Part shown: in pieces, positions 1-64,000 of the stretch | How the letters are laid out: every line of letters begins with the position of its first letter | How positions within the stretch are numbered: the first letter of the stretch is position 1 | Position numbers and translations under genes: made by a program | Notes under the pieces: generated by a model | Seen by the model: only the letters and a program-made list of their open reading frames with translations | Databases searched by the model: none | Told to the model about the DNA's origin: nothing | Assembly: GCA_038087875.1 (NCBI GenBank) | Contig: CM075989.1 | Span: forward strand, 21,826,001 to 21,890,000 | DNA from: Malacoraja senta | Lineage: Eukaryota | Direction of reading: 5' to 3' | DNA length: 64,000 nucleotides

Positions 1-494
1 TGTTTTTCTCGATACACACACTTTTAACTAAAACATTAACCCATTAAAAAATAAACAGGTTGATGCCTTTGTTGAAACAGTTGGGAAAGGAATGTCATAC
101 ACGGTGTCAAATGTTCATACACTAACATTGTAACTGTCAGTTCGAGGGGTAGGGCAAAGTTTGAGACGATAGAGATGTTTTAACAACCCAATACTCTCTA
201 TGGGAATATGTAATGCCAATGGTATAGTTGACTATGTGACCAAATGAGGTGTGAGAATTAGTTACATATCTACGATTTATTACTGACATTGCATGCTGCA
301 CAATGTAACACACAACTAGTGCACAGAATTGGCTAGAATTGTTTTCAATTTTAGCTGCAATCCAGGTCAAACAACTGTCTCTCATGTAAGGAAACAATTT
401 TCTCAGTATCATGTAATTTTCTTGCTTTGAGATTCTGACGATTAGCTGGTGTTTTAAACCAACAAACAGACAACTTTGTATTGAAGTTTCAGCA

Positions 495-795
495 GGGTGG
501 CGCAGCGGTAGAGCTGCTGCCTCACAGCGCCAGAGACCCGGGTTCGATCCTGACCACGGGGGCTTTCTGTATGGAGTTTCTACGTTCTCCCCCGTGACCG
601 CGTGGGTTTTCTCCGGGTGCTCTGGTTCCCCCCCCCCACACTCAATAGATGTACAGAATTGAAGGTTACTTGGCTTCAGTTAAAAAATATTGTAAATTGT
701 CCCCCAGTGCTAGTGTGCAGGGGGGTCGCTGGTCGGTGCGTACTCGGTGGTCCGAAGGGCATGTTTATACGTTGTATCTCTAAAGTCCAAAGCAA
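495..795 (+). mobile_element. tRNA-derived V-SINE (HE1-like), near full length
   Basis: tRNA-like head with A box (TGGCGCAGCGG) and B box (GGTTCGATCC), central V-domain-like GTGGGTTTTCTCCGGGTGCTC, CR1-like 3' tail ending GTATCTCTAAA. One of about 40 copies in the window. Confidence 0.85.
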
Positions 796-1837
796 AGTTT
801 AAAGTAACAATTTACTGGTAGAGCTGCTGCCTCGCAGCACCAGAGATCCGGGTTCAATCCTATCCTCGGGATGCTGTGCCAGTGTGGAATTTGCACATTC
901 TCTCTGTTTCCACCAGCTGCTCCGGTTTCCTCACACATCCCAAAGACATGCAGATTTGTAGGTTAAATGTGTGATGTTTGGTGGACTGTGTGGGGTGGGA
1001 GGACCCATTGCTCCTCCCGTGCAGTAGGTGGCGCTGCACAGGACAAAGGGAGATGTTTTGTATATAGTTTATCCTGTCTGTAGACACTGTGTGTGTGTGT
1101 GTGCAGCCATATTGAGTTGTCTTGCTGCCAGCATTGGGTAAAGCATTAAAGACTTCTGTTGTAAATTAAAGACTCTCAAGTTTTGTGCAAACCTAGGATA
1201 AGAACACGAAAAAATGGACAAGAAAATGAATGGACAAGAAAGTGGTAATAACATGTAACTGGTGTGAAAGGGTGATCGATGGTTGGCATGGACTGTTTCT
1301 GTATTGTATTTAGTTTTAGAAATACAGCGCGAAAACAGGCCCTTCGGCCCAACGGGTCCGCGCCAACCAGTGATCCCCGCACATTAACACTATCCTACAC
1401 ACACTAAGGACGAATTTTATATGTACCAAGCCAATTAATCAACATACCTCTACGTCTTTATCTATTAACTAAACAATTAAAATACTTGCATTTTGCAAAG
1501 CAACATTTCTTGCAGGGCCTTTCTGTAGGGAGGCACACAGCTGCAAGAATGTACTGAGATTCACTCTCAGTATACTTCTGTTCTCAAAGTGACAACAAGC
1601 AATACTAAATATGGTTTACTCATAGCAAATGTATTCATGAAATATAACCAGATTGCTTAGGCAATCTTACACAATATACCAATATAGTTTAGTTCAGTTC
1701 ATAGATACAGCGCAGAAACTGTTTATTGTGGTGGTAAGGAAAAGTACAAGGTAAAAAAAAAAAGGTAACAATTTTAAAACAATAATCAAACATATCTTCA
1801 ATACAGCTTTGAGTTTGGTAACGTACTTCTGACCCAT

Positions 1838-1965
1838 CTGAAGAATGGTCTCGACCCGAAATGTCACCTATTCTTTTTCTCCAGAGATGATGCCTGACTA
1901 GTTGAGTTACTCCAGTACTTTGTGTCTATCCATGATATAACCCAGCATCTGCAGTTTCTTCTGAC
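1838..1965 (+). mobile_element. Short Penelope-derived element starting at a degenerate hammerhead-like motif
   Basis: CTGAAGAATGGTCTCGACCCGAAATGTC followed by the family tail (GAGTTACTCCAG...CAGCATCTGCAG), matching the sequence downstream of the GIY-YIG remnant at 53626-54335. Confidence 0.75.
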
Positions 1966-2061
1966 AAATTTCTTCCCTCATTGATTTCACCATGCAGAGA
2001 ACCAGGTTGCTATTGTGACCAAATTCAGAAATCCACTTTTCCCATTATATATTTTTTAGAT

Positions 2062-2280
2062 TAATTTAGTTTAGAGATACAGAGCAGAAACAGACCATTC
2101 GGCCCTCCGGGTCCGCACCAACCAGTGATTCCCGCACATTAACACTACCCGACACATACCAGGGACAATTTTACATTTTACATTTAGACCATGCCAATTA
2201 ACCTACAAACATGTATATCTGGAGTGCGGGAGGAAACCGATGATCTCAGAGAAAACCCACGCAGGACATGGGGAGAACGT
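2062..2280 (-). mobile_element. V-SINE, 5'-truncated
   Basis: Reverse complement of the SINE tail and V-domain; (TTTAG)n terminus on the left. Confidence 0.8.
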
Positions 2281-3633
2281 TCCTATAATTTAATTCCTCT
2301 GGGTAGACTCAATTCACACTTTGTCTTCTAGAAGTTAGAAAATTAATTATACTTGCTTTAAATATTCAGTATTGTCTGACTCAATAAAATTGTCGAATTG
2401 ATCAATTCATAACAGAAAGGAAGGAATGCTTATATTTTAAGTGCCACACTTATTCAAAATCAGGCTTTGTTAATTCCTTTTCTAATTTGTCTGAAAAGGT
2501 GTTGCCAAAAATGTATTCAGAAGGAAACTCAGGTTTTGACTGGATGATAAGAAGGTTGGAGGTCAAATGTTGATCAAAGGTCAAAGTTGGTAAGGGCTGG
2601 ATGTCAGACTAAGTGATCATTTCGTTTAGTTTAGAGATACAGTGCCTCGGTCCACCGAGTCCGTACCGACCAGCGATCCCCGCACATTAACACTATCCTA
2701 CACACACCAGGGACAATTTACATGTAGATGAAATATGATGCTCCATGGCCAAATGAAGTGGCACCACCAGTTCCTGGAGTATTAATGAAGTTAATATTGA
2801 TAATTGTTATCTCATTCAGTTCAGACTTGACAGGTTGCAGATGCTGAGAGATCAAAAGTAAAACAATGATAATATTCAGTGTCATTCCACCCAGAGAGCC
2901 CATCAAACACTAACACCTTTTATTCATATACAGTGGAAAATTCATTTTGGCAACCACAACAAAGGGCAAAATGAGCAAATATTTTTTTAATTGGATCTGA
3001 GCAATAGCGTTCATATTAATTTTCAAATATAATCAAAACAAAAATCACACCCGTCCAAATGTCCTTCCCAAAGCACTAATCAGGAAGTTCCTTTATGTCA
3101 CTTTGTGCTTTGAGAGCAGTCAGTAAAAATGATCGGATTTTATTGTTTGCACTCTGTATTGTAGTAAGTAGCACTTACGATGTGTGGCTGGCAGGATTGT
3201 GTGCCTGAGTAGCTCGGGAATACACAATCCCACATGTATTAAGAACGAGGAGAAAGATCAAATCAACAGGCCCCCCTTCTTTCCTGTTCTGTTATTCATT
3301 AAGATCATGGCAGAGTTTTACAGTAAATTGCATTAGATGTGGGATTCAAACACACACCCTGTAAATAGAGACCCAGAGACACTAACCCTTAGTGAAGGCA
3401 AGCATTATCAACCTTTCAGTATGGTTCCTCGAACCACACGACCATTCACACTGAAGCCAAGGTGATCTTCATTCCTGCACTTGTAATTGTAAAAGGCTAG
3501 ACCAAGGGCTGGGCCAGAATAACATGATCTCCCTCCACACCTGACAACCTGAGAAGCCTCCAAGGTAGGGTATTTTGCTTGCTCATGAACTTGTGCCCCC
3601 ACCACCCTGAACCCACTCACACCCTGCACTTCC

Positions 3634-3952
3634 ATCAGGCTAGAGGTACAGAAGTGTGAAAACGCACACTTCCAGATTCAGGGACAGTTTCTTCCCAGCT
3701 GTTATCAGACAACTGAACTGTCCTATCAACAACTAGAGAGCCGTCTAAACTCATTTGGAGACCCTCGGACTATCTTTGATCAGACTTTACTGGCTTTATC
3801 TTGCATTCGATGTTATTCCCTTATCATGTATCTATAAACTGTGGACGGCTCGATTGTGATCATGTATTGTCTTTCCGCTGATTGGTTAGCACGCAACAAA
3901 AGCTTTTCACTGTACCTCGGTACACGTGACAATAAACTCAACTCAACTAAAC
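3634..3952 (+). mobile_element. Rex1/Babar-like LINE 3' end
   Basis: Degenerate RT C-terminus (RYRSVKTH..SRFRDSFFPAVIRQLN-like), then a 3' UTR with the TGTACCTCGGTACA stem, GACAATAAA and a (CTCAA/CTAAA)n tail. The same UTR occurs on - at about 8368-8595 and 54020-54265. Confidence 0.65.
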
Positions 3953-4126
3953 GAAAAGCCCCTCTCCAACAACCCTCAAATTCTAGATGGCTCACCGAGC
4001 ACGATAAAGAACAGAAGTCCTCAACTATGTGATCTCTTCACATTGGTCCTTGGCAGTGTTCCTACTCGATAACTCACTCTACTCAGATGCCCCCATTTGC
4101 TGCACAATTTCCCAGCCGCAGACCTC

Positions 4127-4468
4127 AGGGCGGCACGGTGGCGCAGCGGTAGAGTTGCTGCCTCACAGCGCTAGAGACCCGGGTTCGATCCCGACTACGG
4201 GTGCTGCCTGTGCGCAGTTTGTATGCTCACCCCGTGACTGCGTGGGTTTTCTCCGGGTGCTCCGGTTTCCTCACACATTCCAAAGACGTGCAGGTTTGTG
4301 GGTTAATTGGCTTCGGTAATATTGTCCCAAGTGTGTGTGGGATAGAACTAGTGTATAGGGTGATCGCTGGTCGGTGGGACTCGGTGGGCTGAAGGCCTGT
4401 TTCCATGCTGTATGTCCAAACTAAACTAAACTCAACTAAACTAAACTACACTAAACTAAACTAAACTG
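4127..4468 (+). mobile_element. V-SINE, full length
   Basis: GGGCGGCACGGTGGCGCAGCGG head, B box, V-domain, tail and a long (CTAAA)n. Confidence 0.9.
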
Positions 4469-5091
4469 AGAAGAGAAAAGCAATTTAGTCTCGACAGCAG
4501 CTATGAGAGGGTTAGAGGGTTAGAAGTTGGTGATGGGTGAAACCAAGGAATTTCTCTGATGGGATGAAATAAATTGGGAATGTTGTGTAATTAAAGCCTT
4601 TTCTCCATGTGACGCATCACCAATGCTCAGTCTGGTTTACAGGGAAGGGCAACGGATCTGAGACATAAAAATGTGCTTCCCTTTCCACAGATGCTGCCTG
4701 ATCTTCTGAGTGTTTACAACATTTTCTGTTTGTAGCCCAGAAATGCTAATTGTAAGGCACTTATCAAATATCAGTAATCCAAGCGACGATTTTCAAGAAT
4801 GAAATCTCAGAAAATTACAATCGAGAAACAGGCCTTTGTACTTATCCACTGGGTACTCACGATTAGCTCACACTGACCTTTTCATTTACAACTGCTGCTT
4901 ATTTTGCTCTCCATGCCATTTAGTTTTTTTTCCCCTCTTTCTTTCCACTCTTGTTGTAAATAATATTTAGAGTCCTCTCAGCAAAAGCTCACAGAAAATA
5001 TTTCCACACTAAGTATTCGAAGTAAATCTTTCTGGTTTTCACTTGCTTCCATCAAAACTGATCAGAGGAAACAAGCCGTCATCAGCTTCTG

Positions 5092-5406
5092 GGATGGTGG
5101 TGCAGTGGTAGAGTTGCTGTCTTACAGCGCCGGAGACCCCGGTTCGATCCCGACTACGAGCGCTGTCTGTATGGAGTTTGTATGTTATCCCCGTGACCCG
5201 CATGGGTTTTCTCCGGGTATCTCCGGTTTCCTCCCACACTCCAAAGACGTACAGGTTCGTAGGTTAATTGGCTTGGTATAAGTGTAAATTGTTCCTAGTG
5301 TGTGTAGGATAGTGTGAGAGTGTGGGGGATTGCTGGTCGTCGCAGATTCGGTGGGCTGAAGGGCCTATTTCTGTGCTGTATCTCTGAACAAAACTAAATA
5401 AACTAA
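5092..5406 (+). mobile_element. V-SINE, full length
   Basis: Same architecture as 4127-4468. Confidence 0.9.
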
Positions 5407-5604
5407 AATCATAATTTTCCTTGTTAGACCCTTTTATAAGCTTGAATGCCTCTATTAGGGCCAACTCTCTAGCCTACTTGGATTTGGTAGCAAAGTTCTA
5501 ATTCCTGGAGGCCTGACTCTCAGAGTTAATTGCAATAGGATCTAAAATGTCCCGTCATTTGCAGTGCGACTTTGCTGTGTAATAAGTTTCTGAACAGTTA
5601 ATAG

Positions 5605-5900
5605 TTCAACGGTGCTTTATTTGTCACGTATGCGACTGCCCAGTGAGATTATTTTTCGCATATTACACATGCTGGCGCCGCCATTTTGGGTGCCATTATT
5701 CAAAGTCCAAAGTCCGGTCGGCCCTCCGGCCACCTTTGTGTCCCGGGGGCACCTCCCGCAGCCAACCTTGAAGGCACTGGAGGCATTACTCTACCGCCCC
5801 CCCCCCCCGCACGCTCCTCACGACCGGCGTCTCCAGCTCAACACCCGGTCACGCCGACCGACGAACCTTCGGGCGATTTCCCGGCCCTGCCGACCGACTA
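5605..5900 (-). mobile_element. GC/CpG-rich unclassified retroelement fragment
   Basis: Abrupt GC-rich block in an AT-rich context. The minus strand ends TGACAAATAAAGCACCGTTGAAC, resembling the GACAATAAA tails of other LINE ends in the window. Confidence 0.45.
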
Positions 5901-7221
5901 GATAATAGCACAGCTCTGCTTCATTTACTTGACTTTTGAAGAATGCGACAAATTCTGCTCTTTTGTTGATCTATCTAGCAGCAAGAAAGAATGCAAGTTT
6001 AAATAGTTAAAGTGGAATGAGGAATGCGCGGTGGAATGTATAGAAAAACGAGAGGCCTGCTGACATTTGATTTTAGTATCATCGCTGGGCCTCACTCAAA
6101 TGGTCCCGGCATGTTGCCTTATAGAGAAAGGTCAGTAGACAATAATTCTTTGTTCTGAATCCCAGAGTAACAGTGAAACAAATATGTCCATCTCTAATTT
6201 GTTCCTAATCAGATGTGTTTGGTCTTTATTTCAAGTGCCTGTAACTACCACAAGTCAACCTATTAGAGTATTTGTCATCGCTGCATGCCATTATTCAACT
6301 TTGCAATGCCAAACTAAAAACTAAAAAAAATTTTGTCCTTGAGGAAGCTTGCAAAATATGTGGATAAACTCACTCAAATTATACAGAGCGTATAATAGGA
6401 TACTGTGATAATAACGTGTTTTAATAACTCAGGTATAAACTCTACAAACGCAATTCCGATTCTCCACGAATTTAGAAAGCGGCAAATTATTCAGGAAGCA
6501 ATTAGCAGTATACAATTTATTCTTTTACAAGATAATAGGCACTTGACAGTTTAGGAGCTGTATTCCCAGAAGTTTATATTAATCCAAAAATTGATTTGAA
6601 TCAAGAAAAATTCTAAAAATCAAAGTTAATTAGATTTTTGACTACTGGAGTGGCAGCTAATTATATTTTACAACTGCTGAATCAAAAACAAAAGTGTCCA
6701 TTATTGTTAAACCCATATAATGGCATCATAATCCTCGGGCCCAAATAAAATGAAGTTGCAACATATTAATACTTAAGCTTCAGAGCGTATCATTTCTGAG
6801 AGAGCTGCACCACGTAAAGGCAGATGTAAAACCGTCATTTACAGTACATCTGATGAGCCTTCTAATTAACTGAACTATTTACAGCGCTGTGGTCCTCTAC
6901 AACCAGTTTCTCCATTATCTTGACAGTCAACAAACTAGTCCCATTACAGCAAAGCAGATCTAATGCCCCAGGCAAAGCTGTTTGGTACTGCAAATTGTCT
7001 GAGGATAAAAGCCAGTGCAATAATCAGCTGTTCTCAGCATTATCAAAACACAACATTTCCCAGACCGTACCTGAAGCTTCTTCCACACAGCCATCGGGCT
7101 ATCAAACACTACAGCCTCCAAATAAGCTCGGAATAACATTGACTTGGGAGCATTGGTTTGTCTTTTTGCACTATTATTGTTTGTATTGTGTGTATGTAAG
7201 TATGAGTTTAAGTATGTATGT

Positions 7222-7630
7222 AACATTCAAAGTAACGTTAGCAAATTTGCAGATGACACAAAGCTGGGTGGAAGTGTGAACTGTGAGGAGGATGCTCTGA
7301 GAATGCAGGGTGACTTGGACAGGTTGGGGGAGTGGGCAGATGCATGGAAGAAGCAATTTAATGTGGTTAAATGTGAGGTTATCCACTTTGGTAGCAAAAA
7401 AAGGAAGGCAGATTATTGTCTAAATGGTGTCAAGTTGGGAAAAGGGGAAGTACAACGGGATCTGGGGGGTCCTTGTTCATCAGTCAATGAAAGTAAGCAT
7501 GCAGGTACAGCAGGCAGTGAAGAAAGCGAATGGCATGTTGGCCTTCATAACAAGAGGAGTTAAGTATAGGAGCAAAGAGGTCCTTCTGCAGTTGCACAGG
7601 GCCCTAGTGAGATCACATCTGGAGTATTGG
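7222..7630 (+). mobile_element. CR1-clade LINE RT fragment (frameshifted)
   Basis: SKFADDTKLGG...LQGDLDRL.EWA..W...FNV.KC.V.HFG and LVRSHLEY motifs split over ORFs 7144-7563 and 7424-7675. Confidence 0.9.
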
Positions 7631-7669
7631 GTGCACCTGAAACATCACCTATCCATTTTCTCCAGAGAA

Positions 7670-7947
7670 ATGTAGGAAGGAACTGCAGATGCTGGTTTAA
7701 GCCGAAGATAGAGACAAAATGCTGGAGTATCTCAGCGGGACAGGGAGCATCTCTGGAGAGAAGGAATGGGTGATGTTTTGGATCGAGACGTCTGAAGATC
7801 TAGACTGCTCTAGTCTGAAGATCGAGACGTCTGAAAATCTAGACTAGTCTGAAGAAGGGTCTCGACCCAAAACGTCACCCATTCCTTCTCTCCGGTGATG
7901 CTACCTGTCCCGCTGAGTTAGTCTTGCACTTTGTGTCTACCTTCGGC
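7670..7947. mobile_element. Penelope-derived inverted pair (arms about 7670-7790 - and 7849-7947 +)
   Basis: Two family arms in inverted orientation meeting at the hammerhead-like motif, with a 26-bp local duplication between them. Confidence 0.8.
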
Positions 7948-8927
7948 ACACTATCAGTTTTGGGATGTGCTGAGATTCAGCATTCGATTGTGAACTTTTT
8001 GCACAGCACTTCGGTGTGGAAAAGCAGCGTGTGTATTTGAGACATCCAGCACCATGACATCCACCCGTGAAAGTGTAAGTGCAACCGGGACCCATCTCTG
8101 GAAGTGTAACGCTGCTGGTGTCTTGCGAGATCTTGTGACTCAGTGTAGAATGGGGGTCAGGAAAAGTCAGTGTGGTTTTATGAATAGATCTATTGTCTGA
8201 ATTGTCGCCATCTGTATCACTGATCCCAACACACAAAACATTTAAAAAGACAAGAGTCTAAGAGGTCATTCTAACGGTAAAATAACTGAAAGCGCTGCAG
8301 AAATGTGGTCTGTAAATGACTGTTGTTGGGTTTATACAGGACATTCAGAATCTTGTGAATATCTCAGTTTCAATTCAGTTTATTGTCACGTGTACCGAGG
8401 TACAGGGAAAAGCTTTTGTTCCGTGCTTTCCAATCAGAGGAAAGACATGATTACAACTGAGCATTTACAGTGTCTAGATACATGATAAGGGAATAACGTT
8501 TAATGCCAGAAACATTTGATCAAGGATAGTCTGATGGTCACCAATGAGGTCGATAGTAGTTCAGTACTGCTCTCTGGTTCTGGTAGGATGACTCAGTTTA
8601 GTTCTACTTTGAAATCTTCACATATATATATCTAATATATTTCTCGGGAGATGCTGGCTGACCTGCTGAGTTACTCCAGCACTTTGTGTCTATCTTTGGT
8701 ATAAACCAGCGTCTGTAGCTCTTTGTTTCTACACTAAGTTGTTGATTATGTTGGCTGCTTTTCCAAGGCAGTGTAAAGTGTAGATGGAGTCAATGATGGG
8801 AGGTCTGGTCTGGACTGGGCTACATCTAAAACTCTCAACAATTTAAGAAGTTAACAAGTATCTGAATGAAGCGCTTGTATTGTTGAGCTTTGGAAGACCA
8901 GTCTATCTTGGATATTAACTTTAGCTC

Positions 8928-9929
8928 CATAGATACATAGATACATAGAAAATAGGTGCAGGAGTAGACCATTCGGCCCTTCGAGCCTGCACCGCCATTC
9001 AATATGATCATGGCTGATCATCCAACTCAGTATCCCGTACCTGCCTTCTCTCCATACCCCCTGATCCCCTTAGCCACAAGGGCCACATCTAACTCCCTCT
9101 TAAATATAGCCAATGAACTGGCCTCAACTACCCTCTGTGGCAGAGAGTTCCAGAGATTCACCACTCTCTGTGTGAAAAAGTTTTTCCTCATCTCGGTCTT
9201 AAAGGATTTCCCCCTTATCCTTAAGCTGTGACCCCTTGTCCTGGACTTCCCCAACATCGGGAACAATCTTCCTGCATCTAGCCTGTCCAACCCCATAAGA
9301 ATTTTGTAAGTTTCTATAAGATCCCCTATCAATCTCCTAAATTCTAGCGAGTATAAGCCAAGTCTATCCAGTCTTTCTTCATATGAAAGTCCTGACATCC
9401 CAGGAATCAGTCTGGTGAACCTTCTCTGCACTCCCTCTATGGCTATAATGTCCTTCCTCAGATTTGGAGACCAAAACTGTACGCAATACTCCAGGTGTGG
9501 TCTCACCAAGACCCTGTACAACAGCCGTAGAACCTCCCTGCTCCTATACTCAAATCCTTTTGCTATGAAAGCTAACATACCATTCGCTTTCTTCACTGCC
9601 TGCTGCACCTGCATGCCTACTTTCAATGACTGGTGTACCATGACACCCAGGTCTCGCTGCATCTCCCCATTTCCTAATCGGCCACCATTTAGATAATAGT
9701 CTGCTTTCCTGTTTTTGCCACCAAAGTGGATAACCTCACATTTATCCACATTATACTGCATCTGCCAAACATTTGCCCACTCACCCAGCCTATCCAAGTC
9801 ACCTTGCAGTCTCCTAGAATCCTCCTCACAGCTAACACTGCCCCCCAGCTTAGTGTCATCCACAAACTTGGAGATGTTGCCTTCAATTCCCTCATCCAGA
9901 TCATTAATATATATTGTAAATAGCTGGGG
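8928..9929 (-). mobile_element. CR1-clade LINE 3' end with uninterrupted RT C-terminal frame (9027-9863)
   Basis: 278-aa ORF with DDTKLGG, LVRPHLEYCVQFWSP, RGHSL and FFTQRVVNLWNSLP; 3' UTR GGGCCGAATGG-type stem and (CTATGTAT)n tail; 5'-truncated. Confidence 0.95.
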
Positions 9930-9995
9930 TTACTGCTATTTACTGCCCAATTCAATATTGCTGAATGAGCCCCACCATCAATCCTTCCACAGGAC

Positions 9996-10282
9996 GGGCA
10001 CGATGGTGCAGCGGTAGAGTCGCTGCCTCACAGTGCCAGAGATCCTGGTTCGATCCTGACGACAGGTGCTGTCGGTACGGAGTTTGCACGTTCTCCCCGT
10101 GACTGTGTGGGTTTTCTCCGGGTGCTCCGGTTTCCTCCCACATTCCAAAGACCTACAGGTTTGTAGGTTAATTGGCTTCAGCAAAAATTGTCCCCAGTGA
10201 GTAGGCTCATGCTAGTGTCTGGGGTGATCGTTGGTCAGTGTGTGGAAAGGACTTTTTCCGCGCTCTATCTCAAGAGTCTAAA
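9996..10282 (+). mobile_element. V-SINE, full length
   Basis: tRNA head, V-domain and tail present. Confidence 0.85.
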
Positions 10283-10387
10283 GACTTAGCCATAGCTGTC
10301 TAATAGCTGACTAAGGTCACTCATTCAGAATGGGTGACTCACATCTGAGTTACTCTTGGTGTTAGGTCTGCCAATAATGGCTTAATG

Positions 10388-11263
10388 TAGTTTAGTTTAG
10401 ATTAGAGATACAGTGCAGGAACAGGCCCTTCGGCCCACCGAGTCCAAGCCGACCAGCGATCCCTGCACATTAACACATTTTGCAACATCAACCGACTCCA
10501 ACTGGTCCAGAACACTGCCGCCCGACTCATTACCCACACCAAATCCTGGCACCACATCACCCCAGTTCTCAAAGAACTTCACTGGCTTCCCATTTCCCAC
10601 CGGATCATCTACAAAATCCTGGTCCTCACCTACAAAGCCCTCAACCACTTGGCCCCCCCCTTATCTCACTGACCTCCTCTCCCCCTACCAACTCTCACGG
10701 TCCCTCAGATCCACATCAGCTGGTCTCCTCTCCACTCCGAAATCAAACCTCTGCACTTTTGGAGGCAGAGCCTTCTCCAGGGCAGCTCCCAGGCTCTGGA
10801 ATTCCCTCCCACAACTGATCCGAAATTCTGAGTCCCTCACCATCTTCCAGTCCCGCCTCAAGACCCATCTCTTCACCTCTGCATACCCTTAGTCCCATGT
10901 CCCCCTCCCCTTTGCATCTCTGTCTTACTGCTCTATTTTTTAATTTATTTTTTTACTCTCAATGTAAAGCGACTTTGAGTCCTTGAAAAGCGCTATACAA
11001 ATAAAATGTATTATTATTATTATTATTAACACTACCCTACACACACTGGAGACGATTTTACATTCATAACAAACTGATTAACCTACAAATCTGTACGTCT
11101 TTGGAGTGTAAGAGGAAATCAAAGATCTCGGTGAAAACCCACGCAGGTCACGGAGAGAAGGTACAAACTCCATACAAACAGCACCCGTAGTCAGGATCGA
11201 ACCGGGAACCCGTGGATCTGGCACTGTAAGGCAACAACTACTGCTGCATCACCGTGCTGCCCT
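10388..11263 (-). mobile_element. V-SINE interrupted by an L2 insertion
   Basis: SINE tail at 10388-10476 and remainder at 11027-11263; TTAACAC on both sides of the insert. Confidence 0.85.
10477..11028 (+). mobile_element. L2-clade LINE 3' end
   Basis: RSLRS...GGRAFSRAAPRLWNSLP..IR...SL..FQSRLKTHLF typical of the L2 RT C-terminus; TGTAAAGCGACTTTGAG...AAAAGCGCTAT stem-loop and (TAT)n tail. Confidence 0.9.
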
Positions 11264-11731
11264 TAGTAACTGAAATAAAATCATCAGTCAAATTCCGTAG
11301 ACTGAAAACTGAGTGTTATTCCCTAACCATGAATCCTTCAGCATCAGATTGCCGAACCTCCGAGTTGAATTTACATCGAGCAAAATCTTGAAAATTCAGG
11401 TAAAAATGCACTGCTGTTTTAAATATTCTATCGTAAAAGAGCCAAATGCATCATTTAGTTGCTGGATGGCTCACCTTGCTTGTGGGTTCCAAAGAATATT
11501 GTTTCTCGTTTGGAATGTAAAATGAAACTAAATGCTGAAAGTTTCAATTTTAATGAAGTCTTTTGTTAAACTTAAAAATTACCAGATTTACCAGGTCATA
11601 GCAGAACATTAGGTTCAGCATTTCTACTCTGAACTTTGAATCCATGTGTTGATAGATATCACATCTGAGTCCCTCTTGGAGTAATAATGGCTTAATTAAC
11701 TGAAATATAATCATCATACTAACAAATGCAC

Positions 11732-12062
11732 TTGCGTTGTGGAATTATTTGCCACAGAAGGCTGTGTGGAGGCGAAGTCAATTGATATTTTTAAGGGAGA
11801 GATAGATAGATTCTTGATTAGTGCGGGTGTCAGGGGTTATGGGAAGAAGGCAGGAGAATGGGGTTAGGAGGGAGAGATAGATCGGCCATGATTGAATGGC
11901 GGAGTCGACTCAGTCTGAAGAAGGGTCTCGACTCGAAATGTCATCCATTCCTTCTCTCCAGAGATGCTGCCTGTCCTGCTGAGTTACTCCAGCTTTTTGT
12001 GTCTATCTCTGGCGGAGTAGACTAGATGGGCCGAATGGCCTAATTCTGCTCCTATCCCTTAT
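11732..12062 (+). mobile_element. CR1 3' end containing a 99-bp Penelope-derived insertion (11911-12009)
   Basis: CR1 tail split by the insert; flanking repeat TGGCGGAGTCGACT (11897-11910) / TGGCGGAGTAGACT (12010-12023). Confidence 0.85.
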
Positions 12063-13044
12063 GCATCAAAAATTGTGACGATGCCTTGTAAGTTTGTATT
12101 CCACAAGATGGCACGGTGTAGATGGAGTGAAGACATCGCACAGACCAGACTTCCCACCATTGACTCCATCCACACTTCACGTTGCCTAGGAAAAGCAGCC
12201 AACATAATCAACGACTTAGTGTGGAAACAAAGAGCTGCAGACGCTGGTTTATATCAGAGATAGACGCAAAGTGCTGGAGTAACTCAGCAGGTCAGGCAGC
12301 ATCTCCCGAGAAATATATTAGAGATATATTTCTGAAGAGTTCAAGGTAGATATTAACAAGAATCTGAGCATTCTGAATAAAGCCTTTACTCTGAGATCTT
12401 CGGTTTCCTCCCACACTCCAGATGTGCACGTTAATTGGCTTGGTCTAAATATAACATGTAAAATTGTCCCTTATATGTGTAGGGTAGATTTAATGTGTGG
12501 GGATCGCTGGTCGGTGCAGACTCGGTAGGCCGAAGGGCCTGTTTTCCGCTGTGTATCTCTAAGCTTAAACTAAATTTCCAATCGGGTTATTTTGTTTTTA
12601 ATGCGTGAAAATGTTTCCATTGAGCTGAAGGAGGTGGTCTGAGTCAGGGTATTAATGGAGTATTGAACTCATTATAAAACTGTCCCTTCAGGCTCTAATC
12701 AACTAGTGGCGCAATCACCCACCTTGTTGTTGAAAAAGGCAAACTGATGTCGACTGATGGAACTGGTAAAACCAGGGCTTGTTTACTTTTCTGTGAAGTG
12801 GTTGTGACAGCGCACTGTGAAACGTGAAACAGGGACTAATGTGCTGAAAGCCCTTGAGGAGGCCCTGAGGGCGAGCTGATGTCTCAAGCTGCACCATAGG
12901 CAGCATTTGCAGTCACTCGGCAGTCTTGTCTAGAGTGTATTTAAATCTTGTTTGCCCTTTGCAACATGATTTCACATTGCGCAAATGACATAATTCATCT
13001 TAAAAAGGCAAAGGATGTTAAGCGGAGTTTTAACTTCGATTAAC

Positions 13045-13333
13045 TTAGTTTAGTTTAGTCTAGTTTAGAGATACAGCGCGGAAACCGCCCTCCCCCCCCG
13101 GGTCCGCGCCGACCAGCGATCCCTGCACATCAACACTGTCCTACCCACTAGGGACAATTTTTACATTTACCAAGCCAGTTAACCTACAAACCTGGACGTC
13201 TTTGGAGTGTGGGGGGAATCCGAAGATCTCGGAGAAAACCCACGCAGACAGCACCCGTAGTCAGGATCGAACTCGGGACCCCGGCACTGCATTCACTGTA
13301 AAGCAGCAACTCTACCACTGCGCCACTGTGCTG
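13045..13333 (-). mobile_element. V-SINE with internal deletion
   Basis: Tail, V-domain and head on the minus strand; the head carries the CAGYGAATGCAGYG expansion. Confidence 0.85.
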
Positions 13334-14342
13334 CATAAACTTGCTCAAGAAGAGACAGATGAGGTGCTGAAATAATGGCCTACATTTTACAGAAGACACA
13401 ATAGAAAAAGTAACCACTTTGACTGCCCCTTGCACTCTAAAACTCACGGTAACTTTAGGATTTTCTCCACAGTTCACAGCGAAACGCTTAATTTTTTTTT
13501 CCAACTGATTCAGCTCTGCCCTACAGGCTGTGTCATTTCTCAACCACGATCAAGGGAAATCAGCTCAATTGGCAAATGTTTCTTTTTGCTTAATCAGTCT
13601 CACTTTAAATACTCTGTGGATGACATGGTCAGTGTGCATGTTTCATGGGACAGTAAGCCTCAATTACAGCTTAACCACCTCTGGCCCTATAAAGCACGTG
13701 GATCGTAATTACCTCATGCAAATATTCCACTTTATGATGGATTTTAAAATATTTTATGTTTCAAAAGTTCATGATCTTTCAACTCCTGCATTAATCTTAC
13801 TTTGATCTTTGTTTAGCCATCTGTAAAATGTTTTAAAGGTTTATGGCGGCACGGTGGCACGGCGGTAGAGTTGCTGCCTTACAACGCCGGAGACCCGGGT
13901 TCGATCCTGTCCATGAGTGCTGTCTGTACGGAGTTTTCTCAGGGTCTCGACCAGAAACGTCGCCTATTCCTTCTCACCAGAGACGCTGCCTCAGCCATTA
14001 AGTTTCTCCAGCATTTTTTGTCTACCATAGATTTTTCCAGCATCTGCAGTTCTTTCCTAAACCTGTATGTTTAGTTTAGTTTCAAGAAACAACGAGGAGA
14101 CAGGCATTTTTTCAGCCCATCGAGTCCCCGCCAACGAGCTATCCCTGCACACTAACACTATCCTACACACACGAGGGACAATTTTACATTTATACCAAGC
14201 CAATTAACCTACACACCTGTACGTGTTTGGAATATCGGAGGAACACACATGTCAACATGTAGTATGTAGATGGACCAGGGGAGCAAGAGATAGCCCACGC
14301 GGTCACGGAGAGAACGTACACACTCCATACAGACTACACCCG

Positions 14343-14861
14343 CAGTTTTGGTCTCCAAACTTGAGGAAGGACATTCTTGCTATTGAGGGAGTGCAGCGTA
14401 GGTTTACAAGGTTAATTCCCGGGATGGCGGGAATGTCACATGTTGATAGGTTGGAGCGGCTGGGCTTGTACACTCTGGAATTTAGTAGGATGAGAGGGGA
14501 TCTTATTGAAACATCTAAGATTATTAAGGGTTTGGACACGCTAGAGGCATGTTCCCGATGTTGGGGGAGTCCAGAACCAGGGGCCATAGTTTAAGAATAA
14601 ATGGTAAGCCATTTAGAACGGGGATGAGGAAAAACTTTTTCACACAGAGAGTTGTGAGTCTGTGGAATTCTCTGCCTCAGAGGGCGGTGGAGGCCGGTTC
14701 TCTGGATGCGTTCAAGAGAGAGCTCTTAGGGATAGCGGTGTTAAGGGATATGGGGAGAAGGCAGGAACAGGGTACTGATTGTGGATTTTAAGCTATTATC
14801 ACATTGAATGGCAGTGCTGGCTTGAAGGGCTGAATGGCCTACTCCTGCACCTATTGTCTAT
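14343..14861 (+). mobile_element. CR1-clade LINE 3' end
   Basis: QFWSPNLRKDILAIEGVQRRFTRLIPG and RGHSL..FFTQRVV.LWNSLP; (CTATTGT)n tail; abuts a minus-strand SINE at 14069-14342. Confidence 0.9.
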
Positions 14862-16102
14862 TAGTTTAACTTGGCTTCGTGCTCGGCACCGGCTTTGTGG
14901 ACTGAAGGGTCTGTTCCTGTGCTGTACTGTTCTGCGTTCGATGTCAAATCTCAACCACATTGCAGCAGGCGGAATACTTTCAATTACATTTCGAGGAGAG
15001 TATGTTTTTGTAAAGAACTGGAATGTTCCGCTGACTGAATTCGCCACTGGGCATTTTTTTCTTGGGCCCGCTCAGTTCAACCAGTTTACAATCAGGATTT
15101 ATTGATACCAAATGTGTCCCTGCTCATTAAATGAAAGATTGACAGGAGAGGGTTACGTGCCCTGCTGATGTTACCTGCACCCATGGTGTGGAGATTAAAT
15201 TAGTCATATATACTGCTGGCATTTAGGGCTGAAACATTGGAACAAAACGCAGATCAAATTGGGTGGGAAGAGCTGTTGGATCCAATTTTGGAAAGGGGAG
15301 TTCAGCTCTTCATAATCACGAACCTTGATGAACCTTCAGCTGACTATTGGTTTCCAAACGCTGAACGTACCCACATTGTTAACCCTCAGTGATCCGCTCT
15401 GCTTTATATAAAGCGGTAGAGTTGCTGCCTCACAGCGCCAGAGACCCTGGTTCGACCCTGACTACGGGTGCTGTCTGTACGGAGTTTGTACGTTCTCCCC
15501 GTGACCTGCGTGGGTTCTCTAAGGGGGTTCCGCTTTCCTCCTACCTCCCAAAGACATGCAGGGTTGTTTGGAAAATTGGCTTCTGTAAATTGTCCCTAGT
15601 GTGTAAGTGTATGGGTGATCGATGATCAGCATGGACTCAGTGGGCCGAAGGGCTTGATTCTGCACTGTAAAACTACACTACAGAAATAGAACGATTAATT
15701 TGTGGAAGTCCATTGCAAGAACTATTATTTGAAAGAAGAGAAACATATCAGAAATCTTCTCAAAATCTTCATATCTTTTTCTTCCATCTACATTTGCAGA
15801 TTTATTAGTTAATCATTTTTGTTTATTTTTGGTTAAGTTACAGTAGGTTTGGCTGCGGTCCTCTTTCTCACTTCATGTGCAAAATTCCTCAACCAATTTC
15901 TCAGACATAACCCTGGACGAAGCCTGACATTCCTCGGCTACCGAGTCCACACCACCAGCGATCCCCGCACATCAACAGTTCCTAAACAACATGTTACAGG
16001 GCAACATGTTTACATGGACATGTAGATCTTTGTGCAGTGGAAGCCTCCAGTAAATATAATCATCATCATTCTTCATTCAAAAGGAATATATGGTCATCAT
16101 TC

Positions 16103-16745
16103 GAGCGGTATGAATATTCACTTCTCTGACTCCAAGTAACCCTTGCTTTCCCTCTCTCTCCATCCCTCCCCCATCCTAGTTCTCTGACTAGTTTCACTGT
16201 CCCCCAGTTTTTATTTAATGACAGTATGCCTCGTTGTCATATGGAAACGAGGAAACACTTTTTCTCACAGAGAGTGGTGAGTCTGTGGAATTCTCTGCCT
16301 CAGAGGGCGGTGGAGGCAGGTTCTCTGGATGCTTTCAAGAGAGAGCTAGATAGGGCTCTTAAAAAATAGCGGAGTCAGGGGATATGGGGAGAAGGCAGGA
16401 ATGGGGTACTGATTGGGGATGATCAGCCATGATCACATTGAATGGCGGTGCTGGCTCGAAGGGCCAATTGGCCTGCTCCTGCACCTATTGTCTATTGTCT
16501 ATTGACACCTTCCCCTAAGCTAACAATGAACCATTCTACATCCTTTGAACTTTGTCTCCTTTGATCTCTCATTTTCACACCTTGCCCTTCCATATCTCGA
16601 TCTCTCCTTCTCACCTGACCCTCAGTCTGAAGAAGGGTCTCGACCCGAAACGTCACCCATTCCTTCTCAGCAGAGATGCTGCCTGTCCCGCTGAGTTACG
16701 CCAGCATCTTGTGTAAACAGCATCATCAGCAGTTCCTTCCTACAC
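16103..16745 (+). mobile_element. Penelope-like element 3' region with nested CR1 tail (about 16222-16504)
   Basis: Starts with an SGMNI.FS-like end of the GIY-YIG ORF, then a pyrimidine-rich spacer, an exact hammerhead-like motif at 16627-16654 and the family tail. Confidence 0.8.
16627..16654 (+). ncRNA. Predicted minimal type-I hammerhead-like ribozyme core (consensus copy)
   Basis: CUGAAGA-A-GGGU(CUCG)ACCC-GAAA-CGUC: conserved CUGANGA and GAAA boxes, stem II, palindromic ACGU stem III and a GUC triplet. Stem I is only about 2 bp. Confidence 0.6.
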
Positions 16746-17845
16746 ACTGGTCATCATATCTGTTCGTCCTGGACTCCATGACAGCGGAAGGAGATACATG
16801 CTTCATTGACAGAGAATCCAGTACAATTCTGGAGGAGCGATATCCCGAACCTTTCACTGCCAAGATGGTAGGAGGCCTGAAATTTGTTCTTGCCAAGGGC
16901 TATAGTGTCTGAGAAGGCACGGGACACAGTACATACCTGAGATACAACTCCACAGCCAGTGTCAGGGCCAGTTTTCACCCTGAAACTTTGGTGGCATCTC
17001 AACCCTTGAGAGGGCCTGAAAATGGGACAGAGAGAGACAGGAAGAGGAACGGGAGAGAGGGAGGAGGCAGGAAAAAGTACAGTCAGAAGGGGTGCGGAGA
17101 GAGGGAGAGCTACGGAGACAGGGACAGAGGGAGGGGGTGAAAGCGAGCAAGGAGGGGGAAAGAATGACAATTAAATAAAAGAAAAGACTCACTTAAAAAA
17201 TAAATTGATCACCAGCCAACACTGTGGGAGATTTACTAACAGGACGAGTCGAGGCCTTCGGGCTGAATGAGGGCTTGTTCATTGACTCATTGTAAATTGT
17301 CAATGAGAAGCAATAAAAATATTGCTGAGAGTCAGAGCTGTAAACACTTGTACTGCACATTGACATGGGGCAAGCAGGATTTTAGCACACTCCAATCCTT
17401 CATTTTGAATCCTCAGCTCGATTTATAATCAGACGATCATTGGAAATAGATTTTAATGCACAATATGTTAAGATAATTGCCTGCATTGGTTGAAATATTG
17501 CTTTTGAATTAGTTTTTAAAGTTATATTTGAATATTTTGTCATTGACCGTGTATTCATTCCATGGTTTAGACTGTTTCTGGTGACTTTAGTCACTTCCAG
17601 TGAATGTTAACTAATGACTTTATTACTTTCAATTCATTGCAGATGCAGACATCTTCTCTTGCCCAGTCTTGTTGCTCAATGGAACAGGCATTATCAGCCA
17701 AACTATATTGTACCAAACATTTCATTATTTTACCTCTCCCTGCTGTGGTTCAGAAACAAAACTCTGCCAATCTGAACAGATTACATGCATGAGTTCACTA
17801 TATTTCAGAGGGCTTTGTAGCCAATTAGGTTTGCGTGCAAAGTCT

Positions 17846-18235
17846 GTGGATGTGGAGAGGATGTTTCCACTAGTGGGAGAGTCCAGAACCAGAGGGCACA
17901 GCCTCAGAATAAAAGGACGTACCTTTAGAAAGGAGATGGGGAGGAATGGGATATGGATGTCAGGGGATATGGGGAGAAGGCAGGAACGGGGTACTGATTG
18001 GGGATGATCAGCCATGATCATATTGAATGGCGGTGTTGGCTCGAAGGGCCAAATGGCCTACTCCTGCACATATTGTCTATTGTCTATTGAATTTCTTTAG
18101 TCAGAGGGTGGTGAATCTGTGGAATTCATCGCCACAGAAGGCTGTTGAGGATGTCAATGGGTATTTCCAAGGCAGAGATTGACAGAGACTTAATTAGAAA
18201 GGGTATCAAGGGTTATGGAGAGAAGTTAAGGGAAT
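17846..18235 (+). mobile_element. Nested CR1 3' fragments
   Basis: DVERMFPLVGESRTRGHSLRIKG motif; a second CR1 tail (about 17948-18089) is inserted inside. Confidence 0.8.
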
Positions 18236-19006
18236 GGCGTTGGGAGACTGGTGTCTGGAGAAGGGTCTTTCCCCTGACTCTAATCTGAAGAAGGGTCTCG
18301 ACCCAAAACGTCACCCATTCCTTCTCTCCAGAGATGCTGCCCGTCCCGCTGAGTTTACTCCAGCTTTTTGTGTCTATCTGTGGTTTAAACCAGCATCTGC
18401 TGTTCCTTCCCACACATCACTTCACTTTCCATTCTGCAATCATGCAGATGTGTCTTTAAGGCACACTGAGACAGATGTTTACAAGAGGAAAAATCATAAT
18501 TCAAGACAGTCAATTTATGGGGTGCTCGATGAAGTTTGGAAAAGGGATGAGTAATGCAATGGGATAACCTGATCTGTTCTTAACGGGAAAAGTATGTTCC
18601 AACCACCCCCTGTGTGAAATGAGGTAAAACAGCTGATGATCCCACACATCTCTAAGTTGTTCCACTGTGACATTGTGTTGTTTGTAAATGACTGCTGCAC
18701 TCTTAGAATTATATCACAAAGCTGCACTTTTTGGGTTTCGTTAACAGCACGAATTATATTTTCTCCGAGATTTCTGTTGGAGATTGATAGATTCTTGATT
18801 AGTACGGGTGTCGGGGGTTGTGGGGAGAAGGCAGGAGAATGGGGTTGGGTGGCAAAGATAGTTCAGCCATGATTGAATGGCGGAGTAGAATGGCATAATT
18901 CGACTCCTAAGGAATATGAACTTATGAAATATAATTTTGCCAAACGCCACAGATCTGAAAATAAAAGCGGACTCTGTGACATTACTTTTGGCAGATGTCA
19001 GCATCT

Positions 19007-19316
19007 GCACGGTGGTGCAGCGATAGGGTTGCTGCCTTACAGCGCCAGAGACCTGGGTTCGATCCCTGCTACGGGTGCTTGTCCGTATGGAATTTGTACG
19101 TTCTCCCCGTGACCTGCGTGGGTTTTTCTCCGAGATCTCCAGTTTCCTCCCACACTCCAAAGACATACAGGTTTGTAGGGTAATTGGCTTGATATGAATG
19201 TAAAAATTGTCCCTAGTGTAGGATAGTGTTAATGTTCGGGGATCGCTGATCTGTGTGGATTCGGTGGGCCGAAGGGCCTGTTTCCACGCTGTATCTCTAA
19301 ACTAAACTAAACTAAA
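19007..19316 (+). mobile_element. V-SINE, full length
   Basis: Head, V-domain, tail and (CTAAA)n. Confidence 0.9.
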
Positions 19317-20099
19317 AGAGTGCCTTACTTTATTTGCAATGATCCTGCACAGAATTTGGCCTAAAATGTTATCTATCTTTCTATAGTATTGAAGCTGAGA
19401 GATGTAATGTGTATTTCCTGTTAACTACAGCATACATTTAGAGGCACGTAGTTATTGGACAACACTGTAGTTTTCATCACTTTAAGATGATTCCCATTTA
19501 CAGAATAGCACCATCTGAGACTAAAGCACATAAGTGAATGTTTTATGTAACTTTTATTATAACAGAAAATGCCTCTATGTTCTAAAATGCTTACAAACTG
19601 CTTTTATGTTTGTATTTACAGATAAACGAAAACAAAATATATCAAAGTAAGTGATATCATATTAATTTGAAAGCATTCTCTGATATATTAAATAACTATG
19701 TTATTTTTATAGTTGGATTATTGCATTTGTTTAGTATTAACCAGCTTGCTTTTAGGCCAAGCATTTAATACAATAAGCTGTTGTTAAGGGCAGGTACGAA
19801 CAGCAGATGCAGGTTTAAACCGAAGACACAAGAGAAAATCAGGCAGCGTCTCTGGTGAGAAGGAATGGGTGAAGTTTCAGGTCGAGACCCTTCTTCAGAC
19901 TGAGAGTCAGGGGAAAGGGAAACGAGAGATATAGACGATAATGCAGAGAGATATAGAACAACGAATAAGGGGTTTAATGAATAATGAAGGTACACAAAAC
20001 TGCTGGAGAAACTCAGCGGGTGCAGCAGCATCCATGGAGCGAAGGAAATAGGCAACGTTTCGGGCTGAAACCCTTCTTCATGAATAATGAATAAGGAAT

Positions 20100-20381
20100 A
20101 AGAATAAGGGGTCGGCCAGTTAGGACTGAGATGAGGAAAAGCTTTTTCGCCCAGACAGTTTTGAATCTGTGGAATTCTCTGCCACAGAAGGCAATGGAGG
20201 CCAATTCGCTGGATGTATTCAGGAGAGAGTTAGATTCAGCTCTTAGGGCTAACGGAATCAATGGATATGGGGAGAAAGCAGGAACGGGGTACAGATTTTG
20301 GATGATCAGCCATGATTATATTGAATGCCGTTGCTGGCTCGAAGAGCCGAATGGCCTACTCCTGAACCCATTTTCTATGTC
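20100..20381 (+). mobile_element. CR1 3' end
   Basis: MRKSFFAQTVLNLWNSLP...GYGEKAGTGY followed by the family 3' UTR. Confidence 0.85.
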
Positions 20382-20784
20382 TCCATTTTTCTCTGTATGA
20401 AAGATAGGCAAAATAGTTATTAGTGCAAAATAAGAGAAGAGGGATTTTTGAGTTTTTAAGAGAGATTGGGAGCCTTTGGCAACCACCTCATCACTTTTAG
20501 ATACATAATGGAATGGAGGTTTCCCAGGAGGATGTACACAGTTAGAGTCTCCAGCTGGCTGCGGCCCTTGTGCAGAAGAAATCAAGATCCGGATCGATGG
20601 ATCGCAGCTTCGGAGGGGGCCCGCCTAGCCAGCCCCTGCTCCATGGACCCACGGACCACCGGCTTGGAAGTGGGACCCTGCCGAGCCGGCCCTTGCTTGT
20701 CCCCCCAAGACCAGGGAGCAGGAGGAGGGAGACAGTGACAAAGACGGGCGAGGAGCGAGGCCCGTAGAATTGAATTGAATACTT

Positions 20785-20955
20785 TATTAACTGATGGACT
20801 TATTATTAACTTATTATTAACTGATTATTATTAACTTATTATTATTAACTGATGGACTTATTATTAACTTATTATTATTAACTTATTATTAACTGATTAT
20901 TAACTTATTATTAACTTATTATTAACTTATTATTAACTGATGGACTTATTAACTA
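20785..20955. repeat. AT-rich compound tandem repeat (TTATTA(TTA)AC, CTGATGGAC modules)
   Basis: Directly visible reiteration of TTATTATTAAC with interspersed TGATGGAC. Confidence 0.85.
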
Positions 20956-21285
20956 CTAAATTCTTTGCTTACATACACAAAATAGTGGCCCATAAAGGGT
21001 GCTTACAAAGTTACAAAGTACCCCCAAGCCAGGCCCCCCCCTTGTTCCCCCCTCCCTCACGGCGGCCACCCCACGCAGGGGGACCAGTGTCTGGCCCACC
21101 ACGGCCTGGAGGTCGGCTGCGGGGGGCTCCCACCCTCCAGAGGACGTGTGGATGGGGGAGGAGAGGGACGTGGCTTCCAAGGAAGGAGATGTCTGGAGGC
21201 CCCACGACAGCCTGGGACTCGCTTGGAGCAGGCACCGCTCATAAGAACCAGAACGCGAACTTCGTAAACGGCGGCAAAAGATGGC

Positions 21286-23045
21286 ATAAACTGCATAAGA
21301 ATATTCAATACTGGAAAACACTTCTCATTTCAATGCTCGGTAGAATTAATGTTATAAAAATGATTTTCCTTCCTCAATTTCAATCAATCCCGATATATCT
21401 CCCAAAACATTTCTTTAAAAAAGTCGATTCTATTGTGACAAGTTTTATTTGGGATTATAAGAATCACAGAATAAGCAAAAAAACACCTATGTAAACCCAA
21501 GACCAAAGGAGGATTAGTTTTACCAAATTTTTTATTTTATTTTTGGGCAGCCAATGTCAAAAATATGAATTTTTGGTTGGAAGATATGGATCAACAATCA
21601 GACTGGTTAAAGATGGAAAAGGAAGATTGTTTACCTTTTGAAATTGGTCCAATCCTGTTAGCTCCTACAAAACAATAAACAAATCTATAATGAAAACCCT
21701 ATAATATATAGTGGAATTCGAATTTGGAAACAATTAAAAAAGACATTAAAATTGGATAATTTATCATTTTCCCTCCCCATTGCAAATAATCCTTCATTTA
21801 AACCCTCAGTGTTGGATAAAGGTTTTGTACAATGGAAAAATCATGGAATTAAAAAGATGGGACATCTTTATAGAAACGGTATTTTTCTTTCGTTTCAGGA
21901 ACTACAACAGAATTATGGATTACATTCAAATAATTTTTTTAGATACTTACAACTTAAAGATTATGTTAAATCACATACACAAGAATACAGAATTAGAGAA
22001 CCAGAGATTCTAGATGAATGTTTGAATAAACACCCTAATACAGATAAATTAACATCTTATATTTATAATCTTCTTTTATACAGTGAGACTCCGTCGACGG
22101 AATTATATAGATTAGTATGGGAAAAGGAATTAGCCCAACCTATAACAAAAGATATTTGGGATGAAAGTTTACAACATATACATCAATGTTCATTAAATGC
22201 CAGACATTCTTTAATACAATTTAAAGTACTACATAGATTGCATTATTCAAAAACAAAATTAAATAGAATCTTTCCTAATATCTCCCCTATTTGTGATAAA
22301 TGCCAATACTCATCGGCTAATTTAACCCATACCTTTGTAAATTGTATAAAAATTAAAAATTATTGGATGGATATTTTTAAAATAATCTCTGTAGTTGTTA
22401 ATACTCAACTGGATCCCGATCCTAAATTAATAATATTGCGCATGTCAGAACAATACCTAAAACTTACAACAAAGCAAAGAAATTTCCTTGACTACAGTAT
22501 AATAATCGGGAAAAAATTAATATTAACATTTTGGAAAAACCCTGCAACCCCCACAATTAAGATATGGATTATGGAGATGTCGGAGACCTTATATTTGGAA
22601 AAAATTAGATATGTCTTAATTGACAAACCAGAATTATTTACTAAAATATGGTCTCCATTTATAGATTATCTGAAGGGGTAGACTCGGCCGGCGCGGAGGC
22701 CTGACTGAAACCTGAACCCAGGACTGGATGAATAGTTACGTCTTCTGACCTGCGGACCTATCTCCTAAGTTGTATTATTGATAGTTTATCTTACTTTTCT
22801 AATTTCTTCTTTTTATTTCTTTATTTCTTTATTTTCTTTATTTTTATTATTTATAAATATAAATAAATAATTAGAGGCAAGGTTAATATGTAACCGATAA
22901 AGGAGGACCCCAGCTGCTTTGGTAACTGGGTACCCGGAACCCTGGATACTTAATATGTAATCGTTATACAAAGTTTGTAATGGGTTGGACTATGATATGC
23001 AGATACCTCTAATAAAAAATTTAAATATAAAAAAATAATAATAAT
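21286..23045 (+). mobile_element. L1-clade LINE, 5'-truncated ORF2 C-terminus plus 3' UTR
   Basis: W..L.ISMLGRINVIKMIFLP, FIW, KGGL.LPNF..Y.WA motifs; the 309-aa ORF 21752-22681 has a C-x2-C...H...C zinc knuckle (CDKC...THTFVNC...YW); AATAAA then A-rich/(TAA)n tail; TSD AAGATGGC at 21278-21285 and 23046-23053; frameshift and stop near 21480-21680. Confidence 0.92.
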
Positions 23046-23975
23046 AAGATGGCGCCTCTTGTATACGGGACCAGTAGACAATTTCTGTACACTTGCTAAC
23101 CGAGTGGCAATACTTTATGACACAAAATGCTGGAGTAACTCAGTGGGACAGGCAGCATCTCTGGAGAGAAGAATGGGTGACATTTCAGGTTGAGTCCCTT
23201 CTTCAGACCTTCTTGTCATTTTCTATGGGAAGGGGTCCTCACCACCCAGTGACGACCCCTTTTCCCCACTCCACCAGTCCCCCTCCTCTTGGACTCCCCC
23301 AAACGTCCCTCTACCCTGTTTAGACCTTTTTATTTCTCCTTCCTACGCAATACTCTACTTGACTGTAAGACTTTTTTTTTCACAGTGTTAGCAGTTCACA
23401 CATGACAATAAAAACCTCATTGAAACATCATTGAAGAAGGGTCTCAACCCGAAACGTCACCTATTCCTTTGCTCCATAGATGCTGCCTCACCCGCTGAGT
23501 TACTCCAGCACTTTTGTCTACCTTCGATTTTTCCAGCATCTGCAGTTCCTTCTTAAACATTGAAACATTGAAGCTCGGATGCCATTACAAATGATGAGTA
23601 GATACTACCTGTTTCGTTCCTAAATATCACAAGATGATTCATAGGAGTGTTACCAGACAAAACTTACCATTAAGGTACCAAATCAGGTATTGGGGATTCA
23701 GACTAAATCCTCAGTCAGATCAACAGATTTTCGAGAGTTTTTAAAGTAGGAATATAAATTAAATCTTTAGGCAAGGTTCACCTCTCTCCCTTCTTCTTCT
23801 TTAGGATTCTACAAATACAAGTTATTCCTTTTATAAAGCTATTGGCATGCTAATTGATTACATCACTGTGAAATTCCTTGGCTTAGTGTTACACAAGTTT
23901 TAAGTTATTGCAGCTTCCTGCCCTGTTTTACCTTCCCCTCCACCCCCAGAATGACAACAGGAGATCCTTTGACTT

Positions 23976-24290
23976 GTTTAGTTTAGTTTAGTGATACAGC
24001 GTGGAAACAGGCCCTTCAGCCCACCGGGTCTGCACCGACCAGCGATCCCCGCACACTAGCACTATCCTACGCACACGAGGGACAATTTATATCTTACATA
24101 TTACAATTTACATTTATACCAAGCCAATTAACCTACAAACCTGCACGTCTTTGAAGATCTTGGAGAAAACCCACGCAGGTCACAGGGAGAAGGTACAAAC
24201 TCCATATATGCAGCACCCGTAGTCAGGATCGAACCCCCCCGTCTCCGGCACTGCAAGGTAGCATCTCTACCGCTGCGCCATCGTGTCGCC
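23976..24290 (-). mobile_element. V-SINE
   Basis: Reverse-complement family sequence; another copy follows at about 24563-24843. Confidence 0.85.
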
Positions 24291-25571
24291 CCGCTTCTAA
24301 GAGTCTCACTCACTGCCCTCTCCTCATAGCCCCGCAATTATTATTTTTTTCTTTCAACTACTCATCCAGGCCCCCTTTGGAACTCTGTTATAGAGTTGTC
24401 CTCCACTGACCCCTTGGCAGTACATTCCAGAGTCAAACCATTCACTGCATCACGAAAAAAAAGATTTTCTTCATGTCACTTATGGCTATTTCACTCTCTG
24501 ACTCTTGGCCCCTTTTGCCAATGTGAACACTTTTCCGCTGCCGAATTGACGCAACATTTTTTTGGAGATACAGCGTGGAACAGGCCCTTCAGCCCACCGT
24601 GTCCATGACGACCAACGATCACCCAATCACTAGTTCTATTCTACACACGAGGGAAAATTCACAGAAGCCTATTCACCTACAAACCTGCACGTGTTTGGAG
24701 TGTGGGATGAAAGTGGAGCTGCAGGAGAAAACCCACGCAGGTCACGGGGAGAAAGTACAAACTCCATACAGACAGCACCCGTAGTCAGGATCGAACCTGG
24801 GTCACTGGCGCTGTAAGGCAACCACTGTGCCACCATGCCGCCCTCTGTCAGATTTCCCCTCAACACCTCTATCTTGAGGAGAATAACCCTAATTTCTCCC
24901 ATCAATAACAAAGACAAGAAATACATCATTCCATAACCGAACAAGATAAAGTTAAACCAAAGATAGACACAAAAAGCTGGAGTAACTCAGCGGGTCAGAC
25001 AGCATCTCTGGAGAAAAGGACTAGGTGACGGTTCAGGTCGAGAACCTTCTTCCTAGAAATAAAGTTAAACGCCCTTAATTACAAAACAGGCTAAAAAAAC
25101 TAAGATGCTGAACCGTTACCTGACATTACCCAGTGACAAAGTTCTTACCAATCCATTTTATATCTGCGTCCTTACTTAAACTGAGAGAAGCTGAAAATGA
25201 GTGTGTAACGAACTACTGATGTTCAGTTTATAGCCAAACCATCCATTGGTGTAAGGTGTGGCTAACCTGCTTTGTTTTATAATCTAGTTGATGCCACAGG
25301 AAGCAAGAATGAAATCTGTTTATAAGACGTGACTGTGTATTAGTGCTTTGGGAGATCGAGTTACTGCTTTTTTTTAAAGTTATTTTGCATTTCCTTGTCC
25401 ATATTAGAGGCTTCCTCTTTAATCCTGAACATGGCTTGCCGCTGTAGAAAGTCAAAGGGGAAAGGTCAAGGTTCTATTCCAGGACACCAGCAGTGGGGCA
25501 GATCAAATGATGCGACAAAACAGGATGTGGCTTTATTGGCTTCACCTTGCACTGAATGTTATTCCCTTGTC

Positions 25572-25838
25572 ATAAGGTCATAAGGTCATGTGATAGGAGT
25601 AGAATTAGGCCATTCGGCCCATTGAGTCTACTCCGCCATTCAATCATGGCTGATCTATCTCTCCCTCCTAAACCCATTCTCCTGCCTTCTCCCCATAACC
25701 TCTGACACCCGTACTAATCAAGAATCTAACAAATTCTGCCTTAAAAATGTGCATTAACTTGGCCTCCACAGCTGTCTGTGGCAATGGATTCCAGAAATTC
25801 CTCCTCATCTCCTTTCTAAAGGTACATCCTTTTATTCT
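25572..25838 (-). mobile_element. CR1 3' end (host of the ribozyme-headed element)
   Basis: RIKGCTFRKEMRRNFWNPLPQTAVEAK...GYGEKAGEW plus UTR. Confidence 0.85.
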
Positions 25839-25892
25839 GGGGTGGGGGATGGCAACCTTCACGTGGTCCACCCTGTTTCGACTAATGCAATC
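25839..25892 (+). ncRNA. Predicted minimal HDV-like self-cleaving ribozyme
   Basis: P1 GGGGUGG/CCACCCU (7 bp, G.U at position 1); P2 GAUGGCA/UGCAAUC (6 of 7); P3 ACC/GGU; L3 UUCACGU; single P1.1 C-G; P4 reduced to U(UUCG)A; J4/2 CUAA with candidate catalytic C25882. Confidence 0.8.
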
Positions 25893-25975
25893 AACCTGAC
25901 GTGCACAAACAAGATCAAATGGAACAAGTAGATCTACAACTTTAGGCTGTGCACGCCATACGCAAGAAGAGGAAG
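25839..25975 (+). mobile_element. 137-bp short non-autonomous retroelement with (GAA)n-like tail and 13-15 bp TSD
   Basis: ATCCTTTTATTCTGG at 25826-25840 and 25976-25990; ends CAAGAAGAGGAAG; no tRNA A/B boxes; 3' stem TGACGTGCACA/TGTGCACGCCA. Confidence 0.85.
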
Positions 25976-27775
25976 ATCCTTTTATTCTGGTTATAGATAT
26001 AATCATGATAAAATATATGACTTTGGATAAATAAAAATTCCAAACTCCACTACTGGCAAAAACTTGAAAGTATTTAGGTAAATATTAGAAAGGGTGGCAT
26101 GGTGGCGCAGCGGTAGAGTTGCTGCCTTACAGCGCCAGAGACCTGGGTTTGATCCTGACTATGGGTGCAGTCTGTACGGAGTTTGTACGTTCTCCCTGTG
26201 ACCATGTGGGTTTTCACAAGGATCACCGGTTTCCTCCCACACTCCCCAGGGAAACTGAAGGGAGCGAAAATCAACTGCCACGGATACAAATAATGTCATA
26301 CACAAGAAAGGGCAGATGCTGGTTGACTAAAAGTGAACACACAGTGCTGGAGTAACACAAAGACGCAGCAGAATTTTGGAAACGCCATCCCGTCACCTGT
26401 TCCTTCTCTCCAGAGATGCTGCCTGTCCCGCTGAGTTAAAGAGTGCCCACGGTAGACTCACGAGTCACTACGGTAAACTCACGGGCTACTATGTTCTTAC
26501 ACCTGTTTCCTCCCACACTTCAAAGATGTACACGTTTGTAGTTTAATTGATTTGGTACAATTGTAAATGTGCGCAGGATAGTGTATGTGTGTGGGGATCG
26601 CTGGTTGGCACAGAATCGATGGGCCGAAGGGCCTGTTCCAGCGCGGTATCTCTAAACTAAACTAAGTTAAACAAAAACTAAACTAAACCAGACAATTGAG
26701 TTATTGGACTGTTTGCAGTAAAAATGTGTCTTTTAAGAAGTTTGTCATTCTTTTAAAGGACACTTTAAATGGAACTTTTAAGAAGTTTATCATCATTTGG
26801 ACAGGCACGTATACAGGAAAGGTTTTGACGGCTATAGATCAAAGGCAGGCAAGTGGGACTAGTGTGGATGGGGCATCTTGTTGGGCCAAAGGGCCTGTTT
26901 CCATGCTGTATGAGTCTATGACTGTGAAAACGACTAAGCAGGAACAGTACTGAAGAAACAATGGCAACTGCAGATGCTGGTTTAAACCAAAGATAGACAC
27001 AAAATGCTGGAGTAACTCAGTGGGACAGGCAGCATCTCTGGAGAGAAGGAATGGGTGACGTTTCTGGTCGAGACCCTTACTCAGAAACATGGTTATGTTC
27101 CAAGTTGGCTCACGCAGTAACAATTGATTTTTAACAAGTATCAATCCTCTTTGGATTTACATTTTGTTTTGAACCTGCGGTGCATCATTCTTCTGATGCA
27201 ATAATAACTTTGCCTTGGTTAAAATGATGATTCCGATGTCTTTAATTTAAACCTACGGATAACCGAGAGAGGTTTTCAGTTTATTTGCCTTTTAAATTAA
27301 GACCAAGTGCACGGAAATATTATGAACAGCAAATGAAATGATTTCTGGAGTTTAGAGATGGTAGTTAGGACGATATAAATAGTTGGTGTAATAAGCTGGA
27401 ACGAGTCCATTCTAAAACCATCTTCCACACACATGTGAAGATAAAAGGCTGCGAGTGGAGGAAACTCCAAATAGAGAGTGATTCCCCAGTGAGAGGTTGG
27501 TGAGCACCAGACTATGATTTGCCAAGAGATTGAAGGACAGGATGTTAACAGCAGCAGGTGTTGGACATTACTTCACCCTTGGGTGCCTGGATTTTGACAT
27601 TTGAACTTAAGCTTCTAATTTAAGACTTCACTTCAGCTCATCCATGACTGAATCAAAACCTGATCGAACTCAGACTCTGTGCTGGACCAAGGGCTTCACT
27701 TTCCATTTCCTGCCAACTTCAGTACTGAAGGATTTCTCGCTCGGATTAGAACAAGCATGGTTTGCAGAAGATTGA

Positions 27776-28225
27776 CGCAAAATGCTGGAGTAACTCAACG
27801 GGACAGGCAGCATCTCTGGAGAGAAAGAATGGGTGACGTTCTGTGGCAGAGAATTCCACAGATTCACAACTCTCTGGGTGAAAAAGTTTTTCCTCATCAC
27901 AGTCCTAAATGGCCTAACCCCTTATTCTTAATCATTCATTATTCATTCTATCCCTTATTCATTTGTTCTGTATCTCTCTGCATCATCGTCTATATCTCTC
28001 GTTTCTCTTTTTCCTGATTCTAAGTCTGAAGAAGGGTCTTAACCTGAAACGTCACCCATTCCTTCTCTCCAGGGATGCTGCCTGACCCGTTGAGTTACTG
28101 TAGGAATGAAATTTCGTTCAAGCCTAGGCTTGAATGACAATAAACAGCATTCAATTCAATTCAATTCAATTCCAGCAGTTTGTGTCTATCTTCGGTTTAA
28201 ACCAGCATCTGGAGTTCGATCCTAC
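27776..28225. mobile_element. Penelope-derived inverted pair with nested CR1 piece and a 70-bp LINE tail
   Basis: Minus arm 27776-27840, CR1 fragment about 27841-27930, plus arm to about 28225, interrupted at about 28100-28170. Confidence 0.7.
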
Positions 28226-31200
28226 AGATATTTCTGTGCACAGTCTGACTCTTTCCTTGCGACTTTATAATAACTAGTTTTGCCAGCTTCTAAGGTCGGC
28301 ACGGTGGTGTAGCGGTAGAGTTGCTGCCTTACAGCACCAGAGACCGGGGTTCAATCCTGACTATGGATACTTGTCTGTACGGAGTTTGTACTTTCTCCCC
28401 ATCACCTGCGTGGGTTTTCTCCAGATCCCCGGTTTCCTCCCACACTCCAAAGCCGTACATGTTTGTAGGTTAATTGGCTTGGTGTAAATGTAAAATTGTC
28501 CCTAGGACCTCTACACTAGTGTGTGACACCTCTCTTTCTTTGCTGTTGAATCATTCCATTGCTGTTTCATTGACTGGCTGATGGTGAGATCAATAGCTAA
28601 GGATTCTTAGCCCACCGACTAGCTTGTCACTCAGAGGTATGGAGTAGGGGCCACACCAATCCTAGTGGCCACCAACGAGGCACACCACAGAATACAGAGA
28701 ACCCGAAGGTCCACCTGCAGTTTTGACAATTTATCTGCAAAACCTGGGCGAGAGATTCTGCAGACACTCTAAATTAAAATATTACGCAGTTAGGTGAAAG
28801 ACACCTTCAGGTGGCGGCATGGTGGTGCAGCGGTAGATTTGCTGTCTTAGAGCGCCAGAGACACGGGTTTGATCATGACTACAGGTGCTAGCTCGTAGGG
28901 CCGAATGGCCTACACCTGCACCTATTGTCTATTGTCTATTGTCTGTTCCTCCCACACTCGAAATATGTCCAAGTTTGTAACTTAACTAGCTTTGGTAAAA
29001 ATTTCGAAATTGTTCCAAGTGTGCACGATAGTGTTAGTGTACGGCGTGCTCGCTGGTCGGCACGGACTCGGTGGGCCGAAGGGCCTGTTATCGTGCTGCA
29101 TCCCCACAGTCTAAAATCTAAAGTCTAAAGAAGTGTCCCGACCCGAAACGTCACACACCCTTTTTCCTCCAGAGATGCTGCCTGACCTGCTGAGTTACTC
29201 CAGCACTCTGTGTCTATCTTAGGTATAAACCAGCATCTGCAGCTCTTGTTTCTATAAGAAAGATAAGCTACCGTAAGCTTCTGAAGGTGTTGAACTTCCA
29301 TCAAAAGTGGCCTCTTCTGATACAACTGAAAAGATCATCCGTTTGAAATATTAATTCTACCTGACTACCTGAGTATTTCTAGCATTTTATGCTTTTATTC
29401 AAGGCCAACCAATTCTGATTCCAAGTAATGTGTGTGTATGATTCTGGTTATTTCCTCTATTGATTTTTTTTTCTAGGAAGCAACATTACACCACACTTCA
29501 TAGAAAGCCACTAGGTTCAGCCTTGTTCTTCATGTCGAAAAGCAATCTATCAAAGCGACAAGACACAGAATTTCTCAATGAGTTTTGAACCGTTGTTACA
29601 CTTTTCCTGCTCAGTAGTTTTTAGTTGAGTTGAGTTGAGAAATACAACGTTGAAACAGGCCCTTCGGCCCACCGGACGCCACCGACCAGCGATCCCTGCA
29701 CATTAACACTATCCTACACACTCTAGGGACAATTAACACGCATACCAAGCCAATTAACCGACAAACCTGCACGTCTTTGGATTGTGGGAGGAAACCAAAG
29801 ATCTCGGAGAAAACTCACGCGGTGATGGAGAGAGCGTGCAAACTCCATACAGACAGCACCCCTCGGGGGGATCGAACCTGGAAGCGTTGTAATGCAGCAA
29901 CTCTACCGCTGCGCCACCATGCCGCCCTCATAGTAATAAAGTCATACAGCATGGAAACAGGTCCTTTGGTCTACCACGATGCTCCATCTATACTAGTCCC
30001 ACCTGCCTGCATTTGATCCATATCCTTCTAAACCTTTCCTATCCATGCGCCTGTCCAAATGTCCTTTTTACAGGACATTTAAAAGAATTATAAACTTCTT
30101 AAAAGTTCCTTTGAAAGCGTCCTGGAATAGATGATAAACCCCTTAAAAGAATGGTCCTTGGCTGGTTATATATCCAACAAAAGCACGTGCGATTTAAGGC
30201 AAGTATGGTAAATATGAAAATAAATGCGAGCTGCATATGTTTGGGCCAAAGGATTATTTGTTACAATGTTACTGTCAATGTTAGAGCTAGATAGGTCTCT
30301 TAAAGATAGCGGAGTCAGGGGATATGGGGAGAAAGCAGGAACGGGGTATTGATTGTGGATGATCAGCAATGATCACAGTGAATGGCGGTGCTGGCTCAAA
30401 GGGCCAAATGGCCTACTCCTGTCTATTATACTATTTGTCTATTATACTATTTGTTAATGTGCACTATGCATCTTCGGTGGCAGTCCATAAGACTGGTCTT
30501 ATTCTTGGGACAAGAGTGTTGTCGTTGTCCTATCACCACTTGCTGAAGGCATTAACTCTAAATAAATCCAACGAGGTCTGAAGAAGGGTCCCGACCTGAA
30601 ACGTCACCCGTCTGAAATACAACATTGATGCAAAAACAAAGTGCTTAAAATTCTGGAAATCTGAACTAAAAAGAGTGATGGAAATACCTATAAAGTCAGG
30701 CAGCAACTGCAAAGAAAGAAGTGTCCCGAACCGAAACGTCACCCATCATTTTCCTCCTGGGGTGCTGCCTGTCCCGCCGAGTTTCTCCAGCATTTTGTGT
30801 CTATCTTCAATGTCATTATCAGATCAGTTTCCCTCAGCAGTGGTTTGCGATGGCATCCTGCAGTTTCACAAGAGTTGGGCGCAGCAAAACTTTTGCACCA
30901 CAAACATTCGGCATCTACATCGTTCCACTGACTTCCAAAAGGAATATCCCTTTTCCAGGATATGCAACCATCCATGAAGCAAAGGCTGGCACAGGAAGGC
31001 TTTGCTTTACTGCGATACATTTTTTTTTTGTTTGTTCAACTGATGTTTTCCATGTGTGGAAGGGAAAAGCAAAGATAATTTTAAAGATGCAGAGAGCATG
31101 TTTTATTCAACATATTAATATTCTTTGAATGTACAGGACTTCTCATGGCACCAAGTAACAAGAGAACAAGGAATAATATTTGCGCAGTTAATATGTGTAT

Positions 31201-31267
31201 ATTTATGCATTTTCCGAGATGCTATTTTGCACTGAGTGATTCTGCCAAGTCAGTCGAGTTCAGTTCC

Positions 31268-31410
31268 CCCGAGGTTGAGCTGAAGCTATGTAATGCTGGT
31301 CAGACTGCACCTGGAGCACTTAGTTCTGGTCGACCTGACATGAGACATCCATCCACGCCCCTTGAGACGTTGCAATGGAGAGCAAAGAGGCTGATCCCAG
31401 GTGTTGGAGA
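31268..31410 (+). mobile_element. Highly diverged (old) CR1 RT fragment
   Basis: CTGGTCAGACTGCACCTGGAGCAC...GTTCTGGTCG...AGAGGCTGATCCCAGG resembles LVRPHLEY..QFWSP...RLIPG. Confidence 0.55.
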
Positions 31411-31635
31411 GGGAGATAGGAAGAGCTAGTAATAAAAGTAGGGATCAAGAGCCTGGAAAATAATGTCTCCAAAGGGGATTCCCTTTCAGGATGCATGGAG
31501 CGCTTGATGTGATGGAGCCATTGAACCTTAGGCAATACTGCTGATTGTCAAGGTTTAGTTTAGTTTAGATTAGAGATACAGCGCAGGAAACAGGCCCTTT
31601 GCTCCCCCCCCCCCCACCCTTCCCACAACCCTGTG

Positions 31636-31855
31636 TCACACAATGCTGGAGTAACTCAGCGGGACAGGCAGCATCTCTGGTGAGAAGGAATGTGTGAGTG
31701 TTCAGGTCGAGACCCTTCCTCAGACAGAGGAGTCTGAAGAAGGGTCTCGACCCATAACGTCACCCATTCCTTCTCTCCAGAGATGCTGCCTGTCCCGCTG
31801 AGTTACTTCAGCATTGTGTGTCTACCTTCGGTTTAAACCAGCATCTGCAGTTCCA
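31636..31855. mobile_element. Penelope-derived inverted pair
   Basis: Arms about 31636-31726 (-) and 31732-31855 (+) meet at the hammerhead-like motif. A similar pair lies at 32116-32287. Confidence 0.8.
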
Positions 31856-33130
31856 TTGTGCTCCCATTGTTGTCTCTGGACATTGTTAATGACATCCATG
31901 GGCACATCATACAGAGAGGGTCAAGGGCAAACATCCTCAAGCCTTCTCATGACTCACAACAAACCTTCATGTGTTTAATCACTGCCTGGGTTTTTGATAA
32001 CATTCTTTCACCAGCATATAAAAATGCACCACATGTTACTAATTCCAGATCATGTGTGTGAACTGCTAAATATTCATGATAGATGACAGCTTACTATTAG
32101 ACGAAGAAAGATGCTAAATGCTGGAGTAACTCAGCAGGTCAGGCAGCATCTGTGGAGAACATGGGTAGGTGACGTTACGGGTTGGGACCCTTCTTCAGGC
32201 TGATCAATCTGAGGAAGAGTCCCAACCAGACACGTCACCTATCCATGTTCACCACAGATGCTGCCTGACCTGCTGAGTTACTCCAGCCGTATGTAACTTT
32301 TTATCAACAAAAAAAGACTTCTTCATTGCCTTACTGAAGCCAACAAGCTCTAATTTTGTTCTGGTGGCTGTTCTTCCCATATATATTTTCTTTATTTTAC
32401 TCTATTGAATCATTTTTCGACTTTTCAAAAAAAAAAAAAATCAGTTGAATCTGTCCTCTTCTGAACTCAAGCTTGTATATTATGGCCTCAAAGCTTAATC
32501 CCTTAAAGCCTTGGATAATTCATGTGATTCAGCACTTAGACACCAAAACCTTTCCCCCTAATGTGGTTATTCATCAGAATTTGCCATGTATGTTTACAAT
32601 TCTTTAAGGGGACAGGAAAAGACTATGTTATGAAAGCCAAACATTGCTGTTAATAGTAATATTTCCGCAATAACTCATTCCAGACTACTAACGGTCATGG
32701 CAGCTCATAACATGCGAGAAAATGCATAAATATGCAAATATAAATTGTACATGTATCTCTTTCTGAATCTTTTGCCTACTGACAAACATTTGGAACAGAT
32801 TATCACAATATTACTCTGTGTCAGGCTACATTGGAAACCTTGATAAAGCGTTAGACAGTCTGGATCTCTCCACATTATTCAAACATTGTACTTGCCTTGC
32901 CGATGGAACAAGACAAATGTTTTTTTCTCTCTCATGAAACCTATTGAAACATTCAGACGGCATAGACTGTAAAATAATTTGACCCGAAGCAATGTCCTTC
33001 AGAAAGAATGAAAGCAAATTCAGATCTTTCATCCTTTGCGAATCTGTTTCTTGAATTAAATAATGAGCACAGTGAACAACTCAATAACGCCAACAACTTG
33101 CACTTGCACAACACTGCATTTCACAAGAGG

Positions 33131-33745
33131 AGGGCACGGTGGCGCAGAGTTGCTGCCTCACAGCACCAGAGACCCGGGTTCGATCCTGACTATGGGTGCT
33201 GTTTGTACAGAGTCTGTACGTTCTCCCGTTGGGGGAGTCCAGAACCAGCGGCCACAGTTTAAGAATAAGGAGTAAGCCATTTAGAACGGAGACGAGGAAA
33301 CACTTTTTCTCACAGAGAGTGGTGAGTCTGTGGAATTCTCTGTCTCACAGGGCGGTGGAGGCGGGTTCTCTGGATGTTTTCAAGAGAGAGCTAGATAGGG
33401 CTCTTAAAAATAGCGGAGTCAGGGGATATGGGGAGAAGGCAGGAACGGGGTACTGATTGTGGATGATCAGTCATGATCACATTGAATGGTGGTGCTGGCT
33501 CGAATGGCCGAATGGCCTACACCTGCACCTATTGTCTATTGTCTATTGTCTATTGACCACGTGGGTTTTCTCCGGTTGCTCCGGTTTCCTCCCACACTCC
33601 AAAGACGTGCAGATTTGTTTTGGTTAATGTGATTCGGTAATTTTGTAAATTGTCCATAGTGTGTGTAGGGTAGTGTTAGTGTACAGGGTGATCGCTGGTC
33701 GGTGCAGACCGGGCAGGCCGACAGGCCTAAAGTCTAAAGTCTAAA
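33131..33745 (+). mobile_element. V-SINE interrupted by CR1 3' end (about 33229-33556)
   Basis: SINE reads ...GTTCTCCCGT | CR1 (LGESRT.GHSL...GYGEKAGTGY, (CTATTGT)n) | GACCACGTGGG... Confidence 0.9.
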
Positions 33746-34149
33746 TTATAACAGATCAAAATTTGACAATACGCATACCTCCAGAGTCAAGGACAGGACA
33801 AAGTGTGTCAGGTGATCATTGGTGAGGAGGGGGGGAGGGGGAGTGGTTAGTGGTTAGGCAGATGGTGGGAACAAAGGCCAGAGATAAGAAAGGAAGGTGT
33901 GAAACAGGATTGAAGAGTGGCGATCGTGATGGTAGAGGAATGAAAGTAGTGGCAGGGGGTGGGGGGAGGAGAAATAGATGGGAGACCAGGTGGGGCATGG
34001 GGAAGGGGGGGGGAGCAGGAAGAAAGGTGGGGTGGGGGAGTAACGGGGGTGTTTGGGTGGCTTATTATAGGGTTAACTAAAATTGGTGAATTCATTGGTT
34101 GTAAGCTACCCAAGCAGAATACGAGGTGCTGTTCCTCCAGTTTGCATGT

Positions 34150-34455
34150 AGCACAGTGACACAGTGGTAGAGCTACTGCCTTATAGTGGCAGAGACCAGA
34201 GTTCGATCCCGACTACGGGCGCTGTCTGTACGGAGTTTGTACGTTCTCCCCGTGACCTGCGTGGGTTTTCTCCGGGTGCTCCGGTTTTCTCCCACACTCC
34301 AAGACCTAAAGTTTTGCAGGTTAATTGACTTTGGTAAAATTGTAAATTGTCCCTAGGGTGCGATAGTGTCAGTGTGCGGGGATCGCTGGTCGGCGCGGAC
34401 TCCGTGGGCCAAAGGGCCAGTTTCCACGCTGTATCTCTAAACTAAACCAAACTGA
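34150..34455 (+). mobile_element. V-SINE, full length
   Basis: Family architecture; preceded by a minus-strand Penelope remnant (about 33800-34146, KLEEQHLVFCLGSLQP-like). Confidence 0.85.
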
Positions 34456-35238
34456 ACACTCTGGCAGAGTCCTCTCACTCTTTCTACAGAGAGAAGTAGG
34501 GAACTGGTGGAGAACAGTTACATCCGTAAGATGCCGAGGAAGGATTATGTGAAACATTGCGCCAAATACCACAGATACGTCAAGGTGTTTATTTATCTTT
34601 TATGTTTGTATACCTGATGTCAAATTCCTCATTCATTAACAAATAATAATCAATATGCCGCACAAATTGTCTTTTGAACTCTTTAACTGACAAAGATTAA
34701 TTACAAATTCTAAACAGGATACTATGCCACGTATTTAAAAAGGTTTTCCGATATCATCTTCTTTCCGGATATGTTGTATTTATAATTAGGGATGAGGTTA
34801 CAAATGAATGGGAGATGCTGAATAAAGTCATTAATTAATTTGCTGTTAAATGTTTGGGATTCATTCAACAAGACAAGATGTTTAGGAGAGATACAGTATA
34901 TATTATTATTTCAAGCAAATTACCTGTATGTATTTCCAACGTTGTAAAATATCATCATATACCTGCTTTCCTGTTTTACAGGCTCATCAATTAAAAATAA
35001 TTGCTTTACTGTTATACCTCATAGATATTTACTTTAAAAATGCAAAACAAGTGCCTGTGGCCTGAAAGCACCAAATAAGGGTTTTATTAAAACAAGACAT
35101 GCCAGACTACCTTGCCAACTGCTTTCAACAACAAACTAAGCCTGGAGTGAAATAGAGCTGGCACCAAATATCGAAAAGACAAACTATGTCTCTTCTATCC
35201 AAGCTATGTTCAAACTCTAACACATCAGCAAAAGTGAG

Positions 35239-35900
35239 GTTTAGTTTAGTTTAGTTTAGAGATACAGCGCGGAAACAGGCCCTTCGGCCCACCGAGTCCG
35301 CACCGACCAGCGATCTCCGCACATTACTAGCCATGTCCCACGGTACGAGTTCATTCCAAGAGCTCTCCCGAGTTTAAAAAAAAAAAAACTCGTGGTAAGC
35401 ACGGAGAATGAACGTAGCGGGTACGTCGGAGCTCGGGGACGTCTCTTAGCGGCTCGCAATGCTAACGGCAGGTACTCGGAAAGACTCGCTAACGGCAGGT
35501 AATCACAGGAAGACTCGTGAAGATTTTTCAACATGTTGAAAAATGTCCACGAGAGCCCCGAGTACCGACGAGTGGCCATTACCGTAAATCTCCGAGTTCG
35601 AATCAGGGCAAACTCGGGAGAGCTCTTGGAATGAACTCGTACAGTGGGACCGGGCTTTAACACCACCCTACACACACTAGGGACAATTTACATTTATACC
35701 AAGCCAATTAACCTACAAACCTGTAGGTGTTTGGATCATGGGAGAAAACCCAAGATCTTGGAGAAAACCCACGCGGGTCACGGGGCCTTTAAGGAGTACA
35801 AACTCCTTAAAGGCAGCACCCCTGTAGTCTCTGAACGAACCCGGGTCTCTGGCGCTGCAAGCGCTGTAAGGCGGCAACTCTACCGCTGTGCCACCATCGC
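35239..35900 (-). mobile_element. V-SINE interrupted by a MITE
   Basis: SINE halves at 35239-35327 and 35658-35900. Confidence 0.85.
35328..35657. mobile_element. Harbinger/PIF-like MITE, about 330 bp
   Basis: About 48-bp terminal inverted repeats (GTCCCACGGTACGAGTTCATTCCAAGAGCTCTCCCGAGTTT / AAACTCGGGAGAGCTCTTGGAATGAACTCGTACAGTGGGAC); 3-bp TAC/TAA flanks; non-coding. Confidence 0.85.
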
Positions 35901-37891
35901 CCATGGTGGTTTGTTGAAAGATTCTGGAGTAATTTAAAGCTGAATTTCCTAAGGTACTGCGCACCCAATTAGGCTGTGTACTAATGTACACAACATTCAT
36001 TCCTTCTATCCAGAGATGCTGCCTGTCCCGCTGAGTTACTCCAGCATTTTGTGTCTATCTTCGGTTAAAACCAGCATCTGCAGTTCCCTCCTACACACTA
36101 TGATTTTTTAATTACTTTGTTCTCAGTGACAACATCAAGACTGCGCCTCGATCCGAAACGTCACCTATTCCTTCTCTCCAGAGATGCTGCCTGTCCCGCT
36201 GAGTTACTCCAGCATTTTGTGTAGTTCTTCTTAAGATCTTGACTGAAATTGGAAGCGGAACGAGCCCGTCGTGCCAAGAGTTTACTTTTGATGGAGTGAT
36301 GACGAATCACATTATAACAATGGGATTAGCAAATGAAAAGTCCTTTTAAAAAACTTGCTGTAATTCACAAAGAGAGTGGTAGAGCTGCTGCCTCAGAGAG
36401 CCAGAGACCCAGGTTCAATCCGTACCTCGAGTGTTGTCTGGGTCAACTTTGCACATTCTCCCTGTGACCACGTGGGTTTCTTCCAGGTGCTTCGGTTTTC
36501 TCCCACATCCCAAAGACATGAGGGTTTGCAGGTTAATTGGCCCAATTGCGTAGGGAGTTGATGAGAAACCGGGATAACATAGAACTGGTGTGAATGGATG
36601 ATCGATGATGGGCTTGGACTCAGTGACCCATTGTGGTATGGATGCTTGTTTCGGTGGTGTATCTCTAAAACAAACCAAACACATAAAATAAAGTGTTATA
36701 ATGAAATTTCAGTTTTTTTTATTTTTTAGTTTTAGAGATACAGCGCGGAAACAGGCCCTTCTGCCCACCGAGTCTACACCGACCAGCGATCCCCACACAT
36801 CAATGCTATCCTACACTAGGGGCGGTGGTGCAGCGGTAGAGTTGCTGCCTTACAGCAAAATGCAGCGCTGGAGACCCGAGTTCGATCCCGACTACGGGCG
36901 CTGTCTGTACGGAGTTTGTACGTTCTCCCCGTGACCTGCGTGGGTTTTCGCCGAGATCTTGGGTTTCCTCCCACACTCCAAAGACGTGCAGGTTTGTAGG
37001 TTAATTGGCTTGATAAATGTAATCATAGAAACATAGAAACATAGAAACATAGAAATTAGGTGCAGGAGTAGGCCATTTGGCCCTTCGAGCCTGCACCGCC
37101 ATTCAATATGATCATGGCTGATCATCCAACTTTAAATGGAGGGTTGGTTGAGGAATCATCTATCATGAATGACATCCACATTCAAGGCTGGCTGGTGAAA
37201 CAGTAGAGGCCAATTGGAAAGGTGTGTGTGTGTGTGTGTGTGTGGTGGGGGGGAGTGGTGGTGAGAAACATTAGTGTTTTAAGCCAAATACTTGTCTCAA
37301 TAACTTGCCAAAATAACAAAACCCATTTCTCTAACCATTGTCCAGTGTAAAATTGTGCAACTTCCAGTATCGTCCCAGGTGGACTCTTCGGCAGGTGCAA
37401 GGTAAAAGGTACAAGGGACAATTTTTAAATTTATACCAAACCAATTTACCTGCAAACGTGTGTGTCTGACAACTGTAACAATGAAGGAGTGCTGGTTTGC
37501 TGGAGGCATCGCCTTTGAGATGAGAGGCTGAGTTGACAATCAAGCTACCCATTTCAGACCATTCTTATTTGAAGTAAAGGTGATCAGCTTGCTGAAATAA
37601 AACAGAGAATACTGCAAAATTCTCAGTGGAACAGGCAACATCACTGTAGATAGAAGTGAGTTAACATTTCACATGAATCACCTTGGCTAAGAAGTACAAA
37701 GTAACAAAGATAAAAATGGTTTAAAACAAAAGCCATGTCCTCTGGTATTGCACCATAATATTACTATTATTGTTATTGGTTTATTGATTATTATATATTT
37801 ATTTGCTTGTTATTGTGTTAATGGACCTGTTCAGCTGTAGCAAGTAAGAAGATTACTGTTGTGTTAGCGTTGCATATGATTAATGGGGTTA

Positions 37892-38205
37892 CACAATGGT
37901 GCAGTGGTCGAGCTGCTGCCTTACAGCGCCAGAGACCCAGATTCGACCTCGACTACGGGTGCTGTCTGTACGGAGTTTGCACGCTCTCCCCGTGACCTGC
38001 GTGGGTTTTCTCCAGATCTCCGGTTTCATTCCACACTCCAAGCACGTACAGGTTTGTAGGTTAATTGGCTTGGTACAACTGTAAATCGTCCCTAATGTGT
38101 GTAGGATAGTGTTAGTGTGCAGGGATCGCTGGTCAGCATGGACTTGGTGGGCCAAAGGGCCTGTTTCCACGCTGTATCTCCAAGCTAAACTAAACTAAAA
38201 CTAAA
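37892..38205 (+). mobile_element. V-SINE, full length
   Basis: Family architecture. Confidence 0.85.
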
Positions 38206-39155
38206 AATTTAAATACCCTTTACTCTTATACTCTGTACCTGAAAAGGTCATAAAGTCATTTCTTACTCCAAAGTATGTATTTTGTCAATACACAGAGTGC
38301 TAACAAAATAACTAGATGTGCAGAATTCTGTAAATATTGACAGCATCAATTCATTCTGCTTTCTTGAAGTATTTAATCAGGTCAAATAAATGACTGTCAC
38401 ACCCAAAAATCGACGTGAAATGTCCATGTTCTCCAGAGGGGCCTCCTGACCCACTGGGTTACTCCAGCACTTTGTGTCCTTTTGCATATTAAACCAGCAT
38501 CTGCACTTCTTTGTTTCAACATTCAACACAGACATCAAAGTTATTTAATTTTCTCACATTTTTCCAGATTTTTGTAGTTGAAATCTTACTCTTTCCAAGC
38601 GATTTTCCAAATTTAGCTAAGCAAATGCAAAGATGAGTACCACAACAAAATAATGCCGTTATCGGGCAAATCATTTGGCCAACGAGCAAAGGAAGATCAG
38701 CTTTTGTTTTTGTACAGATGGAAATTGATGAGCAGCAGAATACAAGTCAGTGTGTCATATCTCATATTCCTATCTGACACTTTGATTTGTGATTTTCTAA
38801 AACTTTGTCACTTAACATCATCAAGTGTCAAGATGTTTACAGTTGTGAAGATTATGAGAGACCTGCTTTTTAAACAACTGGGGATAATCTTACCAAGATT
38901 AGATCATTGTCCACATCAATGAAAGTCTCTCAAAAAACTCCCTTTACAAAATGATGCTAAGGTTGAAAAATTAACAGTGTCAGTATTGACAAGGAATTCT
39001 AAATGACTCGTGGATGAAGTCAATGTGAAATAATGTGAAGAAAAGTATGGAAACAACAAATGGAGGGTGATAGGAGACAGAATGATCAAGGTTTTCTTAA
39101 TTAAATTTCAATTTGACATTGTGATTTCTACCATCAAAGCCTGAACAAATGAGAC

Positions 39156-40195
39156 CATAAGGCATTGGAACAGAATTAGGCCATTTGGCCCATCAAGCCA
39201 TGAGGTCATAAGGTCATAGGTAATAGGAGTTGAAATAAAGGCCATTCGGCCCATCAAGTCTTTTCTGCAATTCAATCATGGCTGATCAATCTCTCCCTCC
39301 TGACCCCATTCTCCTGCCTTCTCCCCATAACCCCTGACACCTGTGCTAATCAAGAATCTATCTATCTCTGCCTTAAATATATCCAATGACTTGGCCTCCA
39401 CAGCCTTCTGTGGCAAAGAATTCCACAGATTCACCACCCTCGGACTAAAGAAATTCCTTCTCATCCCTCTCTGAGACTGAGTCCAGAACCAGGGGCCACA
39501 GTCTTAGAATAAAGGGGGGGGGGGGGGTCATTTAAGACTGAGGTGAGAAAAAAGGTTTTCACCCAGAGAGTTGTGAATTTATGGAATTCTCTGACACAGA
39601 GGGCAGTGGAGGCCAAGTCACTGGATGGATTTAAGAGAGAGTTAGATAGAGCTCTAGGGGCTAGTGGGGTCAAGGGATATGGGAAGAAGGCAGGCATGGG
39701 TTATTGATAGGGGATGATCAGCCATGATCACAATGAATGGCGGTGCTGGCTCGAAGGGCTGAATGGCCTCCTCCTGCACCTATTTTCTATGTTTCTATGT
39801 TTCTATGTTTCCTAAAGGAACATCCTGTAATTCGGAGGCTGTGACCGCTAGTCCCAGACCCTCCTACTAGTGGAAACATCCTCTCCACATCCACTCTATC
39901 TCCACCATTCGGTCATGGCTGATCTGTTTTTCCCTCTCAACCCCATTCTCCTGCCCTCTCTTCGTAACCTTTGACACCCGTACTAATCAAGAACCTATCA
40001 ATCTCCATTTTAAAAGTATCCGATATCCTCGCCTCTGTGGCAATGAATTCCACAGCTTCACCACCCTCTGGCTAAAGAAATTCCTCCTCATCTCCATTCT
40101 AAAGGGACGTCCTTTAATACGGAGGCCGTGCCCTCTGGTCCTGGACTCTCCCACTAGTGAAAACATCTTCTCTGCATCCACTCTATCTTGGCCTG
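39156..40195. mobile_element. Cluster of nested CR1 3' ends (two on -, one on + at about 39478-39810)
   Basis: Repeated RRNFFS.RVV.LWNSLP motifs; the plus-strand copy ends (TTTCTATG)n inside a minus-strand copy. Confidence 0.85.
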
Positions 40196-40767
40196 GTAAT
40201 GGTAATTAATGGTCGGAGCAGTAATTAATATCGGGCAGCAATAAAAAAAAAAATTTGATTGTACCTTGGGGACACGTGACCGTAAGCTAAACTAAATTAA
40301 AAGACTGGAAGGGAACGGAGAGATGGGGAAAGGAATAAATGGGTGTGCTTCAAGGTGGGGCACAGGGTAGAGAGGTGGGAAGAGAAAGAAAATCAGGGGA
40401 AAAGGGCCCTGGAAATGTTCGCAGGAGAATTCTGGAGGAATTGGAGAATTCCACATTCATACCATAGGGCTGCAAGGAATAGCAGATGCTGTTCCTAGCT
40501 CTTTGTGTCTGGCTTTACTGGTAATGGAGGAGGCCCAGGACAGAATGAGCAGTATGAGAATGGGAAGGGGAGTTAAAATGTGTAGGAAGGAACTGCAGAT
40601 GCTGGTTTACACCGATTTAGGTTTGTAGGCTAATAGGCTTGGTATAAATGTTTTAAAAAATTGTCGGCAGGTTAGTGCTAATGTGTGGGGATCACTGGTC
40701 GGTGCAGCCTCGATGGGCCGAAGGGCCTGTTTCCACTCTGTATCTCTAAACTAAAGTAAACTAAAAC

Positions 40768-41080
40768 TGCTGGAGTAACTCAGTGGGTCAGGCAGCATCT
40801 CTGGAGAGAAGGAATGGGTGACGTTCGGGTCTGTGGAATTCTCTGCCTCAGAGGGCGGTGGAGGCAGGTTCTCTGGATGCTTTCAAGAGAGAGCTAGATA
40901 GGGCTCTTAAAAATAGCGGAGTCAGGGGATATGGGGAGAAGGCAGGAACGGGGTACTGATTGGGGATGATCAGCCATGATCACATTGAATGGCGGTGCTG
41001 GCTTGAAAGGCCGAATGGCCTATTGTCCTGCACCTATTGTCTATTGTGTATTGTCTATTGTCGAGACCCTTCTTCAGTCT
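40768..41080. mobile_element. Penelope-derived arm (-) with a CR1 tail (+, about 40832-41059) inserted in the hammerhead-like stem
   Basis: GACGTTCGGGTC | CR1 | (G)TCGAGACCCTTCTTCAG. Confidence 0.8.
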
Positions 41081-41116
41081 GAGGCATTTTCAGTCTTCAG
41101 CATGTTGTGTCCATCA

Positions 41117-41275
41117 GGGGAGCTAAAATGGTGAGCAACTGGGAGATCTAGCAAGTCTTGGCAGACTGAACGCAAGTGTTCGGTAAAATGGTCACTGAGA
41201 CGACACTTGGACTCGCCGATGCAGAGGAGGCCAAACTGAGAGCCGCAGATGCAGTAGACGAGGGGAGATGAGGAA
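41117..41275 (-). mobile_element. Penelope-like GIY-YIG endonuclease remnant
   Basis: SSPLVYCICGSQFGLLCIGESKCRLSDHFTEHLRSV...LPVAHHFSSP matches the Penelope GIY-YIG pattern (VY.I.C..C...YIGET.R.L..R..EH.R...VA.HF). Confidence 0.85.
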
Positions 41276-41363
41276 TTGGAAAGTCCATTTGTGGTATGGC
41301 ATGGGCGGAAATCGCTTTTAAAACATGGGTGGGGGGGGGCACAATGAGGCCTGAAAACTAGGA

Positions 41364-41450
41364 CAGGGGTAGGCAACCTACGGCCCACGGGCCGGATCCG
41401 GCCCTTAACCCGAAATCATCCGGCCCGCAGGCTCATTTTTTTCAATTAGT
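41364..41450 (+). mobile_element. hAT (Charlie/MER58-like) terminal sequence
   Basis: CAGGGGTAGGCAACCTACGGCCCACGGGCCGGATCCGGCCC resembles hAT-Charlie left ends. No matching right end was found. Confidence 0.65.
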
Positions 41451-41469
41451 TTTCGCGACCTGTGAACTG

Positions 41470-41776
41470 CAGCCAGACCTGGAGCACGCAGGTGAACTGG
41501 GCGCTACAGCCAGTCCTGGGGCACGCAGGTGAACTGGGCGCTACAGCCAGACCTGGGGCACGCAGGTGATCTGGGCACTACAGCCAGACCTGGGGCACGC
41601 AGGTGAACTGGGCGCTACAGCCAGACCTGGGGCACGCAGGTGAACTGGGCGCTACTGCCAGACCTGGGGCACGCAGGTGAACTGGGCACTACTGCCAGAC
41701 CTGGGGCACGCAGGTGAACTGGGCGCTACAGCCAGACCTGGGGCACGCAGGTGATCTGGGCGCTACAGCCAGTCCC
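41470..41776. repeat. 37-bp GC-rich minisatellite, about 8 copies
   Basis: Unit GCACGCAGGTGAACTGGGCGCTACAGCCAGACCTGGG starting at 41484, 41521, 41558, 41595, 41632, 41669, 41706 and 41743; no spacers. Confidence 0.95.
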
Positions 41777-43076
41777 CGGCGGTCTTGCTGCAACATTTCA
41801 CAAAACATGGGGGGAACTGTCCCCCACCTCTCAAAACATGGGGGTACAGGTCCGTTCCCCCCAGAATACCGTATAGTACTAAATATGGTCTATGGTAGTT
41901 TATTTGTCACGTGTACCGAGGTACAGTGAAATTCATTTTTAGATATTTATATTTATTCATTTATATTAGATAAGTATCTCAGTTACAGTATCTGTATACT
42001 ATTGTGTATAGCAGCAGTACACTGAGATAGTATCCAGCGGCGACCAGAAAAAGGTACGACTCTTTGGGCGGCTACTCACGACCATACAGGCGTCACCCCG
42101 CGGCATGTCGACACGTGATGCCTGTATGGTCGTGGGCGCAGTCTCCCTTTAGTGGTGCAACTGGGATGAAGAGATGGATCTCTCAGGAAAAAGCTGCAGT
42201 TCTGAAGAAAAGTCCAGTCACCGTAAGGCACAGACTGAAAAACACCGATGTACATCACATACGTAAAGCATTATTATCACTGCCTAAATACAAGAACCCC
42301 GACCTCTCACTCCAAACGCAAAAGACAACATTTTTGAGCATTTCAACTCTACATGACCTTTCCAGCAAATTGGTTTAATACTGGAAGCCCACACATTTAA
42401 AGTGATAAATGACTATTTATTAATCAATTAGTCAAATATTTGACAAATGTTGCAATTTCAAGAGAAGAAGCTTTGAACTATTTTAATAGTTCTGAAATAT
42501 AGTTCAAGTGTTTCACTCACAAGGGATATACATAGTTGAAGATTGCTTTCTTATTTGATTTAGGTCTGTGTGTGAACACAAAGAACTCCACATATGGGAC
42601 TAATTAGGGGGTCTCAATCTGGAACGTCTGAATAGTGGTAAGAGATGATTGTTCTTTTGGTACCTAGTTTATTCTGCTTCCTTGTTACGCTTAACTGGGT
42701 ATGTACATGGGGCATTTAGAGCCATACAGCACAGAAACAGGCCCTTCAGCCCAACTTGTCCATGATGACCAAGATACCCCATCCAAGCTGGTCCATTTGC
42801 CTGCATTTGGCCAATGTCCCTTGAAACATTTCCTTCCCCACGCTTGTCCAAGTGCCTTTTAGCTGTTGTTATTGTACCTGCTTCAACTACCTCCTCTGGC
42901 AGCCCCTTCCATACATCCACTAGCCTTATGTATGACAAAGTTGCCCCTTAGGTTCCTATTAAAACTTTTCCCCTCCCACCTTAAGCTTATGTCCTCTATT
43001 GCATGATTCCCCCACCCTGGGTAAAAGACTGTGGCTTGACCCTAACAATTCCACTCATTATTTTATACACCTCTAT

Positions 43077-43680
43077 ACGGCCCAGTGGTGCAGCGGTAGA
43101 GTTGCTGCCTTACAGCGCCAGAGACCTGGGTTCAATTCTGACTTGGGGTGCTGCCTGTACATAGTTTGTATATTTCTCTTGCCCAGAGTAGGGGAATCGA
43201 GGACCAGAGGACGTAGGGTACAAGGTGAAGGGGAAAAGATTTAATAGGAATCTGAGGGGTAACTTTTTCACACAAAGGGTGGTGGGTGTATGGAACAAGC
43301 TGCCAGAGGAGGTAGTTGAGGCTGGGACTATGTCAGCATTTAAGAAACAGTTAGACAGGTACATGGATAGGACAGGTTTGGAGGGATATGGACCAAGCGC
43401 AGGCAAGTGGGACTAGTGTAGCTGGGACATGTTGGCCGGTATGGGCAAGTTGGGCTGAAGGGCCTGTTTCCACACTGCATCACTCTATGACTCTATTTAC
43501 CCTGTGACCATGTGGGTTTTCGACAGGTGCTCTGGTTTCCTCCCACGCTCCAAAGTCGCAAATGCTTGTAGATTAATTGGTATATTGTCCCTAGTGTGTG
43601 GGATAGAACGAGTGTGAATGGGTGATGGGTGGTTGGCGAGGACAGTGGGCCAAAGGGCCTGTTTCCATGCCATATCTCCA
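43077..43680 (+). mobile_element. V-SINE interrupted by HER1-like CR1 3' end (about 43153-43496)
   Basis: The LINE encodes LLPRVGESRTRG...FFTQRVVGVWNKLPEEVVEAG. Its tail GGGCTGAAGGGCCTGTTTCCAC.CTG.AT is the same as the SINE tail. Confidence 0.88.
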
Positions 43681-45804
43681 GAAGCTCGGATCACCCCTTA
43701 GCCTCCTGCATTCCAAGGGCATAAAGTTCTCACCTAGCCAGCCTCTCCCTGTAGCTCAGGCGAACTCAGCCTTGAAGGGCGGGAGGGAGGGAGTGTTGCT
43801 CACTTTGGATAACGAGGGTAAGAAGTTCGCCTCCCGCCTCTGCAGGTCCCCTGAAGCACTTTTTGTGTTTGCCTAAAGATATTGTGCCGGGTGTGCGGAA
43901 GGAGGGGTTAAAAAACTTGAGTTGAATGCACCATTAGCAGCAATTTGAAACCTGCCCTTTAGAGTGCTTCATTCGTAATGGAATGAATCTCCGCTTTCAC
44001 CGAACAGCTGCGTTTCAATGGGGCAGGGCTGATTCTTGAAAAGGGCCAGGGACGCCAAGGGGTGCATTCTTCCAGTGACAAAGAGAAGGCTTCTAAAGAG
44101 CACCGATATGCTAACACACCACGTTATTGGATTGAGTCACTCTGGTAGATCTGTGTGAAACTCGCTCTCAACGTGTCGCTGAGAAGCTTGTAAAGTACTT
44201 CATAGTTCGCAGTCTCCTATTTTGGTTGGCTTCCAGGTAGGGGAGGGAAAGGTCGTCCGCTCTGCGGATATTCCTCCCTCGCCAATTATAGTGCGATGGT
44301 GGTCAAATTATAGCAACACAACCTTCGAGCGAGTGGATGGAAGGACCTCACACGCAGCACACTGAAGGAATGGCAGGGAATATTATTAAACATTTATCTG
44401 GAGAACAAAGCAAGGATTATCAAATATTAACCCGCTAACAAATTAAGAATCAGGCCAGCTTTTTTTCTTGGCTTGTCTAATCCTGTACACCCAACAGGTG
44501 TTTCAATAAAGTCGTCTTTATAAACAAGGTGGCTTAGTCATGGAGTCGTACAAAAGAGAACCAGGCCCTTCGGCCCAACATGCCCAATTGAAAATAGACC
44601 CATTTGGCCAGTTTTAGCCCATCTCCTGATAATTATCAGTTTAATTATTCATGTGTGTATATATTTATGCAATGGTATATGGACACACTGATCTGTTCAG
44701 TATTCATGCCTACTATGTTCTGGTGTGCTAAAGCAAAGCAAGAATTTCATTGTCCTATCAGGGACACATGACAATAAAAATCTCTCTTGAACTCTTGAAC
44801 TCTCTCCCTGTAAACATTTCCTGTGCATGTACCTTTCAAAGTGAGTTCATAGGAGCAGAATTAGCCCATTCGGCCCATCGAGACTACTCTGCCTTTCAAT
44901 CATGGCTGATCTATTTTCCACAGTCAACCCTATTCTCTTGCCTACTCCCCAAAACTGTTGACACCCATACTAATCAAGAACCTCAGCTCCATGCCACGGT
45001 AACCTAATCTCATCTGCGTGCTCATGATCTATATCACTCCATTCCCTGCAAATTCATCTGCCTAACTAAAAAGCCTCTTGAAAGCCTCCACCACCATCCC
45101 TGGCAGTGCGTTCCAGACACCCACCATAGATGCTGCCTCACCCGCTGAGTTTCTCCAGCATTTTTATCTACCTTCGATTTTTCCAGCATCTGCAGTTCCT
45201 TCTTAAACTAGTGTTGTCTTTGCATTTGAGCTCCCAATGGAATGATGTGGGTACAAAATGTTCAATCTTCAATGTAGAGATTGCAATTAGGGAACAACTT
45301 CATACAAAGTTGAAAGTGCAGTGGGTACGCAGAAGCATTGACCAAAAACAATCCCACTCAGCGATAGGACATGGCTTAAACATAGAAACATAGGTGTAGG
45401 AGTAGGCGATTTGGCCCTAAGAACCCGCATCGCCATTCAATGTGATCACGGCTGATCATCCAAAATCAATACCCCATTCCTGCTTTCTCCCCATGTCGCA
45501 TGAGCTATATCTAACTCTCTCTTGAAAACATCCAGTGAATTGGCCTCCACTGCCTTCTGTGGCAGAGAATTCCACAGATTCATAACTCTCTGGGTTTGCT
45601 AGCTTTGATTTGTCCTTATGCATATTGTTCTGTGTATCTTTTGATATTTCTTGTTTCCCTCTCTCCTAGCTCTCACTGAAGAAGAGTCTTGACCGGAAAC
45701 ATCACCTCTTCCTTTTCTCCCGTTATCCTGCCTGACCCGTTGAGTTACTCCAGCATCTTGTGTCTATCTTCTCTCTAAACCTATCCTATGCATGTACCTG
45801 TCTA

Positions 45805-46030
45805 TAGACACAAACAGCTGAAGTAACTCAGCGGGACAGGCAGCATCTCTGGAGAGAAGGAATGGGTGACGTTTCGGGTCGAGACCCTTCTTCAGACTCC
45901 AGACTTTCGGTCTCGACCCGAAACGTCACCCATTCCTTCTCTCCAGAGATGCTGCCTATCCCGATGAGTTACTCCAGCTTTTTGTGTCTATCTTTGGTTT
46001 AAACCAGCATCTGCAGTTTCTTCCTACACA
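45805..46030. mobile_element. Penelope-derived inverted pair with an exact hammerhead-like motif (45868-45895, -)
   Basis: Arms about 45805-45898 and 45908-46030 are near-perfect reverse complements. Confidence 0.85.
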
Positions 46031-48145
46031 TGTACCTGTCAAAATGACAATAGACAATAGACAATAGACAATAGGTGCAGGAGAAGGCCATTTGGCCCTT
46101 TGAGCCAGCACCGCCATTCAATGTGATCATGGTTGATCATTCCCAATCAGTACCTCATTCCTGCCTTCTCCCCATATCCCCTGACTCTGCTATTTTAAAG
46201 AGCCCTATCTAGCTCTCTCTTGAAAGCTAGAGAGCTAGATAGGGCTCTCTTGAAAACATCTTAAATGGTTCTAAATCATTGTGATAGTACCTGCCTCAAC
46301 TACCTCAACACCCTTTATGTAAAAAAAGTTGCCCCCTAGGTTCCTATTAAATGTTTCCCCCTTCACCGTAAACCAATGTTCTCTGCTTCATTCTGCTTAA
46401 AAGTGTAAAATGTCATTGTTGCTTGAGCTGTCGACTCTTGCACCAGTTGATGATGTGCTTTGTACCCTGCATTTAAAAAAGGTTAAACCAAAATACATGC
46501 TGTGAATGTAAAGGATATTCAAGACAAAAAGGATGAGAGACTGGAATGAGATTGATCTAAATTATTGTTCAATCGTCTAAGACTTTTATTTTTTAGTTTA
46601 GTTTAGAGATACAACATGGAAACAGGCCCTTCGGTTCACCAAGTCCGTGCCGACCAGCGATCCCCGCACACTCACGTTATCTTACACATGCGAGGGACAA
46701 TTTACATTTTACAATTGTACCGAGCCATTTAGGCTACATACTGTACGTCTTTGGAGTGTGGGAGGAAACCGGAGATGGAGAAAACACACGCAGGTCACGC
46801 GGAGAACGTACAAACTCAGTGCAGACAGCGCCCATTGTCAGGATCAAAGCAAGTTTCACCTCTACTAAATTGGGAATGCTCAATAGCAACATTATCCAAC
46901 ATTATCCAATAGTCCTAGAGCGATACAGCGTGGAAACAGGCCCTTCGGCCCAACTTGCCCACACTGGTCAACATGTCCCAGCTACACTAGTCCCACCTGC
47001 CCACGTTTGGCCCATATCCCTCCAAACCTGTCCAATCCATGTACCTGTCTAACTGTTTCTTAAATATTGGGATAGTCCCTGCTTCATCTACCTGCTCCGG
47101 CAGCGTGTTCCACACCCCAACCTCCCTTTGCGAAATTCCTAACGTTTCATGAGAACTGGAAGGAAAAAAGGTTTATGCTTCAATCGACTACAATCTGAGC
47201 ATTGTTGGGTGGGCGGTGAAGGGAGAGGTGCTGGGAGAGAGGAGGGGCTGGTGGAAATAGTAGTAAATCAAATTCACCTTAAAACATTAAACCCAGTAAT
47301 TCAAAGCAGTTAAAATAACACAAAATCCACAGACCTTTCTTTTTAATCTGGGCATATTTTCAAAATCCCGCAGCTGATGGATGCAGTTTCGAGAAGAGAT
47401 TAGGGACTTCAAACAGCAGTGTCACTTGTGTGAGAATGGTTTCATTCAAGGATGCATGCTGATTAATGAGTTGACATTGACAGTCGGGAACTTCATAATC
47501 TGCGAACAGTTAATTCCAAATAGACTTTTAGACCAAGAATTTGCCTTTTGCCTTAAGGTAACCCCATGCATGTTTTTGTTCACAAATATATAACTCCTAG
47601 GATTTCACACAAATTGACATTAGCAAGGTAAAGACAAATAGGATACAGTAGTTATGACCTTACATGTGCTTCGGTGTATACTATAAAATATTTACCGTTT
47701 GGTATATTGCAACAGAAATTGTGGTGCAGCTAAATAGTATCTATTGAGGTCACTGCTCTAGGGTTTATAAAATAATTTTCATATGGACTGCCAGTGCCAT
47801 TGACATGGGAAGCAAGATCAATGACCTCAGAGATAAACATCAACCCTGAGAACATGAGCCGTTTGGTTTTGTGAGCCTCATTGGCAATATGTTGCTGATG
47901 AACACAGACCAGCTCAAGAATAAATCAATCACTAATCAGCAGGCATCAAACACAAACCAGATTTAACTCAGCTCGGGCTATCATTGTGCTATCATTTCCA
48001 CCTTGAGGCATTGCAGTTCTTTGTTATTAGTGGCAACAATACGCCAGAGTCAGATCAGCCCTCTGAGAACAACTAACGTCACAATGCAGGACAGCTCGAC
48101 CATTAAATGGTCGATTGTCACGATTCACACGGGTGATACCTACAA

Positions 48146-48455
48146 GTTTAGTTTTAGTTTAGAGATACAGCGTGGAAACAGCACCTTCGGCCCACCGAGT
48201 CCGCACCGACCAGTGATCTCCGCGCAGACACACACTTGGGACAATTTACGCTTACATCAGTCCAATTGACCTACAAACCTGTACGTCTTTGGAGTGTGGG
48301 AAGAAACCGAAGATCTCGGAGAAAACCCACGCAGGTCACGGGGAGAACGTACCAAACTCCGTACATGCAGCACCCGTAGTCAAGATCGAAGCCGGGTCTC
48401 CGGCGCTGCATTCGCTGTAAGGCAGCAACGCTACCGCTGCGCCACCGTGCCGCCC
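48146..48455 (-). mobile_element. V-SINE, full length
   Basis: Family architecture with the CAGCGAATGCAGCG head variant. Confidence 0.9.
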
Positions 48456-48552
48456 AATTTTGCCATGCCGCTCTGCTGCTCAGCTTTTCCTCGATTGATT
48501 GAATGAAAGATACAGCATAGGCAACAGGCCCTTCAGCCACCGAGTCCGCACT

Positions 48553-48752
48553 NNNNNNNNNNNNNNNNNNNNNNNNNNNNNNNNNNNNNNNNNNNNNNNN
48601 NNNNNNNNNNNNNNNNNNNNNNNNNNNNNNNNNNNNNNNNNNNNNNNNNNNNNNNNNNNNNNNNNNNNNNNNNNNNNNNNNNNNNNNNNNNNNNNNNNNN
48701 NNNNNNNNNNNNNNNNNNNNNNNNNNNNNNNNNNNNNNNNNNNNNNNNNNNN
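48553..48752. other. Assembly gap (200 N)
   Basis: Run of N. Confidence 1.
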
Positions 48753-48756
48753 CGGC

Positions 48757-48957
48757 GCTCGTGCCTCACTGGCGGCGGCTGTGCTCGTGCCTCACTGGTG
48801 GCGGCTGTGCTCGTGCCTCACTGGCGGCGGCTGTGCTCGTGCCTCACTGGCGGCGGCTGTGCTCGTGCCTCACTGGCGGCGGCTGTGCTCGTGCCTCACT
48901 GGCGGCGGCTGTGGCTGCGGCCGTGCCGCACTCGTGCCTCACTGGCGGAGGCTGTGC
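48757..48957. repeat. 26-bp GC-rich minisatellite running into the gap
   Basis: Unit GCTCGTGCCTCACTGGCGGCGGCTGT, about 6-7 visible copies. Confidence 0.95.
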
Positions 48958-49536
48958 GGTAGGAAACGTTTTTTGAACAGTGTAGGTTTTATTTTAGCAC
49001 CGTGCGGTGTTGGGAACAACGCCGCACGGCCCCGGAATTGTGCGTTTGACCGAGTGCGCGGTCTATGGCGGCCCAGGAGCGGTAGATTCTTCCTGTTTCG
49101 CCGCCAATGACCGCAGACTCGTGAGACAGGCCTTTTAGCTACAGACCCGCCCATTTTTGGAATGGGGGGGGGAGAACCGGAGGCACGGTGGCGCAGCAGA
49201 TGAGTTTCTGCCTTACAGCGCCAAAGATCCCGGTTTCGATCCTGACTATGGGTGCTGTCTGTACGGAGTTTGTACATTCTACCCGTGACCACGTGGGTTT
49301 TCTCCAAGTGCTCCGGTTTCCTCCCACATCGCAAAGACATACAGGTTTGTAAGTAAACTTGTTGTAATTAGGAGTTAATTAGGTCAATTTGCACGCAACA
49401 CAAAAGCTTTTCAATGTACCTTTTCAAATGTGACAATAAACCAAACTAAAACAAACTAAAAAATAACTAAATAATTGGCTTCTGTAAATTGCACCGAGGT
49501 CTAGTGTATGGGTGATCAATGGTCAGCATGGACTTG

Positions 49537-49843
49537 TGTAGGAAGGAACTGCAGATGCTGCTTTACACCAAAGATAGCCACAAAATGCTGGAGTAACTCA
49601 GCGGGACAGGCTGCATCTCTGGGGAGAAGGAATGGGTGATGTTTTGGGTCGAGACCCTTCTTCAGACTCAATCCTTCGGAATGAGCCCTTCTTGGCCCTT
49701 CGGCCCATTGAGTCTGCACTGACCAGCGATCCCTGAAACGTCACCCATTCCTTCTCTCCAGAGTTGCTGCCTGTCCCGCTGAGTTACTCCAGCATTTAGT
49801 GCCTATCTTCGGTATAAACCAGCATCTGCAGTTTCCTTCCTAC
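49537..49843. mobile_element. Penelope-derived inverted pair
   Basis: Arms about 49537-49668 (-) and 49734-49843 (+), separated by an inverted SINE fragment. Confidence 0.8.
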
Positions 49844-50937
49844 ATATTGTGTCCCTTCCACAGATGCTGCCTGACCCGCTGAGTTACTCCAGCACTTTGT
49901 GTATTACCCTTCTGAGTTAGTTGTAATAATTTTACTTCCAGCTGACCCCCCATGTTCTATGGTGAAAGCATGGGGCTAAATGATGCCAAAAATATATATT
50001 TTCACAGGCAAAGTGATCAAGATAATAAAGATTGGATGGTAAAATAAGCTATCGTGGAATCATGAACTCGATGGGCCGAAGGGCCAGTTTCCAAGCTCTA
50101 TCTCTAAACCAAACCAATCTGCAGATTCAGGGGAACTATTGGCGAGCTTTCCAGCAGGGCAGGTCCTGCAGATTGTGTGTTGCTAAAGACATATTTGCTA
50201 TTCCAGTGCTAAGAGAAATGAAAGATGTATTTGCTCTAGCAAGGCAGGTGAAGGGAGCAGCCAAGGTCACCGCCTGTCACCAGGTGCTGTATTTGAGTAG
50301 CTTTGCCCTTGTTTCCACAACACCACCCATAAGCAACAGCGCAGTAAATCTATTGTCATTAAACATTGAGAAGCTCGTTTCTGTTGGCAGAGTGCCCACG
50401 TCATGAACTTTGTTGGCATTCCAAGGAGCACACAAGGCTGACCAGCGCTTGTGATGGGGCTCCTGCATAAAGAAGTGCAGTTTTCTTTCACCCTTATTAA
50501 TTCTGCTTCTTTCAACGTATTAATTCAAAACCGTATGCGAGGCTGTGACCCGGCTGTGTTCCAAGCTATCTGATTATTAATTGTATTTTTAACTAATTGT
50601 TGCTCTCTGGGGCTTTGCTCCCTCAATGGCATTTTTGTACAAGGACCAGGAGAGCAGATTGACGCCATCTACACAATTATTATGACAGCAGAAATCATTG
50701 CTGTACTCTTTGGCTGTTGCCGTTCAAGAAAACTAAGCCGCTTAAGAAAGAACCGCAGATGCTGGAGAAATCGAAGGTAGACAAAAAATGCTGGACAAAC
50801 TCAGCGGGTGAGGCAGCATCTATGGAGCGAAGGAATAGGTGACCTTTCGGGTCGAGTGTTTCTCCAGCATTTTTTGTCTACCCAAGAAAACTAAGTTGTT
50901 CTTTTCGCTGTGTTTTTCGGTATTTGGTAAATTCATC

Positions 50938-51210
50938 TTTTAGTTTAGTTTACAGATGCAGCGCGGAAACAGGCCCTTCGGCCCAGCGACTCCACGCCGA
51001 CCAACGATCCCCGCTCATTAACGCTGTCCTACATAACCTCCAGGCCTGTGCGTCTTTGGAGTGTGGGAGGAAACCGAAGATCTCGGAGAAAACCCACGCA
51101 GGTCACGGGGAGAACGTACAAACCCCATACAGACAGCAACCGTAGTCAGGATCGAACCTGGGTCTCTGGCGCTGTAAGGCAGCAACTCTACCGCTGCGCC
51201 ATCTTGCTGC
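50938..51210 (-). mobile_element. V-SINE
   Basis: Family architecture. Confidence 0.85.
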
Positions 51211-51514
51211 CAGTATAAATTTTTTGCTTTCTTTAAATTCAGAAGTATTTTTTACTTAAGGTCACAAGGTCATAAGTGATAGAAGTAGTATTAGGCCATT
51301 CAGCCCATCAAGTCTACTCTGCCATTCAATCATGCCTGATCTATCTCTCCCTCGTAACCCCATTCTCCTGCCTTCTCCCCATAACCTCTGGTGCCCGCAT
51401 CACACTGGGGGTTTGTTTGCTGGAAGCAATCCGTCACGCAGAGGTGTAGATGGGAGAGGGAGATAGACGGCCTGGTCCACATGGGCAAAGCTCAAGTGCC
51501 AGCCTTGAAGTGAG

Positions 51515-52240
51515 TTTTATGAGGGTGTTGCCGGGACTCGAGGGTCTGAGCTATTGGGAGAGGTTGAGTAGGCTGGGACTCTATTCCTTGGGGTGCAGGA
51601 GGATGAGGGGTGATCTTATAGAGGTGTATAAAATCAGGAGTGGAATAGTTCGGGTAGATGCTATGGCCTCTGGTCCTGGACTCTCCCACTAGTGGAAACA
51701 TCCTCTCCACATTCTCTCTATCCAGGCCTTTCACTACAGGCATGCGGACAGTGGAATTGGCAGAACAGTGTGTAACATCATGAAAGGAACATGTCGGGTA
51801 GGAGCACAAAGTCTCTTGCCCAGAGTAGGGGAATCGAGGACCAGAGGACATACTGTAGGTTTCAGGTGAAGGGGAAAAGATTATATAGGAATCTGAGGTA
51901 GACAAAAATGCTGGAGAAACTCAGTGGGTGAGGCAGCATCTATGGAGCGAAAGAAATAGGCGACGTTTCGGGTCGAGACCCTTCTTCAGACTGAAGAAGG
52001 AATCTGAGGGGTAACTTTTTCACACAAAGGGTGCAGGGTGTATGGAACAAGCTGCCAGAGGAGGTAGTTGAGGCAGGGATTATCCCAACGTTTAAGAAAC
52101 AGTTAGATACGTACATGGATAGGACAGGTTTAGAAGGATAAGGGCCAAACGTCGGCAGGTGGAACTGGTGTAGCTGGGACAAGTTGGTTAGTGTGGGCAA
52201 GTTGGGCTAAAGGGCCTGTCTCCACGCTGTATGACTCTAT
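51515..52240 (+). mobile_element. HER1-like CR1 3' end with nested insertions, including a Penelope-derived piece (51899-51997)
   Basis: FMRVLPGLEGLSYWERLSRLGLYSL..RRMRGDLIEVYKI; the insert is flanked by AGGAATCTGAGG at 51887-51898 and 51998-52009; exact hammerhead-like motif at 51962-51989 (-). Confidence 0.85.
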
Positions 52241-53625
52241 GTATTGCCAGCATCATTGTAGCCAGAGATCGCCAGTGCGGTCTCTCCATTGACTCTCAAA
52301 GAGCAACTGGGCCGGGGTCAGATAATGGAAGGCTTGGATAGAGTGGATGTGGAGAGGAGGTTTCCACTAGTGGGAGAGTCCAGGACCAGAGGGCATGGCC
52401 TCAGAATAAAAGGACATGCATTTAGAATGGAGATGACAAGCATTTTCTTCAGCCAGAGTGTGGTGCATCTGTGGAATTCATTGCCACAGACGGCTGTGGA
52501 GGCTAAGACTGAGTATTTTTTAAACGGAGATTGAAAGGTTCTTGATTTGGAAGGACTTCATAGATTACGGGGAGAAGGCAGGAACATGGTGTTGGCAGGG
52601 AAAAATAGCTGAATGGCCTCCATCTATGTCATAAGAAAAGACATGCCAATATTCATCTGAGGTTGAACATCAAACAATGGGAGAAATGTAGGTCACCAGA
52701 ATTTCTGAATAGGTGTCGACCTGCAATCCTCAGACATCTCAGCTCTTCCTATGAAATTAAATTTCCCAATCAGTCACTGGAATATCAGTCAGGAGTCATG
52801 TAGACTTTAGACTTTGGAGATACAGTGAAACAGGCCCCTTGGCCCCCTGAGTCCGCGCCAACCAGCAATCACCCCTTACACTAGCTCTTTTTTACACACC
52901 AGGGACAAGTTACAATTTACTGAGGCCAATTAACCTACAAACCTGTACGTCTTTGGAGTGTCGGAGGAAACAGGAGCACCCGGTGGAAACCCACGTGGTC
53001 ACAGGGCGAACATACAAACTCCGTACAGGCAGCACCCGTAGTCAGGATTGAACCCAGGTCTCTGGCGCCGTAAGGCAGCAACTCTACCGCTGAGCACAAT
53101 TATTCACGGTTTATACCTCTACGCGTGCTAGAATGATCCTACTTGCCCCCACAAAATATCTTAATTTTAAAAGGTGCACGTTTAAACAAAATTATATCAA
53201 TTTAAGATTACTAATTGATTTTAAAACCGTAGTAACAGCGCTTGGAGATAACTTTTCTGGATATGGTTAACTTTAATGAGTTTTTGCGGATTTGGTGGAA
53301 GATAAGAAAATCACGGAGAAGCAAAGGTGAAGATAATACCCCTCTACACTTGGGAAAAGTATGGCAATTTGAAGCATTTGTTTGAAGTTAGGAAGTAGAT
53401 TAACATCAACAGAAATCCTGCTGGTTTATTTAGTAAACCGATACATCCCCAATAAGTGTGAGGCTATGGAAATGCGGTAATATTGTGAGCTGGGTCATAT
53501 ATCATGGTTATTGCTTATTAACATCAGCAAAGTAACTAAAATTAGCAAAGACAAGATCCATCTGTCTTGAGAGATAAGCTTGGGCTATTTATTTTCTGGC
53601 TGAAACTAATCATTTATTTGTTTTC

Positions 53626-54335
53626 CTGGGCCTCCTCCAATGTCAGAGTGAGGCCAAACGCAAATTGGAGGAACAGCACCTCATATTTTGCGTGGGCAGT
53701 TTACACCCCAGCGGTATGAACATTGATTTCTCTTTCGAGTAACCCTTGCATCCCCTCTCTCTCCATCCCTCCCCCACCCAAGTTGTACTAGTTTCAAAGT
53801 CGTCTTGTTGAGTCTCGTTGTCTGTGACTGTTTTTCACCTCGCCAACAGCTAACAATGGCCTGCTTCCTATTTAATCGTTACTTTGCATATCTTTCATTC
53901 ATTTGTGCTATATCTCTCTATATCACTGTCCCGTTTCCCTTTCCCCTGACCTTCAGTCTGAAGAAGCGTCTCGACTCGAAACCTCACCTATTCCTTTTTT
54001 CCAGAGATGTTTCTGTTTCATTTTCAGTTCAATTTAGTTTATTGTCATGTGTACCGAGGTACAGTGAAAAGCTTTTGTTGCGTGCTAACCAGTCAGCAGA
54101 AAGACAATACATGATTACAATCGATCCATTTATAGTGTATAGATACATGATAAGGGAATAATGTTTAGTGCAAGGTAAAGCCAGCAAAGCCCTATCAAGG
54201 ATTGTCCGAGGGTCACCAAAGAGGTAGATAGTAGTTCAGGACTGCTTTCTGGTTGTGTAAGGATCATTCATTTGCTGAGTTACCCCAGCTTTTTGTGTCT
54301 ATCTTTGGTTTAAACCAGCATCTGCAGTTTCTTCC
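53626..54335 (+). mobile_element. Penelope-like element 3' end (GIY-YIG C-terminus, spacer, hammerhead-like motif, tail)
   Basis: 53626-53742 translates to LGLLQCQSEAKRKLEEQHLIFCVGSLHPSGMNIDFSFE*; motif at 53958-53985; Rex1-like tail nested at about 54020-54265. Confidence 0.85.
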
Positions 54336-54882
54336 TGCACTTACTAGTTTTCCTGTAGAAAAAATAGTGACTTGTTTATTAAAGTCTCTTGCGCAAGAAA
54401 GTGGAAAATGTTGCTCGGACATTGTTCAGGTAAAGATATCACAATGATTTTTAGCCACCGCACTAACATGTATATCGCTGTCACCTGAGATACACAAAAC
54501 CATGCCATTAATTGATGACTTCAGTTCAACTGAAACATTTTCTGTGGTATCATTCACCAATTTTTTAATATATTAAAAGCATTATGGCCACTAAACAGAC
54601 TACAGCTTTAGCAGCCGTACCTGACAATGGTAATTCTTTTGGGGATAATGCCTCATAATAGATTTATAACATTGTCACTGCTAAATATATGAAAGATTCA
54701 CAATGTATGAAATAACTTCCATAATTTAAAGATCCCTGCGGTATATGGAGTTGCTGCTCTGGGTTCTGAAGGACATATTGCTTACAGATTTTATTAATAT
54801 TTTGTTTAACACTTCACCATCTGTGTTGTAACTTACCACCATGGGAATGTTAAACATTATCAACGTTAAGATTGCTTGGGAG

Positions 54883-55275
54883 CTTTTTTTCCGAGCGCGC
54901 TGTGAAAATGACGAGGGGAACATCGTCATTTGGTTAGAGGCGGAACAAGACTCACACTCTTTGCCGGCGGTGTGGAGCTAAAGCATTTCACCTGCAGAAA
55001 TCCACCTGTGGTAAATGTGCCTACCCTGGCAAGGGAAAGAGAAAGTATAACTGGAGTGCAAAAGCCAAAAGGAGAAACACAACAGGCACAGGTCGCATGA
55101 GGCACCTGAAGGCGGTGTTATGGAGGTTCAGAAATGGATTCCGTGAAGGCACCACTCCAAAGCCCAGACGTGCTGCAATGGCTTCTTCCAGCACTGCATA
55201 AACTGTTGGTGTACCAAAGTCACAAATAAAGCTATCATTTGGAAAGTAAAAAAAAAAAATAATAATAATAATAAA
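54883..55275 (+). pseudogene. RPL37: Processed pseudogene of 60S ribosomal protein L37 (CDS-equivalent 54908-55201)
   Basis: Intronless [96 protein letters not shown]; premature TAG at 54935-54937; 5' pyrimidine tract CTTTTTTTCC; AATAAA 55225-55230; poly(A)+(TAA)n; TSD AAGATTGCTTGGGA (54868-54881) / AAGAATGCTTGGGA (55276-55289). Confidence 0.97.
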
Positions 55276-56454
55276 AAGAATGCTTGGGAACTAATGGGGA
55301 AAGCTCATTCTGAATCGCTCAAGTGGGGCGGCTTGCTGGCGCAGTGGTAGAGTTGCTGCCTTACAACGCCAGAGACCCAGGTTTGATCCTGGCTATGGGT
55401 GCTGTCTGTACGGAGTTTGTACAATCTTCCTGTGACCATGTGGGTTTTCTCCGGGTGCCCTGGTTTCCACCCACACTCCAAAGATGTACAGGTTTGTAGG
55501 TTAATTGGCTGCGGTAAAAATTGTAAGTTGTCCCTGGTGTGTAGGACAGTGCTGGTTTCAGATCATGCAAACGAGGGCAAAAGTTGCATAAGTTTAGTTT
55601 ATTTTAGTTTAGAGATTATGCGTGGAAACAAGCCCCTCGCACACTGACACTATCCTACACACACTACGGACAAGTTACAATTTACAATTACACCAAGCCA
55701 ATTAACACACGAACCTGCATGTGTTTGGAGTGTGTGAGGAAACCGAAGATCTCGGAGAAAACCCACGCGGGTCACGGGGAGAACGTACAAACTCCTTGCA
55801 GACAGCGCCCGTGGTCAGGATCGAACTCGGGTCTCTGGCGCCGTAAGGCAGCGACTATACTGCTGCGCCACCGTGCCAACTTACCGGAGATAGGTGCAGT
55901 AAGTGTGTGTGGGGGGGTGGGAGGGCAATGAGGGCTAATGCCGAGGGAATGTGTTTGACGGATGCAGGTTGGAATATCTTTGAGGCAGCGATTACACATT
56001 TGGTAAACTGTACTTGAGTTGTGTGTGTGACAGCTGGGAGACCACACGGCAGGTTAAAAATATATATTTATATGTAAAATGAGGTCACATTTTGAACGAA
56101 AACATTGATAGCTGTGATAAATCTATAAATTTGCTCCTAATTCCTCGATTTTGGGCATACGTTAGACGGAAAGGTAATCAATCGTGTATTATTATGCTGT
56201 ATGCGCTGAGGAAATCTAACTGCCCTTTCCTCCTTCATTGTCAGCTGTTAATCTCCCATAAACTGTTGCTGCGGGGCAGAAGGTGGTATGAGCAAGTCAA
56301 CGAGAGACATGTTGCAAAGTAGACAATGAACAGCTGTTCCATTGTGCTAATGTAGTCAGACTTGCATCAAAATATGAGTCTGCTCCACAGCAAAGGACCT
56401 CACAACAAGAGGAGTGACCATAGCTCATCACCGGCGGTGAATTACCTTACGTAT

Positions 56455-56895
56455 GTGCAGGGGAAAAACTGCAGATGCTGGTTTAAATCGAAGACAGACA
56501 CAAAATGTTGGAGTAACTCAGCGGGACAGGCAGCATCTCTGGTGAAAAGGAATGGGTGACGTTTTGGGTGGAGACCCTTCTGCAGACTGATGTCAGGGGA
56601 GTGGGCGGTACAGAGATATGGAAGTGTATTGGTAAGGAGGGGTAAGGTGTGAAAACAGGGCCAAGGGAATGGAGAACAGGGAATATGTAGAATAGATCAT
56701 TGTTAGTTGGGAGAAGGTAACAACAAAACAAACAGAGATAATATGTAGTCGGAGACAGTAAGACCGGTCGGAGAACTGGGAAGGGGGAGGGGATGGAGAG
56801 AGAGGGCAAGCAAGGTTGACGAAGTTAGATAAGTCAATGTTCATACTGCTGGGGTGGAAGCTGCCCAAGCAAAATATGAGGTGCTCTTCTTCCAA
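56455..56895 (-). mobile_element. Penelope-like element 3' end
   Basis: EEEHLIFCLGSFHPSSMNIDLSNF followed by spacer, degenerate hammerhead-like motif (about 56558-56585) and tail. Confidence 0.85.
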
Positions 56896-57184
56896 TATAT
56901 ATCTTATATACAGTATGTGGTTTAGTTTAGTTTAATTTAGAGATACAGCGTGGAAACAGGCCCTTCGGCCCACCCTGAGTCTGTGCCAATCAGCGATCCC
57001 CACACACTAACACTATCCTACACTCACTAGTCAAGAGTCAAGAGTATTTAACTGGCATATGTCCCAGTTAGAACAATTAAATTATGTCTTGCAGCAACAC
57101 AACGGAATATGTAAACAGTGCACTGTGAATAATATAATAAACGAGAAAAGAAAATTCAGTGTGTCTGTGTATATATGAATAAAT

Positions 57185-57295
57185 ACACACACACATACAC
57201 ACACACACACAGACACACACACACACACACACGCACACACACACAGACACGCACACACACATACACACACACACACAGACACGCACACACACACA

Positions 57296-57351
<56 letters not shown>

Positions 57352-57394
57352 CACAGACACGCACACACACAGACACACACATACACACACATAC

Positions 57395-57439
<45 letters not shown>

Positions 57440-57482
57440 CACACACACACACATACACACACACACAGACACGCACACACAC

Positions 57483-57571
<89 letters not shown>

Positions 57572-57595
57572 CGCACACACACACACATACACACA
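57185..57595. repeat. About 410-bp imperfect (CA)n microsatellite inside a minus-strand SINE/LINE-tail composite
   Basis: Directly visible; recurring CAGACACGCACA and CATACA interruptions. Confidence 0.98.
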
Positions 57596-58077
57596 AATAC
57601 ACAATTTACAATTATACCAAGCCAATTAACCTACAAGTTGGAGTGTGGGATGAAACTGGAGATCTCGGAGAAAATCCACACAGGTCATGGGGAGAAAGTA
57701 CAAACTCCGTACAGACAGCACCCGTAGTCAGGATCCAACCCGGGTCTCTGATGCTGTAAGGCAGCAACTCTACCGCTGCGCCACCGTGCCGTCCAGTTAA
57801 TAATATCTAATGTTGATGTTCGTAGAATTTGTACTCATTATCTGTTAATGTTTTCTGCAGAATCCTATATCCTACGACAGCAATTTATGCAGAATCACAA
57901 AGATTATCGATAAAGCTTCTATGCATCATGCTGTCTGCACGGAGTTTGTACGTACTTCCCGTGACCTGCGTGGGTTTTCTCTGGGAGCTTCGGTTTCCTC
58001 CCACACTCTAAAGACCTACAGGTTTGTAGGTTAATTGGCTTGGTATAATTGTAAATTGTGTGCGCAGGATAGTGTTA

Positions 58078-58407
58078 TGGCCCTGCCCAACAGTACGAGT
58101 TCATTCCAAGAGCTCTCCCGAGTTTGCCCAATTCCAACTCGGAGATTTACGGTAATGGCCGCTCGGCAGTACTCGGGGCTCTCGTGGACATTTTTCAACG
58201 TGTTTGAAAAATCTTCACGAGTCTTCCCGTGCTTACCTGCCGTTAGCGAGTCTTCCCGAGTACCTGCCGTTAGCGATACGAGCCGCTAAGAGACGTCCCC
58301 GAGCTCCGACGTACCCGCTACGTTCATTCTCCGTGCTTACCATGAGTTCGATTTTTTTTAAACTCGGGAGAGCTCTTGGAATGAACTCGTACCGTGGGAC
58401 AGGGCCA
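58078..58407. mobile_element. Harbinger/PIF-like MITE, second copy, inside a plus-strand V-SINE (about 57949-58490)
   Basis: TTA | TGGCCCTG...CAGGGCCA | TTA; long TIRs; the interior is the reverse complement of 35328-35657. Confidence 0.88.
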
Positions 58408-59010
58408 TTAGTTTGCGGGGATCGCTGGTCTGTACGGACTCGTGGGCCAAAGGGCCTGTTTCAACGCTGTAGCTCGAAACTAAACAAACCTAGACAAAAA
58501 GGTCTCTAATTAAAATGAAACCGCACTGATTTAGAATTGCCGCAAACATATCTTGAAGGAGGAAATGGAACTGCTATGCTGATGCAGCTGGGAGCTTTTG
58601 CTTTTTAGTCAGACTCCAGGTGAGTCGCTGAGATAGAATACCAGAAACATTACCCCACATCTAACCTTGCTATATTTAATCTGCAACACTGCCAACCCTC
58701 ATTACTCTCCAAGCGAATCTTACACAGTAGCTAGCCAGGAATCTCAAGGTGGTGAGGAAGTGGAGCCAAGGGAATAGATAAATAACCCTTTAAGTTTACC
58801 TTGAGACCAGGAGTTGGATCTTGTTTCGAGATTTCTTTCATAATTGTGAGCATTGGGAACAGGGAACAGCTTGATACAGGCAGTGGACAGAAAACATGAA
58901 ATGTGTTGCATGCCTGAGTACTGAAACCCTATCCAGCTCTGCATACATAATGTTCCTCTGAACGTCGCCTTGCTCGGTGAAAGTGAACAGAATATCCTTT
59001 GGAGGGTGTT

Positions 59011-59160
59011 GCAGCATCTATGGAGCGAAGGAAATAGGCAACGTTTCGGCCCGAAACATTGCCTATTTCCTTCGCTCCATAGATGCTGCCGCACCCGCTG
59101 AGTTTCTCCAGCATTTTTGTCTACCTTCGATTTTCCAGCATCTGCAGTTCCTTCTTAAAC
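59011..59160. mobile_element. Penelope-derived subfamily B fold-back
   Basis: GCAGCATCTATGGAGCGAAGGAAATAGGCAACGTTTCG-GCC-CGAAACATTGCCTATTTCCTTCGCTCCATAGATGCTGC near-perfect palindrome; a second subfamily B pair lies at 59541-59713. Confidence 0.85.
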
Positions 59161-60139
59161 TAAACGTATACTTCCCTACTGAAGTATAGTCTGCAAGGTG
59201 GTGCAGCAGTAGAGTTGCTGCCTTACAGCGCCAGAGACCAGGGTTCGATCCTGACTACGGGTGGCGTCTGTACCGAGTTTGCACGTTCTTCCTGTGACTG
59301 CGGGTGCTCCGGTTTCCTCCCACATTCCAAAGACGTGCGGGCTTCTTGGTTAATTGGCCACTGTAAAAATTGACCATAGTGTGTGGTGTTGGGTGATTAT
59401 TGGTCGGTGTGGACTCAGTGGGCCAAAGGACCTGTATCTCAGCCCAACTTGTCCACACCGGCCAACATGTCCCAGCTACTCTAGTCCCACCCACCCGCGT
59501 TTGGCCCATATCCCTTTAAACCTGTCCTATCCATGTACCTAGGAAATAGGCAACGTTTCGGGTCGAAACCCTTCTTCAGACTTCAGTCTGAAGAAGGGTT
59601 TCGACCCTAAACGTTACCTATTTCCTTCGCTCCATAGATGCTGCCACACCCGCTGAGTTTCTCCAACACTTTTGTCTACCTTCGATTTTCCAGCATCTGC
59701 AGTTCCTTCTTAAATGGAATATCCTTTGGACTGGATGTTGCAATGGTAATTATCCTGAGAAGGTCTGGGATCGTGAAAGCCAACAGCAAGGCAGGAAGTT
59801 GCTGCTGGAGTGGCCCAACATATACCCAGGGGGCATTCATCCCAACAAGCTGCACTCAGATCAACATGCGCACACTCAGTGTCTCCATTTACTTGAATGG
59901 AAAGGAGAGGCCTCACAATTAACCAAGAAAAAACACAAACATAGAAAATAGGTGCAGGATTAGGCCATTCGGCCCTTCGAGCCATCACCCCCATACAATA
60001 TGTTCGTGGCTGATCAACATCTGATAGGCCTGGCATTTTTGGAGAGAAAGTCAAGAGTTACATTAAGCTGAAAATACTAATAAAACAACATATCTATTAA
60101 AAAATGCTGGCTTGTTTATATCCAATTATAATTATTAAC

Positions 60140-60680
60140 TGCGGTAGAGTTGCTGCCTTACAGCGCCAAGGATCGGGTTCGATCCTGACCACGGGGTGCT
60201 GTCTGTACGGAGTTTGTACATCCCCTCCATCGACTCTTTTAAGTCAAGACTAAAGACTTATCTATACTCCCAAGCCTTTCCTGACGTCCTCTGAGTGAGG
60301 GCTACATGAATATACTGTATGTACGTAGTTTGTTTTTGTTTGTGCTATTCTTATAACAAATGTAAAGCACTTTGGCCAACGAGAGTTGTTTTTTAAATGT
60401 GCTGTATAAATAAATGTGACTTGACTTGACTTGATTCTCCCCGTGACCTGCGTGGGTTTTCTCCAGGAGCTCCGGTTTCCTCCCACACTCCAAAGACGTT
60501 CAGGTTTGTAGGTTGATTGGCTTGGTAAAATTGTAAATTGTAACTTGTCCCTAGTGTGTGTGTGTGTGTGTGTGTGTGGGATAGTGTTTGTGTGCGGGGA
60601 TCGCTGCCCGGCGTGGACTCGGTGGGCCGAAGGGCCTGTTTCTGCGCTGTATCTCTAAACTAAACTAAACTAAACCAAAC
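60140..60680 (+). mobile_element. V-SINE interrupted by an L2 3' end (about 60219-60434)
   Basis: The insert encodes SIDSFKSRLKTYLYSQAF and has TGTAAAGCACTTTGG...AAATGTGCTGTATAAATAAA and a (GACTT)n tail. Confidence 0.85.
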
Positions 60681-61723
60681 TGGCATTATCTGTATGACTG
60701 TATGGAAAGCCTCTTCATCAGTAAGGAGATAAAAAGTGAGGTAGAAATGTGTATTATCTTTAAGGCTCAAGAAGATGTATTGGTCTGTGGTGGGTCCTTG
60801 CACAGACCACCTGGGTAGTCCCTGAGAAACAACCACAGGCAGATGATTAGAACATTGAGGCAAGGTCTGTTATGTGTTAGGAGATACACGGAGACGGGGT
60901 TAGAAGCAAAGATCAAACCGTCCCTTTCAAATCTGAGACCACTCCTAATAGTTGTTGTACACAAGCCCGCTTACGGTTACAAAAAGGGGGAGACGGGGTC
61001 CCAGCATTGACAGAGGAGATGAATAGGAAACCCCTGTTTATTGTGGCAGTTTTCCCTGACATCCCCGATGTTTATAAGCAGCTGCCTGCGCTAATGACAT
61101 CCCGATAACTGACACTCCTCAGCATACCGTCCAGAATGCAGTCCCTCAAGTTCTGTTAACTGTGCAGAGTCGGAATGTGTTGTTAGTTTGTGTGTGTGTG
61201 TGTGTCGTTGTGGTTTGTGACAACTCTCAAATTGGCCCTTCAGGAACCATGCATAACGAATGTGTGGAGCATTTAATACCTTCTAGTGTCCTGTAACGTC
61301 ACGTGTCAGGAATCCGTTTTTAAACTTTTTTCTTTACGACCACCAAAAGTTGTAAATGAGTGATCTAACTATATTATCCAGGCAAAGAAAAACGAACTCT
61401 AGAAGCCAAACTGGTATTTACTCAGGAAATACCGCAGGCTGGTGGAATCTTTCAGTTTCTGTGGAGTAATTTCATTCATTTATTTTTTGCTTCAGAGGGA
61501 TGCAATGCACTGATGCCATTATGTGGTAGTCAAGAGGAAAGCTGTAAAATGTGCGATGTTTTATTATTTTAAGGTCATGCATGAATAGACAATTTTAAAG
61601 CAATCAACAAAGAGGTGAAACAAAAGACAGGGACTGGCAATGCGTTTAAAATTCTGTTGCCAATTGGCCTCCCTGCAAATCTCTGATACTCATTGCCTTT
61701 AGCTGTTAACTATTTTTGAAGAA

Positions 61724-62192
61724 GCACAGTGGCGCAGCGGTAGAGTTGCTGCCTTACACTACCGCCAGAGACCCGGGTTCCATCCATACCATGGATGCTG
61801 TGTGTATGGAGTTTGTACGTTCTCCCTGTGACCTGTGTGGGTTTTCTCCAGGAGCTTCGGTTTCCTCCCACACTCCAAAGACGTAGGATAATTGGAGTTT
61901 ACACAAGATGGGGTGAGAATCCAGGAATCGGAGGTGCAAAGGGACTTGGGAGTGCTGGTGCAGAATTCCCCAAAAGCTAGTCAGCTAGTGGAGTCAGTAG
62001 TAAAGAAGGCAAACTCAACGCTAGCATTTATTTCAAGAGGGCTTGTGTACAATTGCCTAGGTATAATTGCAAATTGTCCCTAGTGTGTGTAGGATAGTAT
62101 TAGTTTGTGGGGATCGCTGGGTGGTGCGGACTCAATGGGCCGAAGGGCCTGTTTCCACGCTGTATCTCTAAACTAAACTAAACTAAACTAAA
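61724..62192 (+). mobile_element. V-SINE with internal CR1 fragment (about 61890-62045)
   Basis: EVQRDLGVLV...VKKANSTLAFISRG inside the SINE. Confidence 0.8.
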
Positions 62193-63404
62193 ACAGACCA
62201 TTAATATTTTTTTATTGGGCTAAATGATTTTAAAATATAAATCTAACAGAACAACACAGTACGTCAGAATCCTAAAAAGTTATTTTTCTTAGTGCATGAA
62301 TTTGAAAGAGAGACATTTTGGGAGTGATTGTAGTTCATTGTTGAAACATGGAAATGCAGATGCTGGATTACAAATAAAGAGACACAAAGTGTTGGAATAA
62401 CTCAAAGGGTCAGGCAGCATCTCTGGAGGACATGGTGAGGTGACATTTCGGGTCTGAAGAAGGGTCCCGGGACCTGAAGTGTCACTTATCCGTGTTCTCC
62501 AGAGATGCTGCTTGGCCCGTTGAGTTACTCCAGAGCCTTGCATCTTTTCTTGGTTAATTCTTGCTTGGAACCAAGTGATGGAACTATTGTACGGAAGATA
62601 AAGAGTTATAGGTTTAGGCAAGCAAGCCTCTTCCTGAAGTGTAAATACCACGTGATGTGACAAATGTGTGCACAGTTTATATTGAAATCTTTTGTTTCCA
62701 AAATACTCTTGGTGAGCTGAGCACACTTTTTTAAAAATCAAATCTACAAAGTGAACTGACTTCCTTTCATTGATCAGCCTAAGGACATTACAATAGCAAA
62801 CTTGTATTTTCCACACATTTTTTTAAAGACGAAGAAATATGTTTTGAGAATTACATTGGAACGGTTGTTAATGGGATTTCCCATTGTGCTGCCTCAAAAG
62901 ATGGCATCTACCATCATGTACCTCACTATCTGGGCCATGCCATCTTCCCACTGCCAACATCGGGCAGGGGGTGCAGAAGTCCCAAATTTGATAAGATTGG
63001 ATTCAGGAATGGTTACTTTCTTACACCCTCAGGTTCATGAATCGAGATGCATAACCCGAATCCTACCTCCGTAACAGAACACCATGGACCACCTCCTGCA
63101 TGGACTTGTTTTCTAATTGCATTTTGCCCTAAAGTCTTGTTTTTGCAGATTTATTTTCTTTTCATTGTCTTGCATAAGTTACGTACGATTTGTTTTTTTG
63201 TCATGTTGTCCAAGTTTGTTTGCCTGTGATGCAGCTGCAAGCAAGATTTCCACTGGACCTGTACGTCACTAGACTTGTACATATGACAATAAATTCAGAA
63301 TGTACTGTAGAAACAACGAACTGTAGATGCTGGCTAATACACAAAAGGTCACTGGAGTAACTCAGCAGGTCAGGCAGTATCTCTGGAGAACATGGATAGT
63401 CATC

Positions 63405-63822
63405 GAGCAATACAGTGTGGAAACAAGCCCCTCAGCCCAACTTGCCCACACCGGCCAACATGTCCCAGCTACACTAGTCCCACCATGTTTGGTCCATATC
63501 CCTCCAAACCTGTCCTATCCATGTACCTGTCTAATTGTGTCTTAAACATTGGGATAGTCCCAGCCTCAACTACCTCTTCGAGCAGCTTGTTCCATACACC
63601 CACCACTCTTTGTGTGAAAAAGTTACCCCTCAGACTCCTATTAAATCTTTTTCCCTTCACCGTAAACCTATATCCTCTGGTCCTCGATTCACCTACTCTG
63701 AGCAAGAGACTCTGTGCATCAACCCGATCTATTCCTCTTCTGATTTTATACACCTCTAGATGATCACCCCTCATCCTCCTGCGCTCCAAGGAATAGTGTC
63801 GCAGCCGACTCAACCTCTCAAT
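63405..63822 (-). mobile_element. HER1-like CR1 3' end
   Basis: ORF 63469-63843: ERLSRL..YSLERRRMRGD.LEVYKI...FFTQRVVGVWNKL. Confidence 0.9.
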
Positions 63823-64000
63823 AGGTGACGATGTTAAGGTCAAAGAAGGGTCTCGACCTGAAACATCACCTATCCATGTTCTCCAGGGACGCTACCCAAC
63901 CTGATGAGTTACTCCAGCACTTTGTGTCCTTTTGCCAATATATTCAACTTGACTTGACATTAGGCTATGTCATAGAAGCAAAATACTCTGGTACAAGAAG

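Follow-up and report, generated by a model that had tools for sequence, protein, structure and literature searches.

Dispersed hammerhead motifs as probable fronts of short 3'-terminal stumps of a Penelope-like element in a skate/ray genome

We analysed a continuous 64-kb stretch of DNA (the window) from a skate/ray genome. The hammerhead-like motifs dispersed through it are very probably minimal type I hammerhead sequences that front short 3'-terminal stumps of an endonuclease (EN)-bearing, likely Neptune-type, Penelope-like element (PLE), and they are mostly decayed and likely inert.

Copies and structure of the hammerhead motif

The 28-nt consensus occurs exactly at 16627-16654 (+), 45868-45895 (-) and 51962-51989 (-), the three sites given by the first-pass annotation of this DNA, and shuffles gave no exact match. 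Allowing up to three mismatches, the window has 20 matches versus 0 in 100 shuffles, and with up to seven it has 31 versus 0 in 20 simulated sequences. The resulting density of 31 motifs per 64 kb agrees with the earlier estimate of roughly one per 2 kb. A hammerhead descriptor gave 8 hits in the 64-kb window, compared with a mean of 0.13 and 0 in 30 simulations. Of 25 degenerate positions listed earlier, 24 have a copy no more than 2 nt away, among them the one at 62454, which carries a 2-nt insertion and was detected with nhmmer. At the remaining position, 41061, a later insertion has divided the motif, leaving a half copy (41060-41085, -). Copies at 13934, 30713, 31696 and 45909 are additions to that list.

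In the type copy (16625-16656, +), numbered according to PMC4209133, the two strands of stem I are 16625-16626 (5') and 16655-16656 (3'), and the core from C3 to A9 is 16627-16633. A single unpaired base (16634) stands between positions 9 and 10.1, followed by stem II (16635-16638 with 16643-16646), which opens with the G10.1-C11.1 pair (16635 with 16646). G12 to A15.1 are 16647-16650, the palindromic minimal stem III is 16650-16653, and C17 is 16654, so that the predicted cut falls between 16654 and 16655. Stem II has 4 bp and stem I has 2 bp (3 bp in two copies), and the earlier structural reading of these stems and of the extra base after the core stands. Neither the extra A nor the shortness of stem I, both given there as caveats, counts as a defect: in the published consensus, too, positions 9 and 10.1 are separated by a base, and a stem I of 2 bp is found in several PLE motifs already published (PMC4209133). 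The core CUGANGA ... GAAA ... NUH is present in type I order in all three subfamily majority lines, and 7 of the 26 motif-spanning copies retain both core and stems. The palindromic positions 15.2-16.2, through which a dimer could form, are C-G in 20 of 29 copies, U-G in 3 and unpaired in 6. For stem I, 72% of cells are paired across copies, and its predicted pairing probability is low (0.00-0.09 in 5 of 6 copies tested by folding prediction).

The repeat module and its parent element

Each motif is the front of a repeat module of ~100 or ~130 nt, of which the window holds 55 pieces at E<1e-3 and 58 at E<=1. This module is the 3' end of an endonuclease-bearing PLE. The 3' ends of the 55 pieces form two classes ~30 nt apart (17 at +84..+106, 30 at +118..+136, none between and 8 earlier), corresponding to the optional PLE "tail" of 30-40 nt, and contigs of four public runs exit the module copy at two places 29 nt apart. 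Three subfamilies (A, B and C) were distinguished. In the majority line of subfamily A, a stop lies in frame with the first ATG downstream of the motif, so the PLE ORF likely starts further on.

PSGMN-type C-termini are found at about 16107 (+), at 53626-53742 (+) and at 56895-56821 (-), each in sense and upstream of a motif, as had been claimed for ORF ends at 16103, 53626 and 56895. The Penelope-like origin and the minimal type I identity proposed at first pass are borne out by these upstream ORF ends and by the fit to the published consensus. In a protein search, the window's 38-aa ORF end matches 42 proteins, one of them, at 83% identity, a gene model of the skate Rhinoraja longicauda; the three further relatives looked up are from Hypanus and Leucoraja. 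A GIY-YIG domain scan gave weak hits, below Pfam's curated cut-off, in 4 of 9 relatives. The endonuclease region of one relative finds P0162, an 893-aa protein with a reverse transcriptase (RT) resembling that of telomerase and a GIY-YIG endonuclease, and the window piece 41119-41271 matches P0162 at 44% (E 9e-08). The 38-aa end gave no direct alignment to full-length P0162, and neither a PLE reverse transcriptase nor a full-length element was found within the 64-kb window. Judged by similarity to these relatives, the reading frame upstream of the terminal repeat is that of a GIY-YIG endonuclease. A CX2-5CxxC Zn-finger linker lies between RT and endonuclease in the relatives P0023, P0030, P0037 and P0162, and the window pieces stop short of it. 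The parent element is likely of Neptune type, since the relatives, rather than the window DNA itself, carry this linker.

Insertions of the module

Target duplications of 8-15 nt flank 12 units, compared with a null of 2/298 at a score of 10 or more. The insertion at 16091-16757 (+) comprises the last ORF codons with the stop at 16137-16139, a pyrimidine-rich spacer broken by another repeat (16243-16505), and then the hammerhead and a tailed 3' module to about 16747. A 10-nt target duplication (16091-16100 and 16748-16757) encloses both its ORF end at 16103 and the motif at 16627, which proves that the two belong together. Two more pieces reach the ORF, namely 53626-54013 (+), which is truncated at 54013 and carries the GIY-YIG-type C-terminus at 53626-53742 and, at 53958, a decayed hammerhead, and 56455-56896 (-), with the ORF end at 56895-56821, a decayed hammerhead (C3 56585) and a tailed module. 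Their pyrimidine-rich spacers are a candidate intron of 215-235 nt that opens with a GT at the ORF stop and closes with an AG at -3/-2, running from 53739-53740 to 53955-53956 in the former (+, 71% pyrimidine) and from 56820-56819 to 56588-56587 in the latter (-, 74%). Longer copies also include 19791-19970 (-, C3 19898), which keeps the upstream pyrimidine tract, the descriptor-passing copy at 27757-28232 (C3 28026) with an inverted arm at 27757-27840, the decayed copy at 45644-45782 (+, C3 45676), and 18267-18418 (+), which extends to about -20 and has in front of it a short stretch where the start of the hammerhead was copied again.

Ten inverted pairs, head-to-head, are built of the module. 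The fold-back insertion at 45791-46042 has a 12-nt target duplication (45791-45802 and 46029-46040), the intact hammerhead 45868-45895 (-), a junction that halts twice at -3, and a tailed forward arm from +9. The compound insertion at 58990-59730 has a single 14-nt target duplication (58990-59003 and 59717-59730) and encloses a fold-back centred in stem II (59004-59159), a second one centred at -3 (59541-59714) with an intact hammerhead at 59552-59579 (-), and other repeats. In the pair at 7671-7958 the arms (7671-7789, -, and 7842-7958, +) are separated by a spacer with repeated short re-copies ending at -3/-2. The arms of 31634-31859, one tailed and the other not, meet at -3 with a spacer of 5-6 nt, those of 62345-62563 share a short word at the hammerhead as their joint, and those of 49535-49845 (49535-49672, -, and 49732-49840, +) have a piece of another repeat between them. 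The subfamily B pair at 32096-32304 has decayed cores. A stump with a short inverted arm lies at 50725-50895, between copies of a 13-nt target duplication (50725-50737 and 50883-50895).

Several stumps likewise have target duplications. These are 51887-52009 (-), with the intact hammerhead 51962-51989, a 9-bp snap-back at -3 and a 12-nt duplication (51887-51898 and 51998-52009); 11897-12023 (+), within another repeat, with a descriptor-passing hammerhead at 11915 and a duplication matching at 13/14 (11897-11910 and 12010-12023); 23418-23568 (+), tailed, starting at +1, 11 nt; 24946-25070 (-), tailless, starting at +2, 12 nt; and the subfamily C stump 19977-20091 (-), 12 nt (19977-19988 and 20080-20091), which was inserted into the longer copy 19791-19970, in its upstream spacer. 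The stump at 40566-41130 (-) lies inside an older PLE endonuclease ORF (halves 41262-41116 and 40580-40440), has a 15-nt duplication with one mismatch (41116-41130 and 40566-40580) and is itself split by two later repeats. The tailed stump 1826-1969 (+) has an 8-nt flanking repeat, weak on its own. Further pieces are 30574-30609 (+), a descriptor-passing hammerhead with a 3-bp stem I and the remaining module missing; 23112-23209 (-), which starts at -2 and passes a loose descriptor; 26962-27092 (-), tailed, starting at -1, with a broken core; the subfamily B stumps 29117-29251 (+), with short re-copies ending at -3, and 63832-63950 (+), with a broken core; and two stumps absent from the first-pass list, 13934-14061 (+), which starts at +7 and has lost its core, and 30713-30817 (+), which starts at +3.

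5' ends at the hammerhead edge

The 5' ends of truncated pieces are piled up at the edge of the hammerhead, with 25 of 48 starting at -3..+3 of the core and 2 of 48 near the cut site, the latter in line with the use of uncut RNA by a PLE of Anolis. This pile-up likely reflects either the 5' end of an RNA or a block at a splice site at -3. One tentative reading is that the element RNA starts at -3, at an initiator-like site. The hammerhead would then be the first ~33 nt of the transcript and the stumps strong-stop cDNAs, that is, complete copies from an internal start site to the RNA 5' end. Agreement with the long copies falls from 13/24 at -3 to a background of 8/24 at -4, although -5 also matches in 13/24. 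The bases -40..-7 of the 14 stumps that are not fold-backs are no more related than random DNA, and in the loose-end consensus from contigs of three public runs agreement drops right after -3. Several 5' junctions stutter or snap back at -3; those at 7849, 45895, 29125, 51989, 18285 and 41077 halt at -3/-2 and then re-prime or snap back. Extra G bases precede several starts, in small counts that are partly confounded by fold-backs, and the bases around -3 resemble an initiator consensus. An argument against a start at -3 is that in Drosophila virilis Penelope the mapped start site lies 46 nt upstream of a 75-nt terminal-repeat intron whose 3' end directly precedes the hammerhead (Schostak et al. 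2008, PMC2377424), and the same layout is seen here.

A second reading, similarly tentative, takes the AG at -3/-2 as a 3' splice site. Reverse transcription would then stall on a splicing intermediate, or on a protein that occupies either this splice site or the ribozyme's 5' edge. The pyrimidine-rich spacer of 215-233 nt between GT and AG is consistent with this, as is the D. virilis intron, which ends at helix I. The intron-compatible joint 56590 to 56821 is among the best 15 supported joints, with 1 contig each in 2 of 4 public runs, but it could be a deletion at a short word common to both ends, and the RNA label of the runs is a guess. Moreover, the window has no intron-less copy except one fold-back look-alike, and an exon start predicts ends at -1 and a lariat block ends further upstream, neither of which is -3.

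Decay of the copies and alternative origins

The first-pass annotation had asked for core conservation and stem II covariation between subfamilies. The core is indeed identical in the three subfamily majority lines, but in single copies the core is not conserved beyond its neighbouring positions (4.2% versus 6.1%, p=0.22), and G12 decays at the CpG rate (10/41 changed, versus 71/340 at all CpG sites). Covariation in the stems, stem II included, was not found: 242/500 shuffles reach the paired share and 323/500 the covariation score, the single two-sided change (1 cell) is not above shuffles, and the other stem changes are one-sided. This test is weak because the 29 copies are closely related. 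In folding predictions, the hammerhead fold of most copies differs from the minimum-energy fold, and an imposed dimer sits 13-15 kcal/mol above the best two-strand fold. At E values up to 5, an Rfam search matched none of the hammerhead families. The large population postulated earlier is thus one of hammerhead-derived loci, mostly dead, because extra core conservation and stem II covariation are lacking and G12 is lost at the CpG rate; a population of active ribozymes is unsupported.

These data also bear on where the units come from. It is unlikely that the ~100/130 nt units form a non-autonomous family (SINE-like or retrozyme) that has its own source genes and is copied in trans by PLE protein. 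Their uniform size, common start region, target duplications and three subfamilies fit such a family, and retrozymes have been proposed as derivatives of PLE terminal repeats. However, no tandem array of the module, the defining trait of animal retrozymes, was found in the window, long ORF-linked copies and short stumps both belong to subfamily A, and 5' junctions vary among copies, with 23/48 truncated pieces beginning further in. We consider it highly improbable that the dispersed copies are working ribozymes retained by the host, for example for cutting intronic or read-through RNA. Seven or eight copies per 64 kb still satisfy the descriptor, and contigs from runs whose RNA label is a guess include the module, but the decay just described argues otherwise, there are no dimer partners or intact tandem copies in the window, and head-to-head pairs would trap the motif in a long hairpin. 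Missing covariation, the lack of an Rfam match and the unstable predicted fold could suggest a chance likeness in an ordinary repeat end. This is barely credible given that the published PLE consensus is matched at 11/11 core bases, at the extra base, in the G-C pair with which stem II opens and in the palindrome of stem III, and that the motif is at the expected place within the PLE end. In addition, the structure is preserved by all the minority variants seen in subfamily C, whose copies are younger: C17 to U, A1.1 to G, changes in the loop and, in stem II, U-A to U-G.

Comparison with known elements and proposed mechanism

Minimal hammerheads were described in terminal repeats of metazoan PLEs by Cervera and De la Pena (2014, PMC4209133). 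The motifs here share the type I order, the extra base after position 9, the G-C-opened stem II, the loopless palindromic two-pair stem III, a short stem I, a U-rich tract upstream, the position downstream of the ORF end and the occurrence mostly as dispersed single truncated copies; with 4 bp in stem II and 2 bp in stem I they are at the short end of the range. Unlike here, no cartilaginous fish is among the species of the supplement table and alignment of that study. The density is far higher (8 descriptor hits per 64 kb versus about 4,000 per genome in coelacanth and 9,000 in Xenopus), for one window and with different descriptors. In parts of the accounts of canonical EN+ PLEs (Arkhipova et al. 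2013, PMC3846280; Craig et al. 2021, PMC8557442), insertions have an inverted terminal repeat, a 30-40 nt tail and 8-10 nt target duplications. The insertions here resemble them in 5' truncation, an adjacent inverted truncated copy, an optional one-end tail, target duplications, palindromes at the inverted junction and insertion into other PLE copies, and the Zn-finger linker of the skate and ray relatives is like that of the Neptune/Nematis clades. Unlike those described there, most span just 100-250 nt, and the points at which they are truncated or fold back are concentrated at the hammerhead 5' edge.

In the Anolis Poseidon element PAc, two internal RT starts define the tail, uncut RNA is the template, no RNA ends lie at the cut site, and the hammerhead needs the protein of the element for its activity (Frangieh et al. 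2024, PMC11167929). Two tail-defining RT starts, which we infer here, and few ends near the cut site are points of likeness; unlike in PAc, whose ORF starts inside the hammerhead, the ORF start here likely lies further on, and the clades differ. The candidate intron abuts hammerhead helix I with its 3' end as in D. virilis Penelope, but is 215-235 nt and begins at the ORF stop (PMC2377424). Animal non-LTR retrozymes have a type I hammerhead, a PLE terminal-repeat origin and chondrichthyan occurrence in common with our units, but form tandem arrays (mean unit 363 bp in the single chondrichthyan genome sampled; Li, Clavereau and Pollet 2026, bioRxiv 10.64898/2026.07.22.740005), whereas the stumps are dispersed, single or inverted.

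On the basis of known PLE biology, the PLE protein would nick target DNA, and reverse transcription would begin internally, at one or the other of two sites that lie 85-130 nt downstream of the core. Synthesis of the cDNA would usually halt at the hammerhead 5' edge, and the product would be either joined to the target or snapped back into an inverted arm; only rarely would it continue past the intron-like spacer upstream and reach the ORF. Selection would have preserved the ribozyme in parent elements only, where it would cleave after C17 weakly, in dimeric form or aided by the element's protein, and its cutting would not be what sets the stump ends. PLE hammerheads are a kind already known since 2014; within the literature searched, the host group is new, and the density is very high.

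Motif copies and the repeat that carries them

The 28-nt hammerhead consensus of the first-pass annotation is exact at all three sites named there (16627-16654 (+), 45868-45895 (-) and 51962-51989 (-)). It matches the window 20 times with up to three mismatches (0 in 100 shuffles) and 31 times with up to seven (0 in 20 simulations). Among the 25 other motif coordinates proposed, a copy lies within 2 nt of 24; at the last, 41061, there is half a copy, interrupted by an insertion that came later. The motif opens a longer repeat of ~100 or ~130 nt, the 3' end of an endonuclease-bearing Penelope-like element (PLE), which we call the module. A module profile made from 27 copies identified 58 pieces in the window at E≤1; the 55 with E<1e-3, used for all piece statistics below, comprise 32 on the plus and 23 on the minus strand and cover 5,400 bases. 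Our own descriptor search gave 8 hammerhead matches, compared with a mean of 0.13 in 30 simulations when stem I was at least 1 bp and 0 when it was at least 2 bp. This density is notable: 8 descriptor matches in 64 kb, versus thousands per genome in published vertebrates (PMC4209133). A module search of public-run contigs from coded organisms returned 144,818 and 162,668 contigs from two runs, numbers that differ from copy numbers because the query also carried ~45 nt of another repeat.

Hammerhead structure and decay of the copies

The copy at 16627 is laid out as a type I hammerhead: a 2-nt stem I strand leads into the core, which one extra base separates from stem II (4 bp, 4-base loop); then come GAAA, a loopless palindromic stem III of two pairs, C17 and the stem I partners. 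Cervera and De la Pena (PMC4209133) give as traits of minimal PLE hammerheads one base separating positions 9 and 10.1, pairing of G10.1 with C11.1 and palindromic positions 15.2-16.2, and several motifs in their alignment have a 2-bp stem I. The extra A and the short stem I, previously held to be possible defects, are therefore family traits. The hammerhead fold is marginal, with a predicted stem I pairing probability below 0.1 in 5 of 6 copies, and an imposed hammerhead dimer is less stable than the best two-strand fold by 13-15 kcal/mol. Published PLE motifs cut poorly and as multimers only (PMC4209133), or with the element's protein (PMC11167929), so the weak predicted fold of this putative ribozyme fits the known kind. 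No two intact copies stand in tandem within the window.

An Rfam scan of the window gave no hammerhead match; the best matches were miRNA models far under their gathering scores, on simple repeats and on fold-backs, i.e., head-to-head inverted pairs of module pieces. The fold-backs at 59000-59101, 59545-59622 and 7730-7919 score as weak miRNA precursors. If transcribed, such insertions would give long hairpins and could feed small-RNA pathways.

Diagnostic bases sorted 50 of the 55 pieces into three subfamilies of 36, 5 and 9. It had been proposed to test whether the core is invariant among subfamilies while stem II covaries; the core is common to the three subfamily majority lines, and covariation was absent from the 29 aligned copies, a weak sample of window copies alone, since the degenerate motif had 0 matches in metagenome and viral contigs that could have supplied outside copies. 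Judged by sequence, the motif passes the tests of a PLE minimal hammerhead, with stem I marginal and covariation excepted. Core, stem II and stem III are all kept in 7/26 motif-spanning copies. At non-CpG core positions 15/354 cells (4.2%) differ from the majority, versus 116/1,897 (6.1%; p=0.22) in downstream non-CpG columns without the 14 subfamily-diagnostic columns, and 264/2,445 (10.8%; p=4e-5) when these are included. G12, which lies within a CpG, is changed in 10/41, much as CpG sites are overall (71/340). The core thus looks to be held between source lineages and not within inserted copies, a pattern typical of dead-on-arrival insertions.

The parent element and its insertion signatures

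As the first-pass annotation had pointed out, ORF ends of GIY-YIG type precede motif copies in the same orientation, here those at 16627, 53958 and 56585. Discounting a later 263-nt insertion in the first copy, the ORF stop lies 216-234 nt upstream of C3 of the hammerhead core; in that copy a 10-nt target duplication encloses both ORF end and motif. The 38-aa ORF end at 53626 matched 42 proteins; the four relatives examined, all gene models, come from Rhinoraja longicauda (83% identity), Hypanus sabinus (two) and Leucoraja erinacea, so the window is likely from a skate or ray. Weak GIY-YIG matches were found in 4 of the 9 relatives scanned, and a Cx4CxxC-type linker, which marks Neptune and Nematis (PMC8557442), in 3 of the 6 inspected. 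One relative leads to an 893-aa protein with reverse transcriptase and GIY-YIG domains, to which the window piece 41119-41271 shows a 44% match and the 38-aa ORF end none. No PLE reverse transcriptase lies within the window, and a word-index protein search with a 45-aa ORF end found nothing.

In five public skate and ray gene models (P0002, P0011, P0019, P0023 and P0037) a PLE endonuclease end has been joined to sequence of the host or of a LINE, an example being a neuromedin-U receptor 1 model that is ~80 aa longer than its orthologues. P0002 was discarded as a query, as it retrieved neuromedin-U receptors only, the gene model having taken in a PLE end. These fusions are likely annotation artefacts, the alternative being exon capture.

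The 3' ends of the 55 pieces fall into two classes, 17 at +84 to +106 and 30 at +118 to +136 relative to C3 (position 0 in this numbering), with none between and 8 earlier, where ends taken from local alignments may run a few bases too far. In four public runs, contigs diverge from the module copy at two points 29 nt apart. The two classes are the PLE tail, a 3' extension; in an Anolis element this tail marks a pair of internal sites where reverse transcription starts (PMC11167929). Twelve units have confirmed flanking target duplications of 8-15 nt, 10 from 41 intervals screened and two read by eye; a score of 10 was reached by 2/298 random intervals, and the 8-nt (1826) and 11-nt (63306) duplications are weak on their own. 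A clear duplication was absent at 29/41 intervals, some of which overlap or have rough ends. The module also makes up 10 of the 18 close inverted repeats in the window. PLE insertions are known to show inverted truncated copies, tails, palindromes at junctions and duplications of 8-10 nt (PMC3846280, PMC8557442).

Several insertions are nested. At 40440-41271 (-) the nesting is three levels deep: a hammerhead stump (a truncated module copy) flanked by a 15-nt duplication interrupts the endonuclease ORF of an older PLE and is in turn interrupted by two later repeats. At 58990-59730, a single 14-nt target duplication encloses two subfamily C fold-backs that differ in their centres and are separated by other repeats. 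The junction at 7790-7848, called a 16-nt array by Tandem Repeats Finder, consists of short stretches from the front of the hammerhead and from stem II, copied repeatedly.

A pile-up of 5' ends at the front edge of the core

While 7/55 pieces extend upstream of the motif, the other 48 start at -3 to +3 (25 pieces) or at +4 to +73 (23 pieces). The binomial p for this pile-up, 4e-11, is too small, because neither fold-back arms nor split pieces count as independent. Only 2/48 starts lie near the predicted cut site after C17 (16654), and hammerhead cutting was rejected as the origin of the 5' ends. The pile-up does not come from clipping. In 24 motif-bearing stumps, agreement with the long copies is 17, 16 and 13 at -1, -2 and -3, followed by 8 at -4, 13 at -5 and 2-8 at -6 to -14; the -40 to -7 flanks of 14 non-fold-back stumps score 5.4, equal to random DNA (5.4) and far from the long copies (12.8); and target duplications adjoin the stump start in several units. 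The loose-end consensus of contigs from three runs also fails right after -3. Followed along the cDNA, the junctions at 7849, 45895, 29125, 18285, 41077 and 51989 extend to -3 or -2, after which the final bases are copied again or the strand snaps back, which we infer to be the behavior of reverse transcriptase at the end of its template or at a hard block.

Two readings of this stop compete. Transcription may start at -3, the stumps then being strong-stop cDNAs, or a 3' splice site at -3/-2 may explain the pile-up. The spacer behind the ORF is 71-74% pyrimidine and starts with a GT at the ORF stop, and a joint fitting the candidate intron occurs in one contig each in 2/4 runs, although the same joint could come from a deletion at a short word present at both ends. 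In the Penelope element of D. virilis the hammerhead directly follows a 75-nt intron, with the start site another 46 nt upstream (PMC2377424, PMC4209133), an arrangement that favors the splice-site layout and speaks against a start at -3. We weigh the two readings as about equally likely. In a fuller version of the first, which we consider rather unlikely, the transcript would start three bases before the core, with the ribozyme as the RNA's first fold, and the ribozyme would cleave off the RNA's own capped 5' end. Because reverse transcription would begin internally, only 85-130 nt downstream, the commonest product would then be a strong-stop cDNA, integrated unchanged or after snap-back.

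Other repeats in the window

Endonuclease C-termini also occur at 34081-34152 (-) and 40440-40583 (-). The pyrimidine-rich spacers behind them differ from those of the main family, no hammerhead match lies directly downstream, and these termini possibly belong to older PLE families. A second abundant repeat of ~300 nt, a putative tRNA-derived SINE, ends in short A/T-rich tandem units and occupies more than 30 places (e.g., 15412-15680, 59195-59440 and 56916-57030), with an inverted pair of its 3' ends around an A/T-rich center at 36644-36756. ARAGORN found no tRNA genes in the window. Two LINE-type reverse transcriptase fragments with weak RVT_1 matches (9027-9926 (-) and 7129-7560 (+)), a 338-aa frame with a weak zf-RVT match (21665-22678 (+)) and two nearly perfect GC-rich minisatellites, of 37 nt x 8 (41470-41772) and 26 nt x 6 (48757-48913, adjoining a 200-base N run at 48553-48752), were also found.

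Relation to known systems and implications

A literature search on Penelope and hammerheads in cartilaginous fish, with Repbase, Dfam and most subscription journals outside its scope, found neither this family nor the -3 pile-up described. PLE hammerhead dimers are reportedly the subject of Lunse et al. (2016), who may list cartilaginous fish. Animal retrozymes are tandem, whereas the module forms no tandem array in the window, so that identity was rejected; the retrozyme study sampled one chondrichthyan, and its supplements may name the module's family (bioRxiv 10.64898/2026.07.22.740005). Minimal hammerheads in PLEs are a kind already described in 2014, to which this window adds a likely skate or ray family of very high density, likely a new host group, and an apparent sharp reverse-transcription stop at the ribozyme's 5' edge. 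The first-pass recognition of hammerhead-derived loci was thus correct, of a known kind, in what is likely a new host group and with one testable mechanistic lead.

The many junctions in this family allow tests, by counting only, of the template end, the origin of inverted arms and the use of cut RNA, which bear on the replication cycle of PLEs and the role of their hammerheads. If transcription did start at -3, a single mechanism, combined with internal reverse-transcription starts, would account for stumps, inverted arms and locus load, and every insertion would record the element's RNA start; were the window also typical, the genome would hold hundreds of thousands of hammerhead-bearing loci.

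What the first reader, a model, noticed from the sequence alone, without database searches (positions are those of the whole stretch)
25839..25975. Ribozyme-headed mini-retroelement: a minimal HDV-like ribozyme forms the exact 5' end of a 137-bp TSD-flanked insertion
Seen: the insert is bounded by ATCCTTTTATTCT(GG) direct repeats and ends in a (GAA)n-like tail. Its first 54 nt satisfy the nested double pseudoknot of HDV-like ribozymes. P1 25839-45/25868-74 is 7 of 7 with the diagnostic G.U first pair. P2 25848-54/25886-92 is 6 of 7. P3 is ACC/GGU, with a 7-nt L3 UUCACGU (U...G pair positions kept) and a C25860-G25875 P1.1 pair. P4 is shrunk to U(UUCG)A, and J4/2 is CUAA. Established: HDV-like ribozymes cleave 5' of G1 and generate the 5' ends of R2, RTE and some L1-type retrotransposon RNAs. 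Inference: the predicted cut coincides with the element boundary. This would be a promoter-less SINE that releases its own 5' end from read-through transcripts and borrows an RTE-like RT (long TSD, short-repeat tail). I do not know whether this family has been described in cartilaginous fish.
Basis: partly seen in the sequence, partly recalled or inferred. Interest (0 to 1): 0.92.

Follow-up and report, generated by a model that had tools for sequence, protein, structure and literature searches.

The report
Ribozyme-headed mini retroelement and its LINE
The 137-base insert is one copy of a large family of short retroelements that begin exactly at the cut site of a stripped-down hepatitis-delta-type self-cutting RNA fold, inherited from a parent LINE whose relatives carry ribozymes of the type so far known from the mammalian CPEB3 gene.

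Summary
All pairings, the 13-15 bp target-site duplication and the AAG-type tail are at the stated coordinates. The insert is one copy of a large family: 393 exact matches to a 35-nt core, 1550 first-look candidates.

In 31 of 37 copies with a detectable duplication, the duplication abuts G1. The family consensus has a perfect P2; the window's mismatch is private.

I found the autonomous partner, a roughly 3.1-kb single-ORF, RTE-like LINE. Its 5' UTR starts with the same 54-nt fold and its last 47 nt equal the element's tail. The element is therefore an internally deleted derivative (a "SIDE"), not a Pol III SINE.

Related LINEs in metagenome contigs carry HDV-like ribozymes at the same place, with many compensatory changes and real P4 hairpins. 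One scores 55.6 bits on Rfam's CPEB3 ribozyme model. The window's own genome holds 39 hits above that model's cut-off, and eight lie directly upstream of RTE-like ORFs.

The window family is a P4-less minimal derivative that Rfam does not detect. Cleavage itself is untested, and no RNA data could be used.

Verdict: a real feature, a new variant of a known kind, with an unexpected link to the CPEB3 ribozyme family.

The parts
25826..25840 (+). Upstream copy of the target-site duplication ATCCTTTTATTCT(GG). The last two G are shared with the element's first bases.
   Evidence: The family-wide duplication analysis is: median 11 nt, range 8-13.
25839..25892 (+). 54-nt minimal (P4-less) HDV-like/CPEB3-type ribozyme fold. 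Predicted cleavage is 5' of G25839.
   Evidence: The pairings are read. The descriptor matched. The pseudoknot-free minimum-energy fold of the 54 nt is exactly P1+P3, -12.8 kcal/mol. Homologous ribozymes stand at the heads of related LINEs.
25839..25845 (+). P1 5' strand GGGGTGG. It pairs with 25868-25874.
   Evidence: 95.2% of cells are paired over 54 aligned rows.
25848..25854 (+). P2 5' strand GATGGCA. It pairs with 25886-25892. G25851 is a private mismatch; the family has T here.
25855..25867 (+). P3 (ACC/GGT) closing L3 TTCACGT. C25860 pairs with G25875 (P1.1).
   Evidence: The L3 is identical to the Rfam CPEB3 consensus L3 shown.
25876..25881 (+). 6-nt linker TTTCGA in the place of the P4 hairpin.
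   Evidence: relatives have 19-54 nt with hairpins here. A second P4-less family in the same genome has TTTTCA.
25882..25885 (+). J4/2 CTAA. C25882 is the predicted catalytic cytosine.
   Evidence: The C is invariant in 54 of 54 aligned rows. The second base varies T/G/A between subfamilies.
25893..25912 (+). Continuation of the partner LINE's 5' UTR (element positions 55-74).
   Evidence: BLAST of LINE copy L093 against the window gives LINE 10-74 = window 25848-25912, 95%. See also alignment A1.
25913..25928 (+). Variable middle piece (positions 75-90), only partly like the LINE 5' UTR.
   Evidence: This is the most variable part between subfamilies and in other organisms' contigs.
25929..25975 (+). 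Tail identical to the partner LINE's 3' end. It holds the last codons, stop TAG at 25943-25945, a 3' UTR of about 20 nt and AAG-type repeats.
   Evidence: Positions 91-137 match the 3' ends of LINE copies L079-L091. The ORF end is seen.
25976..25990 (+). Downstream copy of the target-site duplication.

Best explanation
The insert is a dead-on-arrival copy of a non-autonomous non-LTR retroelement family. Each member consists of three pieces: the first ~74 nt of an RTE-like LINE's 5' UTR, a short variable piece, and the LINE's last 47 nt.

The first 54 nt fold into a minimal, P4-less HDV-like ribozyme of the CPEB3 type.

The family has no promoter of its own. A master copy is transcribed as part of a longer host transcript. 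The ribozyme cuts 5' of G1 and so makes the element's exact 5' end. The LINE's reverse transcriptase recognises the shared 3' tail and copies the RNA into a new site by target-primed reverse transcription, which leaves 8-13 bp duplications.

What is shown:
- the family exists and has discrete 5' ends at G1;
- it shares both ends with the LINE;
- the head is homologous to ribozymes at the heads of related LINEs.

What is inferred:
- self-cleavage of the P4-less form;
- read-through transcription;
- use of the partner's enzyme.
For: (1) Fold. All helices and core bases are present. The descriptor gave 37 hits in 707,578 positions, all of them family copies. The minimum-energy fold of the 54 nt is P1+P3.

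(2) Family. All 40 of 40 scored genome matches are 93-100% identical and start at position 1-3. The 35-nt core has 393 exact copies.

(3) 5' ends. Of 56 non-redundant copies, 37 have a duplication of at least 8 nt, and 31 of those 37 abut G1. In the control, 6 of 550 mismatched flank pairs gave such a duplication. In contigs of four other organism codes, 31, 41, 11 and 12 contigs have unrelated sequence right before G1.

(4) Partner LINE. The 3' 47 nt are shared. Seven LINE 5' UTRs were found. Six carry the head and linker, and one of them has the full GGGGTGG start. L093 runs head, then ATG 106 nt from G1, then APE and RT.

(5) Constraint. Subfamily-level changes in the head fall only at J1/2 position 8, position 32 (U-A to U.G) and the N of CNAA. 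The linker varies much more.

(6) Relatives.
- HDV-like folds stand 118-154 nt upstream of the ORF in 8 of 21 related LINE loci, against 0 on the reverse strand.
- These carry 1-3, 2-5 and 0-2 both-side changes in P1, P2 and P3, with one broken pair in all.
- Independent Rfam hits score 55.6 bits (CPEB3 model) and 33.1 and 30.5 bits (HDV model).
- In L135 and L180 the copies' similarity starts at G1.

(7) Active P4-less HDV-like ribozymes are in print: passages of PMC10879173. A second P4-less family exists in this genome.
Against: - No cleavage assay exists and no usable RNA data were found.
- Rfam finds nothing in the window copy or in family copies at E up to 10.
- Within the family, covariation does not exceed shuffles: score 0.053 against 0.049, with 40 of 500 shuffles as high.
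- The 60-nt pseudoknot-free fold is no more stable than shuffles (z = 0.28).
- Four of seven LINE 5' ends start at position 8-10 and so lack the P1 5' strand.
- 13 of 21 related LINE loci gave no descriptor hit. One of these has a weak Rfam hit.
- The upstream stretches of two other RTE-like families of this genome gave no hit.
- The relatives were found with a descriptor that demands pairing, so their pairing is partly by construction.
- The window copy itself has a P2 mismatch.
Confidence: 0.8

Rival explanations
1. The head is a fossil. It descends from a true LINE ribozyme, but loss of P4 killed catalysis. The discrete 5' end at G1 then comes from transcription initiation or another processing step, and the family spread all the same.
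For: P4 is missing while 6 of 6 distinct related ribozyme types keep it. Rfam models do not score the family. Four of seven LINE 5' ends lack positions 1-8.
Against: The family reached at least 393 copies with an intact core, and those copies start at G1. Head positions that differ between subfamilies are all structure-neutral. A second, diverged P4-less family persists in the same genome. P4-less HDV-like ribozymes cleave in vitro according to passages of PMC10879173.
Confidence: 0.13
2. It is an ordinary Pol III SINE, or a retro-copy of a small cellular RNA, whose first bases resemble a ribozyme by chance.
For: Its size, duplications and simple-repeat tail are also typical of SINEs.
Against: No tRNA was found by ARAGORN. 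No tRNA, 5S, 7SL or snRNA match appeared at E up to 10. The head and linker are the 5' UTR of a LINE. The descriptor has 0 hits outside the family in about 0.7 million positions.
Confidence: 0.03
3. It is merely a 5'-truncated or rearranged fragment of the LINE, not a family of its own.
For: Both ends are LINE sequence. Tail-only copies exist: L043, L048, L055, L056, L060, L066 and L067.
Against: Hundreds of copies share the same internal junction and length. All 40 of 40 scored matches cover the whole 137 nt or nearly so. Several subfamilies have their own junction variants.
Confidence: 0.02

Closest known systems
SIDEs: short internally deleted non-LTR elements headed by an HDV-like ribozyme. 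[quoted passage not shown]
   Same: They combine a 5' HDV-like ribozyme taken from a LINE with a 3' end recognised by a LINE enzyme. They have no ORF, are not Pol III transcribed, and are released from co-transcripts. Source: passages of PMC3414825 and PMC4035085.
   Different: Here the partner is an RTE-like LINE and the copies are dispersed genome-wide in hundreds to thousands. The element is only 137 nt long and its ribozyme lacks P4. The organism is not an insect or a trypanosome.
HDV-like ribozymes at the 5' ends of RTE, baggins, R2, R4 and L1Tc retrotransposons.
   Same: The position at the exact 5' end and the predicted cleavage at the element boundary. These elements have no promoter of their own. 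Source: passages of PMC6765202 and PMC3774820.
   Different: Those described have a P4 domain. I could not read the primary paper (Ruminski et al. 2011; not held), so I cannot say whether a P4-less retrotransposon ribozyme is described there.
Mammalian CPEB3 ribozyme (Rfam RF00622).
   Same: - Helix lengths up to position 38 are identical: P1 7 bp, P3 at 17-19, L3 at 20-26, G37, U38.
- L3 UUCACGU equals the Rfam consensus L3.
- P1.1 is one C-G pair plus a U-U pair, as stated for CPEB3 in PMC4836649.
- J4/2 is CNAA.
- LINE-head relatives pass the family's gathering score at 55.6-64.2 bits.
   Different: The window family has other P1, P2 and P3 sequences and no P4. It gets no Rfam hit. It sits at retroelement 5' ends, not in a CPEB3 intron.
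Minimal (P4-less) HDV-like ribozymes of metagenomes and phages (drz-Mtgn-1, theta ribozymes).
   Same: P4 is replaced by a 6-7 nt linker and J4/2 is CTAA. L3 is 7 nt, differing from TTCACGT by one base, and J1/2 is 2 nt. I parsed this by eye from the 51-nt sequence printed in the Methods of PMC10879173.
   Different: Those are phage elements next to tRNA genes, with 6-bp P1 and P2. This one heads a eukaryotic retroelement and descends from P4-bearing LINE ribozymes.

Membership tests
HDV-like (delta-like) self-cleaving ribozymes | Nested double pseudoknot: P1, P2, P3 and P1.1 in the order P1-P2-P3-L3-P3'-P1'-P1.1'-(P4)-J4/2-P2' | tested here: met
   96% of 700 cells are paired over 54 rows, against 19-43% when the partners are slid.
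HDV-like (delta-like) self-cleaving ribozymes | G1 in a G.U pair at the cleavage site, and a cytosine as the first base of J4/2 | tested here: met
   G25839.T25874 and C25882. The C is invariant in 54 of 54 rows.
HDV-like (delta-like) self-cleaving ribozymes | Covariation supporting the helices | tested here: met
   Not within the family. Across related LINE heads there are 13, 21 and 4 both-side changes in P1, P2 and P3, summed over six comparisons, with one broken pair. Caveat: the relatives were found with a pairing-based descriptor. Three of them also have Rfam hits.
HDV-like (delta-like) self-cleaving ribozymes | Mg2+-dependent self-cleavage 5' of G1 | not testable with these tools
   This needs a bench assay.
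HDV-like (delta-like) self-cleaving ribozymes | Match to a curated covariance model | tested here: not met
   There is no HDV-type or CPEB3 hit at E up to 10 for the window copy, L005, or L004 and L095.
CPEB3 ribozyme (RF00622) | Score at or above the gathering threshold of 35 bits | tested here: not met
   The window family gives no hit. Relatives do: L160 55.6 bits, L182 64.2, L183 43.7, L184 40.4. In the genome, 39 of 59 scored candidates pass.
CPEB3 ribozyme (RF00622) | P4 hairpin | tested here: not met
   A 6-nt linker stands in its place.
Ribozyme-headed SIDE (non-autonomous non-LTR element) | Head homologous to the 5' end of an autonomous LINE, and tail homologous to its 3' end | tested here: met
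Ribozyme-headed SIDE (non-autonomous non-LTR element) | Target-site duplications and discrete ends in many copies | tested here: met
   37 of 56 copies have a duplication of at least 8 nt, and 31 of those 37 abut G1. Control: 6 of 550.
RTE-clade LINE (the partner) | About 3.2 kb, a single ORF of about 1000 aa with AP endonuclease and RT, a very short 3' UTR and a short-repeat tail | tested here: met
   L093 spans about 3.1 kb. P0001 is 1019 aa with PF03372/PF14529 and PF00078 on a 3344-nt contig. The 120 listed homologues are 866-1093 aa, mostly on 3.0-4.6 kb contigs. The stop codon lies about 20 nt before the AAG repeats.
RTE-clade LINE (the partner) | Phylogenetic placement among reference RTE reverse transcriptases | not tested
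   No named reference LINE sequences were on hand. The hallmarks of the clade are recalled, not taken from a call.
Pol III SINE | Head derived from tRNA, 5S or 7SL with an internal promoter | tested here: not met

The most novel reading that the evidence does not exclude
The 'mammalian' CPEB3 ribozyme is not a mammalian invention. It belongs to a ribozyme lineage carried at the 5' ends of RTE-like LINEs.

In this genome, intact-ORF LINE copies are headed by ribozymes that score up to 64 bits on the CPEB3 model. The window's element is a naturally P4-stripped descendant of that lineage that still multiplied to hundreds or thousands of copies.

The intronic CPEB3 ribozyme would then be an exapted LINE head. 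Minimal HDV-like ribozymes would have a eukaryotic retroelement source besides phages.
Probability: 0.4. Interest if true: 0.85.

Novelty: new variant of a known kind. Interest (0 to 1): 0.72.

Why it matters
The finding gives a natural 54-nt HDV-like ribozyme of a eukaryote without P4. Its activity can be tested beside P4-bearing relatives from the same LINE lineage.

It shows a compact way for a promoter-less retroelement to define its own 5' end in a large animal genome.

It places sequences that pass Rfam's CPEB3 ribozyme threshold at the heads of LINEs. The origin of the CPEB3 ribozyme thereby becomes a question that comparative genomics and simple cleavage assays can address.

My seven paper searches and the passages read found no statement of such a link. 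They also found no ribozyme-headed element in cartilaginous fish. The key primary papers (Webb et al. 2009; Ruminski et al. 2011; Riccitelli et al. 2014) were not readable here, so this absence is weak.

Tried and rejected
- RNA evidence. The look-up of sequencing runs listed 24 runs and no RNA holder. All were Logan contigs, so read laying could not show RNA starts; its table of begins and ends was empty. Nothing about expression or cleavage follows.
- Rfam on the window and on family copies gave no relevant hit.
- Covariation within the family was not above shuffles.
- A pattern search for heads followed by non-SINE sequence gave 8 hits. Seven were indel-bearing copies and one was a chimera (L031). 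The partner LINE escaped this search because it shares the first linker bases.
- L091 and L092 were fetched to walk up the LINE, but both copies were 5'-truncated.
- The upstream stretches of two other RTE-like families of this genome (L100, L101) gave no descriptor hit. I do not know whether those stretches reach the element's 5' end.
- The first metagenome scan, with the LINE N-terminus, found no relative.
- A MAFFT alignment of the seven ribozyme types (A7) misaligned P2', so pairs were counted from the descriptor parse instead.
- Three of the 56 copies (L035, L051, L059) have large internal deletions in the head. They were left out of alignment A3. L095 was entered there with wrong coordinates and contributes only its 3' half.
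- The organism was not identified.

Full report
**The observation**

- ATCCTTTTATTCT(GG) stands at 25826-25840 and at 25976-25990. The insert ends AAGAAGAGGAAG.
- P1 is 25839-45 with 25868-74: 7 of 7 pairs, G.T first.
- P2 is 25848-54 with 25886-92: 6 of 7 pairs.
- P3 is ACC with GGT, closing the loop TTCACGT.
- C25860 pairs with G25875.
- CTAA stands at 25882-85.

Because GG is shared between the duplication and the element, the start is ambiguous by 2 nt.

I wrote a descriptor of the fold with these terms:
- P1 of 7 pairs beginning G.T;
- J1/2 of 0-3 nt;
- P2 with at least 6 of 7 pairs;
- P3 of 3 pairs;
- L3 of 7-8 nt with C third;
- a G after P1';
- CNRA before P2'.

It matched 37 times in 707,578 positions (both strands of all DNA held at that point). 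All 37 hits are copies of this family.

**A family with discrete ends**

The window's own genome is an assembly of 1.94 Gb. The 137 nt gave 1550 first-look candidates there. All 40 scored matches were 93-100% identical and began at query position 1, 2 or 3. An exact 35-nt core occurs 393 times, against 0 for the reversed control.

Copies lie in unrelated flanks. Fifty-six non-redundant full-length copies were collected from the loci held.
- 37 of the 56 have a duplication of at least 8 nt (median 11, range 8-13).
- In 31 of those 37 the duplication ends directly before G1. In 3 it ends one base before and in 3 two bases before.
- With flanks of different copies paired at random, 6 of 550 pairs gave such a duplication.
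- No copy carries conserved sequence upstream of G1.

The family consensus has T where the window has G25851, so P2 is 7 of 7 in the family.

**No Pol III head**

ARAGORN finds no tRNA at 25500-26500. Rfam at E up to 10 finds no tRNA, 5S, 7SL, snRNA or HDV-type match in the window stretch or in L005.

**The partner LINE**

A pattern that demanded the tail but excluded the element's own upstream bases gave 64 hits. Among them were copies whose upstream sequence is coding.

These belong to a LINE whose ORF ends ...AWMSTLDLQL, with the stop TAG inside the shared tail. Element positions 91-137 match the 3' ends of LINE copies L079-L091. The RT domain is PF00078.

A full-length homologue from the protein collection, P0001, has these properties:
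- 1019 aa;
- AP endonuclease plus RT;
- it lies on a 3344-nt contig;
- 59% identity to the query.

Its first 301 residues found 132 matches in the genome. One of them, C1:194036992-194037732, has an open frame. It lies 65 nt downstream of one of the exact ribozyme cores.

That locus is L093. It reads: head from position 9, then linker, then ATG 106 nt from where G1 would be, then APE and RT. The LINE part spans about 3.1 kb. Its ORF is broken in several places and its tail is interrupted by another insertion.

A LINE-specific 5' UTR 35-mer has 7 genome matches at up to 3 mismatches. Their 5' ends are as follows:
- one starts GGGGTGGGAG (L095);
- one is nearly complete with a small indel (L099);
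- four start at position 8-10 (L093, L096, L097, L098);
- one is truncated at about position 66 (L094).

So the element is the LINE's first ~74 nt, a variable piece, and the LINE's last 47 nt. That makes it an internally deleted derivative.

One subfamily (L040 and two other places) keeps a longer stretch of the LINE 5' UTR.

The partner's architecture is RTE-like. All 120 listed homologues of P0001 are 866-1093 aa with the same domains, mostly on contigs of 3.0-4.6 kb. I did not place it in a tree.

**Constraint on the head**

Between subfamilies in this genome the head differs at only three places:
- position 8, in J1/2 (G/A);
- position 32 (A/G), which turns U5-A into U5.G;
- position 45, the N of CNAA (T/G).

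Recurrent G-to-A changes at two CpG sites look like decay.

I laid contigs of four public runs with four different organism codes on L008 at 85% likeness or more. In all, 946, 934, 188 and 129 contigs were laid. Variants reaching 10% were distributed as follows:
- in the head: only positions 32, 42 and 45;
- in the linker and middle: eight positions and one insertion;
- in positions 98-137: none.

Within the family, pairing is kept in 96% of 700 cells, against 19-43% when partners are slid. Covariation is not above shuffles.

The 54 nt alone fold, pseudoknot-free, into exactly P1+P3 at -12.8 kcal/mol. P2 alone is worth -4.8 kcal/mol. With six more bases the minimum-energy fold prefers P2 and is no better than shuffles.

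**Relatives supply the covariation**

A profile of 14 homologous proteins found 576 relatives in metagenome contigs, and 80 loci were kept. Of these, 21 loci had at least 164 nt available upstream of the inferred ORF start.

- A relaxed descriptor hit in 8 of the 21, always on the coding strand and 118-154 nt upstream of the ORF start. The reverse strand of the same 7,986 nt gave 0 hits.
- L160, L161 and L162 are one locus seen three times.
- L135 and L180 are two copies of one family, and their similarity begins exactly at G1.

That leaves five distinct sequences. Counting L135 and L180 separately gives the six compared. Against the window family they show 1-3 both-side changes in P1, 2-5 in P2 and 0-2 in P3, with one broken pair in all. 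The second P1.1 pair runs U-U, U-G and C-G. All have a P4 region of 19-54 nt.

The descriptor demands pairing, so pairing as such is by construction. The placement, the shared L3 and J4/2, the shared AACCCGAG after P2' and the Rfam hits are not. Those hits are:
- L160: 55.6 bits on CPEB3_ribozyme (gathering score 35, E 9e-13);
- L135 and L180: 33.1 and 30.5 bits on an HDV model;
- L110: a weak 30.9 bits.

**The CPEB3 connection in the window's own genome**

I searched the genome with RF00622. Of 102,231 rough candidates 59 were scored. Of these, 51 reached E of 0.001 or better and 39 passed the gathering score, with a top score of 64.2 bits. The 14 control genomes gave none.

Eight of these hits lie 30-60 nt upstream, on the same strand, of RTE-like ORF N-termini found independently. 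Three of those ORFs have open frames of 926-1014 aa. The eight are at:
- C21:8958106
- C1:217550485
- C1:153860770
- C7:45624474
- C5:26604676
- C8:937615
- C7:34905670
- C2563:15431

L182 is a canonical example with a P4 hairpin, followed by an ATG. L183 and L184 (43.7 and 40.4 bits) represent a second P4-less type, with G, then TTTTCA, then CCAA.

The window family shares with the CPEB3 consensus the whole L3 (UUCACGU) and the GU after P1'. It also has the same numbering of U20, U21, C22, A23, G25, U26, G37 and U38 as named for CPEB3 in PMC4836649 (passages). Its P1, P2 and P3 letters differ, and Rfam does not score it.

**What is known**

The following comes from passages of the papers named.
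- HDV-like ribozymes at the 5' ends of R2, R4, L1Tc, baggins and RTE elements cut at or near the element boundary (PMC6765202; PMC3774820).
- Internally deleted derivatives that keep the ribozyme and a LINE 3' end are described for R2 and R2/R1 in Drosophila, and for NARTc/RIME in trypanosomes (PMC3414825; PMC4035085).
- P4-less 'minimal' HDV-like ribozymes are active in vitro. They were traced to phages, and their eukaryotic origin was left open (PMC10879173).

The kind of element is therefore known. What I did not find in print, in the searches and the passages, is:
- a P4-less ribozyme heading a retroelement;
- such a family in this group of animals;
- CPEB3-model hits at LINE heads.

The primary papers most likely to bear on this were not held (others recalled only).

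**Verdict**

The feature is real. Self-cleavage of the P4-less form is the one inferred step that matters.

Noticed in passing
own genome, one search places, e.g. L182 (C21:8958060-8958200): 39 of 59 scored candidates pass Rfam's gathering score for the 'mammalian' CPEB3 ribozyme. Eight sit just upstream of RTE-like ORFs found, and some of those ORFs have open frames of 926-1014 aa.
   Followed up: partly
L183 (C13:8596070-8596155) and L184 (C2:95332780-95332862): A second P4-less CPEB3-type ribozyme family (43.7 and 40.4 bits) with a 6-nt linker TTTTCA and J4/2 CCAA. About twenty further hits of 61-65 nt may belong to it. What follows the ribozyme was not examined.
   Followed up: partly
L160, L161, L162 at 806-889: A ribozyme scoring 55.6 bits on the CPEB3 model lies about 145 nt upstream of a decayed RTE-like ORF. 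The locus is identical, flanks included, in three metagenome records, so it is one locus of one unknown organism.
   Followed up: partly
L031 / L069 (C1:20849560-20849840): Head positions 2-55 are fused directly to a piece of a different, very young and abundant repeat (2157 candidates, 97-98% identical). Its translation looks to me, by recall only, like an esterase-type LINE ORF1. This is either a chimera by template switch or an insertion into a copy.
   Followed up: partly
L092 1-420 (C2:51418600-51419020): A 5'-truncated partner LINE copy of about 2.2 kb abuts an inverted partial head (positions about 8-75). Given how little of the genome the family covers, the adjacency is unlikely to be chance. 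It may be a twin-priming-like event.
   Followed up: no
L093, L096, L097, L098 (LINE 5' ends): Four of seven LINE 5' ends start at position 8-10, just after the P1 5' strand. The short element mostly starts at G1. Reverse transcription may stall at the folded head on long templates.
   Followed up: no
element positions 62-69 and 110-117 (window about 25900-25907 and 25948-25955): The linker CGTGCAC.. and the tail ..GTGCACG can form an 8-bp stem enclosing a small hairpin over the stop codon. The fold of positions 55-137 is -14.6 kcal/mol, z = -1.6, and 14 of 200 shuffles fold as well. The signal is weak.
   Followed up: partly
window 25539-25838 and 17860-17960: The insert sits at the end of a copy of a common interspersed repeat (many copies in the window and loci). 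Uninterrupted copies read ...ttattctgaggctgtgcc. This locus continues differently after the duplication, so it does not give a clean empty-site comparison.
   Followed up: partly
window 26093-26200: A repeat starting GGGTGGCATGGTGGCGCAGCGGTAGAG... looks tRNA-derived and recurs in several loci (for example the flanks of L009 and L093). ARAGORN calls no tRNA there.
   Followed up: no
P0002: The closest named protein to the LINE's C-terminal part is from a teleost, at 73% identity over 85% of the query. The full-length homologues at 45-50% identity include several insects. This spread is wide for one LINE lineage.
   Followed up: no
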